Shown here: piece after piece, positions 1 through 64,000 of the stretch | Position numbering within the stretch: position 1 is the first letter of the stretch | Layout of the letters: each line of letters opens with the position of its first letter | Assembly: GCA_051362555.1 (NCBI GenBank) | Contig: CM120645.1 | Span: 1,736,001-1,800,000, forward strand | Length of the DNA stretch: 64,000 nt | Direction of reading: 5' to 3' | Source of the DNA: Lingula anatina | Taxonomy: Eukaryota > Animalia > Brachiopoda | Made by a program: the position numbers and the translations under genes | Notes under the pieces: model-generated | What the model saw: only the letters and a program-made list of their open reading frames with translations | Databases searched by the model: none | Told to the model about the DNA's origin: nothing

Positions 1-3000
1 GGTAGTATTCTGGCAGTTTGGCACTGTACTGTTATCCACTATCTCACAGCATCTGGTATTATTACCACACACAACTAAGGGCCTCACTTCAATTTATGAA
101 ACAGAAGTCAAAACTTGTCAACACAAGGAAATGAATTTAGAACATTATTTTAGAACTCATTAAATTTAGAACACTGTGGCAAATTTATTGAGTTCATTTG
201 TTTATACTTCTAACATGAGATACAGTGTACCATATACAGCATTCCCTGCACAAAATACATACAAAATTCAAAAAGAATAGAAAGATTTTAAAATAACAAC
301 ACTGAGCCCCTGACGAGTGTATTAAAATCACAACCTTAAAATCATAAATAATTCCTTACGCTTAGTTGAATTGATAAAAACAAACATAACATCAAATGGG
401 TTTTTAAGCACAGTTTTTATGTCGAGTTATAATTTATTCAAGGACCAATATTTGAGAAGAAAAGTATGAAGTAAAAACTTTCCATTGAACCTCAGAACCA
501 ATATGTCGACTTCAACCCCCCCCCCCCTCTTTCCTAATGGTGGTAATGGTACTGCACCCATGCAATAAAGTTTAACTGCCAGTTCTTACCTGGAACGCAA
601 TTTTGTGGATCTGGATCAGAAGAGTTGAACATGTATCCCTCTTCACACACACAGACCCGAGGTTCTGGACAAGGTAAACTTTGACCTTCTTCATTGGTAG
701 TATTCTGGCAGTTTGGCACTGTATTGTTATCAACTACCTCACAGCATCTGGTATTATTACCACACACAACTGGGGGCCTCACTTCAATTTATGAAACAGA
801 AGACGAAACTTATTAACAAAGGGAAATTATTTTATGAATTCTTTTATTTAAGAATATTGCGCAAGTCCGTTGTGTATCTGGGTTTGCATGTACTTCAAAC
901 ATGACATACAGTGTGCCATACAAAACATTGCCAAATTCCAACCACTGCGGCAAGTGACAACTGGTATACGACACCCATTTTCCAACCAGGGTAAATTACA
1001 ATGCCACATGTCACTTATTTACCAACCATGATTAAAAATATTATTTTTACAAATTATGCTAGAAGATATGAAGTTTAATATTGAAGTCATCTGCACAAAA
1101 TATACATGTTTACAAGTTTAAATAGGGTAGTATCGAAACCACAAACACAAATCATAAAGAATGCCTTATTCTTCCTTGAAAGGTAAAAACATGCAGTCCT
1201 TTAACCAACAATGAGGGTTCTCACCTGGAATGCAATTTTGTGGATCTGGATCAGAAGAGTTGAACATGTATCCCTCTTCACACACACAGACCAGAGGTTC
1301 TGGACAAGGTAAACTTTGACCTTCTTCATTGGTAGTATTCTGACAGTTTGACACTGTATTGTTATCCACTATCTCACAGCATCTGGTATTATTACCACAC
1401 ACAACTAAGGGCCTCACTTCAATTTATGAAACAGAAGACAAAACCCGTGACTAATTTTATAGCAATATTTTCGAACCCATTAAATTTTAGAACATTGTGC
1501 CAAATTGATGTTTTTGTGTTAATGTTTCTCACATGAGATGCAGTGTACCGTACACAGCAATGCCAAATTCCACCCACTGCGACTTGTGACGACTGGTATA
1601 AAACACCTGTTTTCCAACCAGTCAAGTACTACATGTCACGTGTACGCAAACCATATATAATTACAAATATTATTCTATTTTCTTATTAGTTAAAAAGTTT
1701 TAAAAATTAGTCACCTGCATGAATTAAAAGAGTAAAAAAGAACACAGACCCCCTGACGACAGCATTTTGAAATCATTTAAACAAAATCTTAAAAGTGTTC
1801 TTTGCTCTTCCAGGATTCAAGCACATAACTTTTTATCAAACTTCAGAACCAGTAAAATGTATCTCGGCTTCAACCCCTTCTGTTTCCCCTTGTTACTTAT
1901 ACTAATTACCGTACCGCTGCAATAAAGTCTATAAGTACCATTTCTCACCTGGAACGCAACTTTTGGAACCTGGATCAGAGATGTTCAACCTGTATCCCTC
2001 ATTACACACACAGGACCATTTATGCGGGCAAGGTAAACTTTTTTCAATGATATTATTCTTGCAGTAGATCGAGTGTCTTCTAACCCTACAGCACTTGGAG
2101 TTCTCCCCACACACGGGTCTTGGCGAAGGTTTTTTACACCCCTTGCCTCGACTGCCGCACTCCTGGCAGCGTATACGTGAGAAGGCGAGGTGCGATGGCT
2201 TAGCGTGCCGGCCGCCGTGTTTGCGTGGATGCCCAGGACATGCTCGGGTTATGCAGAAACGGCTGTGCCTTGTATGCCCTAAATGTAAATTTAAGATTTT
2301 ACGAAAAGTAAAACAACTTACACCTATATCATTTTTTGTCTGATTGGACGAAATGCCTGCATTGAACAAAAACGTATTTAAATTATTACAAGGTATAAAA
2401 AGCATGCCATAATGTCCAAATTCAGAATGTTGTTTATTTCACTGTATTTCAGGCCTACAGGCCAAGAGTACATCAACTGAGTTCTATTTATGATAATACT
2501 GAGCTGACTACAAAAGAATATATATCATAAACGACACAAATCACTTATCTAAAAAAACATCTCTTAATTTCTCAGCATGATATATGAAGGCCGCAAGTCT
2601 TTTTATAAAGTCAACATTATGTGATGACAGAGCAGTCGCTAGTGACAATGTTGTAATCTCGGGTATAAAGCGTTCCCTCAGACCGTTATATAAACTACAT
2701 GACATTAACACGTATTCCTCATTCTCAATAATTGTTATGCCATCAGAAAGGCATGTAGTACATACTCTATTTTCCCCATCTGCACTGGCATAACGACCCT
2801 TCTCAACCTGTAATTTGTGGTTTGATATTCTGAACTTGCAGTAGGCCCTTCTATGCTCTCCTATGGACACAAAAGATAAGTATTCCTCAAATACCAAATC
2901 TAGTTCAAATGAGCTGTAGGTCCTCAGCTTGCCTGATTCGCGTACTAAGGAATACCAATTCTACCTGCTTATATCCATTAATCGTTGTCTTAACTGTTCT

Positions 3001-3936
3001 GAAAAAAGTTTCACATTTCCACATCCTTGGTTTTCCCATACTACTCCAAATCCATATGAATATAAAAGATGTTTGATGTCACTCGCCCATGTTTGCCTCC
3101 CACTACTATCTAAGTCAAACAGTAACTTGTAGCATGATTTCAGTAGCCTACCGTCGTCCATACACAAAAGCTTGAACCAATACCTAATACATTTGACATG
3201 ATAATCTATGTATAGAGGGTAACGACCACATTCCCTAAGAACTGCTTGTGTGCTTGCATTATCCGATACCATCAATCATCTTTTACAAAACTTAACTTGA
3301 ACATTCTCTCTTGATTCGGATATTTCATATTCACTTGTAAGTAAAATTAACGTTACCATTTTATCGTAAATGAACATGACTATTTTACTAAATCGTGCTC
3401 TTTGGTGGATTGGTTTTTATCTTGACGCGATTTTTAAGGCTGATTTCTCATAATTGATCTCGCTTGACGCCATTGCATCGAGATATGCATCGTACCATCA
3501 TGCAAGCCAACCCACGGCTCTTCTTTCATGTAGGGTCTGCCATATTTGATCTGTGGATCAGTAGATCCTCTGATCTCCAGTTCTGAATGCGTCCTTTGTC
3601 GAATGAAGCTATTGTTCTGCCGTGTAATGCATCTTTTGTGAACGTGAAAGTAACAAAACTAAGCAAAATGTTTGGCTAACTGGAACACCGTTCAAAACGA
3701 AAGACGGTCCGAGAGAAGTGAGTTACTTTATAGCATAATGCAGATGAAACAGGGACCGATCAAATAAAGTTTGACCAGTCATGGTAATTTGAAAAAAAAA
3801 ACAAAAACATCTATCTTTAAAATACTTGATGGTGAATTATTAATGTCATAATTTAGCACTTACGAATATTGGCGACCGCATACAGTGCAACCAAAACCAA
3901 AATCAGACAAAGGAGCATTGTCCTGTACATCTTCAT
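1..3936 (-). CDS. Secreted Cys-rich repeat protein, copy 1 (5' part; 3' end lies outside the window)
   Basis: Exon 1 3936-3864 encodes MKMYRTMLLCLILVLVALYAVANI (signal peptide, GTAAGT donor, phase 1). Exon 2 2278-1949 (330 nt, TTTAG acceptor, GTGAG donor). Repeat exons 1416-1225, 781-590 and 86-<1. All are phase 1-1 and in frame. Confidence 0.8.
2425..3328 (-). mobile_element. 5'-truncated non-LTR retrotransposon (3' end of ORF2, RTEX/L1-like C-terminus)
   Basis: ORFs 2961-3275 and 2541-2897 give FRISNHKL..E.GRY...R.C..C...E.EE..L..C..Y..LR, typical of LINE ORF2 C-termini. Flanked by ATTCA duplications (2420-2424, 3329-3333). The site is empty in unit 2 (~25780). Confidence 0.8.
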
Positions 3937-4004
3937 CTTCAAACGGTAGTCCGGGCGACAGGTTATCAGTGACTACGGCAGTATGTGGGTCCGATGAAAC
4001 GCTC

Positions 4005-4038
4005 AATGAACTGAAACCTTTTCGGCTTCCTTTTTATA
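4005..4038 (-). promoter_or_regulatory. TATA box + initiator of the secreted-protein gene (copy 1)
   Basis: TATAAAAA at 4038-4031 with TCAGTT/TCATT Inr-like motifs 26-31 nt downstream. The TATA is conserved at 27163-27156 and 45166-45159. Confidence 0.7.
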
Positions 4039-5489
4039 GAGCATTTCTTGGTTGACAAGTTTTAACTGATCGTTTTCTAGGGGAGGCACAGTTGTTCTAT
4101 CCCCTACCAGGGCCGCAGGTTAAATATGTGCATTTTTCATTTGGCGCGAGAGTCGTGTTATAAAAAAGCCTAAGACATATCTGTGAACATCTAGAGAAAA
4201 AAATCTGTGGCCTTGGTAACTTTGCTCAGTGCTCAAGAATTTTTTTAATGGGGGGGGGGGGGGGGGGGGGGCAGGAATGTGTATATATTTTCCGCGATCG
4301 GCGCTTCGAAGAATAGGATAATTACATTCGTTTTTCACTAACACGCTGGCCTGTAATTCGGTCATTTTAATACGCATCGGTGCGTTCCGAGCGAAATACA
4401 AGTCAGTGCAATTATCCTATTGTTCGAAGCGGCAGCCGTGAGATAAGTCAGTTACAACTACTCATCGTCTTCTGTATTGGACATTCGAGAGAAAATCGTT
4501 TCAGCTGTGCCTCGATATAATTACGCTGTTGTATGTGACACAGTGTTCGACTCGCACTGTTTGTTGTTACTAGAACGTACATCATATAACTGATAACAGT
4601 TTCTTAAGCAGATTGTAGTAACTTGAGATTACTTTTTTCCAAAGCACACGCCTGGACAGGTGTACGCACAGGGTGTGGCAAGACTGCCGCACTCACGGAC
4701 GGACTGTGCAAACGACTCCCCAAACCCCAACTCCCCCCCCCCCCCCCAAAAAAAAAAAAAAAAAGAAAAAAAAAAGTTAAATTTTGTGTAGGTTTCTCTT
4801 AGGGTTATATGTTAAAATACTACATGGGCTTGAACTGGTCGATACTCGGACAGATACTTGAGACCACGACCTGTACCCTGTACCACTTTTGTCAGGAGGT
4901 ACCCGTGTAATTTTTTTCTCAAAATAAAAAATTATATTTAAATTCCGTTGCTATGTTGACGCACTAAGTCAACAAAGGTCACTTATTTGATGACTGTCTC
5001 GGATACTCACAGTATTTATTTCCTTTGTTGCACCTTAGGAACGGAATGAAATTCAAAACATTATTCCCCTTCACTGCTTTTATTTTATTTCTAGAAAAAA
5101 AATCTATTCATTCATAATTTGTCAATGATGCATGTATTCATATAGGCCTATTATTCATTTTAGAATTGAAGTCGGGAGGTATAAAAACAGAGAAGAGGCA
5201 AAGTGAAGAGCGGGGACTAACAGTTATATCGTAGGTACTTTCACCAATTAATATGACTAATAGGGAATTTGATAGGCCACGCCTTCATACCCTTGCAGGG
5301 GGTTTGGGGGAGGGGGTGGGGGGGAGGGGGGATGAGGGGATGTAGGCTGCGATTTTACCATTTTTCTTGGATCACAATTACGATTATCATTTTTCCTCCG
5401 GCACCCTTGCTCATATACTAGACGCAGATCTCACCATTTATCCTCTTGAATTCCTAGAAATTTGACAGCGATGTGAAAGGGATCAAATA

Positions 5490-5658
5490 CAGGGGCAGAT
5501 TCAAAGATATTTTCTGACAGGCTTCCACATCATCTAAATTGATCCACCTTCCATTTTTGACCGTCTTCCGACAAAAAAAGAATAGATACCCGTCATTGTA
5601 AACTTGAAAATCTGACCGTCTTCCGGAAGACCCAGAAGACGGCCTAAATCCGCCCCTA
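5490..5658. mobile_element. Short non-autonomous element with CAGGGGC termini
   Basis: Imperfect TIRs CAGGGGCAGATT / AAATCCGCCCCTA with AAATA on both sides. The site is empty in units 2 (~28385) and 3 (~46268). Confidence 0.6.
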
Positions 5659-5886
5659 AAATAAACGGGATATGACTGCTTGATCTAGCTGTAAATAATC
5701 CCCACCCATGCTTCCTTGGCTTATGAAAAGGGCATACATGTAACTGAATAAAAATAAAGCAAGGAAAGAAAATAAAATGCTCAATGAACACTAGCTAAAT
5801 GTGTGTACAAATATCAGTCGATTAAACAATAGAGGAGAGCACAGCCGTACACGTGTACGCGCCTCCCTTAACTTACAAAGTACACC

Positions 5887-5917
<31 letters not shown>

Positions 5918-6793
5918 ACCAAATAGACAAAAATAAATAAAAGTTTAACGGGCGAAGCGAGACAAAACCAAGGTTTTATCCATCCCCGTGAACAACAAAA
6001 CGCCCCGGCAAAAAAAGATAAACAAAAGATTAGAACGTATACCTATACTTCAAAGGTTGTTGGAAAGAGCGGGCGAAATGAAAATTCAAAACAGAATACC
6101 CTCTCACTGTATTTTTATCTTATTTCTTGAAAAAAATTAATTAATTCAAAATTTGTCCATGATCTTTTCAAATATTTCTTCATTCTTAAATATCAAAGAG
6201 GTAATCTACTGAGTAAAAAACAAAACATAATTATTGTTCAGTTAGATTATGACGAAGATAAGCATGCAATGTCAAGATGAAGGTGAAATTAAGTGTTTAT
6301 ATGATATTTTTCAATAGGCAGACTCTATCAAGGCATCTTTTGATTAATTCCTGACTTTTTTCCCTTGATCGACAAGGGAAGGAAGGGTTTGGGGATAACG
6401 CTCAAACAAAAGGTGCCCCTCTCAGCATCTGATCCATTTTCAGAAGATAAAATAAGCCTACACGTTTAAATACCTATGTACTGATTAAGTGCAATATGAC
6501 GTCTAAACAACAGGCTAAGGTATTTTTGTTCGCTTCCAACACCCTGAGTGCCACTGTAGGTAGATTAAAAGAGACTTCAGGTTACAGCATGCTGATGATA
6601 CAGGGGTTAGATTCAAATGACCATCAAACTCAGGTCGCTACGGAAGACAACAATTCTGATTATATAGAGCAAGGACGTGTATAGAATATATTCAATATGC
6701 ATCCTTGCATGGAGCTAGGATATCAGTGAGCTTTGGAAAATCAAGATGACTTCCTTTAATTGCAGTTGATTAAATTACCTTCTCACCTTCCAG

Positions 6794-7544
6794 ACGCAGA
6801 TTCTACGGCGTACCCTACGAGACAGAAGTTGGTGATTGTTGGGGATGGCGCCTGTGGTAAATCCTGCCTGCTCAACGTGTTTACACAGGACGACTTTACC
6901 CTCAGCTATATTCCCACCGTCTTTGAGAACTACGTAACCGACATAGAAGTGGATGGAAAACAGGTGCGACTCTTTTGTAGTATTTTTTTAAAATTAAATT
7001 GAAGACTTGAGAGTTAAAATTGTCTGTTATAAAATATAGTGTTCATCCGTTCATTTGATTTAAGCTCTTCTCTCTCTCATATATTCCTACTGTTTTTAAT
7101 TAGAAATAATGTTTTTTATTTCAGATCGAGTTGACACTTTGGGATACTGCCGGCCAGGAAGATTACGACCGTTTACGGCCCTTATCTTATCCCGATACTG
7201 ACGTCATACTAATGTGTTACTCTACAGACAGTCCTGACAGCCTGGCCAACATCGCCGAAAAATGGGCCCCGGAGATCAACCACTTTTGTCCCAATGTTCC
7301 TGTAGTTCTAGTGGCAAATAAAAAGGACTTGAAAAAAGATGAAGAGATCATTACTAAACTGGCAAAGCTGAACGAAAAGCCGGTGGACTACATGGCTGGG
7401 GAAGACACTGCGGCAAAAATTGGTGCTTTTTCTTTCCTTGAGTGTTCGGCGAAAACGCGAGAGGGCGTTAGAGACGTATTTGAGCCTGCCACGAGAGCGA
7501 CACTGTTGAAAAGGAAACGCCGTAAGATCCATCGCAGATGTTAA
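6794..7544 (+). pseudogene. RhoX copy 1: divergent RhoA-like GTPase with no visible start codon and no CAAX
   Basis: Exons 6794-6963 and 7125-7544 joined at the conserved GKQ|(V/I)E intron. Motifs [31 protein letters not shown]. Ends ...RKIHRRC*. No in-frame ATG in the first exon, which needs a phase-1 upstream exon that I could not find. Confidence 0.7.
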
Positions 7545-8013
7545 TTTTTTTATTACTCTGTTCTAAAGAAATTTGTCATAAGTGATGCTGGCAAGTGGAA
7601 GCAAAGTACAGACAATCTTGGTCGTTAAAAATAAATACATTGTAAGTAATGCCGTAATACTTACTGCTAAAACATTAACATGTAGGCTATATGTGCCATC
7701 AATCCAATTTGATTCTTGTAAATTATGTTTTTTATATTATACACATTAAATGTCCTTAATAACAATTATTCGTTGTTAACCAAGCGTATAATTGACCAAT
7801 TTATATTCTTTCATAGTTTTGATATTTGATAACTTCCATTTTTTTCTGGATGAATTACAATCGCAAATTTTTCTAACGAAATTTAAGACGTATTTATAAG
7901 TCAGAGTTCTAGAACATCGTTATCAGTGAAAAAGGACTCTTAGAAAATTCATACTATTTTCGAGGTTTTGGGAGTGGATGTGCAAGTGCTTAGCCCCACT
8001 GAAAAGTAAACCA

Positions 8014-8147
8014 GTCTCTCTCTCTCTCTCTCTCTCCTAAAATCACGCGTACATAACCCAGAGGAGGCCCTATCCCTAACCCCTCTCTCTCTCTCTCTCT
8101 CTCTTCTAAAATCACGCGTACATAACCCAGAGGAGGCCCTATCCCTC

Positions 8148-8182
<35 letters not shown>
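8014..8182. repeat. (CT)n microsatellite with a duplicated ~69-bp unit
   Basis: TAAAATCACGCGTACATAACCCAGAGGAGGCCCTATCCCT occurs twice between CT tracts. Confidence 0.85.
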
Positions 8183-8188
<6 letters not shown>

Positions 8189-9542
8189 ACTATTATTCCA
8201 TCACAGTAAACTACAGAATCAAGATAGCAAAATGTCTAGCAACAGGCCTGCATTCAGCAACCAGGGTTCCTTTTGTCGAAAACTGAACCTCTCCTTCCCC
8301 TCAGTTGACCCAGCTTGAGAAATGTCATAGAATTTAAATCAAGTATTGATTCAGAGGGGATCTTTTCTTGCCAAAAAGACGTTTTTAACCCCACCACCTC
8401 GCCCTGCCTACGGACATGAGCCTTATATGTTGTTTACATTTTTTTATATTATAAACGAGATAAGTGATAAGTGATATATCGGTCACTGAATAAATGGCTT
8501 GACCAAAGTAAAGGTCAGTTTTTAGAGTCACCTAAATGATCACTTGTGGGAGTAATTGTCATCTGAACTAACTATTTTACCTTAACTATACCAAATTAAA
8601 GGTAGATAAAATCAAGCAACTCTTTTCATCGCTACCTTTCAGTAACATTCAGGAGTCATAGCCCATGGTAATTTAATTATATTTTTTATTGTTGTTGGGA
8701 AAAACACTCTCCTTGAAAGAAAATAGAAAGAAAGTAGATGAAAAAGTCGTCAGTCAGTGAACTCTAGGATCTTATGACAGTCCTTCACTCTTCATGGTTC
8801 GTTTCACTACTGATGTGCATTTTCCCTGTCCTGGTGAAAATAAAAGAAGGAAAATGGGAAGCCCCATTTTCTCAAATGCCAAAAATATTGATAAAATTTA
8901 TTATTATTATTATTATATAAATAAAGGAATGAACAAGTATATAAGCCAAATGCAAAAAGTTGTCTTTATATTTATTTTCTATTGCAACATGACTGAAAAT
9001 GTGCAAAATGAGAAACAATACGACACCAGAAAAAGTACATCAATATCATTTCGTACAATTAACCGCGGTTAATAATAGATTTTAAAGCAATGCATAAATT
9101 AATATTTTAGTATTAAATATTAAATTAACACTATAACAAAAAGCGTAATGTTGCACTGGTTTCGACACTGCAAAAATGCATGTATTATTTATAATAACAA
9201 AACAAATGCTAACAACCAATTAAGACAGGCAAAAGCACCAACCACACTTTCAAAAACGTGTGTAATATTAAATCTAAAAAAGCTAATTTTAGGTTAAAAC
9301 ATAGATAAAAATGTAACGATACAAAGTCAACAATCAGCCGACCGCTATTGCCGAAAAAAGTTTTTTTATTATTTTGTTCAAAGCGTTTTTAACAATTTAA
9401 TGGGGGAGATTTGACATGTAAATATGCAAATAATGATAGTGCAAAAGCTCTGCACAGCAATCTTCCCAAAAAATCTTCACCCAGTCATTCCTCTATAAAT
9501 AAACCACCCAGTGAGGCTATTTTTAGCATCACGGACCTCCAT

Positions 9543-9576
9543 TATAAAAGAGCGTGGTTCGCCCGGCTAGTCATTT
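9543..9576 (+). promoter_or_regulatory. TATA box + initiator of RhoY
   Basis: TATAAAAG at 9543-9550 and TCATTT with its A at 9573 (30 nt spacing). Conserved at 32039-32046. Confidence 0.65.
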
Positions 9577-9658
9577 TCTAGCGCGAGAGAATCACCACAA
9601 AGATCACAGATAAATATTGTAAATAACAGGTACATCTATGTTTTTTTGAACCAAGACG

Positions 9659-9934
9659 ATGGGATTGTGGTCGTGTCTATACAACGGTGAGGAGTAACTC
9701 TCGTTTTCATTTTTTGATATCATTTTACTATTACCTTTAAAAATAAATATCTAATACAAAGTAACATTTTAAAATGATTATTACAGATCAGTTTAATCGT
9801 TGTTTCCGCGTTGAACACTATTTTTAATTGATGTAATACTGTTCTTGTGTTATCTGAGGGTAGTATAAAAGATGGGAAAATGATGAGTAAGCGAGGATAC
9901 GAGAGGAATTATAGATTATTTGTGATAATATTTG

Positions 9935-9973
<39 letters not shown>

Positions 9974-10391
9974 AAATGTTATTATACGGCAAGTGAAATA
10001 CATTTTCATTTTCAGATAGGTCTTCTAACGCTCACCAGCCACGCAAAACAATAATCATTCTTGGAGACGAGGGGTGTGGAAAATCTTGTCTAGTCAGCGT
10101 TTTCACAAAGGACGATTTCGCCATAAACCGTCTTCCTGTCCCTTCCACGAGTAATATTTCATACATAGAACGGCAGTTTAAATGTTGCGCTGCATATCAT
10201 TTCAACCCATGTTCTCATTATCAACAATATCAAAAAATCTTACATATATTTAGTTTGTTCCACACTTGAATAATAAAGAAAAACGTCTGTTTTAAAATTG
10301 ATGCAGGACCCGCATGATAAAAGCGAGAAAATTTCAAAATTTTACATTCAATCTCTCTGTTAATCCCCCCTCACACGAAACCCTGGAACCA

Positions 10392-10469
<78 letters not shown>

Positions 10470-11031
10470 GAGTGAATATCGATAAAGTAAATTGTGAGTG
10501 TGGTATTTATATCTTTAGCTGTAATATCATATTTTTTTAACTTTTAGTTTTACTTTTAGTACTTTATAACTTATTGCTTCTGTATCAGAAATGCCGATTT
10601 TGAAAACTTCCTTCCAGATTGAACTTATCCTCCGAGAACCAGCGGGGCTAGATGACGTCACCAGGCTTAACTCCCTTTCAGGCAACAAAAAGGACGCTTT
10701 ACTGTGTTATTCAATTGACAGTCCCTGCAGTTTTCAAAATGCCTCATACAAATGGGCACCAGAGATCAACAAACGATGCCCCGATGTTCCCATTGTTTTA
10801 GTTGGAAACAAAAAGGACTTACGAAATGACAAATATACTATTTGTGAACTAGGGACTGTACACGAAGAACCGATTGGTTGGCAAGCGGGACAGAAAATGG
10901 CCGAAAAGTTAAATGCGTTTTCTTATATGGAATGTTGAGCAAAAACGCGGGAAGGAATTCGAGAGTTGTTTGAGACGGCAGCAAAAGCGGCGGTGTTGAA
11001 AAAGAAGTGTCCAACTGTTGTTCGGAAATGA
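9659..11031 (+). pseudogene. RhoY copy 1 (disabled)
   Basis: Exons 9659-9686, 10016-~10169 and 10618-11031. Relative to copy 2, a ~38-bp deletion removes IDGKM and the exon-2 donor, TCA>TGA creates a stop at 10936-10938, and one codon is deleted. Confidence 0.8.
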
Positions 11032-11061
11032 TAATAAGAAATAATAAAAAAGAGTTATGTA

Positions 11062-11119
<58 letters not shown>

Positions 11120-12868
11120 TTATTTCATGGGCACAGCTGAAACCCGGAAAACTAGCTGTATTAAAAATGAAATAAAATACTTTGATGCCTTTCTCAGCGT
11201 TTATATGCAAATATTAAATAAGTACTATGTACTATTTGTCGTTAAGCGTTTATTGGTCCAACTTGACAATGATCGCTATCTGAAACAGAAGAGTAAATTA
11301 CATAAGTCTGCATAAATAATAATCCTATAAATACACGTTTCTATAGTAGACCTATAACCTGTTTAGAGGAAGGGTATGCATAAAAAAAGAGTGTAGCACA
11401 CTGAATATTTTGGTATTTTTACAAATTAATAATATCTGTTGAAGTCTACCTGGACACCTGAAGTAAGTAACTCTAACACAAGTGAACAATAACTAACCAC
11501 TGCACTACCTGTGCAGCTCTTTATTATAGTACCAAATATGCAAATGACCCAATGCTACAAGTCCAATAAATATGATTGGCTAGTTTACCACTGCATAACC
11601 ACTGCAATGCAACACTTTACCATAATTGTTTGAGATGTTATCACATAGCCATTATGTAAGTTCTACAAGAGGAAACCATTGCCTTCTTGCATGTTCAATG
11701 CCCAAATTCTATTGCGACAGTGATTTATATTGATGTAGGCGTGTGCATCGGTCCGTCCAAAGTCGCTATTTATTTCTCCATACTTGATTCACTAATTATT
11801 ATCTTTAATTGTATACATTCCTGATATTACTTAACTTTATTTTTATAATCCGATTTAACAAGGAGTTATTTTATTCTTTGTGAGCATACCTTTTAACCAC
11901 GGGATTCTTGTTCCATTTTATTTTGTTACATAAGCCAATCATGTTATCAAAATGCATTGTGGTGTACTTGGTAAAAAAATGACAAAGTTCAATGATTTTT
12001 TTTAAAATATGAACGAAAAATGCTTTTTAAAGGCCTGTATTACTATCTCTTAGTTTTGGCAGAGATATCAAATATCAGTTTGGAAATGGTTATAGGTATT
12101 AGGGAATTCTTGCTCGCTTTTCTCTTTGAATAATGCAAAAATTATAAACAAGGAAATTCTTATTTTTCATGTTGATATTTTATTCCTGGTGGCATATTGA
12201 GTTTTTTTAATAGCCTATCACAGTATATGAAGAGATACATGTATTATCTTCATTTCAACTTTCTGTTCTGTCATTTGGCTTTGTCAATAAGCTAACAACA
12301 TTTTGGAAGAAAATTGTAGTCTTTAGCAACTCAGCTAGGCTCGGGCAGATCATCCCTCCAGTTCAGATTTTGGTATTGCTCATATCTTTAACAAGAGATA
12401 GAGACCTTGAAGGTCCCTCCGATACCAAACCCGTACACACCTATTGCATACGTCCCATTGGATAAGTCTCCTTGAGGGATCTGGAGCAGAGAGGTAAAGC
12501 CAGAACAGCCATCAAAGTCGTCATTGGAGTACGCACTGTTACCTTGGCGGATATTGCATGTCTGACTTCCACCGGATTCAATATTAGACATAGCATCACA
12601 GGAAAAAAGAGCCAGCTTCGTGTCGTAGTCGGCGGCATTGCATGTGGATATAATGATGTTGTTACTTCCTGAGTAACAGATGCTGTATCGCAACGGTGCC
12701 AGATTATTTGCGACATATTGATAGCTGTCGTTGAAGGTATAGGTTGTACCATCACACATGACTTGTTGAACGTCCGCTGTAAGTGTTAATATAATTTAAG
12801 TGTAAATATAATTTCGACTTTCACATTGGCCACACTATTTTACAATAATAATGATTATATATACCCGG

Positions 12869-12946
<78 letters not shown>
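10394..12946. repeat. (TA)n microsatellites
   Basis: Tracts at ~10394-10460, 11064-11118 and 12872-12946. Others at ~32940-33004, 33883-33935 and 41527-41590; (GA)n at ~9938-9971 and 32430-32467. Confidence 0.9.
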
Positions 12947-12950
<4 letters not shown>

Positions 12951-15900
12951 TTTCCGAAATTGGATCCCGTAAAAGTTTTTAAAAGTAAAATAAAAATAAA
13001 AAGATTATTAGTAATAATGATAATTAAAAATAAAAATAATTAAGTTTTATACAAGTACAACATTGGTCAAAAAGGTTGTCCCACCCCCACTTCCATATAC
13101 TTTTATTTACAAATGATCAGCTCACAGGTGTAAATTGTTATAACTAGTGCTTTTTATTCTAGATACCATGTCTAACATGAATAATGGTTAAAAAAATACA
13201 AAATAGTGGTCTGTTTAGGAAGAATGGGAAAATATCCCACAAAACAGAATTATTACCCTTGTTGAAGGCTTGTCGCGCCATCTACAGGAGATAATTACAG
13301 TACGCGGTAGACGCACACGCTATTAGGCAGGTGACCTCTAACGAGCACATCCTAATGCTAATTATGTGTAAATTTGGTGACATTTGGTGGCGTCTTTTCA
13401 ATTAAATAGGCACTTCTTTACATCCGTAGAAATCACAGTGGAACATTGGATCTGAGGGGGTACTTGTTATAAATTTGACTTAATGGTATAAAATGTGCAT
13501 TTTACAACTCAATGAACTGTCTGTTATTTTAAAACAGTATGACATAGATTATGCCTGCATAACAGGGAGCTGGTGCAACTCATCCATCTCTGACAGCATA
13601 TAATACAGTGAGAAAAGACAGAGAGCAGAAGAGGGGCGGTGGATTGGTTTGTTACATCTAAGAATCAATACCTTTCAAGATATGGAATGAGCTAGTCTGC
13701 AACCTGGAATCACTATGGATAACTTTGAGACCAAACAGACTACCTCGGCGTGAATTCTCACACATCAGCCTTGGCGCAATTTACCACCCTCTAGGTGCAG
13801 ATAACAAGAGTATGACCCAACATATCATATCTTCCACTGACTTTATCCTCAGGGTCCACCCGTATTCAGCAGTCTTCCTTATTGGTGACTTTAACACACT
13901 CCCTGACAACCAATTTAAGAGAGCCTTCAACTTGAGACAGATTGTCAGGAAGGGTACAAGAAGAGAATCAATACTGGACAAAATCTTCACTAACATTGAC
14001 CAATATTACAAGGTGCCCGAAATACTACCGCCAATAGGACATCCGACCACAATGCAGTACTCTCCCTTCCTGCAAATCATAACCGCAATCCATGTGGTAA
14101 AGAGGAAAAGATCCGCTGTCGCTCCATGGGAAAAAATGAAAAAAATTCTTTTCGCTCATGAGCTCATGAAAGTGAATTGGACACCACTGTATAAAATGGA
14201 CACTTGTGCAAACCAGTACCAGTTCTTCGAAGAGACAATTAACAATCTCCTTGACACCTATCTTCCAATGAGAGTCATCAGCAGACACACAACGGACAAA
14301 CCCTGGGTAACATCTGATTTCAAGGACCTCATCAAACGGCGTCAGAGAGCCCTCAGCGAAGGAAATACTAGCCTTTCACATGCACTCAGGAACAAAATCA
14401 AAAGGACAAATAAACAACTTAAGTCAAAATACTATAAAAATAAAATAGAATCATTGAAACAGTCCAACTCTTCCCTATGGTGGAAAAAATCAAAAGAATT
14501 ATCTGGGATGCAAAACAATGTCACTTTACTCCAACTGCTGGCAGATAGCACATCTTCAGGCAATCTTCCAGTTCTGGCAAACAAAATCAATACCTTTTTT
14601 CATAGTGTCAGCCAAGACCTGTCACCTTTACAACCTGACGGAAATGCCCAGCAGAGTTGTATAGTACCTGACAAATTTGTTATCTGCACAGCGGATGTAG
14701 AAAAATTACTATCCAAAGTAAAGCTGTCTTAAGCTAAAGGCCCAGACCAAATTCCAAATTGGGTTCTCAGAGACTTTGCAGACTACTTGTCAAAACCACT
14801 TTGTGCAATTTTCAATAGCTCAGTAAGGGATGGTTGCGTACCAAAAATTTGGAAATCTGCAGAGATAATACCCATTCCAAAAGTGAATCAGCCAAAGGTA
14901 ATAGAGTCAGATCTTAGACCTATATCACAAACACCAGTTCTAAGTAAAATTTTGGAGTCTTTTGTAACAAAGTGGGTTACAGATGGTCTGCAAATTGATA
15001 GAGCACAGTTTGGTGGCATTCAGAATAGTTCAACTACTCACGCCTTAGTTGAATTGACTCATAGATTACTAGAAGGACTTGAACCATCCCCCAAAACAAA
15101 GTCTTATGCTCAGGTGTTATTTTTAGATTTTGCTAAAGACTTCGACAGGATTGATCACCATATCTTAATGAAAAAATTAGAAATTCAAGGGATAGACCAA
15201 TTGGCTGACTGGGTCAAGCAAAACAAGATGAAACTTAATGTAAAGAAGACTAAGTCAATGGACATAAATTTTACCAAGAACTGTAATCTTACAATGCCAA
15301 CATTGGAAATAGATGGTGAACGTGTAGAAAAGGTCAAAAAGTTTAAGATACTTGGTGTTATTTTAACCCCAGACCTCAAGTGGGCTGAACACATCCGAAT
15401 CATGTATGCTAAGGCATGTTTAAAGCTCTTTTATCTCAGACAGCTAAAGAGGGCAAAACTGGACATACAAGATTTATTAACTATTTACCAGTCTGTAATA
15501 AGATCAGTTTTAGAATATGCATGTCCAGTATGGGGACCAGGTCTGACTGCTGAGCAATCTGAATGTCTAGAGTCAGTTCAAGAGAGAGCTTTAAGGATTA
15601 TTTGCCCTGGTCTCAGTTATGATGATGCCTTAAAAGTTTGTAACATTGACACCCTAGACAAACGTAGACATTTGCTGTATCAGAGGTTTTATACAAAATT
15701 AAAAAATTGTGAAAAGTTAGGACATTTATTGACTGAAAGAAACACCCGCCCTTTACGAAACACCAAATTCTTACAACCAAAAGTGAACGTTTTAAAAATT
15801 CCTTTATTAATTATTGCCTTTTTAACTTGTAGTAATTTATGGATGCCGTTTTAATTTGTAGTATTTTAAGAATAATTTATTGTTTTATAATTTAAAGTTT

Positions 15901-18900
15901 ATTGTCAATTTTCTTTTAAACATTCTTTGTACAACTTCAACCTTAGGGTTGCAATTTTATCAAATAAATTATTATTATTATTATTATTATTATTAAACAT
16001 ACAGAAAAGATTAATATAAATGAAGTACAGCTTCAGTTGGAAAACCACATATATATAATTTCATCTTGAGTTGGAAAACCAGCTCAATTCCATTATTTTT
16101 CAAGAAGAAAGGCATTTTTTTTTTTTTTTTTTTTTTTTTGCAAAAATGTTGGACTTTGAACTCCCACTGGCATGAAGCCTCATGGTAGTTACATATTCTT
16201 AGTGTCCACGTTAGATAAATAAAAAATTGGTGTTGACTTTGTTGTTAAGCATAATGTATTATTGCATCAAAACTGTCAAAAAAAAAAATTCTTTGCATCA
16301 TTGTGTGTTCATCTAACAGCTTTGCTGCCTTGTTGATTCTCTTTCTACACACTGTTATGTAGGTTAAAAAAGATGCCATACTTACGACACCGTCTTGTTA
16401 GTTCAGCTGAAAAAATTGATAAGAAGAAATATATTAGAAAAGCACATTAATGATATATATATACAAATAATCTATATATTGTACAACTTCTGCCACCACT
16501 TTTGCCGATAAATTTGAGAAATGAATCCTTAATGTCAAAACATACACCAGTTTCCCAACATATCAACAATTTTTTGTTCACTGCGTTTTTTAATGATCCT
16601 ATAACGTGGATTGCAAGGTAATATCCATTACCACAATTATTTTCAATTTTAAAAACCACATCTTACATGCAGTTAGCTTGTAGTGCCTTTTTACACACTG
16701 GTATGTAGGTTATAGAAGATGCACTGTGCCTGAGATAATTTATAAAACTCCCTGGCTATCTATCATCTAAGACCTTAACTAATTTAAAAATCAGTAAAAC
16801 GAGGCAGCAAGCAGCCTTAAGTAAAACACAAAAAATAAACACATATGAAAGTTGGTCTACACTGAAGAAAAATTAGTATTAAATATTTTTGTGTTAAATG
16901 TAATATCATACTTACGACATTGTGCGATAGATTCAGCTGAAAACGTGAAAAGATGTATTTTGCAAAAGTACACGAAAATATTCATACAATCATGTGCATA
17001 TTCTGCCAACGTGAACAAAGATGTTAATATATATTATATATTGGTTTAGATATGAATTAATTGATATTATTCTCTCAATAGTAAAATATAGAACTCTATA
17101 GACTATCTCTATACAGCAACTAAAATTTCCCGTTTCTGCTTTTTTGTCTAGCCCATAAAACCAACTATTCTTACCAATTATTTTCTATTTCTGGCTATAG
17201 AAAGATAGCAGTAGGGAGGGCACGTTTGCAAATCAAATGTAATGTTTGATGTAATACTTACGACATGTCGGCATTTCTAGGGGAAAAAAGAAAGGCAATA
17301 TTAAACACAATGGGGCATCACTTGAATAATATAATCATTCAAACAATTATCATTTAAACATTGATTTTTCAGATACTTTAAAGTTTAGGTGATTCGATCA
17401 ATGAAGCCATATGATAAAAGACAAAATAGTGGAATTTGTTTAATGCTGAATTATCAAAAGAAAAAGAGGTGTTCGCGGAATTCAACTTTAACGGTTACAT
17501 ATGATTGGGTTTATTTCCTTATCCGCTATTAGCTACCGTGGAAATGAACATTGTCATTTTATGAGATAACGTAGTCACATCCAATATACATTGAGGTAAA
17601 TATGCTAGTTCCAGTTGGTGACGTAAAAGTAGTTATTTGGGAGAGAAAACTTTTATGTCCATTTCAAACAATATGTACTACAAACTGGTGTCAGGAAATT
17701 GGCGTAGGTTTAATCTCTACATAAAAAACAGCAACTCCCTTGATAATGTTGAAATCAGAACAACACAACAAAGAGTTCATAGCGTTTCCTTCAAATGGTT
17801 ACACATAATTTGAAAAGAAATGTATAAAAGACTAAGTTTCCTTCGAACTTAAAAACCAATAACTTGACTTCCACTTCCCCCTTTTCCTAATGCCAGTGAA
17901 TACTGCATCCTAACAGTTTAAATACGGTACTATCGAAATCAAACACCCTATTCCTGGATACAATATTGTTATAAGTTCAAGAGTTTACAAATAAGATCAC
18001 CTGCACAAAATATATACAAATTTAAATAAGAATTGAAAGATTTTAAAATATCAAAACTGAGCCCCCTGCTAGGGTATTAAAATGACAACCGTTAAATCAT
18101 AAAAAATTCCTTACTCTAAGTTGAATTGGTAAAAACAAACATAACATCAAATGGGTTTTTAAGCACAGTTTTTATGTCGAGTTTTTATTTATTCAAGGAC
18201 CAATATTTGAGAAGAAAAGTATAAAGTACAAACTTTTCATCGAACATCAGAACCAATATGTCGACTTCAAATCCCCCCTTTCCTAATGGTGGTAATGGTA
18301 CTGCACCCATGCAATAAAGTCTAACTGCCAGTTCTCACCTGGAACGCAATTTTGTGGATCTGGAACAGAAGAGTTGAACATGTATCCCTCTTCACACACA
18401 CAGACCAGAGGTTCTGGACAAGGTAAACTTTGACCTTCTTCGTTGGTAGTATTCTGGCAGTTTGACACAGTACTGTTATCCACTATCTCACAGCATCTGG
18501 TATTATTACCACACACAACTGGGGGCCTCACTTCAATTTATGAAACAAAAGACAAAACTTGTCAATACAGGGAAATGAATTTATATAGATTTCATTTTGA
18601 AACATTATGTCATGATCATTGCATTTCTGTGTGTGTCCTTCTAAGACGAGGTACAGTGTGCCATATAAAACATTGCCAAATTCCACCCACTTTGACAAGG
18701 ACGATGGTCATCCGACATTTTCCAACCAGTGTAAATTACAAAGCTACATGTCACCCTTACGTAAACCATGATTAAAATTTTTATTTCGATATTATGTTAT
18801 AAGATCTAAAGATTAATAATGAAATCATCTGCACAATATATACATGTTTACAAGTTTAAATAGGGTAGTATTGAACCAACAATCACAAATCAACTGAGAG

Positions 18901-18925
18901 TGCCTTACTCTTCCTTGAAAAGGTT

Positions 18926-18966
<41 letters not shown>

Positions 18967-21900
18967 ACTTTAACCAACAATGAGAGTTCTCACCTGGAAC
19001 GCAATTTTGTGGATCTGGATCAGAAGAGTTGAACATGAATCCCTCTTCACACGCACAGACCCGAGGTTCTGGACAAGGTAAACTTTGACCTTCTTCATTG
19101 GTAGTATTCTGACAGTTTGACACTGTACTGTTATCCACTACCTCACAGCATCTGGTATTATTACCACACACAACTGAGGGCCTCACTTCAATTTATGAAA
19201 CAGAAGACAAAACTTATCAACACAGGGAAATTATTTTATATAGATTCCAATTCAGAACATGATGCCAGGATTATTGTGCTTCGGTGTGCATCCTTCTACA
19301 GTGTGTAACATGAAAGACAGTGCGCCATACAAAACATTGCCAAATTCCAGTCAACGTGACAATTGACTGTGGGTATACGATACACGTTTTTCAACCACTG
19401 TAACTTTAAATGCTGCATAAGATCTTACGTTTAATAATGAAGTCATATGCACAATGTACACCAATACTTTGGGGGAGATAAATGACTGTGGAATGATATG
19501 CTCCTGCTATCAGTTTATTAACAAGTTTACAAGTTTAAATATGGTTGTATCGAAATCACAAACACAAAGCATAAAGAGTGCCTTACTCTTCCTTGAAGAG
19601 GTAAAAAAGCAGAACTTAAACCAGCAAAGACAGTGGGCCAAAAAAACATGGCCAAATTCCATCCAATGTGACGTATGACGATGCGGGTACACGATACCTA
19701 CTTTTAAGTTATATGTCACGTGTACGCAAACCATGATTAAAAATATTATTTCTACATATACTGTTATGAGATCTAAAGTTTAACGATGAAGTCATCTGCA
19801 CAATATATACATGTTTAATTACAAATTTAAATATGGGAGTATCAAAATCACAAACACAAATCATATAGAGTGCCTTACTCTTCCTTGAAAAGGTAAAAAG
19901 CAAAACTTTAACCAATAATAACAGAACTCACCTGGAACGCAATTTTGTGGATCTGGATCAAAAGTGTTGAACATGAATCCCTCATCACACACACATACCA
20001 GAGGTTCTGGACAAGGTAAACTTTGACCTTCTTCATTGGTAGTATTCTGACAGTTTGACACTGTACTGTTATCCACTACCTCACAGCATCTGGTATTATT
20101 ACCACACACAACTGAGGGCCTCACTTCAATTTATGAAACAGAAGACAAAACTTATCAACACAGGGAAATTATTTTATATAGATTCCAATTCAGAACATGA
20201 TGCCAGGATTATTGTGCTTCGGTGTGCATCCTTCTACAGTGTGTAACATGAAAGACAGTGCGCCATACAAAACATTGCCAAATTCCAGTCAACGTGACAA
20301 TTGACTGTGGGTATACGATACACGTTTTTCAACCACTGTAACTTTAAATGCTGCATAAGATCTTACGTTTAATAATGAAGTCATATGCACAATGTACACC
20401 AATACTTTGGGGGAGATAAATGACTGTGGAATGATATGCTCCTGCTATCAGTTTATTAACAAGTTTACAAGTTTAAATATGGTTGTATCGAAATCACAAA
20501 CACAAAGCATAAAGAGTGCCTTACTCTTCCTTGAAGAGGTAAAAAAGCAGAACTTAAACCAGCAAAGACAGTGGGCCAAAAAAACATGGCCAAATTCCAT
20601 CCAATGTGACGTATGACGATGCGGGTACACGATACCTACTTTTAAGTTATATGTCACGTGTACGCAAACCATGATTAAAAATATTATTTCTACATATACT
20701 GTTATGAGATCTAAAGTTTAACGATGAAGTCATCTGCACAATATATACATGTTTAATTACAAATTTAAATATGGGAGTATCAAAATCACAAACACAAATC
20801 ATATAGAGTGCCTTACTCTTCCTTGAAAAGGTAAAAAGCAAAACTTTAACCAATAATAACAGAACTCACCTGGAACGCAATTTTGTGGATCTGGATCAGA
20901 AGTGTTGAACATGAATCCCTCATCACACACACATACCAGAGGTTCTGGACAAGGTAAACTTTGACCTTCTTCATTGGTAGTATTCTGACAGTTTGACACT
21001 GTACTGTTATCCACTACCTCACAGCATCTGGTATTATTACCACACACAACTGGGGGCCTCACTTCAATTTATGAAACAGAAGACAAAACTTGTCAACACA
21101 AGGAAATGAATTTATATAGATTTCATTTTGGAACATTATGTCTTGATCATTGCATTTCTGTGTGTATCCTTTTACAACATTATTTTAGAACTCATTAATT
21201 TTAGGACATTATGGCAAATTCATGCTTATATGTTTATACTTCTAACATGGGATACAGTGTGCCATAAACAGCATTGCCAAATTCCACCCACTGCGATGTG
21301 TGATGACTGGTATACAACACTTGTTTTCCAAGCAGTGTAAATTACAATACTACATGTCACGTATATAAAACCATGATTAAAATATTATTTTTCCATATAT
21401 TGTTATAAGATCTAAAGTTTAATAGTGAAGTCATATGCACAATATACACGTGTACAAGTTTAAGTACGATAGTATTAAAATCATGAACACAAATCACTGA
21501 GAGTGCTTTACTCTTCCTTGAAAAGGAAAAAAGCAGAACTTTAACCAGCAATGAGAGTTCTCACCTGGAACGCAATTTTGTGGATCTGGATCAGAAGAGT
21601 TGAACATGTATCCCTCATCACACACACAGACCAGAGGTTCTGGACAAGGTAAACTTTGACCTTCTTCGTTGGTAGTATTCTGGCAGTTTGACACTGTACT
21701 GTTATCCACTATCTCACAGCATCTGGTATTATTACCACACACAACTGGGGGCCTCACTTCAATTTAAGAAACAGAAGTGAAGACTTGTCAACACAAGGAA
21801 ATGAATTTATATAGATTTCATTTTGGAACATTATGTCTTGACCATTGCATTTCTGTGTGTATTCTTCTAACATGGGGTACAGTGTGTCATATAAAACACT

Positions 21901-24900
21901 GCCAAATTATACCCACTTTGACAAGGGCGATGGTCATCTGACATTTTCCAACTAGTGTAAATTACAAAGCTACATGTCACGCGTACTCAAACAATGATTA
22001 AAATTTTACTTCTACACATTGTTATAAGATCTTTAGATTAATAATGAAGTCATCTGCACAATACATACATGTTGACAACTTTAAATATGGTAGTATTGAA
22101 ATCACAAACACAAAGCATAAAGAGTGTCTCACTCTTATTGAAAAGGTAAAAAAGCAGAACTTTAACCAGCAATGAAAGTTCTCACCTGGCACGCAATTTT
22201 GTGGATCTGAATCAGAAGAGTTGAACATGTATCCCTCTTCACACACACAGACCAGAGGTTCTGGACAAGGTAAACTTTGACCTTCTTCATTGGTAGTATT
22301 CTGGCAGTTTGACACTGTACTGTTATCCACTACCTCACAGCATCTGGTATTATTGCCACACATAACTGGGGGCCTCACTTCAATTTATGAAACAAAAGAC
22401 AAAGCTCATGAATAATTTTAGAGCATTATTTTAGAACTCATTAATTTTAGGACACTGTGGCAAATTCATGCTTATACGCTCGTATGTTTATACTTCTAAC
22501 ATGGGATACAGTGTGCCATAAACAGCATGCCAAATTCCACGCACTGCAATGTGTGACGACTGGTATACAACACCTGTTTTCCAAGCAGTGTAAATGACAA
22601 AGCTACATGTCACACACACACACATATATATATATATATGTCAAAGGCCCGGATCAAATCTAGTCCCATGCATAAAGAGCCCAGACTCCATGTTTATTAC
22701 ACCCTGGCTGGGCCCATTATTTTTGGTGTCTTTGCATTGTTAACAGCATAATGGGCAAGTTAAATGACCAAGTTAATTGACCAAATTAATTGGCCAAGCT
22801 GCCAGTTTGTTTGTATGGCATGTGCAGTTGTCTTAGATCAAGGCACAAATGAAGCCCACCTTTAATTTAACATTTCTTTAGTGTTTAGCTTTTTATGCAT
22901 TCCAACCACTGCGGCAAGTGACACCCATCTTTCAAACAGTGTAAATTACAATGCTACATGTCACTTATTTACCAGCCATGATTAAAAATATTATTTCTCC
23001 AAATTTTGCTAGAAGATTTAATATTGAAGTCATCTTCACAAAATATACATTTTATAAGTTTAAATATGGTAGTATAGATATAACAAACACAAATCGTATA
23101 GAGTGCCTTACTCTTCCTTGAAAAGGTAAAAACATGCAGTCCTTTAACCAACAATGAGAGTTCTCACCTGGAACGCAATTTTGTGGATTAGGATCAGAAG
23201 AGTTGAACAGGTATCCCTCTTCACACACACAGGCCAGAGGTTCTGGACAAGGTAAACTTTGACCTTCTTCATTGGTAGTATTCTGACAATTTGACACTGT
23301 ATTATTATCCACTACCTCACAGCATCTGGTATTATTACCACACACAACTGGGGGCTTCACTTCAATTTATGAAACAGAAGTCAAGACACGTGAACACAGG
23401 GAAATTAATTTAGAACATTATTTTAGAACTCATAAAATTTAGATCACTGTGCCAAATTTATTGTGTTCGTGGGTTTATACTTTTAACATGAGATACAGTG
23501 TACCATACACAACATTGCCTAATTTCACCCACTGTGAAGTGTGACGATGGGTATGCGATATCCATTTTGAAACCAGTGAAAATTACTAAGCTACATACCA
23601 CAAACGTAATCCCATATACGATTACAAACATTATTCCTAGATACACTGTTATAAGATCAAGAGTTTAAAAACAAGATCACATGCACAAAATACATACAAA
23701 TTTCAACAAAAATTGAAAGATTTTAAAAGAACAACACTGAGCCCCTGACGAGGGTATTAAAACCACAAGGGTAAAATCATAAAGAATTCCTTACTCTAAG
23801 TTGAATTGGTAAAAACAAACATGACATCAAATGGGTTTTTAAGCACACTTTTTATGTCGAATTATAATTTATTCAAGGAAGGACCAATATTTGAAAAGAA
23901 AAGAAATGCATAGTAACTTTTTATCAAAACCAATATCTCGACTTCAACCTCCCCCCCCCCCCCCCATCCTTTCCTAATGGTGGTAGTGGTACCGCACCCA
24001 TGCAATAAAATCTATAACTGCCTGTTCTCACCTGGAACGCAATTTTGTGGATCTGGAACAGAAGAGTTGAACATGTATCCCTTTTCACACACACAGACCC
24101 GAGGTTCTAGGCAAGGTAAACTTTGACCTTCTTCATTGGTAGTATTCTGACAGTTCGACACTGTACTGTTATCCACTACCTCACAGCATCTGGTATTATT
24201 ACCACACACAACTGGGGGCCTCACTTCTATTTATGAAACAGAAGACAAAACTTGTCAACACAGGGAAATGAATTTATATAGATTTCATTTTGAAACATTA
24301 TGTCATGATCATTGCATTTCTGTGTGTGTGCTTCTAAGACGAGGTACAGTGTGACATATAAAACATTGCCAAAGTCCACCCACTTTGACAAGGACGATGG
24401 TCATCCAACATTTTTCCAACCAGTGTAAATTACAAAGCTACATGCCACCCTTACGTAAACCATGATTAAAATTTTTATTTCGACATTCTGTTATAAGATC
24501 TAAAGATTAATAATGAAATCATCTGCACAACATATACATGTTTACAAGTTTAAATAGGGTAGTATCGAACCAACAAAAACAAATCATTGAGAGTGCCTTA
24601 CTCTTCCTTGAAAAGGTTAAAAAAAAAAAAAAACACAGGACTTTAACCAACAATGGGAGTTCTCACCTGGAACGCAATTTTGTGGATCTGGATCAGAAGA
24701 GTTGAACATGTATCCCTCTTCACACACACAGACCAGAGGTTCTGGACAAGGTAAACTTTGACCTTCTTCATTGGTAGTATTCTGGCAGTTTGACACTGTA
24801 CTGTTATCCACTACTTCACAGCATCTGGTATTATTACCACACACAACTGGGGGCCTCACTTCAATTTATGAAACAAAAGTCAAAACTCATGAATAATTTT

Positions 24901-27061
24901 ATGGCATTATTTTAGAACCCATTATATTTTAGAACATTGTGCCAAATTGATGTTTTTGTGTTAATGTTTCTCACATGAGATACAGTGTACCATACACAGC
25001 AATGCCAAATTTCACCCACTGCGACGTGTGACGACTGGTATAAAACACCTGTTTTCCAACCAGTCAAGTACTACATGCCACGTTTACGCAAACCATATAT
25101 AATTACAAATATTATTTTATTTTCTTGAAATCATGAAAACGAAATCTTAAAATAGTTCTTTGCTCTTCCAATATTCAAGCACATAACTTTTTATCAAACT
25201 TCAGAACCAGTACTGTGTATCTCGGCTTCAACCCCTTCTGTTTCCCCTAGTTACTTATACTAATTACCGTACCGCTGCAATAAAGTCTGTGAGTGCCATT
25301 TCTCACCTGGAACGCATCTTTTGGAACCTGGATCAGAGGTGTTCAACCTGTATCCCTCATTACACACACAGGACCATTTATGCGGGCAAGGTAAACTTTT
25401 TTCAATGATATTATTCTTGCAGTAGATCGAGTGTCTTCTAACCCTACAGCACTTGGAGTTCTCCCCACACACGGGTCTTGGCGAATGTCTTTTACACCCC
25501 GTGCCTCGGCTACCGCACTCCTGGCAGCGTATACGTGAGAAGGCGAGGTGCGATGGCTTAGCGTGCCGGCCGCCGTGTTTGCGTTGATGCCCAGGACATG
25601 CTCGGGTTATGCAGAAACGACTGTGCCTTGTACGCCCTAAATGTAAATTCAAGATTTTACGAAAAGTATAACAACTTACACCTATATCATCTTTTTGTCT
25701 AATTTGATGAAAAGCCTGCATTGAACAAAAACGTATTTAAATTATTACAAGGTATAAAAAGCATGCCATAATGTCCAAATTCACTTGTAAGTAAAATTAA
25801 CGTTACCATTTTATCGTAAATGAACATGACTATTTTACTGAATCGTGCTCTTTGGTGGATTGGTCTTTATCTTGGCACGATTTTTAAGGCTGATTTCTCA
25901 TAATTGATATCGCTTGACGCCATTGCATTGAGATATGCATCGTACCATCATGCAAGCCAACCCACGGCTCTTCTTTCATGTACGGTCTGCCACATTTGAT
26001 CTGTAGATCAGTACATGTAGATCCTGTGATCTCCAATTCTGAATACGTCCTTTGTTGAATGAAGCTATTGTTCTGCACCCTGAGCTTCAGAGATAACTTG
26101 ACACTAACCTCTTCACTATAGCCTATCTTCATCGTGTCAAGTTACCTTTGACCACATTCGATTGCCCCCGCCGCCCGCCAATCAAATTTAAAGCCCGCAC
26201 TCAATGACTCATTGAACGATCTAGCCAATGAACGCGAACGAGTCAAAGCGCGCTTTGTTCAAATCCGGACCAATCAAAGATAAGGCTGAATATCAGGGAC
26301 TTGCCGTAACCTGTGAGCAGCACGCAAAATACATCAGCCCTCAGTAGATAATGATGCAGGGCCTCAAACTGCTCTGGTTTCAATTCCGATATACTCATAT
26401 TTTGCAAAGAATCAACAGATAACTTAACACATTATTTTACGTAGTCACTCGTAGGAGACGCCATGCTTTCTCCGTGTACGGTTATGCACTCGGAACTACT
26501 CGGATGTCTCCGCACTAGACAATAACTTTCTTGTTAGTATGGAGCTTGCGGAATCAGCCGAGGATTACCGCTTGACGGTCAACCAATCAGCGTTTTCACC
26601 AAACTTTGGTGAAAAATTTTGAAACTTGGATTCGATTGGCTTATATAAACTAGGTCAAACTATTTTCGTCAGAGGTAACTTGACACAATGAAGATAGGCT
26701 ATTGTGAAGAGGTTAGTGTCAAGTTATCTCTGAAGCTCAGGGTGTTGTTCTGTCGTGTAATGCATTTTTTGTGAACGTGAAAGTAACAAAACTAAGCAAA
26801 ATGTTTGGCTAACTGGAACACCGTTCAAAACGAAAGACGGTCCGAGAGAAGTGAGATACTTTATAGCATAATGCTGATGAAACAGGGATCGATCAAATAA
26901 AGTCCGAGTCATGGTAATTTAAAAACAAACAGCATCTATCTTTAAAATACTTAATGGTGAATTATAAAAGTCATAATTTAGCACTTACGAATATTGGCGA
27001 CCGCATACAGTGCAACCAAAACCAAAATCAGACAAAGGAGCATTGTCCTGTACATCTTCAT
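12388..27061 (-). CDS. Secreted Cys-rich repeat protein with PPC-like C-terminal domain, copy 2 (complete model, ~820-860 aa)
   Basis: Signal exon 27061-26989. Basic exon 25636-25307. Nine repeat exons: 24858-24667, 24223-24032, 23359-23168, 22377-22186, 21756-21565, 21061-20870, 20123-19932, 19185-18994, 18530-18339 (each 12 nt shorter if the internal YAG acceptor is used). Micro-exons 17276-17262, 16936-16916, 16406-16386. Terminal exon 12776-12388. All introns are GT-AG, phase 1, and the frame is open to TAA. Confidence 0.8.
13480..15994 (+). mobile_element. Degenerate CR1/L2-group LINE (APE endonuclease + reverse transcriptase) in the last intron of copy 2
   Basis: Endonuclease motifs (GGGL, IYHP, IGDFN, LDKIFTN) and RT motifs (GPDQIP, DLRPIS, FLDFAKDFD, KILGV, RSVLEYACPVW). 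Contains stops and frameshifts, and the PQG/YADD segment is deleted. Ends in AATAAA plus an (ATT)n tail. Absent from unit 3; the 5' boundary is approximate. Confidence 0.9.
19050..21050. repeat. Almost perfect 938-bp tandem duplication within the repeat-exon array
   Basis: Identical ORFs recur with a 938-bp offset (19117/20055, 19454/20392, 19709/20647). Boundaries are approximate. Confidence 0.85.
26076..26744. mobile_element. Non-autonomous DNA transposon with ~75-bp TIRs and 8-bp TSD (hAT- or P-type)
   Basis: TIR CACCCTGAGCTTCAGAGATAACTTGACACTAACC... and its reverse complement. TSD TTGTTCTG at 26068-26075 and 26745-26752. The site is empty in unit 1 (~3612-3619). Confidence 0.9.
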
Positions 27062-27825
27062 CTTCAAACGGTAGTCCGGGTAACTGGTCCACAGTGACTA
27101 CGGCAGTATGTGGGTCCGATGAAACGCTCAATGGACTGAAACCTTTTCAGCTTCCTTTTTATAGAAAATTTCTTGGTTGACAAGTTTTAACCGATCATTT
27201 GCTAGGGGAGGCACAGTTGTTCTATCCTCTGCCAGGGCCGCATGTTAAATATGTGCATTTTCATTTAGCGCGAGAATCGTGTCATACATAAGCCTGAGAC
27301 ATATCTGTGAATATCTAGAGAAAAATTTATCTGTGGCCCTGGTTGAGGGTAAATTTGGTTACTGCTAAATTTTTTTTTTTTTTGGGGGGGGGGAGGTGCT
27401 TCGAAGAATAGGATAATTACACTCTTATTTTGCTAACACACTGGACTGTATTTCGGATATTTTAAAACGCATTGGTGCGTTCCGAGCGAAATACAAGCCA
27501 GCGCAATTATCCTATTGTTCGAAGCGGCAGCCGTGAGATAAGTCAGTTACAACTACTCATCGTCTTCTGTATTGGACATTCGAGAGAAAATCGTCTCCGG
27601 TGTGCCTCGATATAATTACGCTGTTGTATGGGGCATACACTGTTCGACTCGCGCTGTTTGTTGTTACTGGAACGTACAGCATCATCTAACTGACAACAGC
27701 AATCACATCGAGAAGAGACGAGGTCCAGCAAGGCCGAGACCTAATTATGGCGGACCTACATGAAAGGAAGGTCGCGTAATCCTTTAATGGTCTCTCAATG
27801 ACATTCTCTTAAACAGATTGTAGTA

Positions 27826-28220
27826 GCCAGGTTTTACTCATGGCATGTAATGCTCGATTAAGAACATATGGCGACCTAGTCCTTCAAGTCTATGGACCAA
27901 ATGAATGGAACAATCTCCTAATATTCTTAAGAACTATTCTTAAGAGTTTGTGGACAATTTTAAAAAAGAATTAAAAACTTTTATTTTCAAAAAGTTATAT
28001 AACTTATTTGACTGGCTGTTATCTTTTATATTGTACTATCCATTTTAATATCTTAAAATCTTAACTGTCCATATGTTTATTTTCATTGTACTATACATTT
28101 TAATCTCTTAGGCCTAATATCTTAACTACCTATTTATTTATTTATTGACTTTATTCATCTGTTCTGTTCATTTTACCCATGCAAAGTCTACTGAACATTT
28201 TGTTTGGATTTTAGACTATA

Positions 28221-28253
<33 letters not shown>
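27826..28253 (+). mobile_element. 3' fragment of an L2/CR1-like LINE
   Basis: Encodes GPNEWNNLP...FKKELKTFIF-like ORF2 end, then an AT-rich 3'UTR and an (AAT)n tail. Not present in units 1 or 3. Confidence 0.6.
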
Positions 28254-28288
<35 letters not shown>

Positions 28289-28733
28289 TTCCTTGTTCCT
28301 CCGGCACCCTTGCACATATAATAGACACAGATCTCACCATTTATCTTGAATTCCTAGAAATTTGACAGCGATGTGAAAGGGATCAAATAAACGGGATATG
28401 ACTGCTTGATCAAGCTGTAAATAATCCCCACCCATGCTTCTTGGGCTTATGAAAAGGGCATACATGTAACTGAATAAAAATAAAGCAAGGAAAGAAAATA
28501 AAATGTTCAATGAAAACTAGCTAAAGGTGTGTACAAATATCAGTCGATTAAACAAAAGAGGAGAGCACAGCCGTACACGTGTACGTGCCTCCCTGAACTT
28601 AAGAAGTACCCCCCCCCCCCCCCACACACACACACATACCAAAATAGACAAAATAAATAAAAGTTAACGGGCGAAGCGAGACAAAACCAAGATTTTATCC
28701 ATCTCCGTGAACAACAAAATGTCCCCCTCTCCG

Positions 28734-28766
<33 letters not shown>

Positions 28767-29460
28767 AAAAAAGATAAACAAAAGATTAGAACGTATAACT
28801 TCTCCAAAGGTTGTTGGAAAGATCGGGCGAAATGAATTTTCAAAACGGAATACCCTCTCACTGCTTTTATTTTTATCCTATTTCTTGAAAAATATCAATT
28901 AATTCAAAATTTGTCCAAGATCTTTTTTCATTCTTAAATATCAAATGATATTTTTTCAATAAGCAGTGCTGGAAAGCTAGGCCGTCCCAGACGTTATCAA
29001 GGCATCTTTTGATTAATTCCTGGCTTTTTTCCCTTGATCGACAGGGGAAGGAAGGAGTGGGGAGAACGCTCAAACAAAAGGTGCCCCTCTCAGATCTGAT
29101 CCCTTTTCAGAAGTTAAATTAAGCCTATCCGTTTAAATACCTATGGACTGATTAAGTGCAATTTGACGTCTAAACAACAGGCTAAGGTATTTTTATTCGC
29201 TTCCAACACCCTGAGTGCCACTGTAGGTAGATTAAAAGAGAATTCAAGTTACAGCATGCTGATGATACAGGAGTTAGATTCAAATGACCATCAAACTCAG
29301 GTCGCTACGGAAGACAACAATTCTGATTATATGGAGCAAGGACGTATATTGAATATATTCAATATGCATCCTTGTATGGAGCTAGGATATCAGTGAGCTT
29401 TGGAAAATCAAGATGACTTCCTTTAATTGCAGTTGATTAAATTACCTTCTCACCTTCCAG

Positions 29461-30213
29461 ACGCAGATTCTACGGCGTACCCTATGAGACAGAAGTTGGT
29501 GATTGTTGGGGATAGCGCCTGCGGTAAATCCTGCCTGCTCAACGTGTTTACACAGGACGACTTTACCCTCAGCTATATTCCCACCGTCTTTGAGAACTAC
29601 GTAACCGACATAGAAGTGGATGGAAAACAGGTGCGACTCTTTTGTAGTATTTTTTTTTTTAATTAAATTGAAGACTTGAGAGTTAAAATTGTCTGTTATA
29701 AAATATAGCGTTCATCCGTTCATTTGATTTAAGCTCTTCTCTCTCTCATATATTACTACTGTTTTTAATTAGAAATAATGTTTTTTATTTCAGATCGAGT
29801 TGACACTTTGGGATACTGCCGGCCAGGAAGATTACGACCGCTTACGGCCCTTATCTTATCCCGATACTGACGTCATACTAATGTGTTACTCTACAGACAG
29901 TCCCGACAGCCTGGCCAACATCGCCGAAAAACTGGTCCCGGAGATCAACCACTTTTGTCCCAATGTTCTTGTAGTTCTAGTGGCAAATAAAAAGGACTTG
30001 AGAAAAGATGAAGAGATCATTACTAAACTGGCAAAGCTGAACGAAAAGCCGGTGGATTACATGGCCGGGGAAGACACTGCGGCAAAAATTGGTGCTTTTT
30101 CTTTCCTTGAGTGTTCGCCGAAAACGCGAGAGGGCGTTAGGGACGTATTTGAGACTGCCACGAGAGCGACGTTATTGAAAAGGAAACGCCGTAAGATCCA
30201 TCGCAGATGTTAA
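29461..30213 (+). CDS. RhoX copy 2: divergent RhoA-like GTPase, CAAX-less (functional status uncertain)
   Basis: Exons 29461-29630 (ATG at 29484) and 29794-30213. P-loop GDSACGKS, G5 SPK, ends RKIHRRC*. The frame is open but several conserved residues are changed. Confidence 0.6.
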
Positions 30214-32153
30214 TTTTTTTTCACTCTGTTCTAAAGAAATTTGTCATGAGTGATGCTGGGCAAAGAGAAGCAAAGTAAAGACAATCATGGTATTAAAAAA
30301 TAAATATATTTCAAGTAATGCTGCAATACCTTCTGCTATACATGTACAATTAGGCTATATGTGGCATCAGTCGTTTTTTTTTTTTTTTTTTCTTTTTTTT
30401 TTGTAATTATACACATTAAGTGTCCTTCATAATAAATATTTGTTGTTAACCAACCGTTAAGTTTTGACATTCGATAACTTTCAGGTATTTTTTGGATGAA
30501 TTACAATCGCGATTTTTCTTAACGATATTTAAGGCATATAAATGGTGTTTCCAGACCCTCGTCATCTGTGAAGAATATGACTCTTAAACTATAAAATTGA
30601 TACTATTATCGAGGTCTTGGCAGTAAATGTGCAAGCCCGCATCTCTCTTTTTACTATAATCACAACGATACAGCATAGCCCAGTGGCGACCCTCTCTCCC
30701 ACCGCTCTCTCCCACCGCTCTCTCCCACTTTCATTCCATCATAGTAAACGGCAGCAACAAAGAATAACAATATAATGTCTAGCAACAGGCTTGCATTCAG
30801 CAACCAGGGTTCTTTTTGTCGAAAACTGAACCTTTCCTTCCCCTCAGTTGACCCAGCTTGAGATAAGACATAGAATTTAAATCAAGTATTGATTCAGAGG
30901 GGACATTTTCTTGCCAAAAAGACGGGTTTTAACCCCACCCCACCTACATGTAGCCCTGCCTACGGACGTTGTTTACAACTTTTTTATAATATAAACAAGA
31001 TAAGTGATTTATCGGTCACGGAGTAAATGGCTTGACCAAAGTTTTTAGAGTCACCTAAATGATCACTTGTGGGAGTAATTGTCATCTGAACTAACAATTT
31101 AAACTTAACTATACCAAATTAAAGCTAGATAAAATCAAGGAGTTAGTCTGTTGTAACTCCTTGATAAAATCAAGCAACTCTTTTCATCGCTACCTTACAG
31201 TAACACTGATGTGTCATAGACCATAGAAACTTAATGATATATTTTATAGTTGTTGGGGAAAAACACTCTCCTTGAAAGAAAATAGAAAGAAAGTAGATAA
31301 AAAAGTCGTCAGTCAGTGAACTGTGGGGTTTCATCATAGTCCTTCACTCTTCAAGGTTCGTTACACAACTGATGTGTATTTTCCCTGTCCTGGTGAAAAT
31401 AAAGGATGGAAAATGGGAAGCCCCACTTTCTGAAATGCCAATAATATTGATAAGATTAATAATAAGCATTATTATTATTACTATTATTATATCTATTATA
31501 ATAAAAATATACATAAAAGAAAGAATGAACACTTAAATAAACCAATTCAAAAAGTTGTCTTTATATTTATTTTCTATTGCAATGTGCAAAATGAGAAACA
31601 ATACCACACCAGAAAAAGTACATCAATATCATTTCGTAAAATTAACCGCGGTTAATAACAGATTTTAAAAGAATGCATAAATTAATATTTAAGTATTAAA
31701 TATTAGATTAACATTATAACAAAAAGTGTAGTGTAATATTAAATTTAAAAAAGCTAATTTTAAGTTAAAACGTAGATAAAAATGTAACAATACAGTGTCA
31801 ACAATCAGCCGACCTCTATCGCCGAAAAATTGTTTTTTATTATTCAGTTCAAAACATTTTTAAATTTAACAATTTGATGAGAGAGAGAAAGAGAGTGAAG
31901 GAGAGATTTGACATGTAAATATGCAAATAATGATAGTGCAAAGGCTATGCACAGCAATCTTCCAAAAAATCTTCACCCAGTCATTACTCTATAAATAAAC
32001 CACCCAGTGAGGCTATTTTTAGCATTACGGACCTCCATTATAAAAGAGCGTGGTTCGCCCGGCTAGTCATTTTCCAGCACTAGAGAATGGCCACAAAGAT
32101 CACAGATAAATAGTGTAAATAACAGGTACATATATGTTTTTTTAACCAAGACG

Positions 32154-32426
32154 ATGGGATTGTGGTCGTGTCTATACAACGGTGAGGAGTAACTCTCGTT
32201 TTCATTTTTTGATATCATTTTACTATTACCTTTAAAAATAGATATCTAAATACAAAGTAACATTTTTAAATGATTATTACAGATCAGTTTAATCGTTGTT
32301 TCCGCGTTGAACACTATTTTTATTGATTTAATACTGTTCTTGTGTTATCTGAGGGCAGTATAAAAGATGGGGAAATGAGTTAGCGAGGATACGAGAGGAA
32401 TTATAGATTATTTGTGATAATATTTG

Positions 32427-32469
<43 letters not shown>

Positions 32470-32935
32470 AAATGTTATAATACGGCAAGTGAAATACATT
32501 TTCATTTTCAGATAGGTCTTCTAAAGCTCACCAGCCACGCAAAACAATAATCATTCTTGGAGACGAGGGTTGTGGAAAATCTTGTCTAGTCAGCGTTTTC
32601 ACAAAGGACGATTTCGCCATAAACCGTCTTCCTGTCCCTTCCACGAGTAATATTTCATACATAGAAATTGATGGCAAAATGGTGATTATTTTTTCATATG
32701 GACAAACGGCAGTTTAAATGTTGCGCTGCATATCATTTTAACCCATGTTCTCATTATCAACAATATCAAAAAATCTTACATATATATATTTAGTTTGTTC
32801 CACACTTGAATAATAAAGAAAAACGTCTGTTTTAAAATTGATGCAGGACCCGCATGATAAAAGCGAGAAAATTTCAAAATTTTACATTCAATCTCTGTGT
32901 TAATCCCCCCCCCTCACACGAAACCCTGGAACCAT

Positions 32936-33007
<72 letters not shown>

Positions 33008-33579
33008 TTTTCTAGAGTGAATATCGAGAAAATAAATTTTGAGTGTGGTATTTATATCTTTAGCTGTAATATCATATTTTTTAACTTTTAGTTTTACTTT
33101 TAGTACTTTTAAAACTTATTGCTTCTGTATCAGAAATGCTGATTTTGAAAACTTCCTTCCAGATTGAACTTATCCTCCGAGAACCAGCGGGGCTAGATGA
33201 CGTCACCAGGCTTAACTCCCTTTCAGGCAACAAAAAGGACGCTGTTTTACTGTGTTATTCAATTGACAATCCCTGCAGTTTTAGAAATGCCTCATACAAA
33301 TGGGCACCAGAGATCAACAAACGATGCCCGGATGTTCCCATTGTATTAGTTGGAAACAAAAAGGACTTACGAAATGACAAATATACTATTTGTGAACTAG
33401 GGACTCTACACGAAGAACCGATTGGTTGGCAAGCGGGACAGAAAATGGCCGAAAAGATAAATGCGTTTTCTTATATGGAATGTTCAGCAAAAACGCGGGA
33501 AGGAATTCGAGAGTTGTTTGAGACGGCAGCAAGAGCGGCGGCGTTGAAAAAGAAGTATCCAACTGTTGTTCGGAAATAA
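32154..33579 (+). CDS. RhoY copy 2: atypical Rho GTPase (204 aa) with N-terminal MGLWSC and no CAAX
   Basis: Exons 32154-32181, 32512-32681 and 33163-33579 join in frame. Motifs GDEGCGKS, EPAGL (for DTAGQ), NKKD, SAK. Ends KKKYPTVVRK*. Confidence 0.8.
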
Positions 33580-33880
33580 TAATAATAATTATTATTATTA
33601 TTATTACTTAGGAATAATCTAAGCACGTCAGCACGGCTGAAAGTGCATACATATCAATTTTACAAACTGCTACCGTATTGATAATTACAGTATATGAGGC
33701 TTCCAGAAGGACGTGTTGTCCTGTAATTAGCAATTAACCATATTTCTTAATAGATTCTTAAAAGTATATATTTTGTGAAGCAACATCTAACTTCGCATGC
33801 AGTATGCAAACATTAAGTTAAACTCCATAATGCAATTAGAAATAATTATTTTCTACGCAAAGACCCTTATATATGGGGAG

Positions 33881-33953
<73 letters not shown>

Positions 33954-34789
33954 TTTCATGGACACAGCTGAAACCCGGAAAACTAGCTGTATCAAAAACG
34001 AAATAAATACTTTGATGCTTATCTCAGCGTTTAAATGCAAATATACGTTTCTATAGTATAACCTGTTTAGATTAAGCTCATGCATAAAAACGAGGAAATG
34101 ATTTGCTTCTTGCATGTTCAATGCCCAGAATCTATTACGACAGTGAGTTATGTTGATGTAGGCGTGTGCGTTGGTCCATCCAAAGCCGCCGTTTATTTCT
34201 GCATACTTGATTCACTGATTATCATCAGTCTATCTTTAGTTGTATTCAGTGCTGATATTACTTAACTTTATTTTCAAAATCTGATTTAACAAGGAGCTAA
34301 TTTTTCTCTGTGGGCAAACCTTTAATCCACGTGATTTTGATTTCATTTTATTTTGTTACATAAGCCATTCATGTTATCAAAATGCTTTGTGGTGTACTTG
34401 GTAAAAAAATGCCCAACTTAAATGACTTTTTTAAAATATAAACTAAAAACGCTTATTTAAAGACCTTTATTCCTATCTCTATACGCTTTGGCAAAGATAT
34501 CAAATATCAATCAGTTTGGAAATGGTTATAGGTATTAGGGGATTCTTGCACGCTTTTTTCTTTGAATAATGCATAAATTACGGACAATGAAATATTTATT
34601 TTTCATGTTGATATTTCATTCGTGGCGGCCTTTCGAGATACATGGATAATCTTCATTTCAATTTTCTGTATTCCATCATTGGGCTTCGTCAATAAATTTA
34701 AATTATAGAAGAAAATTGTAGTCTTTAGAAACTCAGCTTGACTTGGGCAGATCATCCCTCTAGCTCAGTTTTTGGTATTGCACATATCT

Positions 34790-37700
34790 TTAACAAGAGA
34801 TAGATATCCTAAAGAAGCCATAGGAAGTGTACGCCCCGCACACACCTATTGCATACGTCCCAATGGGTAGGTCTCCTTGCGGGATCTGGAGCAGAGAGGT
34901 AAAGCCGCCACAAACGGGACTGTCGTCATTCCAGTGCATAAAGTGATATCCGCGGATGCCGCATATCTGAAGTCCACCGCGTTCAATAAATAACGTCGCA
35001 TCACAGGCAAAAAGAACCACCATCGTGTCGAAGGTGGCGGCATTGCATGTGGATATACTGATGTTGTTACACCCCGAGTAACTGATGCTGTATTGTAACG
35101 GTACCAGGTCGAAATCAACAAATCGAAAGCGGCTGCTGAAGGAGTAGGTTGTACCGTCACACCTGACTTGTCGAACGTCCGCTGTAAGTGTAAATATAAT
35201 TTTTAAACTAGCATTTGACTTTCACATTGGCCACAATATTTTGCAATAATAATGATAATTTAAGCAGCTACCACATATATATAATTTCCGAAACTGAACT
35301 CTAAAAGTTCTTAAAAGTAAAATAACAATACAAATAATTATAAATAATAATAATAATTAAAGATAAAAATAATTAAGTTTAATACTAGTATGTTAAAAGA
35401 TTAATCGTATAATATACAAAAAATACAGTAAGTAAAAAGTAGGGAAAGCATAAACTAAGCTGCGTACGTAACTTTAAGACCCCAAACGGCATGATTTTTA
35501 CATCGTTTTTATGTACAGACACACCGCGCCTGGTGTACAGGGACACATTGTGCACGGTGGAAAATTTCTAGACAAAACTGGATAACTTCCTTGCTAGTAT
35601 ACTATATATATAGACCAACCCACACTGGTGACCACCATAAGGTGGAAAAACTTAACAAGTAAAGAGAAAGTAAGTAAAACCCCTTTTACACTAGACGGCG
35701 TCCTTTCTGCGTCCCGTACGTACATGTAGTACGGCCCCGTTTGAGAGTAAAAAAAGTAATACTTTACGTGCCAACAACTTGCAGATCAATGAGCATTCAT
35801 TCTGCAACCACGGCGATGCCTGTTTCATGGTCGCACAAAGGACGCAGAAAGGACGCCGTCTAGTGTAAAGGGGGTGTATGTAAGAAAGTAAGCATTAAAT
35901 GATATTGTATCAAAGTTGAAGAAAACCATGTTTTGGGCACCGATGCTATAATGACCAACAAAGGAAGACTTTGTTACTTATGATTATCAAACATACAGAA
36001 AAGATTAATAGAACTGAAGTACAGCTTGAGTTGGAAAACCATATATTTATAATTTCATTATTTTTCTGGAAGAAATGCTTTTTTTTTTTGGCAAAAATGT
36101 TGGACTTAGAACTCCCACTGGCATGACGCCTTATGGTAGTTATATATTCTTAGTATCCACGTTAGATAAATTAAAAATTGTTGGTGACTATGCTTTGTTG
36201 TCAAGCATAATGTATTATTGCATCAAAACTGTCAAAATTTTTTTTTGCATTATTGTGTGTTCATCTGACAGTTTTGCTGCCTTATTGACTTCCCTTTCTA
36301 CACACTGGTATGTAGGTAAAAAAAAGATGCCATACTTACGACAATATCTTGGAATTATAGCTGAAAAAATTGATAAGAAGAAATATAGTAGATAAGTACA
36401 TTAATGATATACTGTATATACACACACTGGACAATAGGAGTGTCACCCCTACTGAACCAATACTTTGGGGGAGAGAAATGACTGTGGAATGATATGCTCC
36501 TGGTATCATTTTATTAACATCAAATTTCACAAAAAGACCAACAATACAATTCCATGGTACAGCGGTTTTATACTCATTAGTCGCATTATAAGTAGATCAG
36601 GCATTATAAACTTTGATTACTCTGTTTCAGGGGGTGAAGGGGGTGACACTTCTCTTGTCCAGTGTGTGTACAAGTAATCAGTATATTGTACAACTTCTGC
36701 CACCACTTCTGCCGATAAATTTATGTGAAGATATTAATTCTTAATGTCAAAACACACACCAGTTTCCCAACATACCAACAATTTTTTGTTCACTGCGTTT
36801 TTTAATTATCCTATAACGTGAATCGTAAGGTAATATTCATTACCACAATTATTTTCAATTTTAAAAAACATATCTTACATATCTTAAATATAGAAGTCTA
36901 TAGACTATTTCTATACAGCAAATTAAATTTCCCGCTCCACTGCTTTTTTGTCGAACTCATTAGATGAACAATGATAAAAACCAACTAGTTTTACCAATTA
37001 TTTTCTATTTCTGGCTATAGAAAGATAGAAGTTGAGAGGGCATGTTTGCAAATCAAATGTAATGTTTGATGTAATACTTACGACATGTCGGTATATCTAG
37101 GGGAAAAAAAAGGCAATATTAAACACAATGGAGTATCACTTGAATATATAATCATTCAAACAATTATCATTTAAACACTGACATTTTCGTCATTTCAGAT
37201 CCGGCGACAAATGTATGTTATCCTTTAAAATAGAGTTTAGTTGATTCCATCAATGACAAAATAGTGGAATTTAATGCTGAATTACCAAAAGAACTCAACG
37301 TTAACACAGATGCTCATAGATAACTATGTGAGGGAGTGAAGCGGTTAATTACGATTGGGTTTATTTACTCCCTCGATTATGTAGAAGTCGGAACAAAACA
37401 AAAAGGAGTCCATAAGGTTTCCTTCAAATGGTAACACAATTTGAAAAGAAAAGTATAAAGACTAAGTTTCCTTCTAACTTTAGAACTAATATCTCAACCT
37501 CAAACCCACTCCCCCTTTCGTAATGGTACTAATACACAATGCAGTACTGCACCAATGCAATGAAGCCTATCACTGCCAGTTCTCACCTAGAATGCAATTT
37601 TGTGGATCTGGATCAGAAGGGTTGAACACGTATCCCTCTTTACACACACAGACCCGAGGTTCTGGACAAGGTAAACTTTGACCTTCTTCATTGATAGTAT

Positions 37701-40700
37701 TCTGGCAGTTCGACAATATTTTATCCACTACCTCACAACATCTGGTATTACTACCACACACAACTGGTGGCCTCACCAAAATTTATGAAACAGAAGACAA
37801 AACTTATCAACACAGGGAAATTAATTTATATAGATTTCAATTCAGAACATGATGCCAGGATTATTGTGCTTCTGTGCGCATCCTTCTACAGTGTGTAACA
37901 TGAAAGACAGTGCGCCATACAAAACATTGCCAACGTGACAAATGACTATGGGTATACAATACACGTTTTCAACCATTGTAACTTAAAATGCTGCATAAGA
38001 TCTTAAGTTTAATAATGAAGTCATATGCACAATATACACCAATACTTTGGGGGAGATAAATGACTGTGGAATGATATGCTCCTGGTATCAGTTTATTAAC
38101 AAGTTTACAAGTTTAAATATGGTTGTATCAAAATCACAAACACAAAGCATAAAGAGTGCCTTACTCTTTCGTGAAGAGGTAAAAAAGCAGAACTTAAACC
38201 AGCAAAGACAGTAGGCCAAAACATGGCCAAATTCCATCCAATGTGACGTATGACGATGCGGGTACACGATACCCACTTTTAAGTTATATGTCACGTGTAC
38301 GCAAACCATGATTAAAAATATTATTTCTACATATACTGTTATGAGATCTAAAGTTTAACGATAAAGTCATCTGCACAATATATACATGTTAAATTACAAA
38401 TTTAAATATGGTAGTATCGAAATCACAAACATAAAGCATAAAGAGTGCCTTACTCTTCCTTGAAAAGGAAAAAAGCAGAACGTTAACCAGCAATGAAAGT
38501 CCTCACCTGGCACGCAATTTTGTGGATCTGGATCAGAAGGGTTGAACATGTATCCCTCTTCACACACACAGACCAGAGGTTCTGGACAAGGTAAACTTTG
38601 ACCTTCTTCATTGTTAGTATTCTGACAGTTTGACACTGTATTGTTATCCATTATCTCACAGCATCTGGTATTATTACCACACACAACTGGGGGCCTCACT
38701 TCAATTTATGAAACAGAAGTCAAGACTTGTCAACATAAGGAAATGAATTTATATAGATTTAATTTTGGAACATAATGTCTTGATCACTGCATTTCTGTGT
38801 GTATCCTTTTAGAACATTATTTTAGAACTCATTAATTTTAGGACATTGTGGCAAATTCATGCTTATATGTTTATACTTCTAACATGGGATACAGTGTGCC
38901 ATAAAGAGTAATGCCAAATTCCACCCACTGCGATGTGTGATGACTGGTATACAACACTTGTTTTCCAAGCAGTGTAAATTACAATACTACATGTCGTGCA
39001 TATATATGCAATATTATTTTTCAATATATTGATATAAGATCTAAAGTTTTATAGTGAAATCATATGTACAATATACACATGTGTACAAGTTTAAGTACGA
39101 TAGTATTAAAATCATGAACACAAATCATTGAGAGTTCCATACTTTTCTTGAAAGGTAAAAAAGCAAAACTTTAACCAGCAATGAAATTTCTCACCTGGAA
39201 CGCAATTTTGTGGATCTGGATCAGAAGAGTTGAACATGTATCCCTCATCACACACACAGACCAGAGGTTCTGGACAAGGTAAACTTTGACCTTCTTCATT
39301 GGTAGTATTCTGGCAGTTTGACACTGTACTGTTATCCACTATCTCACAGCATCTGGTATTATTACCACACACAACTGGGGGCCTCACTTCAAGTTATGAA
39401 ACAGAAGTCAAGACTTGTCAACACAAGGAAATGAATTTATATAATTTAATTTTGGAACATTATGTCTTGACCATTGCATTTCTGTGTGTATCCTTCTAAC
39501 ATGAGGTACAGTGTGTCATATAAAACACTGCCAAATTATACCCACTTTGACAAGGGCGATGGTCATCTGACATCATTTTAAAACCAGTGTCATTTACAAA
39601 GCTACATGTCATGCGTACTCAAACAATGATAAAAATTTTTCTTCTACACATTGTTATAAGATCTTTAGATTAATAATAAAGTCATCTGCACAATACATAC
39701 ATGTTGACAACTTTAAATATGGTAGTATTGAAATCACAAACACAAAGCATAAAAAGTGTCTCACTCTTATTGAAAAGGTAAAAAAAAGCAAAACTTTAAC
39801 CAGCAAAGTGAGTTCTCACCTGGAACGCAATTTTGTGGATCTGGATCAGAAGAGTTGAACATGTATCCCTCATCACACACACAGACCAGAGGTTCTGGAC
39901 AAGGTAAACTTTGACCTTCTTCATTGGTAGTATTCTGACAGTTTGACACTGTACTGTTATCCACTACATCACAACATCTGGTATTATTACCACACACAAC
40001 TGGGGGCCTCACTTCAATTTATGAAAAAGAAGTCAAAACTCATGAATAATTTTAGAACATCATTTTAGAACTCATTAATTTTAGGACATTGTGGCAAATT
40101 CATGCTCTTATGTTCATACTTCTAACATGGGATACAGTGTGCCATAAAGAGTAATGCCAAATTCCACCCACTGCGATGTGTGATGACTGGTATACAACAC
40201 TTGTTTTCCAACCAGTGTAAATTACAATGCTACATGTCACACACACACACACACACACACATATATGCCATGTTTAAAAACATTATTTCTCCATATATTG
40301 ATAAAAGATCTAAAGTTAAATAGTAAAGTCATATGTACAATATACACATGTGTACAAGTTTAAGTACGATAGTATTAAAATCATGAACACAAATCATTGA
40401 GAGTGCCTTACTCTTCCTTGGAAAGGAAAAAAAAGCAGAACTTTAACCAGCAATGGAACTTCTCACCTGGAACGCAATTTTGTGGATCTGGATCAGAAGA
40501 GTTGGACATGTATCCCTCTTCACACACACAGACCCGAGGTTCTGGACAAGGTAAACTTTGACCTTCTTCATTGGTAGTATTCTGACAGTTTGAAACTGTA
40601 CTGTTATCCACTATCTCACAGCATCTGGTATTATTACCACACACAACTGGGGGCCTCACTTTAATTTATGAAACAGAAGTCAAACCTTGTCAACACAAGG

Positions 40701-41513
40701 AAATGAATTTATATAGATTTAATTTTGGAACATTATGTCTTGATCATTGCATTTCTGTGTGTATCCTTCTAACATGAGGTACAGTGTGTCATATAAAACA
40801 CTGCCAAATTATACCCACTTTGACAAGGGCGATGGTCATCTGACATTTTCCAACTAGTGTAAATTACAAAGCTACATGTCACGCGTACTCAAACAATGAT
40901 AAAAATTTTTCTTCTACACATTGTTATAAGATCTTTAGATTAATAATGAAGTCATCTGCACAATACATACATGTTGACAACTTTAAATATGGTAGTATTG
41001 AAATCACAAACACAAAGCATAAAGAGTGTCTCACTCTTATTGAAAAGGTAAAAAAGCAGAACTTTAACCAGCAATGAAAGTTCTCACCTGGAACGCAATT
41101 TTGTGGATCTGGATCAGAAGAGTTGAACATGTATCCCTCTTCACACACACAGACCAGAGGTTCTTGACAAGGTAAACTTTGACCTTCTGCATTGGTAGTA
41201 TTCTGGCAGTTTGACACTGTATTGTTATCCACTACCTCACAGCATCTGGTATTATTACCACACACAACTGGGGGCCTCACTTCAATTTATGAAACAAAAG
41301 ACAAAGCTCATGAATAATTTTAGAACATTATTTTTGAACTCATTAATTTTAGGACACTGTGGCAAATTCATGCTTATACGCTCGTATGTTTATACTTCTA
41401 ACATGGGATACAGTGTGCCATAAACAGCATTGCCAAATTCCACGCACTGCAATGTGTGACGACTGGTATACAACACCTGTTTTCCAAGCAGTGTAAATGA
41501 CAAAGCTACATGT

Positions 41514-41593
<80 letters not shown>

Positions 41594-44500
41594 AAAGGCC
41601 CGGATCAAATCTAGTCCCATGCATAAAGAGCCCAGACTCCATGTTTATTACACCCTGGCTGGGCCCATTATTTTTGGTGTCTTTGCATTGTTAACTGCAT
41701 AATGGGCAAGTTAAATGACCAAGTTAATTGACCAAATTAATTGGCCAAGCTGCCAGTTTGTTTGTATGGCATGTGCAGTTGTCTTAGATCAAGGCACAAA
41801 TGAAGCCCACCTTTAATTTAACATTTCTTTAGTGTTTAGCTTTTTATGCATTCCAACCACTGCGGCAAGTGACAACTGGTATATACGACACCCATCTTTC
41901 AAACAGTGTAAATTACAATGCTACATGTCACTTATTTACCAGCCATGATTAAAAATATTATTTCTCCAAATTTTGCTAGAAGATATAAAGTTTAATATTG
42001 AAGTCATCTTCACAAAATATACATTTTATAAGTTTAAATATGGTGGTATAGATATAACAAACACAAATCGTATAGAGTGCCTTACTCTTCCTTGAAAAGG
42101 TAAAAACATGCAGTCCTTTAACCAACAATGAGAGTTCTCACCTGGAACGCAATTTTGTGGATCTGGATCAGAAGAGTTGAACATGTATCCCTCATCACAC
42201 ACACAGACCAGAGGTTCTGGACAAGGTAAACTTTGACCTTCTTCATTGGTAGTATTCTGACAATTTGACACTGTATTGTTATCCACTACCTCACAGCATC
42301 TGGTATTATTACCACACACAACTGGGGGCTTCACTTCAATTTATGAAACAGAAGTCAAGACACGTGAACACAGGGAAATTAATTTAGAACATTATTTTAG
42401 AACTCATAAAATTTAGATCACTGTGCCAAATTTATTGTGTTCGTGGGTTTATACTTTTAACATGAGATACAGTGTACCATACACAACATTGCCTAATTTC
42501 ACCCACTGTGAAGTGTGACGATGGGTATGCGATATCCATTTTGAAACCAGTGAAAATTACTAAGCTACATACCACAAACGTAATCCCATATACGATTACA
42601 AACATTATTCCTAGATACACTGTTATAAGATCAAGAGTTTAAAAACAAGATCACATGCACAAAATACATACAAATTTCAACAAGAATTGAAAGATTTTAA
42701 AATAACAACACTGAGCCCCTGACGAGGGTATTAAAATCACAACGGTAAAATCATAAAGAATTCCTTACTCTAAGTTGAATTGGCAAAAACAAACATGACA
42801 TCAAATGGGTTTTTAAGCACACTTTTTATGTCGAATTATAATTTATTCAAGGAAGGACCAATATTTGAAAAGAAAAGAAATGCATAGTAACTTTTCATCA
42901 AAACCAATATCTCGACTTCAACCTCCCCCCCCCCCTTTCCTAATGGTGGTAGTGGTACCGCACCCATGCAATAAAATCTATAACTGCCAGTTCTCACCTG
43001 GAACGCAATTTTGTGGATCTGGAACAGAAGAGTTGAACATGTATCCCTTTTCACACACACAGACCCGAGGTTCTAGGCAAGGTAAACTTTGACCTTCTTC
43101 ATTGGTAGTATTCTGACAGTTCGACACTGTAGTGTTATCCACTACCTCACAGCATCTGGTATTATTACCACACACAACTGGGGGCCTCACTTCTATTTAT
43201 GAAACAGAAGACAAAACTTGTCAACACAGGGAAATGAATTTATATAGATTTCATTTTGAAACATTATGTCATGATCATTGCATTTCTGTGTGTGTGCTTC
43301 TAAGACGAGGTACAGTGTGCCATATAAAACATTGCCAAAGTCCACCCACTTTGACAAGGACGATGGTCATCCAACATTTTTCCAACCAGTGTAAATTACA
43401 AAGCTACACGCCACCCTTACGTAAACCATGATTAAAATTTTTATTTCGACATTCTGTTATAAGATCTAAAGATTAATAATGAAATCATCTGTACAACATA
43501 TACGTGTTTACAAGTTTAAATAGGGTAGTATCGAACCAACAAACACAAATCATTGAGAGTGCCTTACTCTTCCTTGAAAAGGTTAAAAAAAAAACACAGG
43601 ACTTTAACCAACAATGGGAGTTCTCACCTGGAACGCAATTTTGTGGATCTGGATCAGAAGAGTTGAACATGTATCCCTCTTCACACACACAGACCAGAGG
43701 TTCTGGACAAGGTAAACTTTGACCTTCTTCATTGGTAGTATTCTGGCAGTTTGACACTGTACTGTTATCCACTACTTCACAGCATCTGGTATTATTACCA
43801 CACACAACTGGGGGCCTCACTTCAATTTATGAAACAAAAGTCAAAACTCATGAATAATTTTATAGCATTATTTTAGAACCCATTATATTTTAGAACATTG
43901 TGCCAAATTGATGTTTTTGTGTTAATGTTTCTCACATGAGATACAGTGTACCGGCCGTACACAGCAATGCCAAATTCCACCCACTGCGACGTGTGACGAC
44001 TGGTATAAAACACCTGTTTTCCAACCAGTCAAGTACTACATGCCACGTGTACACAAACCATATATAATTACAAATATTATTCTTTTATCTTATTAGTTAA
44101 AAAGTTTTAAAAATTAGTCACCTGCATGAAGTAAAAGAGTTAAAAAGAACACAGACCCCCTGACGATAGCATTTTGAAATCGTTTAAACAAAATCTTAAA
44201 AGTGTTCTTTGCTCTTCCAGGATTCAAGCACATAACTTTTTATCGAACTTCAGAACCAGTACTGTGTATCTCGGCTTCAACCCCTTCTGTTTCCCCTAGT
44301 TACTTATACTAATTACCGTACCGCTGCAATAAAGTCTTTAAGTACCATTTCTCACCTGGAACGCAACTTTTGGAACCTGGATCAGAGGTGTTCAACCTGT
44401 ATCCCTCATTACACACACAGGACCATTTATGCGGGCAAGGTAAACTTTTTTCAATGATATTATTCTTGCAGTAGATCAAGTGTCTTTTAACTCTACAGCA

Positions 44501-45052
44501 CTTGGAGTTCTCCCCACACACGGGTCTTGGCGAAGGTTTTTTACACCCCTTGCCTTGACTACCGCACTCTTGGCAGCGTATACGTGAGAAGGCGAGGTGC
44601 GATGGCTTAGCGTGCCCGCTGCCGTGTTTGCGTGGATGCCCAGGACATGCTCGGGTTATGCAGAAACGACTGTGCCTTGTACGCCCTAAATGTAAATTCA
44701 AGATTTTACAAAGAGTAAAACAGCTTAGACCTATATCATTTTTTGTCTAATTTGTCGAAAAACCTGCATTAAAAAAACGTTTTTGAATTATTACAAGATA
44801 TGATAAAAAGCATGTCATAATGTCCGACCTCGCTTGTAAGTAACGTAAAGCATAATGCTGATGAAACAGGGCCCGATCAAATAAAGTTTGACCAGTCATG
44901 GTAATTTGAAAAAAAGAAACTAGCATCTATCTTTATAATACTTGATGGTGAATTACAAAAGCCGTAATTTAGCACTTACGAATTCTGGCGAGCGCATACA
45001 GTGCAACCAAAACCAAAATCAGACAAAGGAGCAATGTCCTGTACATCTTCAT
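34790..45052 (-). CDS. Secreted Cys-rich repeat protein with PPC-like C-terminal domain, copy 3 (complete model)
   Basis: Signal exon 45052-44980. Basic exon 44685-44356. Nine repeat exons: 43819-43628, 43189-42998, 42333-42142, 41279-41088, 40658-40467, 40011-39820, 39386-39195, 38698-38507, 37763-37587. Micro-exons 37096-37082 and 36360-36340. Terminal exon 35181-34790. Frame is open throughout. Confidence 0.8.
35679..35875. mobile_element. MITE with ~35-bp TIRs
   Basis: CCCCTTTTACACTAGACGGCGTCCTTTCTGCGTCC at the left end and its near-perfect reverse complement at the right end. Confidence 0.8.
36421..36668. mobile_element. Tc1/mariner-type MITE (TA target duplication)
   Basis: TIR CACACACTGGACAA.AG.AGTGTCACCCC with TA on both sides. 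The TA-rich site is empty in unit 2 (~16455). Confidence 0.8.
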
Positions 45053-46481
45053 CTTCAAACGGTAGTCTGGGCGACTGGCTGATTTACTGGCCCACGGTGA
45101 CTACGGCAGTATGTGGGTCCGATGAAACGCTCAATGAACTGAAACCTTAACAGCTTTCTTTTTATAGAGCATTTCTTGGTTGACAAGTTTTAGTCAATCA
45201 TTTGTTAGGGAAGGCACAGTTGTTCTATCCCCTACCAGGGCCGCGGGTTAAATATGTGCATTTTTCATTTAGCGCGAGAATCGTGTCATAAATAAGCCTG
45301 AGACATGTTTGTGAATAGAGAAAAAAATATCTGTGGCCCTGTTTGAGGGTAAATTTGCTCACTGCTAAAAATATTATGTATTTTTTTTTTTTTTTTTTGG
45401 GGGGGGGGGGGGGGGGGTGCAGGAATATGTATATATTTTCCGCGATCGGCGCTTCGAAGAATAGGATAATTACACTCGTTTTTCACCAACACGCTGGCCT
45501 GTATTTCGGGTATTTTAATACGCATTGGTGCGTTCCGAGCGAAATACAAGCCAGCGCAATTATCCTTTTGTTCGAAGCGTGCAGCCGTGAGATAAGTCAG
45601 TTACAACTACTCATCGTCTATACTGTATTGGACATTCGAGGGAAAATTGTCTCCGCTTTGCCCCTAACAAACGTGTGCGAAGACCGACGCACGCACGCAC
45701 GGGCGAACTGTACAAACGACCCACCCCCCCCCCCCCAAAAAAAAAAAAAAAAAAAAGAAAGTTTTGTGAAGGTTTCTATTAGGGTTATTATTTGATGACT
45801 GCCTCGGATACGATATTTATTTCCTTTGTTGCACTTCAGGGACGGAATGAAATTCAAAACATTATTCCCCTTCACTGCTTTTATTTTAATTATATTTCTT
45901 GAAAAAAAAATTATTCATTCGTAATTTGCCCACGATGTATAAAATATTTTTCATTTTAGATTTGGAGGTATAGAAACTGAGAAGAGGCACAGTGAAGGCC
46001 GGGGACTAACAGTTATATTGTAGGTACTTTCACAACTTTTAAAATATGACTAATAGGGAATTTGATAGGCCACGCCTTCATACCCTTGCAGGGGGGAGGG
46101 GGGGGGATGAGGGAGTGCAGACTGCGATTTCTATCATTTTTCTTGGATCACAAGCCCCATGTGTACGATTATTTCCTTCTTCCTCCGGCACCCCTGCACA
46201 TATAATAGACACAGATCTCACCATTTATCTTGAATTCCTAGAAATTTGACAGCGATGTGAAAGGGATCATATAAACGGGATATGACTGCTTGATCTAGCT
46301 GTAAATAATCCCATGCTTCTTGGGCTTATGAAAAGGGCATACATGTAACTGAATAAAAATAAAGCAAGGAAAGAAAATAAAATGCTCAATGAACACTAGC
46401 TAAATGTGTGTACAAATATCAGTCGATTAAACAATAGAGGAGAGCACAGTCATACACGTGTACGCGCCTCCCTTAACTTAA

Positions 46482-46772
46482 GTGGCGGATCTAGAGGGGG
46501 GGGGGTAATGGGGGGTTCTGGTCCCCTCTTGGAATTAGAATTTTAATTTACTAGCTGAATCATAGTTCTAAACCGTACCAAATGGCACAGTTCCCCCTCT
46601 AAAAAACCAATTTTTTCGGGGCCCGCTGGAGGGCCCGAACTCTGTCTCCCTGGAAGAAGGTACGCCAAGTGTGTGTGTGTGTGTGTGGGTGGGGGTGGGG
46701 GTGGGGGGGGCTGGAGGAGTCGGCCTAGCAACCGTGGACCCCCCTTCAAATAATCCTGGATCCGACCCTGAT
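46482..46772. mobile_element. GC-rich short repeat insertion(s) with GGCGGATCT/GGATCCGACCCTG ends
   Basis: Absent from the homologous sites in units 1 and 2 (~5875, ~28605). Ends resemble the element at 5490-5658. Confidence 0.5.
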
Positions 46773-47604
46773 CCCCCCCCCCCCCCCCCCCCCCCCAACA
46801 CACACACACCAAATAGACAAAAATAAATAAAAGTTTAACGGGTGAAGCAAGACAAAACCAAGGTTTTATCCATCCCTGTGAACAACAGAATGTCCCCCTC
46901 TCCGGCAAAAAAAAAAGATAAACAAAAGATTAGAACGTATACCTATACTCCAAAGGTTGTTGGAAAGATCGGGCGAAATTAGAATTCAAAACAGAATACC
47001 CTCTCACTGCTTTAATTTTTATCTTATTTCTTTACAACAGGGGGAGGAAGGAGTGGGGAGAGCGCTCAAACAAAAGGTGCCCCTCTCAGGATCTGATCCC
47101 TTTTCAGTAGATAAAATAAGCCTACACGTTTAAATACCTATGTACTGATTAAGTGCAATATGACGTCTAAACAACAGGCCAATCAGATAACATAAAGTCA
47201 CGTTAAACAGAGGCCCGTTGAACTGTTCTATTTTTAGGTACACGTGCTTTATCTATTTTTAGCACTCCGCCTCATGGTGTATATATTCTTTCTCGCGCCA
47301 GGTTATATATAATTTAATATCATGTAAGCACACATTTTAACTACCTGGTTCCTAATTATTCTGATTACATTTTGAGCTACATGCAGCTCTTAAAAGGGAC
47401 GATTTATAAACAGTTGTTCTTCAAATACATCGATAACGCTCAAAATCTTGAAAAGAGATTAGCTCAGTTTCTTGCCGAAGGATTAATTCGTCGAAATAAG
47501 GTAGGAAATACTCTTTACATTCTTCAGATTTTTAAAATCTCCGTTTGAAGTGTTATTGTGTACATAAGTAAATAATAAACAATGAGCCTCGTATGAAGCT
47601 AGTG

Positions 47605-47739
47605 ATTGGTATCCCAGCATGCATCAGTGACGTCAATGCCACAGACCCCTCTAGCAAGAATTGAGGTGTGGCTACCATTGTGCTGTATTTGAATTGGATA
47701 TTCTTCCTGCATCATCATAGGTATAATTTAGGGGTAAGT
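47605..47739 (+). promoter_or_regulatory. Probable RhoA promoter and non-coding first exon
   Basis: Inverted CCAAT (ATTGG 47605-47609), perfect CRE TGACGTCA (47628-47635) and a strong donor GGG|GTAAGT (47734-47739). The coding exon has an acceptor 11 nt before its ATG, so an upstream UTR exon is required. Confidence 0.55.
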
Positions 47740-48559
47740 AACGGCGAGAAGGATATGTTTGATACATGTTTCAAAGTGAATAACATTCTGAGAGTGTCTG
47801 TTCAAAGCGGGAGTTGATCTGATATATGCAAATGGCTGTCTGACCGTTGGGAGTTCAATGGTTGCCGGCTCGGCGAGTTTCAGTTATTTGGAGATATAAA
47901 ATCCCTGAAGTATTACTTTGCTCCAAGATTCTGAATTTTGCTACCCGGCGTGACATTAATGCGTCAGCGCTATGGTCTTAAAGTTGGCAAAATCAACATT
48001 TATTCAAGCTGCCCTGTTGAAATTCCATTGCGGTAGCCATTTTGAAATGACATCATCAGCTGACTGACTTCTCTTGGGGAGGGGTTCACTTCAGGATCAG
48101 AATTGGGAGGGAAACGCTGATTTCGACGTCAGTTCTCTCTATAATTACCAGATTCTATGGTTGTATTGTCTGCGGTGTATAAGTCACGCTGCCAAAAGGT
48201 AATTACTGGGCAAAGTCGGATTGTTAATTTAGGAAGTGTATTGTTTGCGTTTTGGGTCATGTCACCACACCCGATAGTAGGCCAGTGAGTCATTATATTT
48301 TATTATAAACTTAAAATTGAAGGGAACATTCCAGAGGTAAGTTCATACTGAACTCGGATCAGTAATTTTTGATATTACTACTAAAGCATTGGTAATCGCT
48401 TGGTCTTGACAGAAGTTTGAAGGTAAGGTTGGTTTTATAAGAGAAAGTGTTCCTTATTCCTCTTGAGACGTTTGATAGTGAATCATAGTGATGATGATGT
48501 TGATATGCGCAAATGTAGTCTTTTTTCTTGTGATTTTAGTTCATATTGAAAACCATTGA

Positions 48560-48916
<357 letters not shown>

Positions 48917-50431
48917 TGACACTAGTTGAGTGGGATTTGTTCAGTCTGACTGGTTGATAAACCAGGAAGAAGGGGAAGGTTTGGGAGGGGGTTACTATAC
49001 TGATAAAGGACACCTTATCATAACATTATCATTGTGTTAGTCACAGTTCAAGTCATTTTGGGGCTTTGTTATTATTCAAGGGTTATTAATGTGCAAAACA
49101 AAGTATGTACTTCAGGTACTGTTTTTTTTTTTCTTTTTTTAAAACTATATTTGGCTGTGAAGATCAAACACACTTGCCAAATGTTAATTTACTCTAGGGT
49201 CAAAGTATGTGTCCATGTGATATATATCAGTAAATAGTGATATAAGAGTGAAATGTTAGTCCTTCTTCTTTAAAGAGGTCAAGCCCTTCTGCAGTGGTTT
49301 CTAAATGCTGCATACAAGACTTATCAGTTTCTTAACACATCTTCTTTGATGTCCTCAATGGCTGAGCAGGTGGCGTGACTTACGTTTATTTTACTCGAAA
49401 CTTGTACGCCCTATTTCATAAGTGATACATGACAGCGAAAGAGCTTTGTAAAGTTCATGTAGACGGGTGTTGGAGAGAGAGCTGCGAGTGCACCGCGAAA
49501 GCCGAGTCCGAGTCTTAAGCTATAACGGTGAGTTGAATGTCACAGTGTTTTGCATGTTTTTTAGGTAGTGGAAGAGCCTTGTGTGTTTTCTGGGATTGGT
49601 TGGGAAGTTGGTCAACTGTGTGAGTGTGTGTGTGGTCTAGTGAGCCCATTGATGCTTGTCGCTTTAGCTGTTTTATTATCATCATTTTTTTAAAATTCGT
49701 ACGCTGCCTATTGCATCATTCCACCTTGATAAGAATTTCACCCTCATATGAAAACATCCTATACGGCTTACGCAGAGATAAATGGTCTTGTAAAGCCAAT
49801 ATGTAGAGCAGCAATAGCAAGTTCAAAATGTGGACTGCATAGTGGTTTTACAACAGAGTCATGGAAATTGGTAGTCCTGCTTGCATGGGTGTGATTTATG
49901 AGCTATGCTTAAATTTTTATGGAATTTCATCCCAGATTTTGTGCAGGAAACCCATACAATCAATCAATCAGTTTGATTTCACCATTTGCATGAGGACTTC
50001 TGCTGTTATTGTTCAGTTATCCTGTGCTATTTTGCCTGACTTTCAGTATTTGTTGCTTGGTATTAGTCTCATTGCATGTTGCCCACTTGCATGTTATATG
50101 TGGAAGTTTCAGAGAAAAAAAAAAAGTTTTGTGTTTAAAGTGATTGTAAACACAAATCAGATGCCTGTCTGTTTCTGTTCTCAAGTGAAATGTTTCAATA
50201 TGATTATTTAATCTGCATGCTTTGTTCTTAGAAGATGTATTGTTGATTTACTGTTGAATTTGACGTTATGTAGTGGAATTAGATTTAGATGCTTCAGAAC
50301 AGAATTTGCAGTCAGTTTACAACCACAATTTTTAACTACACTCAAGTTGCCTGCATAGTAGGTAGTAATTAGCACACTATTTATGAAGATCAAAAAGAAA
50401 TGGAAAAAAAATAGATGTTGCAGTTAAATGT

Positions 50432-50603
50432 CTGGGGTAGTGCTAACACTCGTCAATTTAGCCAAATGCTAAAACTGACTCTAATTGGCTAAACAAAAAA
50501 GGTTGATTTGACTTGTTTAAGTCAAATTTAAACCATTTGGAGAAATAAGTGTTGAAAAAGTAGTAATTTGGCTAAACGAAAATAATTGCTAGCACCACCC
50601 CAG
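50432..50603. mobile_element. MITE (CTGGGGTAGTGCTA termini) in the RhoA intron
   Basis: TIRs CTGGGGTAGTGCTAACA / TGCTAGCACCACCCCAG. A second, inverted copy lies at 58964-59136. Confidence 0.7.
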
Positions 50604-50863
50604 AATGTACTACACAAGCTTGATCACGATGGCATGTTCGTATTGTCGTACTGTCCCCTTGATTAGTGTACAAATGATCATGAAGTTCTGCAGAACTTGG
50701 CTAGGATGGCCTGGTTTGAAGGAACAATGGCTCTGGTAGCTACATGAAATATAATATAGATCTGCATTAAATCATTCAGAAAATTACTCTGAAATAGATA
50801 TTTACATTGTGTAGAACGCTTTCACCTCACAAAGATAGTCAAAGGATTTCTTTTTTCTTTCAG

Positions 50864-51289
50864 GTTGAGTTAGCTCTTTGGGATACAGCTGGACAGGAAG
50901 ATTACGACCGCCTTCGACCACTCTCGTATCCAGACACAGACGTCATTCTGATGTGTTTCTCTATCGACAGTCCAGACAGTTTAGAAAATATCCCTGAGAA
51001 GTGGACGCCGGAGGTGAAGCACTTCTGTCCCAACGTCCCAATCATCCTAGTAGGCAACAAGAAAGATCTGCGGAATGATGCTACAACTCAGCGTGAGCTA
51101 CAGAAACTAAAACAAGAGCCTGTGCGGACAGAGGAGGGTCGAGCAATGGCGGAAAAGATTGGTGCTTTTGCATACCTAGAATGCTCGGCAAAGACAAAAG
51201 ATTGCGTTCGTGACGTTTTTGAGACAGCCACACGTGCTGCTTTACAAGTATCAAAAAAGAAGAAGCGCAGGATCTGTAAATTCCTGTAA
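50864..51289 (+). CDS. RHOA: RhoA alternative terminal exon A (193-aa product ending [11 protein letters not shown])
   Basis: Polypyrimidine + CAG acceptor, phase 0, [12 protein letters not shown] to stop. AATAAA at 52285-52290. Confidence 0.92.
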
Positions 51290-54187
51290 TGTTGAAATGT
51301 GAGGGGGGAAAAAGCATTGCTAAACTAGAGATAGAAAAATAAATGATTTGTTTTCCTGTGGATGGTATCTGTGTGGAGATGAAAGTCTGTGAAATTATTT
51401 TTGTAAATCTTTTATCACTTTTTTTCCTTCAGTACTTCAGTTGTGTGTTTAAACTTTAATTCTGAGGACCTGAAACTTAGCTGGAATATGTCACGCTGTG
51501 CCCAGGCTCAGGTTTTGGCCCACTATGTCCTTGTGTTTTGTATATACTTTGGTTTGTGTTTATTTTGAGAAGAATATGCTGTTTGAACATAGGTGCTGAA
51601 AGAATAGATGAACAAACAATTATATGTACGTTAGTGTAGTTTTATAATTTTTAATTCACCATAGTCCCAAGTTAAAAGTGGATGGCATGGTCTTCACTTA
51701 TGAAAAAATAATGATAGAGAAAACTGACTCCACAGGACTGTGGGTATGTATGTGATCCCTTGCACAGAATGCGGTGTTTATTAAAGTTGGCAGTGTACAG
51801 TACTACTACTTGGTAACCAGTAGAATGAACAGCTTATAGGGTCAAATTATCCTAATTTCACGAAGGTCGTAGAGTTCAGCTTGGCTTTGTCATCTAGTTG
51901 GTATGCTGTTTTACTTGCACCTTTGATGAACATTTTATGTAAAAACCTGGTACATTGTGTAGAGCAATGGCAAACCATGAAGTTTGATAGTTGCCCAAAT
52001 GTAACCAAGTATTTGAGTGTCTGCCTATCGCATTACTACAGGAAGATGTGGCTGTTAAGGGGCATTGAACTGTAAGTCCTCCGCGATCATTCTTCGGGCA
52101 TATTTGGGAATCAGCATGATCTGGCCACTGCAGAGCAGTTGCAGATAGTGAAAACTGAAGCTTTCTTTGAATGTATGAAAGTGTATAAAATAAAGAATAT
52201 GTTAGTGCCACTCACTGTTATATACTAAATGATCTGTGTTTAGTCTTGAACTGAATTTATATGTGTGTGTAGTAGTATATAGACAATAAATGAAGTTGTA
52301 AACATTCTAGTTCTGCTTTTGACAAATTTCGTTTCCACTGGAAATTCTTTTACTCTTGAAAACATCCCATGGTGCTGTTTGTGGTTTTGATCTGGGGGAT
52401 TAAAAACTTGCTGAAAGATGTAACATCTTAACTTCCCTTATGTGTAAGGGGAAACAAATCCCCAAGTCTGGAAAATCTTCAGGTTATTTTTTTCAGCAAT
52501 GAAAATGCCCCCCCCCCATCCCCAAACATGGCTAACCCTCTATATATCTGATATTGAAGTGGAGCCGCTCTGCATTTTTTCACTTCTCTCATATTTTCTC
52601 AAAGCAGGCTTGAGGCTGATTTTTATGCTCAAGTGTGTGTATATTTCAAGTGACTTGGACGGGTGTAAAACCTGATCGTATGTCACATCTGGCAATAACT
52701 TAATGAAAACTGCTGCTTGAAATGGTGGAAGAGGCTCCCAGACCTGCTGTGTAAACTGACTCAGGGTGGTGGTGGGACACTGTCTACTGGTGAGTGGAGC
52801 TCTAACTCTAAGCATGCATAGACCTTGTACCTACGTGTCTAGTTTGTCCCCTGACCTTGCCAATCCCCCCCCCCCCCATTATTTACCATCACAATAGGCT
52901 CACTTGGTGAACTCTGCAAAAAAGGAGCATGCTTAATATTTCTTTAATTATTTCTTATTTCTTTGCATGAGAGTGGTTATGGGCTCTTCATCACCCTCCT
53001 TGTTTATCTGGAACCAAAGTTGATGGAGGTGGAGGTGAAATATTGCACAAGATTTCCTCTTTTGAACCAGTTAAATTAATATGACCTGGATAATGAACTT
53101 TTCATAAAATGAGCTCTCTTCAGGGATAAGATTTTTCTTACTATTGGCAGATTTCTGGGAACCAAAGATGTCAGTTTTGACATCCATGCCGATCTGCAAT
53201 ACAAACTTGGGGGGGGGGGGGGGTATTTGGTAGGTCTGGACCCCACCCCACCTTTACTGACTTTTTATGAAATGGCAGTTTCAACCCTGAATAGTTAAGA
53301 GTCCTGTGGGAGGGGGGGGGGGGGGTCTGGCATAGTGGATCCATTTTTTTTTCAGGGACAAACCTGCATTTAAGTTCCATGTATGATGATTTCCACTTCC
53401 TTGTTAATTTTTTCTGTGGTCAGAAGTTCAGCCATGTGGAAAGCAAATTATATATCAATAAAGTGGGGAACTTCAAGACAAAATTACCAATGTTATGAAT
53501 ATAAAGAAATTGGAAGGAGGTTGTGACCATGAAATTGCCACAGGAAATTTTTCATCATTGGTTTTTTATTTTTCATTCGTATATTTATTTGTAGTGTGGA
53601 TAATTGCAAGTTTGGAGTTAGTCCCCACGTGTGATGGGTGTTGTCTCCCTTCCACATACATATGCTGTTAACCCCTTACCTTCAGGATACTGTAAGGGCC
53701 CATTTACAGGTCAACTGTGCCTGTGTGACTTAGTACTTCCTTGGGTTATGTGAATACAACATCTAACCTCTCCCCTTCCCTCCTTGGTGTTGTAGTAAGC
53801 AGCTCTTACTGCTGGAGAGAAGGTGTTGATGGATTAGATTGACTAATAGATGTTTTGTTTAGATATTGTTATCACATGGAAGCTGAACTGACACATTAAA
53901 AAGACCCAATCTGCCTTGATGCCACTTTCACTCTGCTTGTGACACAATTACTCCGGTTTGTTTCACTCTGACCAGTTTTGCACTCCATTGTCCTCTATTT
54001 AAACTGCCATGTTACCATGTTTCTTTTTTTTTTCCTTTTCACGTTTTGGAATCCTTTGCTGCATGGTTTTGTTTTATGCCAGCTATCCCAACCTGAATGT
54101 GACCTCTGATGTATTTGGCATGGTATTAATGGACAAGCACTTTTATAGCAAGTAGCATGTGCACTCAACATTTTACTTCTCTTTCAG

Positions 54188-54610
54188 GTTGAGTTAGCTC
54201 TTTGGGATACAGCTGGGCAGGAGGATTATGACCGCCTTCGACCACTCTCATATCCAGACACAGACGTCATTCTGATGTGTTTCTCCATCGACAGTCCAGA
54301 CAGTTTAGAAAACATCCCTGAGAAGTGGACGCCGGAGGTGAAGCACTTCTGTCCCAACGTCCCAATCATCCTAGTAGGCAACAAGAAGGATCTACGAAAT
54401 GATGCCAACACGATAAAAGAATTGGGCAAAATGAAGCAGGAGCCAGTGAGGCCAGAGGAGGGGCGAGCAATGGCGGAAAAGATTAGTGCTTACGCATACC
54501 TGGAGTGCTCTGCAAAGACTAAAGAGGGAGTGAGAGAGGTATTTGAAACAGCCACACGTGCTGCTCTTCAAACGAAAAAGAAGAAGAAAAAGGGATGCCT
54601 CATCTTGTGA
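54188..54610 (+). CDS. RHOA: RhoA alternative terminal exon B (192-aa product ending [11 protein letters not shown])
   Basis: TTCTCTTTCAG acceptor, intact frame, no N-terminal Rho exon seen between A and B. AATAAA at 56565-56570. Confidence 0.92.
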
Positions 54611-57104
54611 AGCAATTGTTGAAGCACAAATACTGTTAGCCTTTCTGACTTTGATACACAAACACTAAACATACGGCGTATTGTATTGTGGACATATTGT
54701 AATTCGTTTGTGGGAGACGCCTTTGTGTTGAATGATGGAGGAAAATGGAGACATGGGAGATGCATTATAGTGTATAGTACTGACATAGGGAACTCTTTTT
54801 ATGTCATGCCACACGTTAAAATACAGATAACATCTTTTTGGGTAAAAATAGTTGACTGATTTTAACGAGACCATGTGTGTTTTTATTACACGCGAGGCAC
54901 AATACCTCAACCTTTTATCCAAGTCAATTTGATCTCCATAACTTGGATGTAATAGGTCATGTGATTAAGGCCTTCTGACAAGGCCCAAAACCCCTTGCTT
55001 CACTGGAAAAAAACGCATTAGTCCATTAAAAAAAGAAAACTATTTTTTACCAGCATTACACAAAAGCCAATGAAAAAAATGTTTCACTTACCATATTTTT
55101 TGTGAGGCTAGTTGTTTAAAACAAATGTTATTAATATGTATATATACAAATATGCATTCAGCTGTGAAATCAGGTGTCCTCTGATGAATGCATGGCTGAC
55201 GCTTAATTGGGTGGGGGGAGGGGGGGGGACGTATCTGCAGAAATATGTAGAAAAATCTGTTTTCTGTCATTTGAAGCCAACTTTTGTTTGCAGAATCAAG
55301 TTAAATTTCTTAATTTCCTAGATTGATTTATGCATCTCATAATGTTACGCTAATATCGATAACCAGAATGTATGTGGTTAAGAGAAAGCCGTGTGAGATG
55401 AATGTGTGTTGTTTCCATTGAAAACCTTAATTTGTTGCTTCTCTCCAGGAGCTTAAAGAAGAAATTAAAATATACAAAGACAAAATTGTTTTCCAGTTGG
55501 CATTCACTAGGTTTAGATTTGAGATTTGGTATATTTTGATATGTAAATTGACTGTAACAAACAACAGCAATATACATTTGTCACGGGCATAGATGTGACT
55601 AACAGGCAAGGATATAAGAGCATTGACAGAAGGTCAGATTTCTTTTAAAATTGTTCCAAGTGTCATATTAGCAGTAGAAAACGCCACAGTTCAGCTGCAG
55701 TCGTAGGTCAAGTTGTGTTAGGTCCAGCAATGGGAGAATTGATGGTGAAAACGGAAGGGAAATTATTTGGGCTAGAGAGGGAAGTTACATTGCCTTTGGT
55801 TTTTTAGTACCACTACTATTTCTGTTACACAGCAGGTTAGTTTTTCTTAAACTTGAATCCTTATCCCACAGTTCTTCATTTTAACATCACTGATCACTAT
55901 ATCACTAAAAAGATGCTGAGCTCCTCAACTGGCTGTGTGTCAGAATCCCTATGTAGAGAATTGAGTTTATCTGTGAATTTTATAATTGATCACCCTTGGA
56001 GGTGATCCATTACTTATATAAATGTATGTTCAAAAGGATTGGTACTGTCTTGGCATGTGAAGTTGTAATGAGTAGGTGTGCACGCTTCCCATGGAATTCC
56101 AGTACGCTCTTGTGTGCTAATTATTGTAACTAATTCAGAAAAAGCTCAACTAAATCTACCTAAAGTTTGTATGTAGTGATATGTATCTGTTAAATAGCAA
56201 TTTTTTAAGAAGTAGCAAATGATTGTATTTCAATATTAAGTGTATGAAAAATAACTAATCCTTTTTAAAAGCACATTTTGTTTTCTTGTTATTTCCTTCC
56301 CCTTTTCTGTGCTCACTGCAAAGAATTAATGATCTTTTAAATTATATATTTAAGTTAAAGCAAGTGATATTTAAACAATCTTGTATTGTATGAACAGCCC
56401 ACTTTTAATTCCACTGATGCAGATATATGCCAACCTTAGAAAATGTATGTTAACCTGATATTGAAGTGCAAATGCATTTGGGGTCCCTCTTGGGGCAAAC
56501 CAAAAACGGTATGCTTAACCTTTTTTTGTTGTTGTTGCAGAGTTACTTCTTTGTTGAGGTATTGAATAAAAAAATCTTCACAAAGATCAACACAATCTTG
56601 GGGGAAAATATTTTGTAATCTGGATATTTGTTCAGTTGGGATTGGGAAAAATATTTCCCCAAAGTTAAGTACACAAGCTTTAGAGGGGTGGGGGAATTTT
56701 GTAATCTTTATATTCATTCTGGAGAGGAGTGTGTGTGTGTTGGGGGGGGGGGGGGGGCATGCATGTCCAGGAAACTACCTAGAGAATTGGTGCATAAACC
56801 CAGTGAAAGAATACCAACCAACTGGAGAATCCCTCTCTTCCTTTTCAAGATTGGAATAAATTTAATAGTTGTTTGATGTCTCTACCACTGAAATGGGCTG
56901 TAATTATCTCTTGGCAAATTAAAAAAAAAATCATCTTTCACTTCATGTTGACTGAAGTAAAAAGAAAGATAAGAAAATTTATATAAACTTCTTTAGTTCA
57001 TGCAAGCTTAAAGCTATTTTCTGTTTATTAACATTATTATTAATTTTTAGGAGGGGGGTCTGGAATGAATTTATTGGAAATGCATGCTAGAATTAACAAT
57101 TTGA

Positions 57105-57551
<447 letters not shown>

Positions 57552-58963
57552 TCCTGGTCGCATAACACCAAACATAGAAATGGGTTGGGTATTTCCATCC
57601 CTAGAAAAACTAACAACATCTTCATTATCATTTTCTGGGAACATGAGCTGAAGTTGGAGACAGTTTTGAGACAATTTTTTTTCATGAACTCAACCTGCAT
57701 CTAAAACTGCAAGCTGTGAAAATTGTCGTGTAGCATTTTCATTGGTCTACGGACAAGTTTCATAGCTTGTGAACTTGATTGCTGGTCATGTCGTTGGTTT
57801 GATGAACTGTATGTGTTTACAGACTTTGTGTGTGGAAGTTTGTCACCATAACCAGAGAGCAACCAGCAGGGGGAGCCAGGTGACCAGTAGTGCACCAGAA
57901 GATGGTGCTACACCAAGAAGTGCCATCTAAAAAAGCACGATTTATACATTTCCTAATTGATAAGGGTTTCCCATCAAATAACTCTTTCACTTGGTTACCG
58001 AAGTTTTTATGAAAGTAATTATAAATCCCCCTTTCTAGTAACCTCTTGGATATGGTGCATAAACACACAGAAAGAAAGCTAGGTTGAGTTGATATGTATA
58101 CTTTTATGTGCAGCTCCCAGGAAAATGTATATTAATATGTGCAGTCAGGTGCAATGGCTGTCATCATTGTATTTTCAGTGTATAGAAATCAGTTGTATAG
58201 CTTGCTGGATATCTCTGCTTGATGCATGTGTTGCAGGTGGCTTGTCTTGAGTTTTCAAAATTAAGAGGAAAGAAAATGACTGTTGAAATGTTATTTTCAG
58301 CCAGTTGTAACATTTAGTGCTATTTTACAATCAGTGCAAAAAAGGGAAATGTTTAGGTTTTGGTTTACTGAATAAAATGTGAAAAATTGACTTCTATTGC
58401 AATTTGGCATTCTAGAGTTATCTCTGTAGCTTCAATGTTGCCTGAGAAAAGGAACTTTTTAAATTGAACAAAAGTAATCAAGTATTCAAAGGTAATTTTG
58501 ATAACAATTAAAACTTTCACACTTCCAGAAAATTGTTTACTTATATTTATTTCCATATGCCAAACGTAGGGTTTAGTTGTAAAAAATAATTGAAAATTAA
58601 TGGTCAAATTACTTCGGGGTAATTACTATGTATTATAGCAACGATAGAAGTAGAATTAGCTTAGATGAAAACTCTGAAGTGCAGGAAGAGACAAATACAG
58701 CTATTTTCTCTGTAGTCTACAACTCTTCAGCTCCATTCACTCTAAACTTACTGTTTCTAATAGATTTAGTATTTTTTTCTGGCATGGCGCACAGCTGGAT
58801 GTGAGCTCTGCTTCACAAGAAGGACACGGCTTCAAACCATTATCAATATCAGCCACTGTGGCAGAAATGTGGCTCATAACACACTGCGTTGTATACTTAG
58901 TGAGATGGTCTGAAGCTGCACTATTTTCGGGAAGTTTTGATAACTAACTATGCCACACAGGGT

Positions 58964-59136
58964 TTGGGGTAGCATTAGCAATATTTTTCTGCTCAGCCAA
59001 GTCGCTGCTTTTTCCATCTTATTTTTCTCAAAACGGTCTAATTTTGACTGAAACAAGTCAAATCAACCCTATTTTGTTGAGCCATTTTAAGTCAGTTTTA
59101 GCATTTGGTTAAATTGGTGTGTTGGCACTACCCCAG
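58964..59136. mobile_element. Inverted second copy of the same MITE, downstream of exon C
   Basis: Reverse complement aligns by eye with 50432-50603 (e.g. ACAAGTCAAATCAACC vs GGTTGATTTGACTTGT). Confidence 0.7.
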
Positions 59137-60895
59137 GGGGTTTAACTCTCCTTTGCAAGTTATCAACAAATTTTCTTCCTTATGTTTTTGAAATCAATTA
59201 ATTGGCTGTCTGTTATGTGATAGCAAAGCTAGTGAGTTGTCAATCTCTCAAAGTGAGATAGTTTAGACCGTCTCAGTTAAGTTTACTGCTAGGTGTGCTA
59301 AGTGGACTTTAGAAATTTATTTCATTGGTAAATTTGGCAAAACTACATTTTCATGGAGATTGTTTTTGGTCTGATTGAAAGGTGTATATGTGAAATTCAA
59401 CTGAAAGAATATAAACAGGTTGAATGTGCTCTCTGTGTATGCTATTATAATAGTAAAAGAAAACATTTTCTATCTACAGAGAAAAGATGGCTTTGTATTC
59501 CACATTTTTAGTAACTGTAGTTTTACTATCAAGTTGCAATAACTGTATTTGCTGAGTATGTATAGTGAACTGATTTTTCTTGACTGTCCAATCTATTAAA
59601 GGAATAAATTAATAGTAACTACATATGTCGTTGTGTTAGTACTTCTGCAGAGAAAGTTCCATTTTGCGTAAATTTTGACTAGTTGTAGCCCTATGATTAA
59701 ACCCCAAATTTAAGACACGTCCAACAATGCCCTTTGAAAAGTACTTTTTCTTTTACAAATTCCAATTTTTACGTCTTTATGCAAGGTCGGTCTTTCGTAT
59801 GTATGTAGAAAATGAGGCTACTCTATGATTTTACAAAGAATTGTACATTAAATTTCATAATTTTTCTCAGAAAATTCATTGCAAATAAAGCCTTTGGCAA
59901 CTGCCTGTCAAGTTTTTATAATTTGTGATATTGTTTCAAAATTAAAAAAAAAACAAAAAAAAACGAAAGAGGCCATTTTCCATTACTGTTTTATTTCGCA
60001 TGTCTTCACAGTTGAAATTCCAGTAAATGTACGAACCCCACTGTTTATTTTTTACCCAACCCCAGTACACCACCCTGAGTATCATAGTATATCATTGCGA
60101 TATTTCCATCAGGACCCGTTTCACAAAATGTCTTGATTCCAAAATTTGGTCTAAACTTCGAACCAAATTTTTCTCCACTTCGTCCCAAAATGAATCAGTT
60201 ATTTTTTAGTCCAAGTAAAGGAAATATCGTGCAGCATTTATAACATAAATAATTTTTCTAGTGTTTTAGACCAATGATTACTTTATTTTAAAGAACTATG
60301 CGCTTATTTTGAACTGAACTTGACCAAATTTTCTGGCTTAAGTTTGCTTGTGAAACTGGTCCCAACAATTGAATACTCAGGGTGCACTACTGAATATACA
60401 TTAAACCTCGAGGGACTAAGAATCGTATGTACAATCTGGGGGACAAGTCATTTGACAATATACAAGAAAAACTTACTGAACTGTCTGTACATTTGTTCAC
60501 AATTCATTATACAAGATTTCCCTTTACTCCCATACTTCTGTGTTATAATTCAAAAATAACTTTCAAGGTTTCCTCGTCTTTGTATAAATGCAGTTAATTA
60601 AAATAGACCTACTACAAGCATTATAACATTTCTTCAAATTAAGTTAGTACATTTATTCTCTCAAGGTATATCAATTTTAATGGTCACATCTAAGGGGAAG
60701 AGGTTTAGAGAATGACATCAATTTAAACTCGATTGCGCTCAAATTAAAAATGCAAATTGAAAATCTTAGGTCTGGTGCAATTTACAAAATAAATTAATAA
60801 TAATAATAAAAAATTAAATACCATCCTCTGCAGAGATAAGGTATCTAAATGCATTTTTTTTGTCAAATTCATCAATGTGAACCCTGGTGACACAT

Positions 60896-60945
<50 letters not shown>

Positions 60946-61288
60946 CTTTTCACAGGTTAACCAAAAGCGTTTAAGAATTTGGGGCTCTGGATACTCAAAC
61001 TAAAAAATAAATAAATGAAAAAAAGGGCTTTATTTTACACCTCTGGATGAACCAAGTAATTAGTGTTTTGTAGGTAATAAACAGATAGGTCATCATGAAC
61101 AGGGTTTCTACCGGTAAAATATACTATCACAACTCTCACTGTGCTGTGTCTGACATGCATGAATTAGGCATTACTTGTAGGTGTGGGCTAGAAAACCTGA
61201 CATGGTAAAAAAAAAAAAAAAAAAAAAACTTAAATCGAATGGGATGAGCTACTTGGGATTAGAAATAGGACAAATAGTGTGGAATCCT

Positions 61289-61329
<41 letters not shown>

Positions 61330-61751
61330 GTTTCCTTGTTCATACTCTATTTAGAGGATTGCTATAAGTTAAATGTACCTGTTTTTGTACAAGGTTAGTG
61401 GTCCTACCTTCCCCACATAATACTATGTAAACCTTTATATGTGTGTCACTACATGGCAGAGAATATTATATCATTATTGACTTTTGCTAGAGATCTGCAA
61501 AACAACACACTGACCAAAAGCAAAAGTCAACAAGTGCTTTATTATACAAAGTAATACCTGAATGTCTGTGTCCTTCTAGATAACATGGCCATCATTTAAC
61601 ATTACTGTCTTAGTTTTAACAACATATTTTCTTTTCTGTGACTTGCCAAAAAGCCTGTGAAGGTATCATTGTTTCGTAAAGATGTCATCCATTGATATTA
61701 TGTTTTATGAGTCCTCAAATGCCCTGTTAAAAGATCATAATCTATCACCCC

Positions 61752-61954
61752 ATTTCCATAGATTAGATCGACCTACTTTAGATCGACCTAACTCCCTGGG
61801 GGTTCACGCTAAATAGCTGTCAGCCGAGCAGACACGAAAGTTAATTATCCCCTTACAGCTTGTAGTAGGCGGGACGGACATTTAAGTCGGATTATCTGAA
61901 AGTAATCTAGTGAGACTCCCCACGGGGATAGATCGATCTAAAATCTATGGGAAT
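61752..61954. mobile_element. Probable MITE in the MON2 3'UTR region
   Basis: Imperfect inverted termini ATTTCCATAGATTAGATCGACCTA / TAGATCGATCTAAAATCTATGGGAAT. Confidence 0.5.
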
Positions 61955-62744
61955 AGAGCCTATGTCAATCATAGAAAACCTGCACTAAAGAAGTGCTGCC
62001 AAAACTGAAGAAATGCGCAACAGGACATACATTGCTACACTACATCTCATGTCAAACCTTTCAATGAAACCAATGACATTTCTGTTTTTTTTAAATCAAA
62101 ATTGTCTTTTTCACTGAATTATTAGTCCATGTATAATCAACTATCAACAATACTTCATAACCAATTTCATCATCTACTGTATGGAAATCCTCGATAACCA
62201 CTATGAAGCTAGCAACAATGGAGAAACATCCAGTGACTATTGTAGCAAATGTTCTGTTCCCAGGGTTGCCACCAGTTTTATATTTATCACATAGTTTGTA
62301 CAGCAATATCCTGAACTTCAGGAAACTAAGATTAACTTTTACCCCTGGACACTCTACTCTGTCAGTTCCTTAACAACTCTGAAACTCGGGCAAACCCTTA
62401 CTTATGGAAATTTTCCAATACCTCAATTATAGTTCTAATATCTTAATTGTTCAAGATTTAATCTTCTCAGTCACTTATGAAAATGTTCTTTTGGCATGGA
62501 GCCAACCCGCACTCATCAAAACTTTTGAATCGCCATTTTCATTATTACTTTTAGGAACTATATTAATTAATTTTTTATTAATTTTTGAGAGTAATTTCCA
62601 AAATGCCCCCAGACAAAAATTGCACATTTACATATTTATATCAGCACCCAAAACCTCGTCGTAATGAACATAGAAAATCTTCACATTTAACAAGAATTTT
62701 TCTCCTGGTATCAGTTTCTCCACAGCAGACATTACCACATCCAA

Positions 62745-64000
62745 TCAGAGACCATTTTGCACACCACTAGGGGGTGCTAGTAGTTCTTTAAATTCATGAA
62801 GTGACTCTTTCAAAGCTTTAGAGACATGGGGGGATCCAGAAGTAGTGCAGTCTACTAAGTGTGGGTACAGCTGTATCACCTGGCTCCAGATGCTGGGGTC
62901 AACTGAAAAATTAATATTAAAAAAACAAATAAAGTAACAAATGGAACAAAAATTGTATTGTGGAAGATATATCTGACATGTCTTTAGCTTACAAAATCTG
63001 TCTTGTTGTGCAACAGTGCATTTTAGTCATGAAGATTACAGAACAAAGGGGAATGTCTCTCTGGTTATTAAAGACTGTCAGTCAAGAAAGCTGACTCCAC
63101 CACTTTTGGCATTAATTCTCTCTAGGTATTGAAAAACTGTCAGTCAAGAAGGTTGTCAACTGTCAGTCAAGAAGCTGGGAAGTATAGGTAAAATCTCCAC
63201 ATGTGTAATTTTCTGCATTTTGAAATCATAACCGTACTTACTGTTTGCTTGTGGTGCTTTCTTGAGTGAAGACAAAAGAGTTGCCACAGCTTTCAACACA
63301 GAACACATCTCTGCCATCCGGGGTCTGAAACAGAAAATATATTTTTTTGCCATGAAAAATTAATAATACGAAAGTGTTCACTCTTATAGTGCTATATTTT
63401 ATTTTCTAAATATGGGTGTCTACATGGTAGATGTTAACTAGGGGAGCTACTTCTTGTTCAGGTAGGTTCAATAAATGATGGATCTAAAAATCTTAGGTAC
63501 AGTATAAGGGGCACTCCCTGGGCAGGAATTGGGACAACCCAACATTGCCAGTATCTTTGCCAACAATCAAATTGAACATATTCTAAGAATGCCCTAAGTT
63601 CTTAAAGTGTTATTCTCTTCCTTATGTTTATTACCATGTCAAACCAACGATCTACAAGATTTGAAAACTGCAGTGTTGGCAAATGCAACCCTCATCGAGG
63701 CACAGCTTAAATGGTCAATCAAACCTGCTTAAGCAATAGCGCCACTTCATTAGGCATTTCAGCCTTACTTTGTCCTTGGTATTTAAGATGTACTTGCAGT
63801 CCCCCTGTGGCAGCTTGACTTAGCAACAGCAAACAAAGTGACGATTATTTTTTTAAATGCGCAGAAAACCAAATATTCATTTTGGTGTCACGCCAAGCTG
63901 TTGCATGGTAAGAAACTGTGAACACATTGCTGTGAAGCCACACCAAGCCTTCAAAACTGAACCATAGGGGGCACTAGTTGTCAGCTTGGTAAATACCTTG
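62745..64000 (-). CDS. MON2: MON2 homolog, final exons
   Basis: Exon end at 63997 (AG|GTATTT), exon 63324-63242 (RPRMAEMCSVLKAVATLLSSLKKAPQAN) and exon 62902-62745 (IDPSIWSQVIQLYPHLVDCTTSGSPHVSKALKESLHEFKELLAPPSGVQNGL*). This matches the MON2 C-terminus as I recall it (VLKAVSTLIDSLKK...WAQVIALYPTLVEC...VQNG). Minus-strand AATAAA near 61540. Confidence 0.88.

What the first reader, a model, noticed from the sequence alone, without database searches (positions are those of the whole stretch)
12388..45052. Unrecognised secreted protein family: basic head, TIL-like repeat stalk, Cys hinge, PPC-like tail
Seen: two complete in-frame models and one partial model, with all introns in phase 1. Architecture is signal peptide; His/Arg/Lys-rich Cys domain; nine acidic 8-Cys repeats (CGNN..CC..C..C..CVC..GY......CVP) with about four N-glycosylation sequons each; micro-exon hinge; ~129-aa terminal domain. 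Known: CGxN...CxCxxGY...CVP is the TIL (trypsin inhibitor-like) signature, though TIL normally has 10 Cys. Inference: an extended glycosylated stalk presenting a variable binding domain, a candidate immune, mucosal, adhesive or gamete-recognition protein. I do not recognise this architecture.
Basis: partly seen in the sequence, partly recalled or inferred. Interest (0 to 1): 0.82.

Follow-up and report, generated by a model that had tools for sequence, protein, structure and literature searches.

The report
Brachiopod secreted rod with bacterial-type tip
Three neighbouring genes of the lamp shell Lingula, with spliced RNA matching this gene family, encode a predicted secreted rod of cysteine-rich repeats that ends in a fast-changing domain whose closest relatives found are bacterial, so it is likely a two-ended binding protein whose tip was possibly borrowed from bacteria.

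Summary
Two complete genes (847 and 858 aa) and one partial gene lie in tandem on the minus strand, and all their introns are phase 1. Gene B's last exon is 100% identical to a Lingula anatina RefSeq protein. Stranded RNA reads in 2 of 4 runs join signal, head, repeat, micro-exon and terminal exons.

The 'PPC-like tail' is right. It folds as a PPC/collagen-binding-type beta-sandwich and is homologous to repeats of bacterial secreted proteins (hhalign 98.7%). No other animal was identified among its hits. The 'TIL' label is not supported: the 8-Cys repeat looks more like an altered EGF module.

Seven RefSeq loci form a Lingula family with 0, 1 or many repeats, so the terminal domain is the core and the long stalk is this locus's addition. 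The stalk repeats are homogenised. The two tips are only 60% identical but keep their scaffold.

Best reading: a secreted two-ended tether or agglutinin with a variable binding tip (0.45). Ligand and tissue are unknown. Transfer from bacteria is plausible (about 0.6) but not shown. I found no description in print.

The parts
34790..45052 (-). Gene A, complete: 14 exons, 847 aa
44980..45052 (-). Gene A exon 1, predicted signal peptide
44356..44685 (-). Gene A head exon: Arg/His/Lys-rich segment with 5 Cys plus a basic copy of the 8-Cys repeat
37587..43819 (-). Gene A nine acidic repeat exons (43628-43819, 42998-43189, 42142-42333, 41088-41279, 40467-40658, 39820-40011, 39195-39386, 38507-38698, 37587-37763); the last is diverged and has lost the usual acceptor
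36340..37096 (-). Gene A micro-exons 37082-37096 (15 nt) and 36340-36360 (21 nt), one Cys each
34790..35181 (-). Gene A terminal exon, PPC/GBD-type domain, long branch in the tree
12388..27061 (-). Gene B, complete: 15 exons, 858 aa; terminal exon identical to that of XP_023933164.1
26989..27061 (-). Gene B exon 1, predicted signal peptide
25307..25636 (-). Gene B basic head exon
18339..24858 (-). Gene B nine 192-nt acidic repeat exons (24667-24858, 24032-24223, 23168-23359, 22186-22377, 21565-21756, 20870-21061, 19932-20123, 18994-19185, 18339-18530)
16386..17276 (-). Gene B micro-exons 17262-17276, 16916-16936, 16386-16406; the last carries the first Cys of the bacterial-type domain
   Evidence: (table 5c)
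12388..12776 (-). Gene B terminal exon, PPC/GBD-type beta-sandwich
1..3936 (-). Gene C, partial: exon 1 3864-3936, head 1949-2278, repeats 1225-1416, 590-781 and one cut by the window start
29484..33579 (+). Two divergent Rho-family genes duplicated with the unit (between A and B): 29484-30213 and 32538-33579
6820..11040 (+). Second copies of the same two Rho-family genes (between B and C); the second has an in-frame stop
13662..15854 (+). Broken LINE-type reverse-transcriptase element in the last intron of gene B

Best explanation
The spliced genes encode a predicted secreted, disulfide-rich and likely heavily N-glycosylated rod that likely works as a two-ended extracellular tether or agglutinin, with a cationic head predicted to grip polyanions (mucus, glycosaminoglycan, microbial surface) and a PPC/galactose-binding-fold tip that likely recognises variable foreign or surface ligands. 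Shown here: exon structure, splicing, family architecture, homology of the tip to bacterial domains, and conserved scaffold with fast-changing remainder. Predicted: signal peptide, fold, glycosylation. Inferred: the rod shape (about 25-30 nm if each module is EGF-sized, my estimate), the binding of both ends, and a role in recognition at a mucous or body surface. History (inferred): a bacterial-type secreted domain became a small secreted Lingula protein (0 repeats), gained one phase-1 EGF-like exon (1 repeat), and at this locus the exon and then the whole gene were amplified by unequal crossing-over.
For: Splicing and strand. The tip is the part shared by all 7 Lingula loci, whose repeat counts are 0, 0, 1, 1, 1, 1 and 2 or 7. 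Tip fold: pLDDT 91.9. Top structural matches are PliG (Z 10.1, rmsd 2.6, 100 aligned), a collagenase PPC domain (9.9, 2.8, 98), CorA (9.7) and the ColG collagen-binding domain (9.6), tied within 1 Z. PPC domains are non-catalytic binders of proteins such as collagen, casein and phycocyanin (abstracts of PMC6168687 and PMC3327674). Tips A and B are 60% identical, dN/dS 0.95 (CI 0.57-1.69). They keep 33 of 35 family-invariant residues against 19 expected under neutral change (0 of 20000 simulations reach it); dN/dS is 0.10 at those sites and 1.3 elsewhere. Head exons differ at 13 of 330 nt and tip exons at 92 of 389. Six family accessions and one locus id are absent from the 2026 shell proteome supplement, which uses the same accession series.
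Against: No ligand, tissue or localisation data. dN/dS of the tip is not significantly above 1, and the 1.3 comes from removing invariant sites, which biases it upward. Most of the change is on gene A's branch (0.62 against 0.17, with odd composition), so relaxed selection also fits. Shared fold gives no function, and Z near 10 is only moderately above background. Three genes here and seven RefSeq loci make a small family for an immune repertoire. Two of four RNA runs show no exon reads; this may be tissue or stage specificity, or divergence beyond the 95% cut-off.
Confidence: 0.45

Rival explanations
1. Structural cross-linker of the animal's own matrix (cuticle, pedicle, periostracum or glue): the tip would bind collagen like bacterial collagenase PPC/CBD domains and the basic head would bind glycosaminoglycan or phosphate.
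For: Collagenase PPC and CBD structures are 4 of the top 8 fold matches. Lingula shell layers are rich in glycosaminoglycan and collagen, and EGF shuffling is frequent in this lineage (sections read in PMC13425148 and PMC4595640).
Against: Not found in the 2026 shell proteome supplement. No row of the part of the 2015 shell-protein tables that I read matches the family in length, pI and composition (gene ids differ, so the match is indirect). A fixed self ligand does not explain 40% tip divergence.
Confidence: 0.25
2. Egg-coat or gamete-recognition protein, with a homogenised repeat array and a rapidly changing terminal binding domain.
For: The pattern recalls abalone VERL, whose repeats 3-22 are homogenised by concerted evolution (passages of PMC2704960). 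Here most repeats differ by 0-14 of 189 nt, and A1 and B1 are identical. Expression is restricted to 2 of 4 runs.
Against: No ZP or other egg-coat domain was found by Pfam. Short paralogues without a stalk exist. The tissue of the expressing runs is not known.
Confidence: 0.18
3. Enzyme inhibitor: TIL-type protease-inhibitor repeats, or a PliG-like lysozyme-inhibitor tip.
For: The CxCxxGY...CVP motif is shared with TIL (recalled). PliG is the top fold match (Z 10.1).
Against: 8 Cys, not 10; TIL hit in 1 of 9 sequences at E 0.066. Four sequons per repeat would hinder protease docking (inference). PliG is tied with PPC and only 15% identical, while sequence homology points to PPC/GBD repeats.
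Confidence: 0.07
4. Passenger duplications under relaxed selection; gene A is decaying and the array may be partly an assembly artefact.
For: Gene A repeat 9 lost its acceptor and its sequons; long gene A branch; one co-duplicated Rho copy has a stop.
Against: The tip scaffold is kept far above neutral expectation. The units differ by 8-24% and by different insertions, too much for alleles in my judgement. A-type and non-A-type heads occur in the same RNA runs.
Confidence: 0.05

Closest known systems
Bacterial PPC (PF04151) / GBD_T9SS_assoc (PF23759) repeats of Bacteroidota and Phycisphaerae secreted proteins
   Same: STC-x-A-x-[YF]DT, NDD-x3-C-x-GFTS and Y-x3-V-x-G motifs, terminal Cys, and C-x7-C start (7 of 7 Lingula proteins; 37 of 37 bacterial matches to the pattern). 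hhalign probability 98.7, E 3.9e-16. Of the 36 non-Lingula proteins with the domain, 18 hit PF23759 and 13 hit the T9SS tail model.
   Different: The Lingula domain has an insertion of about 16 residues, lacks one bacterial Cys, is single-copy and C-terminal, has no peptidase or T9SS tail, is split by an intron after its first Cys, and passes no Pfam cut-off (best PPC E 0.24).
Collagenase PPC/collagen-binding domains, PliG, CorA (solved structures)
   Same: Same beta-sandwich fold, Z 9.6-10.1, rmsd 2.6-3.0.
   Different: 9-20% identity; no significant sequence hit in the PDB; ligand not transferable.
EGF-like modules (cEGF, JAG1-like EGF2, EGF_3)
   Same: CGxN..C start and CxCxxG[YF]...C end; one module per phase-1/phase-1 exon; weak Pfam hits in up to 6 of 9 sequences.
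   Different: No first EGF Cys; three extra Cys in a 25-30 residue insert; below Pfam cut-offs per domain.
TIL domain (PF01826)
   Same: CxCxxGY...CVP end (recalled motif).
   Different: 8 Cys with spacing 5-0-10-12-5-1-15 rather than 10 Cys; 1 of 9 weak hit.
Abalone VERL
   Same: Homogenised tandem repeats in a secreted protein.
   Different: VERL repeats are ZP-N domains and bind at the N-terminal repeats (recalled); no homology found.
MSP130 (proposed bacteria-to-animal transfer, present in Lingula)
   Same: Secreted animal protein with bacterial relatives and gained introns (passages of PMC11878542).
   Different: MSP130 is spread over several phyla; this domain was found only in Lingula among animals.

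Membership tests
TIL domain (PF01826) | Ten cysteines (recalled) | tested here: not met
   8 Cys per repeat, spacing 5-0-10-12-5-1-15
TIL domain (PF01826) | Pfam score above cut-off | tested here: not met
   1 of 9 repeat sequences, E 0.066; none in the 666-aa protein
TIL domain (PF01826) | TIL fold and disulfide pattern; protease inhibition | not tested
   A model containing one repeat was made (repeat pLDDT mostly 66-78) but could not be compared with solved folds
EGF-like domain | C-terminal CxCxxG[YF]...C half | tested here: met
   All window repeats and 2 of the 3 paralogue repeats aligned; two RefSeq models lack this loop
EGF-like domain | Canonical six-Cys pattern with a first Cys before CGxN (recalled) | tested here: not met
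   No such Cys in the acidic repeats; three extra Cys inside
EGF-like domain | Pfam EGF-clan score | tested here: inconclusive
   Weak hits in 6, 5, 2 and 1 of 9 sequences, best E 1.4e-4; summed cEGF score over repeats 66.5 bits
EGF-like domain | Module encoded by a phase-1/phase-1 exon (recalled property) | tested here: met
PPC / GBD_T9SS_assoc domain | Sequence homology to bacterial members | tested here: met
   phmmer E down to 1e-12; hhalign 98.7% over 115 columns; Atlas features 0.93-0.96
PPC / GBD_T9SS_assoc domain | Beta-sandwich PPC/CBD fold | tested here: met
   Predicted model pLDDT 91.9; Z 9.9 to a collagenase PPC domain; the model used bacterial rows in its alignment
PPC / GBD_T9SS_assoc domain | Pfam gathering score | tested here: not met
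PPC / GBD_T9SS_assoc domain | Binding of protein or carbohydrate | not testable with these tools
   needs assay
Gene horizontally acquired from bacteria | Closest non-self relatives are bacterial | tested here: met
   36 non-Lingula hits carry the domain. Sources were looked up for 16 of these clusters: four named bacteria, one dinoflagellate, the rest without an organism name; none named as animal. Three Bacteroidota genomes.
Gene horizontally acquired from bacteria | Integrated in the animal genome, not contamination | tested here: met
   Spliced introns, poly-A RNA reads, RhoA neighbours, several scaffolds
Gene horizontally acquired from bacteria | Supported nesting within a donor clade | tested here: inconclusive
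   Lingula clade 99-100 SH-aLRT on a long stem (1.06); sister group support 68; quick tree, 125 columns, no outgroup
Gene horizontally acquired from bacteria | Absent from other animals | tested here: inconclusive
   None identified, but the full-library search used one sequence, and Pfam lists a nematode IRG-7 domain that co-occurs with PPC in one Atlas cluster
Lingula shell matrix proteins | Peptides in shell proteomes | tested here: inconclusive
   Not in the 2026 supplement; no matching row in the part of the 2015 tables read; proteomes are shallow and heavy glycosylation hides peptides

The most novel reading that the evidence does not exclude
Lingula domesticated a bacterial surface-protein domain by horizontal transfer, put an intron inside it, fused it by exon shuffling to a home-made 8-cysteine EGF variant, and now uses the family as a variable recognition system whose reach (0 to 10 modules) and tip specificity evolve separately.
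Probability: 0.3. Interest if true: 0.75.

Novelty: new variant of a known kind. Interest (0 to 1): 0.52.

Why it matters
If the transfer is real, this is a clean, stepwise record of how an animal builds a new extracellular protein from a bacterial module: bare domain, one added exon, then an amplified stalk, with all stages still in one genome. It would add a PPC/GBD-type binder to the recognition or adhesion toolkit of brachiopods, which are poorly studied. The 8-Cys repeat would be a new EGF variant. The small paralogues (164-231 aa) and the two tips give direct material for binding assays, which would also inform on the uncharacterised bacterial GBD_T9SS repeats. If the domain proves to be an old, patchily kept eukaryotic one, it is still an undescribed lineage-specific family, but of modest interest.

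Tried and rejected
No whole genome was held, so other loci could be seen only as RefSeq proteins and no codon test over the family was possible.

Pfam, NCBIfam and PDB sequence searches give no family for either tip (one weak NCBIfam FDP_fam hit, E 0.014). A search with the first 200 residues found nothing among 266 candidates of 366-1166 aa, which is weak evidence.

Of the 103 phmmer hits, 4 are Lingula, 36 carry the domain, and 63 were dropped for lacking the STC..DT motif. Six of those 63 were looked at: four are repeat proteins hitting through a short CSGF word (two confirmed as BspA-LRR by Pfam), one is a PKD-repeat protein, and for one only the first 420 residues were seen.

Metagenome and viral contig scans found no relative. 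The proximal CAG acceptor for the repeat exons was considered and rejected on RNA joints. No RNA holder was listed by the index; the raw-read runs were added by species label. Reads were laid only on gene B, so gene A's splicing is not directly shown.

The repeat model could not be compared with solved folds and the Atlas look-up for the repeat did not complete, so EGF versus TIL rests on sequence. The careful tree did not finish; the quick tree was used. A dinoflagellate protein with the domain does not group with Lingula. Five look-ups in earlier findings gave nothing. No complex was predicted, because no specific partner is claimed.
Full report
OBSERVATION. A six-frame scan finds the repeat motif 23 times, all on the minus strand. 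Exon building gives gene A (45052-34790, 847 aa), gene B (27061-12388, 858 aa) and partial gene C (3936 to the window start). There are no internal stops, and every intron is GT-AG and phase 1. A TATA-like CTATAAAA lies 103-115 nt before each start codon. The terminal exon of gene B is 100% identical to part of XP_023933164.1 of the brachiopod Lingula anatina, named 'uncharacterized'. A second database sequence of 666 aa has the whole architecture with six acidic repeats. Whether six against nine is copy-number variation or assembly collapse cannot be told.

EXPRESSION. Four RNA runs were laid on gene B. X1 and X3 (one study) give stranded minus-strand reads with joints exon 1-head (60, 27 reads), head-repeat, repeat-repeat, repeat through three micro-exons, and last micro-exon to terminal exon (6, 11 reads). 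X4 and X7 give no exon joints, only reads on intronic repeats. The joints fix the repeat exon at 192 nt. Rough depth arithmetic gives about 12.5 repeats per head and about twice as much head as B-type tip, consistent with several expressed paralogues. One listed head variant is specific to gene A and is present in 14 of 22 and 27 of 31 reads.

ANATOMY. After the predicted signal peptide comes an Arg/His/Lys-rich segment with five Cys, then a basic copy of the repeat (head exon net +17 to +19). Nine acidic repeats follow (net -7 for A1, mostly four sequons). Hinge plus tip hold ten Cys in both genes. There is no hydrophobic stretch suggesting a membrane anchor.

THE REPEAT. It has eight Cys with spacing 5-0-10-12-5-1-15. 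Pfam on nine repeat sequences gives JAG1-like EGF2 in 6, cEGF in 5, EGF_DL_JAG in 2, EGF_3 in 1 and TIL in 1 (E 0.066), all weak. One paralogue ends the repeat with CVCNEGFSGNPC, an EGF-type ending. I read it as an EGF variant that lacks the first Cys and carries a three-Cys insert. This is inference: the model of a one-repeat paralogue shows a hairpin and short strands at moderate confidence, but no fold comparison could be run.

THE TIP. Pfam, NCBIfam and PDB sequence searches name nothing. The Atlas features point to bacterial PPC and GBD_T9SS clusters at 0.93-0.96. phmmer over 1.84 billion representatives gives 103 hits: 4 Lingula proteins (E 1e-21 or better), 36 proteins with the same motif set (E from 1e-12), and 63 that I dropped as lacking the motif. 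Of the 36, 18 hit PF23759 and 13 the T9SS sorting-tail model. Profile comparison of Lingula against nine of these gives probability 98.7, E 3.9e-16. The alignment starts at the Cys in the last micro-exon, and its seven-residue spacing to the next Cys is the same in 7 of 7 Lingula proteins and 37 of 37 bacterial pattern matches. So an intron lies inside the bacterial-type domain. The predicted structure (pLDDT 91.9) matches PliG, a collagenase PPC domain, CorA and the ColG collagen-binding domain at Z 9.6-10.1. Animal domains of related fold (SID-1, calpain, GOLD) score 7.0-8.5.

THE FAMILY. Seven RefSeq loci on six scaffolds carry the tip, with 0, 0, 1, 1, 1, 1 and 2 (or 7 in the longer model) repeats. 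The basic head segment was seen only at this locus. In a quick tree of 87 domains, the eight Lingula tips form one clade (SH-aLRT 99-100) on a long stem without a supported sister. The dinoflagellate copies fall elsewhere. Eighteen near-duplicate cluster members and one further id were excluded beforehand (125 rows to 87). Contamination is excluded by introns, RNA and RhoA neighbours. Horizontal origin is my preferred reading (about 0.6), but long-branch placement, a single-sequence library search and thin sampling of related phyla leave an old, patchily retained domain open.

EVOLUTION AT THE LOCUS. The duplicated unit (about 18-23 kb) holds the gene and two divergent Rho genes. A 4-kb block of the stalks of A and B is 95% identical and repeats A1 and B1 are identical, while the tip exons differ at 92 of 389 nt and the Rho regions at 8-10%. 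Repeat dN/dS over all pairs is 0.56; tip dN/dS is 0.95 (CI 0.57-1.69). The tips keep 33 of 35 residues invariant in six other paralogues, against 19 under neutral change. So the scaffold is under purifying selection and the rest changes at about or above the neutral rate. Positive selection is not shown.

MECHANISM. Bacterial PPC domains are non-catalytic binding modules (abstracts of PMC6168687 and PMC3327674). A lone secreted PPC-type domain is thus best read as a binder. Adding an acidic, glycosylated spacer and a cationic end would turn it into a bridge. Variable tips on a constant stalk favour recognition of variable ligands (0.45) over cross-linking of own matrix (0.25), gamete recognition (0.18), enzyme inhibition (0.07) or decay (0.05). 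All functional steps are inferred.

LITERATURE. Six locus ids occur in no held paper, 'brachiopod' with 'pre-peptidase' in none, and three broader searches listed nothing on this family by title or abstract start. For PMC13425148 I read the abstract and one results section and searched the supplement. For PMC4595640 I read passages, one section and one part of 24 of the supplement. For PMC2704960 and PMC11878542 I saw passages; for PMC5308781 (IRG-7) the search listing only. Subscription papers and bioRxiv supplements were not visible and could hold a mention. TIL and EGF cysteine patterns and VERL domain identity are recalled.

VERDICT. Real, expressed and apparently undescribed; a new variant of the stalk-and-tip class of secreted binding proteins, with a probable bacterial origin of the tip and unknown ligand. 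Interest 0.52.

Noticed in passing
window 48692-57551 (+): A canonical RhoA has one 5' coding exon (48692-48847) but three near-complete 3' exons (50864-51289, 54188-54610, 57129-57551), about 91% alike, ending CKFL, CLIL and CLLL. This suggests mutually exclusive last exons giving three RhoA isoforms with different tails. Not checked with RNA.
   Followed up: partly
window 32538-33579 and 10042-11040 (+): Atypical Rho-like gene in each tandem unit: P-loop GDEGCGKS, DTAGQ replaced by EPAGL, no clear CAAX end in the first copy. By analogy (recalled) it would be GTPase-deficient. The second copy has an in-frame stop and a shorter first exon match.
   Followed up: partly
window 29484-30213 and 6820-7544 (+): Second divergent Rho gene (about 70-77% to RhoA), ending HRRC without a CAAX box; one copy has GDSACGKS in the P-loop, the other ACG where the first has ATG.
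   Followed up: partly
window 13662-15854 (+): Broken LINE-type reverse-transcriptase element inside the last intron of gene B, absent from gene A.
   Followed up: no
window about 25860-26890: Interspersed repeat in intron 1 of gene B that draws many RNA reads from elsewhere in all four runs, strongly stranded in X4.
   Followed up: no
window 2541-3275 (-): Two ORF remnants without Pfam match (first tested) in intron 1 of gene C, probably the end of a retroelement.
   Followed up: no
P0018 (Breviolum minutum): A dinoflagellate protein carries three copies of the same bacterial-type domain and falls among the T9SS-type sequences, apart from Lingula: a possible separate transfer or contamination.
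   Followed up: partly
P0115, P0116: Two Lingula RefSeq paralogues have a repeat that lacks the last EGF-like loop: a real deletion or a gene-model error.
   Followed up: no

What the first reader, a model, noticed from the sequence alone, without database searches (positions are those of the whole stretch)
12388..35181. Terminal domain diverges far faster than its own UTR: signature of diversifying selection
Seen: the terminal exons at 12776-12388 and 35181-34790 differ at about 52 of ~129 residues (~60% identity, manual count) with no stops or frameshifts. The adjacent 3'UTR differs at ~8 of 85 nt, and RhoX, RhoY and exon 2 are >90% identical between units. Changes cluster in patches (NDSYQYVANN/SSRFRFVDFD; QGNSAYS/GYHFMHW; FGIG/AYTSY) around a fixed frame (STCNAA, NDD, GFTSLLQIPQGDL, GTYAIGV). 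Inference: hypervariable ligand-binding loops.
Basis: partly seen in the sequence, partly recalled or inferred. Interest (0 to 1): 0.8.

Follow-up and report, generated by a model that had tools for sequence, protein, structure and literature searches.

The report
Fast-evolving head of brachiopod secreted protein
In the lamp shell Lingula, neighbouring copies of an unstudied secreted-protein gene differ about twice as much at protein-changing positions of their bacterial-style end domain as in the DNA around it, most likely because selection has been reshaping a binding surface, predicted to recognise some changing outside target.

Summary
In detail: the two terminal exons differ at 51 of 128 aligned residues plus one extra codon, with no stops. 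Base for base the gap is about two-fold (92 of 389 vs 10 of 85 in the UTR). The window is Lingula anatina-like: unit 2's domain is identical to LOC112042606. Each unit holds an intact secreted gene (signal peptide, ten EGF-like repeats, a PPC-like beta-sandwich head) and two Rho genes. The excess is at protein-changing sites: 0-fold sites 59 of 233, 2+4-fold sites 14 of 106, flanks 105 of 799. A site model favours a class with dN/dS near 5 (p 0.001-0.005); whole-exon dN/dS (1.1-1.3) is not above 1. Change is lopsided: unit 3's lineage carries most of it (27:5). Unit 3 is transcribed, and a third variant exists. Changes are not confined to loops, and no ligand was tested. Verdict: likely positive selection after tandem duplication, a known process, in an undescribed family with a bacterial-type head.

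The parts
12388..12776 (-). Unit 2 terminal exon: 128-aa PPC-like beta-sandwich head; the slower copy
   Evidence: Identical to the C-terminus of XP_023933164.1 / LOC112042606; model pLDDT 91.3; 73% identical to off-locus paralog P0001
34790..35181 (-). Unit 3 terminal exon: 129-aa head; the fast copy
   Evidence: 39 of its 51 differing residues occur in none of six other paralogs; 60 of 122 laid RNA reads in run X11 are 99%+ alike, all from a minus-strand transcript; model pLDDT 88.6
12388..27061 (-). Unit 2 gene: 15 exons, 858 aa; signal peptide, His/Arg-rich stretch, ten Cys-rich EGF-like repeats, three microexons, head
   Evidence: Exon chain has no internal stop and all AG/GT ends; same layout as database model P0105; Pfam cEGF and atypical EGF hits on P0105. 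Full splicing not shown by reads
34790..45052 (-). Unit 3 gene: 14 exons, 847 aa, same layout, two microexons
   Evidence: No internal stop, all AG/GT ends; RNA depth over terminal exon, 3'UTR and both microexon bins in X11
1..3936 (-). Unit 1 gene, 5' part; its terminal exon lies left of the window
   Evidence: Self-alignment and translations
36340..36360 (-). Last microexon of unit 3 (21 nt), also strongly diverged from unit 2's (16386-16406)
   Evidence: 8 of 21 nt, 4 of 7 residues, in a block about 10% diverged; p 0.0005
16386..17276 (-). Three microexons of unit 2 (17276-17262, 16936-16916, 16406-16386); the middle one is missing in unit 3
   Evidence: all three are in the RefSeq model P0005
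11669..12387 (-). Unit 2 3'UTR and flank (pairs with 34092-34789): neutral yardstick, 12-14% diverged
6772..7544 (+). RhoX gene, duplicated at about 29439-30213
   Evidence: Pfam Ras E 1.7e-31; exon matches about 97%
10030..11010 (+). RhoY, degenerate Rho-like gene, duplicated at about 32500-33560; this copy has an in-frame TGA at 10936-10938
   Evidence: Pfam Ras E 1.6e-15; translations
13662..15854 (+). LINE-like retroelement in the last intron of unit 2 only
   Evidence: Two long ORFs that look like endonuclease and reverse transcriptase (recalled motifs, not scanned); no counterpart in unit 3

Best explanation
These are tandem copies of an intact, transcribed Lingula gene for a predicted secreted protein whose end domain differs at twice the flank rate at protein-changing sites, likely because positive selection, mainly on the lineage of unit 3, has been remodelling a predicted binding surface while the core frame is held fixed. 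Shown: intact frames; RNA from unit 3; excess at 0-fold sites; degenerate sites at flank level; lopsided rate; avoidance of family-conserved positions; a third variant in other runs. Inferred: the head folds as a PPC/collagen-binding-domain-type sandwich on a stalk of EGF-like repeats; gene conversion keeps the rest of the unit alike while selection blocks it at this exon, leaving a peak with shoulders; the target is itself variable. My best guess for the target is a microbial or parasite surface or enzyme, so an innate-defence role (about 40%). Gamete recognition (about 15%) and matrix adhesion (about 20%) are the rivals; the rest is unassigned.
For: 0-fold sites 59 of 233 vs near flanks 105 of 799 (p 2e-5) and vs 2+4-fold sites 14 of 106 (p 0.015); second positions 35 of 122 vs third 19 of 122 (p 0.02). 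Own GY94 site models on 122 unambiguous codons: M2a beats M1a, 2dL 13.1, p 0.0014, about half the sites at dN/dS near 5; with multi-base changes allowed 2dL 10.4, p 0.005; 0 of 62 null simulations reached the value. Flanks show no excess of adjacent changes (18 vs 18.2), the exon does (27 vs 17.3). Relative rate, unit 3-derived vs unit 2-derived: 27:5, 28:6, 16:4, 14:6, 11:1, 14:6. Only 3 of 37 positions invariant in five other paralogs changed, against 35 of 55 variable ones (p 8e-8). Unit 3 is transcribed. A third variant differs from unit 3 at 24 of 198 nt, by my hand count 17 of 66 codons and 19-21 nonsynonymous vs 3-5 synonymous changes; 11 of those 66 codons have three different residues across the three forms. 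Fold: Z about 10 to PliG, a collagenase PPC domain and the ColG collagen-binding domain.
Against: Whole-exon dN/dS is not significantly above 1 (1.14-1.33, p 0.32-0.64; bootstrap intervals include 1). 0-fold vs 4-fold alone is not significant (59 of 233 vs 7 of 44, p 0.25). The third-variant count is not significant by itself (p 0.12-0.54; pooled three-way 53:10, p 0.06-0.14). The site test rests on two sequences and my own code, not PAML. Codons 1-37 have 8 of 33 degenerate sites changed, above the flank level (p 0.11), which hints at an older tract. The protein tree does not join units 2 and 3; unit 3 sits with P0006/P0007 at 50% support. Two of six relative-rate tests are 14:6 (p 0.12), and the outgroups are not independent. 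The second exon also shows 10 nonsynonymous to 3 synonymous changes, so constraint may be loose gene-wide. No ligand, tissue or induction data.
Confidence: 0.68

Rival explanations
1. Unit 3's exon, or parts of it, came from an older paralog by recombination or gene conversion, so it is old rather than fast.
For: Divergence rises towards the exon on both sides. Codons 1-37 have 24% divergence at degenerate sites (8 of 33). The protein tree puts unit 3 next to P0006/P0007 at 50% support. Copies not in any database exist.
Against: Over the exon, degenerate sites (14 of 106) equal the flanks (105 of 799). In the patchiest part, codons 38-103, they are lowest (4 of 55) while 0-fold sites are 36 of 129 (p 0.0016, chosen after looking). 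Unit 3 is closer to unit 2 (60%) than to any of five other paralogs (39-55%). 39 of its 51 differing residues are in none of six other paralogs.
Confidence: 0.14
2. Unit 3 is a redundant copy under relaxed constraint, drifting towards a pseudogene.
For: Whole-exon dN/dS near 1. Rate asymmetry fits a freed copy. Unit 3 changed three positions fixed in the other paralogs, lost a microexon, and its last repeat uses a shifted acceptor. A neighbouring RhoY copy carries a stop.
Against: Drift cannot put 0-fold sites at twice the flank rate. Changes avoid conserved positions (3 of 37 vs 35 of 55). The 847-aa frame is intact; the chance of no stop in 60-92 neutral changes is 0.03-0.09. It is well represented in RNA run X11.
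Confidence: 0.12
3. Function rival: selection is real, but the head is a gamete-recognition module, like oyster bindin.
For: Secreted, variable within the species, RNA seen in 1 of 3 runs laid. Oyster bindin diversifies by positive selection around a lectin pocket (PMC5712786, passages).
Against: The F-type fucose motif is absent and the fold matches are PPC-type. Tissue is unknown.
Confidence: 0.15
4. Function rival: the head binds collagen or another matrix polymer in shell, mucus or burrow lining, and copies are specialising.
For: Closest solved folds include collagenase PPC domains, which bind triple-helical collagen (PMC6168687, abstract). Lingula shell proteins are rich in EGF domains (PMC4595640, passages).
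Against: None of six family accessions occurs in the supplementary workbook of a Lingula shell-proteome paper that lists about 2,070 RefSeq-type ids (I did not read what each sheet lists). A host matrix target seldom drives such fast change (general knowledge).
Confidence: 0.2

Closest known systems
[quoted passage not shown]
   Same: Predicted fold: Foldseek E 2e-4 to 5sv5; VIA Z 10.1, rmsd 2.8 over 98 residues. Atlas feature hits 0.94-0.96 to PPC/GBD clusters. The STC-x-DT ... NDD-x-C ... Y-x-I-x-V pattern is shared with microbial homologues.
   Different: No Pfam hit on the Lingula heads. A roughly 20-residue Cys-bounded insert (59-81) that the microbial rows lack or shorten. One copy at the end of an intron-containing animal gene, with no peptidase.
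PliG, bacterial inhibitor of g-type lysozyme
   Same: Tied best structural match: Z 10.1, rmsd 2.6 over 100 residues.
   Different: 15% identity; animal multidomain protein; inhibition not tested.
Positively selected invertebrate recognition proteins (oyster bindin F-lectin repeats; bivalve C1qDC tandem arrays)
   Same: Secreted beta-sandwich heads, variation within the species, selection on a subset of sites (PMC5712786, passages; C1qDC seen only in search listings).
   Different: Different fold family; no F-type motif; variation sits in one terminal head while the repeats are near-identical between units (90 of 3944 nt).
Local divergence peak in duplicates under gene conversion (Teshima-Innan signature)
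   Same: High divergence at one coding region with shoulders, low divergence farther off, as described in PMC2588116 (passages).
   Different: Conversion itself was not tested (no orthologous locus from a second species). Other local highs of about 0.2 occur near 7673-8300.

Membership tests
PPC domain (PF04151) | Pfam profile match at the curated cut-off | tested here: not met
   0 families at E up to 1 for both heads; no PPC hit on six other Lingula proteins. A microbial homologue, P0085, passes (29 bits vs 25.9).
PPC domain (PF04151) | Collagen-binding-domain-type beta-sandwich fold | tested here: met
   Model pLDDT 91.3; Z 10.1 to 5sv5 and 9.9 to 1nqj. Prediction, not a solved structure.
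PPC domain (PF04151) | Binds triple-helical collagen | not testable with these tools
   Known for collagenase PPCs (PMC6168687, abstract).
GBD_T9SS_assoc (PF23759) | Profile match | tested here: not met
   No hit on the heads; 26 of 97 non-Lingula hits carry the family somewhere.
F-type lectin | Fucose-binding motif HX24RXDX4(R/K) | tested here: not met
   Motif from PMC5712786. Unit 2's head has no His; unit 3's His79 and His82 have no Arg 25 residues on.
PliG lysozyme inhibitors | Fold | tested here: met
   Z 10.1, tied with PPC domains, so not discriminating.
PliG lysozyme inhibitors | Inhibits g-type lysozyme | not testable with these tools
Gene under positive selection | Whole-region dN/dS significantly above 1 | tested here: not met
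   1.14-1.33, p 0.32-0.64.
Gene under positive selection | A site class with dN/dS above 1 beats the nearly neutral model | tested here: met
   p 0.0014; p 0.005 with multi-base changes; 0 of 62 null simulations. Two sequences, own code.
Gene under positive selection | Selected sites share one face of the structure | tested here: inconclusive
   No coordinates are returned. From strand order only, loops at one end differ at 15 of 23 vs 3 of 16 at the other (p 0.008, grouping made after looking); the insert (12 of 23) and strand 2 (5 of 8) also vary.
Horizontally acquired gene or domain | Nested within a bacterial clade and absent from related animals | tested here: inconclusive
   Every named eukaryotic hit is L. 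anatina. Of 16 non-Lingula hits looked up, 5 bear an organism name, all bacterial. 27 of 97 carry a type IX secretion tail; 24 of 97 are BspA repeats, probably spurious. No rooted tree was built.

The most novel reading that the evidence does not exclude
Lingula took a PPC-like adhesion module from bacteria, fused it to an EGF-like stalk, and turned it into a copy-number-variable, positively selected family of non-self recognition proteins: a variable-receptor scaffold not described in animals.
Probability: 0.2. Interest if true: 0.75.

Novelty: new variant of a known kind. Interest (0 to 1): 0.45.

Why it matters
Fast change after tandem duplication is common, so the process is no surprise. 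What is new is the scaffold: an undescribed Lingula family whose head has its nearest relatives among bacterial secreted proteins, with the fast copy and a third variant absent from the protein searches made here. It gives a concrete candidate for variable recognition in brachiopods, and a clean case where a divergence peak, rate asymmetry and copy variation coincide at one exon.

Tried and rejected
No whole genome is held for this window, so unit 1's head and the DNA of off-locus paralogs were not seen and synonymous changes could not be polarised. Pfam found nothing on the heads; PDB sequence search found 0 matches at E up to 10. The run search listed no indexed RNA holder; three raw RNA runs were laid instead: X11 covered the exon, X14 gave none and X17 about 1-2 reads deep; tissues are unknown, so this is no evidence on function. 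False tandem of two haplotypes: rejected, as there are three units, with unit-specific insertions and 2-17% divergence against 1.6% reported heterozygosity (PMC4595640). Multi-base mutation artefact: rejected. Six codons at the gapped hairpin (116-121) were dropped; one search kept them with two gap placements and gave similar results. In one search my first exon chains had wrong boundaries and showed false stops; corrected. The wide structural search and a fold search of the unit 3 model were not obtained. The second atlas search gave unnamed clusters only. Literature: no paper held any of six identifiers; searches listed nothing on this family by title or abstract start; subscription papers are not covered. 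Supplements of PMC4595640 were not opened and may list the genes under other ids. Earlier findings of the scan: none. No complex prediction was sent, since no partner is claimed.
Full report
What the locus is. The window is a tandem array of three related units. Each has a minus-strand gene and, beside it, two plus-strand Rho-type genes. Unit 2's terminal domain is identical to the C-terminus of Lingula anatina XP_023933164.1, so the animal is L. anatina or very close. Units 2 and 3 give 858 and 847 residues over 15 and 14 exons, without internal stops and with AG/GT ends throughout. The layout is signal peptide, His/Arg-rich stretch, ten Cys-rich repeats with EGF-like Pfam hits, short Cys microexons, and one terminal domain in a single exon. 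Six more L. anatina paralogs are annotated elsewhere, all as uncharacterised. Unit 3's protein was found by none of three homologue searches or the representative search.

The observation. 51 of 128 aligned residues differ and unit 3 has one more codon. In DNA the exon differs at 92 of 389 positions, the first 85 nt of the UTR at 10, and the 3' flank at 66 of 519. Clustering into patches is modest (p 0.035-0.065).

Fast or old? On 122 unambiguous codons, 0-fold sites differ at 59 of 233, 2-fold at 7 of 62, 4-fold at 7 of 44, and the nearest flanks at 105 of 799. Degenerate sites thus sit at flank level and 0-fold sites at twice that (p 2e-5 vs flank; p 0.015 vs 2+4-fold; p 0.25 vs 4-fold alone). 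Whole-exon dN/dS is 1.07-1.36 by counting and 1.14-1.33 by likelihood, not different from 1. That average hides two classes: M2a, with about half the sites near 0 and half near 5, beats M1a (2dL 13.1, p 0.0014), also when multi-base changes are allowed (10.4, p 0.005); 0 of 62 null simulations reached it. This is my own code on two sequences. Against a clean story, codons 1-37 have 8 of 33 degenerate sites changed, while codons 38-103 have 4 of 55 with 36 of 129 at 0-fold sites. An older tract at the 5' end is not excluded.

The change is lopsided. Unit 2 is 73% identical to off-locus paralog P0001 but 60% to its neighbour. With each outgroup, unit 3 holds more derived residues: 27:5, 28:6, 16:4, 14:6, 11:1 and 14:6; four of six are significant. 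39 of unit 3's 51 differing residues occur in none of six other paralogs, so no known paralog is the donor. The protein tree does not join units 2 and 3 (50% support for another grouping). I read this as a long-branch effect, given the collinear flanks, but did not prove it.

Not a decaying copy. Only 3 of 37 positions invariant in five other paralogs changed, against 35 of 55 variable ones. In RNA run X11, 60 of 122 reads laid on the exon's middle are 99%+ alike to unit 3, and all come from the gene's strand. 35 of 37 reads on the first microexon carry the unit 3 letter. The last microexon is also fast: 8 of 21 nt.

A third form. DNA runs X2 and X5 and RNA run X11 hold a variant that differs from unit 3 at 24 (X2) or 22 (X5) positions over 34871-35068; X1 does not list it. 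By hand, from the codons, it changes 17 of 66 residues, with 19-21 nonsynonymous and 3-5 synonymous changes, depending on one codon's path. Eleven codons have three different residues across the three forms; codon 72 shows four when the X5 form is counted. The three differences seen between runs within one form are all residue changes. None of these counts is significant alone (p 0.06-0.54), but they show that change went on in both descendants of the fast lineage.

Divergence profile. Between units 2 and 3, divergence is about 1-4% in the middle of the repeat block and RhoY, 7-10% in the microexon introns, 12-17% next to the exon and 21-27% within it. This resembles the peak expected when selection resists gene conversion (PMC2588116, passages). 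It also means that Rho and the repeats are not fair yardsticks. Conversion was not tested directly, and stretches near 7673-8300 also reach about 0.2.

The domain. Both heads are predicted with confidence and nearly the same strand order (pLDDT 91.3 and 88.6), with the caveat that both folds used the same homologues. The unit 2 model matches PliG, a collagenase PPC domain and the ColG collagen-binding domain at Z about 10. By sequence the next relatives are repeats in microbial secreted proteins, at E 4e-15 and weaker; 27 of 97 carry a type IX secretion tail, and the 5 of 16 looked up that bear an organism name are bacterial. Pfam does not place the Lingula heads. Differences fall on strands and loops alike (23 of 69 vs 28 of 59, p 0.15). 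Inferred from strand order alone, four loops at one end differ at 15 of 23 positions against 3 of 16 at the other end (p 0.008, grouped after looking), and conserved Asp residues 51 and 85 and the Cys45/Cys90 pair lie at or beside those loops. This favours a variable binding end but does not show it.

How it most likely works. Shown: duplication, intact genes, expression, excess protein-changing divergence, asymmetry, a third variant. Inferred: a secreted stalk presents a PPC-like head; after duplication one lineage kept the older surface and the other was repeatedly remodelled by selection; conversion keeps the rest alike. The target is unknown. I favour a microbial or parasite ligand (about 40%), because fast change among tandem, copy-variable secreted genes is typical of defence genes (general knowledge). 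Matrix binding (about 20%) rests on PPC collagen binding (PMC6168687, abstract), but six family accessions are absent from a shell-proteome workbook that uses the same kind of id (PMC13425148, passages and supplement search). Gamete recognition (about 15%) rests on the bindin analogy (PMC5712786, passages); the F-type motif is absent.

Verdict. Real, and probably selection-driven (0.68). The process is well known. The family and its bacterial-type head were not found in the papers searched. New variant of a known kind; interest 0.45.

Noticed in passing
window 25715-25683, 44763-44731, 2356-2324 (minus): A 33-nt exon-like stretch after the signal-peptide exon is open in unit 1 but has an in-frame TAG in units 2 and 3. 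Database model P0105 skips it. It may be a dead or optional exon.
   Followed up: partly
window 10936-10938: This RhoY copy has TGA where the copy near 33484 has Ser; RhoY's GTPase motifs look degenerate.
   Followed up: partly
window 48704-57530: Further Rho exons near 48704, 50851, 54182 and 57118: canonical RhoA-like genes beside the duplicated, diverging RhoX/RhoY pair.
   Followed up: partly
window 34871-35068, runs X1, X2, X5, X11: The third variant has depth 90 against 113 (unit 3) and 91 (unit 2) in X2, 30 against 16 and 14 in X5, and is not listed in X1. Copy number seems to vary; it may be unit 1's head or a deep allele.
   Followed up: partly
window 35112: A variant lacking 3 nt in the first patch occurs in one X2 contig and in 9 of 60 X11 reads.
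   Followed up: no
unit 2 head, run X11: Loose-end consensus shows a unit 2-like form that differs from the window at codons 83 and 89, both residue changes (read by hand).
   Followed up: partly
window 25636-25470 and copies: A His/Arg-rich cationic stretch follows the signal peptide; off-locus paralogs P0002 and P0006-P0008 lack it. It could be antimicrobial-like or metal-binding; untested.
   Followed up: no
window 22400-24400 vs unit 3: The repeat block is only about 1% diverged between units in its middle, which suggests recent conversion or unequal crossing-over.
   Followed up: partly
window 2425-3320: A retroelement-like fragment in a unit 1 intron only.
   Followed up: no
window 35660-35930 and 36404-36700: Short high-copy repeats, likely small mobile elements, in unit 3's introns; very high summed contig depth.
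   Followed up: no

What the first reader, a model, noticed from the sequence alone, without database searches (positions are those of the whole stretch)
12388..12776. Intronless C-terminal domain looks bacterial (PPC-like): possible horizontal acquisition
Seen: motif string STC....(Y/F)DT.L.LF.C ... NDD...C.GFTS.L......L..GTY.IGV.G....G.F.VSISC on one exon. From recall, not a search: TC...FDT.L..Y...NDD.C...S.......GTYYI.V.G...G.Y.L.V typifies bacterial pre-peptidase C-terminal (PPC)-like beta-sandwich modules of secreted proteins. Inference: a bacterial-type binding module has been shuffled onto an animal Cys-repeat stalk.
Basis: inference. Interest (0 to 1): 0.7.

Follow-up and report, generated by a model that had tools for sequence, protein, structure and literature searches.

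The report
Bacterial-type binding tip on brachiopod proteins
A spliced, expressed gene family of the lamp shell Lingula ends in a domain related, in sequence and in predicted fold, to bacterial PPC-type modules; it likely works as a fast-changing binding tip on a likely secreted rod and was possibly borrowed from bacteria, but the family tree cannot exclude inheritance from single-celled relatives of animals.

Summary
Window 12776-12388 (minus strand) is the coding part of the last exon of a 15-exon, 858-aa Lingula anatina gene model: signal-like leader, basic Cys-rich exon, nine 8-Cys repeat exons, three micro-exons, then the domain. RNA reads show the last splices. The domain misses Pfam PPC directly. 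It is, however, a clear homolog of a Cys-bearing PPC-like module family (60 bits against a profile without Lingula; best of 1000 shuffles 11.4), and its model (pLDDT 93) matches PPC/collagen-binding domains. At least six Lingula paralogs form one clade, 41-72% identical. Between two tandem copies the exon diverges faster than its own UTR and introns while the core stays fixed. Horizontal transfer is plausible but not shown. Most relatives are bacterial and no other animal was identified, but homologs occur in a dinoflagellate and other eukaryotes. A tree joining Lingula to choanoflagellate-like sequences fits as well (p-AU 0.54), and the searches would miss most distant single-domain animal homologs. 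Best reading: an undescribed variable binding tip on a secreted rod, probably of bacterial origin (about 50%).

The parts
12388..12776 (-). Terminal exon of gene B, coding part: 128-aa Cys-bearing PPC-like beta-sandwich (the finding)
   Evidence: frame, acceptor; splice reads; homology, fold; identical to residues 158-285 of P0001, LOC112042606
16386..16406 (-). Micro-exon 3 of gene B (21 nt, one Cys; likely supplies the first Cys of the module)
   Evidence: spliced to 12776 in 16 reads; C-x7-C count
16916..16936 (-). Micro-exon 2 of gene B (21 nt, one Cys)
   Evidence: its last 9 nt are in the loose-end consensus
17262..17276 (-). Micro-exon 1 of gene B (15 nt, one Cys)
   Evidence: in NCBI model P0001; its copy in gene A is seen in reads
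18339..24858 (-). Nine 192-nt phase-1 exons, each a 64-aa acidic 8-Cys repeat (the first has pI 4.05 and 4 N-glycosylation sequons): the stalk
   Evidence: Pfam only weak (JAG1-like EGF2 E 0.11)
25307..25636 (-). Exon 2 of gene B: basic Arg/Lys/His-rich head (pI 10.1) plus a diverged first Cys repeat
   Evidence: weak cEGF match E 6.9e-4, below cut-off
26989..27061 (-). Exon 1 of gene B: start codon and hydrophobic signal-peptide-like leader
   Evidence: leader judged by eye, no predictor run; similar leaders on P0003-P0005; junction to exon 2 not tested with reads
34790..45052 (-). Gene A, tandem paralog (terminal exon 35181-34790; micro-exons 36360-36340, 37096-37082; ninth repeat exon used from a downstream in-frame acceptor at 37763)
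   Evidence: joints in runs X1-X3
1..3936 (-). Gene C, third tandem paralog (leader, exon 2, first three repeat exons; runs off the window)
13662..15854 (+). Broken LINE-type retroelement inside the last intron of gene B (no match in gene A)
   Evidence: (RVT_1 E 2.2e-10)

Best explanation
This exon ends a spliced, expressed Lingula gene family and encodes a domain homologous to a mostly bacterial Cys-bearing PPC-like module family; it is predicted to fold as a PPC/collagen-binding-type beta-sandwich, likely acts as a variable binding tip at the end of a likely secreted, glycosylated Cys-repeat rod, and was probably taken from a bacterium once in the lineage leading to Lingula. Shown: gene structure, splicing, homology, one Lingula clade, a fixed core with a changing remainder. 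Predicted: the fold. Inferred mechanism: the leader exports the protein; the basic head (pI 10.1) grips polyanions such as mucus or matrix glycans; 0 to 10 acidic repeats set the reach; and the tip binds an extracellular polymer, most likely a collagen-type fibre or glycan, so the protein cross-links matrix or mucus, with paralogs differing in specificity. Inferred history: the module arrived once, became a phase-1 exon, was joined to the stalk through Cys micro-exons, and was multiplied by tandem duplication.
For: Gene model open over 15 exons, all GT-AG. Reads join repeat exon, micro-exons and terminal exon in gene A (35181-36340: 27/50/22 reads in X1/X2/X3; 36360-37587 with the 15-nt micro-exon between: 25/27/11) and the last two joints in gene B. 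Homology: 60 bits vs 11.4; Atlas top clusters PPC/GBD_T9SS, score 0.96. Fold: pLDDT 93.3, pTM 0.88; Foldseek rank 1 is the PPC domain 5sv5, E 3e-4; VIA Z 10.1 PliG, 9.9 5sv5, 9.7 ColG CBD, tied. PPC domains of two collagenases bind triple-helical collagen (PMC6168687, abstract and passages). Tyr114/Phe116 align with the two exposed Tyr of 5sv5 through the profile and, if the C-terminal ends register without a gap, with ColG Tyr994/Tyr996 (hot spots per PMC4356367; inferred). Variable tip: A vs B exon 0.231 changes per site against 0.127 in the 3' flank, 0.092 in the near intron and 0.012-0.035 in stalk introns and the Rho region (Fisher p 5e-4 and 2e-5); 2 of 22 core vs 49 of 106 other residues differ (p 0.001). 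Bacterial origin: 27 of the 69 true non-Lingula hits carry the bacterial T9SS tail; 173 relatives in GTDB genomes; best-scoring domains are bacterial-type; weak sister group in both free trees is P0083/P0092/P0148; no other animal was identified among 101 and 81 hits.
Against: No direct Pfam match for the gene B or gene A domain and no meaningful NCBIfam match. The sister relation is unstarred (93/76; 81). Holding Lingula with P0026/P0027 gives a likelihood 3.5 units higher (p-AU 0.54), and holding it with all nine eukaryote-like rows is not rejected (p-AU 0.17). Homologs occur in Breviolum minutum and another eukprot eukaryote, and a preprint lists PPC domains in Salpingoeca rosetta. Only 65 of 569 family domains reach the 35.6-bit floor of the library search, so distant animal homologs would mostly be missed; most hits carry no taxon label. 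dN/dS over the exon is about 1 (95% 0.58-1.71) and dS is raised too, so exon exchange with a distant paralog or relaxed selection explains the divergence as well as positive selection does. The aromatic pair is kept in only 3 of 6 paralogs, and the first position is usually Gly/His in the family. The fold is shared by domains with other jobs (PliG, SIDT1, GOLD). No ligand was tested.
Confidence: 0.5

Rival explanations
1. Old holozoan inheritance: the module was already present in single-celled relatives of animals (itself perhaps an ancient bacterial gain), was kept patchily, and expanded in Lingula. The function as a binding tip is unchanged.
For: Lingula + P0026/P0027 fits as well as the free tree. 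P0027 is a eukprot protein. P0026 has a membrane anchor and tail that look choanoflagellate-like (my recall, no label). PPC domains are reported in S. rosetta and weakly in Entamoeba CPBF1 (PMC3465781). Related folds sit in animal families: Pfam GBD_IRG7_N matches another domain of hit P0007; UPF0669/C6orf120 appears as a weak Atlas lead, 0.82. Search sensitivity is low.
Against: No other animal among 101 and 81 hits although the libraries draw on NCBI nr, UniRef and eukprot. P0026/P0027 domains score 30-34 bits against the Lingula profile, rank 203 and lower of 575, while bacterial-type domains reach 60. The taxa of P0026 and P0027 are unknown.
Confidence: 0.3
2. Transfer from a microbial eukaryote (for example an alga taken in by filter feeding) that had itself gained the module from bacteria.
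For: A Breviolum protein and seven unlabelled near-relatives of it carry the domain; Lingula + all eukaryote-like rows is not rejected (p-AU 0.17).
Against: In both free trees the dinoflagellate rows sit inside the mainly Bacteroidota clade (99/93 and 98), apart from Lingula; the constrained tree is 31.7 log units worse.
Confidence: 0.12
3. On function only: the tip recognises microbes or other non-self surfaces (immune or mucus defence) or gametes, not the animal's own matrix.
For: Multi-copy family with a hypervariable tip on a homogenised stalk; gene A's domain is on a longer branch than gene B's (0.39 vs 0.12); expressed in 3 of 3 runs of study P1 but with no exon cover in X4 and X5 of study P2; PliG, a lysozyme inhibitor, ties as best fold match; no paralog id or motif found in two shell-proteome supplements.
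Against: dN/dS is not significantly above 1; tissues of the runs are not known; the supplements may use other identifiers.
Confidence: 0.3
4. Bacterial contamination or assembly artefact.
For: None found.
Against: Spliced polyA reads on the right strand; paralogs on several Lingula scaffolds; flanking Rho-family genes and an intronic LINE.
Confidence: 0.01

Closest known systems
[quoted passage not shown]
   Same: Predicted eight-stranded jelly-roll sandwich (Z 9.2-9.9, about 100 residues aligned); C-terminal position on an exported protein; the 18-row profile finds 2luw (E 0.037) and 5sv5 (E 0.16); relative P0083 passes the Pfam cut-off.
   Different: No direct Pfam hit; no peptidase domain in the protein; a 12-residue Cys-bearing insertion and a shortened N-terminal loop; sits on an animal repeat stalk; ligand unknown.
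Unnamed Cys-bearing STC/DT/NDD module of Bacteroidota T9SS cargo and Planctomycetota proteins (overlaps Pfam GBD_T9SS_assoc PF23759)
   Same: 35-42% identity in the trimmed alignment; 22 shared core columns including C45, D51, C73, N84-D85-D86, C90, Y109, G120; terminal Cys in 143 of 454.
   Different: Bacterial proteins usually carry several copies beside peptidases or adhesin domains; Lingula proteins carry one terminal copy. The family itself has no demonstrated function.
Eukaryotic PPC-like proteins: Breviolum minutum P0024, eukprot P0027, S. rosetta candidate transfers (bioRxiv 10.1101/2020.06.28.176636), Entamoeba CPBF1 (PMC3465781)
   Same: Same module (P0024, P0027) or same Pfam label in eukaryotes, read as bacterial gains in S. 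rosetta.
   Different: P0024 and P0027 carry tandem domains and no Cys-repeat stalk; no supported grouping with Lingula; I did not see the S. rosetta or Entamoeba sequences.
Lingula EGF-shuffled extracellular proteins (PMC4595640) and bacterial-origin animal matrix proteins such as MSP130 (PMC11878542, search listing only)
   Same: Lineage-specific domain shuffling and tandem expansion in secreted proteins; proposed bacterial origin of an extracellular protein.
   Different: Neither paper, as far as I saw, mentions this family; here a single small module, not a whole enzyme gene, would have been recruited.

Membership tests
PPC (PF04151) | Scores above the Pfam gathering cut-off | tested here: not met
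   No Pfam family at E up to 10 for gene B or gene A domains
PPC (PF04151) | PPC/collagen-binding beta-sandwich fold | tested here: met
   Model pLDDT 93.3; 5sv5 rank 1 in Foldseek, E 3e-4; Z 9.9, rmsd 2.9, 99 aligned
PPC (PF04151) | Sequence link through intermediates | tested here: met
   Single-domain hit P0083 (E 3e-4) scores 29 bits on PPC, cut-off 25.9; 9 of 18 rows of A3 match PPC at E up to 1
PPC (PF04151) | Attached to a secreted peptidase | tested here: not met
   No catalytic domain in the 858-aa model
Collagen-binding domains (ColG s3b type) | Aromatic hot spots Tyr970, Tyr994, Tyr996 | tested here: inconclusive
   Y114/F116 may correspond to 994/996 by end registration only; kept in 3 of 6 paralogs; 970 not mapped
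Collagen-binding domains (ColG s3b type) | Binds triple-helical collagen; calcium dependence | not testable with these tools
   Needs a binding assay
GBD_T9SS_assoc (PF23759) | Scores above the Pfam cut-off | tested here: not met
   No hit for the window domains; many relatives do match
Cys-bearing STC/DT/NDD PPC-like module (unnamed) | Significant match to a profile built without Lingula, core residues kept | tested here: met
   44-66 bits for 6 of 6 Lingula domains, shuffles at most 11.4; 22 core columns
Horizontally acquired animal gene | Integrated in the animal genome and expressed (not contamination) | tested here: met
   Splice reads; animal neighbours
Horizontally acquired animal gene | Nested with support inside a bacterial clade; eukaryote monophyly rejected | tested here: inconclusive
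   Weak bacterial-type sister; p-AU 0.54 and 0.17
Horizontally acquired animal gene | Absent from other animals | tested here: inconclusive
   None identified, but only 65 of 569 family domains pass the search floor and most hits are unlabelled
EGF-like / TIL repeat (stalk) | Pfam EGF-clan match above cut-off | tested here: inconclusive
   Only sub-threshold cEGF (exon 2) and JAG1-like EGF2 (repeat) matches; not pursued further

The most novel reading that the evidence does not exclude
A single small bacterial binding module was captured by the brachiopod lineage, turned into a phase-1 exon, wired by Cys micro-exons onto a variable-length animal repeat stalk, and now serves as the diversifying recognition head of a lineage-specific family of secreted proteins, while gene conversion keeps the stalks alike: a recognition repertoire built from a borrowed domain.
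Probability: 0.25. Interest if true: 0.65.

Novelty: new variant of a known kind. Interest (0 to 1): 0.42.

Why it matters
Most reported bacterial gains in animals are whole enzymes or toxins (recalled; examples listed). Here the candidate is one binding module absorbed into exon shuffling, with paralogs that show the steps: domain plus linker only (P0004), one repeat (P0003, P0005), ten repeats (genes A and B). It gives a fold to at least six 'uncharacterized' Lingula proteins and extends the NCBI model, which lacks the leader and most of the stalk. It also offers a small, well-folded domain for finding the ligand of a large unstudied bacterial module family. If the holozoan rival is right, it is an overlooked old extracellular module and interest is modest.

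Tried and rejected
No whole genome was held, so Lingula paralogs could not be counted; six is a minimum. Word-index searches with the single domain found only Lingula (1 of 153 and 1 of 1 candidates). No match in plasmids or phages. Lingula-specific patterns found no relative in viral contigs (0 of 29 stretches) or metagenomes (0 of 91). With family patterns there was 1 of 141 in viral contigs and 55 of 594 in metagenomes (unlabelled, not analysed further). phmmer against the PDB gave only a chance hit. 28 of the 97 non-Lingula hits were dropped as spurious, mostly BspA leucine-rich repeats that match one short stretch. No RNA holder was listed by the index; raw runs were laid instead. My first guess that gene A skips its ninth repeat exon (lost acceptor) was wrong: reads use an in-frame acceptor 12 nt downstream (1/10/12 reads) and the original position (2/8/2), with only 5/5/1 reads going from the terminal exon to repeat 8. 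Base composition gave no sign of transfer. Searches for the gene ids found 0 papers; 'pre-peptidase' + 'metazoa' 3, 'PF04151' 6 and 'peptidase C-terminal' + horizontal + animal + invertebrate 1, none on this family by title or abstract start. The family of the stalk repeat was left open. No complex was predicted, as no partner is known.

Full report
Observation. The interval is the coding part of one minus-strand exon: an AG acceptor precedes 12776, the frame is phase 1 and the stop lies at 12390-12388. The domain is identical to residues 158-285 of P0001, 'uncharacterized protein LOC112042606 [Lingula anatina]', which names the organism. No whole genome was available.

Gene anatomy. The exon ends gene B, a 15-exon model of 858 aa with all introns GT-AG and phase 1. 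In order: a hydrophobic leader (27061-26989; judged by eye); a basic exon with a diverged first Cys repeat (pI 10.1); nine 192-nt exons of an acidic 8-Cys repeat; micro-exons of 15, 21 and 21 nt with one Cys each; and the domain. The model has 96 Cys and 38 N-glycosylation sequons. The NCBI model P0001 (285 aa) starts in what this model treats as intron and lacks the leader and most repeats. Two more copies lie in the window, gene A (45052-34790) and gene C (3936 to the window edge), each in a unit of about 22.7 kb with two Rho-family genes. Paralogs elsewhere show shorter forms: P0004 has leader, linker and domain only; P0003 and P0005 have one repeat; P0002 has a partial one.

Expression. 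In stranded polyA run X1, reads cover the exon on the gene's strand and 16 reads continue from 12776 into micro-exons 3 and 2. X4 did not cover the exon, and X7 and X9 showed only diverged reads, probably from paralogs. For gene A, runs X1-X3 show terminal exon to micro-exon (27/50/22 reads), micro-exon to repeat exon with the 15-nt exon between (25/27/11), repeat to repeat (88/74/53) and, in X2, exon 2 to a repeat (36 loose ends); X5 showed no exon cover. The leader-to-exon-2 junction was not tested. Contamination is excluded.

What the domain is. Pfam gives no hit and NCBIfam only a chance one. The ESM Atlas returns PPC and GBD_T9SS_assoc clusters at 0.93-0.96. A three-sequence profile against 1.84 billion representatives gave 101 hits. 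The top four are Lingula (103-246 bits). Of the other 97, 69 hold the domain and 28 are spurious, mostly leucine-rich repeats. A profile from 216 non-Lingula domains scores the six Lingula domains 44-66 bits; 1000 shuffles of the window domain reach at most 11.4. With an 18-row alignment AlphaFold2 gives pLDDT 93.3 and an eight-stranded sandwich. Foldseek ranks the PPC domain 5sv5 first (E 3e-4). VIA-align ties PliG (Z 10.1), 5sv5 (9.9), the ColG collagen-binding domain (9.7), CorA (9.4) and the Tk-SP jelly roll (9.2), with SIDT1 at 8.5. So it works like a PPC module by fold and descends from the same superfamily, but it fails the Pfam membership score. Relative to bacterial copies Lingula has a Cys-bearing insertion and a shorter N-terminal loop, and the module's first Cys probably lies on the last micro-exon (inferred).

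Distribution. Labelled bacterial hits are Chitinophagales, Phycisphaerae and Flavobacteriaceae; 27 of the 69 carry the T9SS tail. A GTDB scan found 173 relatives among 291 pattern matches. The 80 kept are mainly Bacteroidota (39) and Planctomycetota (31), but the patterns came from four bacterial-type rows plus the window, so this spread is biased. Eukaryotes also have the module: P0024 from Breviolum minutum and P0027 from eukprot, seven unlabelled near-relatives of P0024, and unlabelled P0026, P0072, P0075 and P0088, which I treated as probably eukaryotic from their architecture. A preprint lists PPC among the common domains of candidate transfers in Salpingoeca rosetta (passage and section 10 read, supplement closed). 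Entamoeba CPBF1 has weak PPC similarity (PMC3465781, one passage). No second animal was identified, but I looked up sources for only 17 of the 97 and 10 of the 81 hits, one search scored only 7985 candidates, and just 65 of 569 family domains reach the library floor of 35.6 bits. Close orthologs in other animals are therefore unlikely to be in the libraries; distant ones are not excluded.

Phylogeny. From 575 domain copies I kept 229 (best per protein or locus), 150 after removing near-duplicates, and 92 for trees on 113 columns. Lingula's six domains form one clade (100/98; 99). Both free trees give a weak sister of P0083, P0092 and P0148, which look bacterial (93/76; 81), in an unresolved zone next to P0026/P0027. 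Lingula is not inside the large Bacteroidota or Planctomycetota groups, while the dinoflagellate rows are inside the former. Forcing Lingula with P0026/P0027 raised the likelihood by 3.5 (p-AU 0.54). Forcing it with nine eukaryote-like rows cost 31.7 but was not rejected (p-AU 0.17). The nesting test is inconclusive.

Evolution of the tip. Domains A and B are 60% identical while stalk exons differ by 0-10 changes each. The exon differs by 0.231 per site, its 3' flank by 0.127, the nearest alignable intron by 0.092, and stalk introns and the Rho region by 0.012-0.035 (p 5e-4 and 2e-5). Core residues are fixed (2 of 22 differ, against 49 of 106 elsewhere). dN is 0.285 and dS 0.30, ratio interval 0.58-1.71. 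The tip is thus the variable part of an otherwise homogenised unit. Diversifying selection, exchange with a distant paralog and relaxed constraint all remain possible.

Mechanism. Most likely an exported two-ended linker: a polyanion-binding basic head, a glycosylated spacer of adjustable length, and a PPC-like tip that binds an extracellular polymer. This rests on precedent, since PPC domains of Grimontia and Hathewaya collagenases bind triple-helical collagen (PMC6168687, abstract and passages), and on a possible match of Tyr114/Phe116 to ColG Tyr994/Tyr996 (PMC4356367 and PMC3158780, one passage each). That pair is kept in only 3 of 6 paralogs. Recognition of microbes is the main functional rival. 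The nematode immune protein IRG-7, whose Pfam N-terminal family matches another domain of hit P0007, is a loose parallel (PMC5308781, passages). A calcium site at the conserved Asp/Asn residues is a guess. No ligand was tested.

What is known. The Lingula genome paper reports frequent EGF-domain shuffling and has no 'horizontal' in its main text (passages and supplement term search). A 2026 shell-proteome paper's supplement holds none of the five gene ids or motifs (passages and supplement search), though it may use other identifiers. Searches for the ids and for PPC in animals found nothing on this family.

Verdict. A real, expressed, undescribed Lingula family with a PPC-like terminal module. 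Bacterial origin in the Lingula lineage is the leading but unproven history (about 0.5, against 0.3 for old holozoan inheritance and 0.12 for a protist donor). Interest 0.42.

Noticed in passing
window 6800-7500, 10000-11030, 29480-30180, 32500-33600 (+) and 48700-57500 (+): Cluster of Rho-family GTPase genes: at least three canonical RhoA-like copies and diverged copies inside the tandem units. The copies near 10 kb and 33 kb have an altered switch-II motif, and the one near 10 kb has an early stop at about 10936.
   Followed up: partly
window 37775-37587 (-): The ninth repeat exon of gene A has GG where the other repeats have the acceptor AG; reads use an in-frame acceptor 12 nt downstream, and some use the original position, perhaps from another allele.
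   Followed up: yes
window 16386-17276 and 36340-37096 (-): The linker is built from 15-21-nt micro-exons with one Cys each; gene B has three, gene A two, and other paralogs have two linker Cys. Gene B also has an extra Cys33 in the domain.
   Followed up: partly
window 18339-24858 and 38507-43819 (-): Repeat exons use a weak AAG acceptor; two copies (24223, 43189) have a second AG 3 nt upstream, which would add one residue. Exons and introns of the array are 90-100% alike between genes A and B, which points to concerted evolution.
   Followed up: partly
window 13662-15854 (+): Broken LINE-type element, present in the last intron of gene B only.
   Followed up: no
window 35620-35920 and 36380-36680: Intronic pieces covered by RNA reads on both strands with many loose ends in all four runs: probably short dispersed repeats transcribed elsewhere.
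   Followed up: no
P0024, P0122-P0125, P0128, P0163, P0168: A Breviolum protein and unlabelled near-relatives carry 1-5 copies of the same module and nest in the mainly Bacteroidota clade (99/93): a separate and better supported transfer candidate.
   Followed up: partly
L081 (IMGVR_UViG_3300037991_003551): One viral-collection contig encodes the module (42% over residues 43-97); an Atlas cluster labelled Uroviricota also scored 0.95.
   Followed up: no

What the first reader, a model, noticed from the sequence alone, without database searches (positions are those of the whole stretch)
32154..33579. RhoY: a Rho that appears to have swapped C-terminal prenylation for N-terminal acylation and carries GTPase-dead substitutions
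Seen: a 28-nt phase-1 exon adds MGLWSCLYN in frame, and the C-terminus (KKKYPTVVRK) lacks CAAX. In RhoA numbering it has G14E, DTAGQ>EPAGL (including Q63L) and a switch I without PTVFENY, while NKKD and SAK are intact. A well-spaced TATA/Inr lies upstream. Known: MGxxx(S/C) with a nearby Cys is a myristoylation/palmitoylation signal, and substitutions at G14 and Q63 block hydrolysis (as in Rnd and RhoH). Inference: an independently evolved atypical Rho or pseudo-GTPase. The extra intron lies at about the position of the RhoA 5'UTR intron (11 nt before ATG, phase-1 compatible), suggesting a UTR exon became coding.
Basis: partly seen in the sequence, partly recalled or inferred. Interest (0 to 1): 0.75.

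Follow-up and report, generated by a model that had tools for sequence, protein, structure and literature searches.

The report
Front-anchored, switch-dead Rho in a brachiopod
A lamp shell (Lingula) carries an intact, weakly transcribed copy of the cell-shape switch gene RhoA that has lost its usual tail-end lipid signal and its on/off switch residues, and it likely works as a fixed adaptor held on membranes by a fatty acid predicted to be added at its front end.

Summary
Three GT-AG exons give a 204-aa RhoA-derived protein starting MGLWSCLYN, with no CaaX. It has G14E, T37V, F39S, D59E, T60P and Q63L; G1, G4 and G5 are intact. RefSeq has a 97%-identical tandem copy in Lingula anatina with the same first exon.

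(1) The lipid swap predates the GTPase decay: a sister paralog (RhoX, XP_013388299.1) starts MGLFACL, also lacks CaaX and keeps all G motifs, and X+Y form a clade. (2) RhoY is not Rnd-like. Switch I and II are gutted (21 of 32 invariant sites changed, against 22 of 60 elsewhere), so it is better read as a switch-dead pseudo-GTPase.

An intact, gap-free frame at dN of about 0.3 argues for long selection on the lineage, but branch omega=1 was not rejected (saturation). RNA support is thin: 7 reads in 41 million, some ending at the exon-2 donor. The exon 1-2 joint and the expressed copy were not shown. A neighbouring copy is dead. Other protostome RhoA models carry Cys-bearing N-terminal extensions, so exon 1 may be an old coding exon rather than a converted UTR. 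No ortholog was found outside Lingula.

The parts
32039..32046 (+). TATA box (TATAAAAG); a second TATA-like site lies at 31990
   Evidence: sequence only, no transcription start shown
32067..32072 (+). Initiator-like TCATTT, about 30 nt after the TATA box
   Evidence: sequence only
32154..32181 (+). RhoY coding exon 1 (MGLWSCLYN plus 1 nt); fits the NMT motif at positions 2-6
   Evidence: same peptide in RefSeq XP_013388306.1; motif, matched
32182..32511 (+). Intron 1, phase 1, GT-AG, with an (AG)n tract
32512..32681 (+). RhoY exon 2: P-loop (GDEGCGKS) and degenerate switch I
   Evidence: 7 RNA reads
32682..33162 (+). Intron 2, phase 0, at the same position as in RhoA and RhoX
33163..33579 (+). 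RhoY exon 3: EPAGL switch II, NKKD, insert helix, SAK, basic tail without CaaX
9659..11031 (+). Dead tandem copy of RhoY (Y1): 40-nt deletion removing the exon-2 donor, a 3-nt deletion, and TGA within SAK
6794..7544 (+). RhoX1: exons 2-3 of the switch-intact, CaaX-less sister paralog; its MGLFACL exon is not in the window
29461..30213 (+). RhoX2: second 5'-truncated RhoX copy with G14S, W99L, P111L and A161P (likely decaying)
48681..57551 (+). Parent RhoA locus: one exon 2 (48681-48847) and three CaaX-ending exon-3 copies (50864-51289, 54188-54610, 57129-57551)

Best explanation
RhoY is an intact RhoA-derived paralog of Lingula that has lost CaaX and both switch motifs, and it likely acts as a membrane-fixed pseudo-GTPase adaptor, predicted to be myristoylated on Gly2 and to hold guanine nucleotide without hydrolysing it. 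History (inferred): RhoA duplicated in tandem. The X/Y ancestor gained or kept an MGLxxCL first exon and lost prenylation (X ends ...RRC*; Y ends ...KKKC/YPTVVRK). X kept the GTPase cycle; Y kept the fold and the G1/G4/G5 nucleotide pocket but lost Thr37, the effector loop and DTAGQ. Mechanism (inferred): co-translational myristoylation, helped by Cys6 palmitoylation and/or the basic tail, gives membrane attachment that prenyl-dependent RhoGDI extraction should not reverse. Without Thr37, Phe39, Tyr42, Asp59 and Gln63 it should neither switch nor bind the usual RhoA effectors, so any function would run through other surfaces as a constant scaffold in a few cells or stages. The block holding X and Y was re-duplicated recently, and the copies are turning over.
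For: Open 204-aa frame with canonical splice sites and a matching RefSeq model on a sister copy. The NMT motif quoted is met by RhoY and RhoX0; only 4 of 441 fetched proteins match it, 3 of them X/Y sequences. Gly2, Leu3, Cys6 and Leu7 are shared by X0 and Y although fourfold sites in the G domain are randomised (6 of 36 alike). X+Y form a clade at 97/98 and share 14 derived residues, 5 at near-invariant sites. Changes cluster in the switches (21 of 32 invariant sites vs 22 of 60; Fisher p=0.009) and are more radical there (mean BLOSUM -0.81 vs +0.27). The 175-codon core is gap-free at branch dN about 0.3; neutral simulation keeps a stop-free frame in 0.4% of 5000 runs and in none when indels are allowed, while the dead copy gathered a stop and two deletions at 2-3% divergence. 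AlphaFold gives a complete G domain with insert helix, mean pLDDT 88. RNA reads lie on exon 2 in 2 of 4 runs; 4 of 6 reads in X12 run on with unlike letters where depth drops at the donor.
Against: Branch-specific omega is about 0.2, but omega=1 is not rejected (p 0.08-0.12 in 3 of 3 trios). Expression is very low: 7 reads among 41.4 million, none in 2 of 4 runs, and no control gene was laid. No joint or loose end reached the tool's listing threshold, 2 of 6 X12 reads run into intron 2, and reads cannot be assigned to this copy. Among the young copies amino-acid changes are not scarce (Y1 vs Y2: 9 non-synonymous including the stop, 5 silent; Y0 vs Y2: 6 residues including L35Q). No ortholog outside L. 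anatina. Position 7 lacks the preferred Lys/Arg. The AlphaFold model leans on an alignment of canonical Rho proteins. No acylation, nucleotide binding or partner was measured.
Confidence: 0.55

Rival explanations
1. The RhoY lineage was functional, but this copy (32154-33579) is a redundant recent duplicate on its way to becoming a pseudogene, or the whole small family has recently been released from selection.
For: It sits in a recently repeated block whose other members are broken (Y1 dead; X1 and X2 lack exon 1 in the window; X2 has G14S and A161P). At 2.5% divergence a neutral copy would still be open about a quarter to a half of the time. It alone has lost the tail cysteine (C198Y). Expression is near background.
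Against: Frame, splice sites and TATA/Inr are all intact. Most Y1-Y2 amino-acid differences map to the dead copy when the RefSeq copy is used as a third sequence. The RefSeq copy has its own doubtful change (L35Q), so it is not clearly the favoured one.
Confidence: 0.25
2. RhoY is a Rnd/RhoH-style, permanently GTP-loaded and constitutively active Rho that signals through, or competes for, RhoA effectors and regulators.
For: G14E and Q63L sit at the two classic hydrolysis-blocking positions; G1, G4 and G5 are intact. Rnd proteins are described as GTP-bound and hydrolysis-dead (passages).
Against: Thr37, Tyr34, Phe39, Glu40, Tyr42, Trp58, Asp59, Tyr66 and Arg70 are all replaced. These form the Mg/gamma-phosphate sensor and effector surface (the Thr role passages; the effector residues are recalled).
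Confidence: 0.1
3. RhoY no longer binds nucleotide at all (class i pseudo-GTPase) and is a purely structural membrane adaptor.
For: Loss of Thr37 and Asp59 plus a bulky acidic residue at position 14 could abolish Mg-nucleotide binding (inference).
Against: GxxxxGKS, NKKD and SAK are all kept despite about 49% amino-acid divergence, unlike p190RhoGAP pG1, where all five motifs are degraded.
Confidence: 0.1

Closest known systems
RhoA/Rho1 (parent; human RhoA is the best PDB match, E 1.6e-54)
   Same: Gap-free G domain, insert helix, G1/G4/G5, shared intron-2 position, about 52% identity.
   Different: No CaaX; N-terminal MGLWSCL exon; switch I and II degenerate.
Lingula RhoX (XP_013388299.1)
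   Same: Sister paralog in the same cluster; MGLxxCL start, basic tail, no CaaX.
   Different: RhoX keeps PTVFENY and DTAGQ and should cycle normally.
Plant ARA6/RABF1, Plasmodium Rab5b, N-acylated protist Rheb
   Same: Lineage-specific small-GTPase paralogs with N-terminal myristoylation/palmitoylation; ARA6 and Rab5b also lack C-terminal prenylation.
   Different: They are Rab5 or Rheb family members, not Rho, and not animal; acylation is shown experimentally for Rab5b, only predicted here; I recall no switch loss in them.
Rnd family (class ii pseudo-GTPases); RhoH
   Same: Rho-family fold with substitutions that block hydrolysis.
   Different: RhoY derives from RhoA inside Lingula; it has also lost the switch I effector loop and the DxxG aspartate, which Rnd/RhoH keep, and it is not prenylated (recalled for Rnd/RhoH).
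RGK family (class iii pseudo-GTPases)
   Same: Divergent G2/G3 motifs with retained nucleotide binding; no prenylation and a basic tail (recalled).
   Different: Ras-family origin, long extensions, residual hydrolysis; no N-myristoyl signal (recalled).
Yeast Rho3
   Same: A Rho with N-terminal Cys palmitoylation needed for plasma-membrane location; fungal Rho3 clusters are the nearest feature hits of RhoX (lead only).
   Different: Fungal; Rho3 keeps CaaX and a working switch (recalled).

Membership tests
Rho family, RhoA lineage | Ras-like G domain with Rho insert helix, nearest to RhoA | tested here: met
   Pfam Ras E 3e-34; the top PDB hits are RhoA/B/C; model with helix 139-147
Rho family, RhoA lineage | G1, G4 and G5 motifs | tested here: met
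   GDEGCGKS, NKKD, SAK
Canonical cycling Rho GTPase | G2 Thr37 and effector loop | tested here: not met
   T37V, Y34R, V38P, F39S, E40T, Y42N
Canonical cycling Rho GTPase | G3 DxxGQ | tested here: not met
   EPAGL: D59E, T60P, Q63L
Canonical cycling Rho GTPase | C-terminal CaaX | tested here: not met
   Ends KKKYPTVVRK; 133 of 151 canonical fetched proteins have Cys at -4
Rnd/RhoH atypical Rho | Descent from the Rnd or RhoH clades | tested here: not met
   Nearest are RhoX and RhoA; no Rnd/RhoH among the 60 PDB rows shown; no named Rnd or RhoH was put in the tree
Rnd/RhoH atypical Rho | Hydrolysis-blocking substitutions at RhoA positions 14 and 63 | tested here: met
   G14E, Q63L
Rnd/RhoH atypical Rho | Permanent GTP loading with effector binding | not testable with these tools
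   Needs biochemistry; the sequence argues against effector binding
Pseudo-GTPase | [quoted passage not shown] | tested here: met
   G2 and G3 lost, fold kept
Pseudo-GTPase | Class i, ii or iii (nucleotide binding and catalysis) | not testable with these tools
   Class ii is inferred from intact G1/G4/G5
N-acylated non-prenylated small GTPases (ARA6/Rab5b type) | NMT motif at the N-terminus with a nearby Cys, and no prenylation signal | tested here: met
   M-G-L-W-S-C fits positions 2-6 of the motif; position 7 is Leu, not Lys/Arg
N-acylated non-prenylated small GTPases (ARA6/Rab5b type) | Actual myristoylation and palmitoylation | not testable with these tools
   No predictor or proteomics on hand
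ARA6/RABF1 or Rab5b proper | Rab5 ancestry | tested here: not met
   RhoA-derived
Functional (non-pseudogene) locus | Spliced transcript including exon 1, from this copy | tested here: inconclusive
   7 reads on exon 2; no exon 1-2 joint; copy not assignable

The most novel reading that the evidence does not exclude
Protostome RhoA has an old, overlooked alternative first exon that adds an N-terminal Cys (palmitoylation) peptide. In Lingula this isoform was split off into dedicated genes that gained Gly2 and dropped prenylation altogether: one a working, GDI-free RhoA (RhoX) and one a switch-dead pseudo-GTPase partner (RhoY). These would be animal Rho proteins anchored only from the front, with a natural series from dual-lipid isoform to N-acyl-only enzyme to pseudoenzyme in one gene cluster.
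Probability: 0.3. Interest if true: 0.72.

Novelty: new variant of a known kind. Interest (0 to 1): 0.5.

Why it matters
Prenylation and RhoGDI cycling are treated as basic to RhoA biology. A natural RhoA-derived pair, one switch-intact and one switch-dead, both predicted to be anchored by N-terminal acylation, would allow anchor and switch to be tested separately. It would extend the prenyl-to-N-acyl swap known from Rab5 and Rheb to animal Rho. The Cys-bearing N-terminal RhoA models in insects, molluscs and a nemertean may matter more widely than RhoY itself. The limit is that RhoY is so far known from one species and is barely transcribed in the samples read.

Tried and rejected
No whole genome is held, so copies upstream of the window are known only from RefSeq proteins. 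No RNA holder was listed among indexed runs; this is not used as evidence. Pairwise omega values of 0.01-0.03 were set aside because dS is saturated and they mix branches; the branch test is reported instead. The search for an in-frame Cys-bearing first exon of Lingula RhoA found none between 33700 and 48660 (the one hit, at 37592, lies in the repeat array). The MGLFACL exon of RhoX is not in the window. Ortholog searches gave only RhoA-like proteins outside Lingula; these searches list top hits only. The Atlas returned molluscan Ras-family clusters of 216 and 225 aa as nearest by features, but gives no sequences, so they were not followed. A cluster look-up for further RhoA isoforms, including Lingula's own, could not be made, which leaves open whether RefSeq lists an extended Lingula RhoA isoform. 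A possible 26-nt 5' intron just before the ATG was dismissed as too short. Three look-ups of earlier scan findings returned nothing.

Full report
Gene model. Joining 32154-32181, 32512-32681 and 33163-33579 gives 615 nt and 204 residues with GT-AG introns. The protein begins MGLWSCLYND and ends KKKYPTVVRK. It aligns without gaps to human RhoA with an offset of 14. TATAAAAG at 32039 and TCATTT at 32067 are spaced as a TATA/Inr pair, and two upstream ATGs lie between them and the start; by eye both open very short frames. A search with exon 3 found one close hit among 645: P0001, 204 aa, 97% identical, Lingula anatina XP_013388306.1; most others were RhoA-like at 53-58%. P0001 starts with the same nine residues and differs at six positions, H16Q, L35Q, R136Q, A191T, A193V and Y198C (compared by eye). 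It is most likely another tandem copy outside the window, since another in-window gene matches its RefSeq protein closely (P0122).

Surroundings. The window holds a recently repeated block. Each of two units has a RhoX gene (6794-7544; 29461-30213) followed by a RhoY gene (9659-11031; 32154-33579), and RhoA proper follows at 48681-57551. The first RhoY copy is dead: a 40-nt deletion removes the exon-2 donor, there is a 3-nt deletion, and SAK carries TGA; its introns differ from the intact copy by about 2%. The in-window RhoX copies have no MGLFACL exon in the window, and RhoX2 carries G14S, W99L, P111L and A161P. RefSeq holds an intact RhoX on the same scaffold as P0001: XP_013388299.1 starts MGLFACLGGNSC, keeps [15 protein letters not shown] and DTAGQ, and ends [11 protein letters not shown] without CaaX.

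Order of events. In a tree of 33 G-domain cores the five X and Y rows form one side of a branch at 97/98; the bootstrap had not fully settled and the Y branch is long. X and Y share 14 residues that differ from the RhoA consensus, five at sites at least 97% invariant among 151 RhoA cores. Both fit the NMT motif M-G-[^DEFRWY]-X-[^DEKR]-[ACGST] but lack the preferred Lys/Arg at position 7. That motif is quoted in bioRxiv 10.1101/2020.08.25.266692 (passages), which also reports that Ser6-to-Cys keeps membrane binding in a G-alpha-o peptide. Only 4 of 441 fetched proteins match it, three of them X/Y sequences. So the N-terminal signal arose before X and Y split, and the switch decayed afterwards in Y alone. 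The copies P0001 and Y1 still have a cysteine after the basic run, seven residues from the end, probably the remnant of the CaaX cysteine; this copy has Tyr there.

What is left of the GTPase. G1 (GDEGCGKS), G4 (NKKD) and G5 (SAK) are intact, and the AlphaFold model of P0001 is a full G domain with the insert helix (mean pLDDT 88.2; N- and C-termini disordered; alignment mostly of canonical Rho). G2 and G3 are lost: T37V, Y34R, V38P, F39S, E40T, Y42N, W58R, D59E, T60P, Q63L, Y66V and R70N. Of RhoA-invariant sites, 21 of 32 in the switches are changed against 22 of 60 elsewhere (p=0.009), with radical changes in the switches and mild ones outside; RhoX shows 2 of 32 and 8 of 60. By the definition in PMC5593906 (passages) this is a pseudo-GTPase. 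Rnd proteins are class ii there. RhoY shares their blocked hydrolysis positions but, from recalled knowledge, not their intact effector loop, so I read it as switch-dead rather than locked on.

Selection. Fourfold sites are randomised between Y and X or RhoA (6-7 of 35-36 alike). The branch model gives dN of about 0.3 and omega about 0.2 on the Y branch, but cannot reject omega=1 (p=0.08, 0.12, 0.12). The stronger argument is the frame: at divergence 0.3, 0.4% of 5000 neutral simulations stay stop-free and none survive once indels are allowed at 5% of substitutions. This supports long constraint on the lineage. It says little about this young copy, which would remain open in 24-52% of neutral runs at 2.5% divergence.

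Expression. Of nine raw RNA runs listed, four were laid, on exon 2 and short flanks only. X12 gave 6 reads of 12.4 million, X18 gave 1 of 11.1 million, and X15 and X17 gave none of 9.5 and 8.4 million; no control gene was laid. In X12 depth falls from 5.8 to 2 at the donor (32681) and 4 of 6 reads continue with 20 or more unlike letters, as spliced reads would; 2 of 6 run about 20 nt into the intron. The single X18 read stops about 6 nt upstream of the acceptor and is ambiguous. No joint or loose end reached the listing threshold. The family is therefore transcribed at a very low level and probably spliced at exon 2. Reads that stop at that donor should not come from Y1, which lacks it. The exon 1-2 joint and the source copy remain unshown.

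Origin of exon 1. However, among 229 fetched canonical RhoA proteins, 29 have a Met-initiated extension of 8-30 residues, and 20 of these have a Cys in the first 12. Twelve are near-copies of the beetle type (MFCCWS.../MFSCF...). The other eight include a moth (MWWCC), octopus (MSRLLTCL), chiton (MPFDFFRCL), nemertean (MSGLLSFFGCW) and mussel (MRLFDSCF). None has Gly2; the C-termini printed for 19 of the 20 end in CaaX. These are predicted models and I did not see their DNA, so homology to the Lingula exon is a hypothesis. No such exon was found upstream of Lingula RhoA in 33700-48660.

Range and literature. Outside L. anatina no ortholog appeared among the best 120 hits of two word-based searches or the best 150 of a full HMMER scan of 1.84 billion representatives. 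The prenyl-to-N-acyl swap is known for ARA6 and Plasmodium Rab5b (PMC3912013, abstract and outline; PMC3871812, search listing), and N-terminal acylation for protist Rheb (PMC5869587, abstract and passages, where it is said that such changes typically affect lineage-specific paralogs). N-terminal palmitoylation is known for yeast Rho3 (PMC4393305, passages). A review of Rho lipidation lists no N-myristoylated Rho in the passages seen (PMC8393718). PMC10940682 (passages) added nothing. Searches found no paper on Lingula Rho genes or on an N-myristoylated, non-prenylated animal Rho, judged from listings. The library lacks most subscription journals, including older Rho-family surveys, and no supplements were read.

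Verdict. A real and unusual gene: a new variant of two known kinds (N-acylated non-prenylated small GTPase; pseudo-GTPase), combined in an animal RhoA paralog. Acylation, nucleotide binding and function are inferred. Its narrow known range, very low expression and unstable tandem setting hold the interest at 0.5.

Noticed in passing
window 48681-57551: RhoA has one exon 2 and three tandem exon-3 copies, each ending in its own CaaX (CKFL, CLIL, CLLL), suggesting alternative last exons. About 320-aa fused RhoA models in molluscs, an annelid, a nemertean, a sea star, corals and an aphid hint that the duplicated last exon is widespread.
   Followed up: partly
proteins P0035, P0100, P0123, P0127, P0152, P0174 and beetle relatives: RhoA/Rho1 models with short Cys-bearing N-terminal extensions, possibly a conserved palmitoylated isoform of protostome RhoA.
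   Followed up: partly
P0020 (XP_013388299.1); window 6794-7544 and 29461-30213: RhoX: switch-intact RhoA paralog with MGLFACL start and a tail ending in a terminal Cys (RRC*), no CaaX. Arguably as interesting as RhoY.
   Followed up: partly
window about 18000-25800 and 37500-44800, minus strand: Tandem arrays of Cys-rich exon-like frames (…CGNNTRCCEVV…CPEP…CVCEEG…); one variant has a weak cEGF match below the cut-off, another no Pfam match.
   Followed up: no
window 12388-12795 and 34790-35221, minus strand: Duplicated 135-143-aa open frame with conserved cysteines; the 34790 copy had no Pfam match.
   Followed up: no
window 13662-15854 (+) and 2541-3275 (-): Frames that look like decayed non-LTR retrotransposon remains (endonuclease/reverse-transcriptase-like, judged by eye).
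   Followed up: no
P0121 (UPI00078A1225); window 3855-4052: A 397-aa database model fuses the RefSeq RhoY copy, a second RhoY exon 3 and a frame at 3855-4052; probably a mis-joined prediction, but it implies a further RhoY exon 3 upstream of the window.
   Followed up: partly
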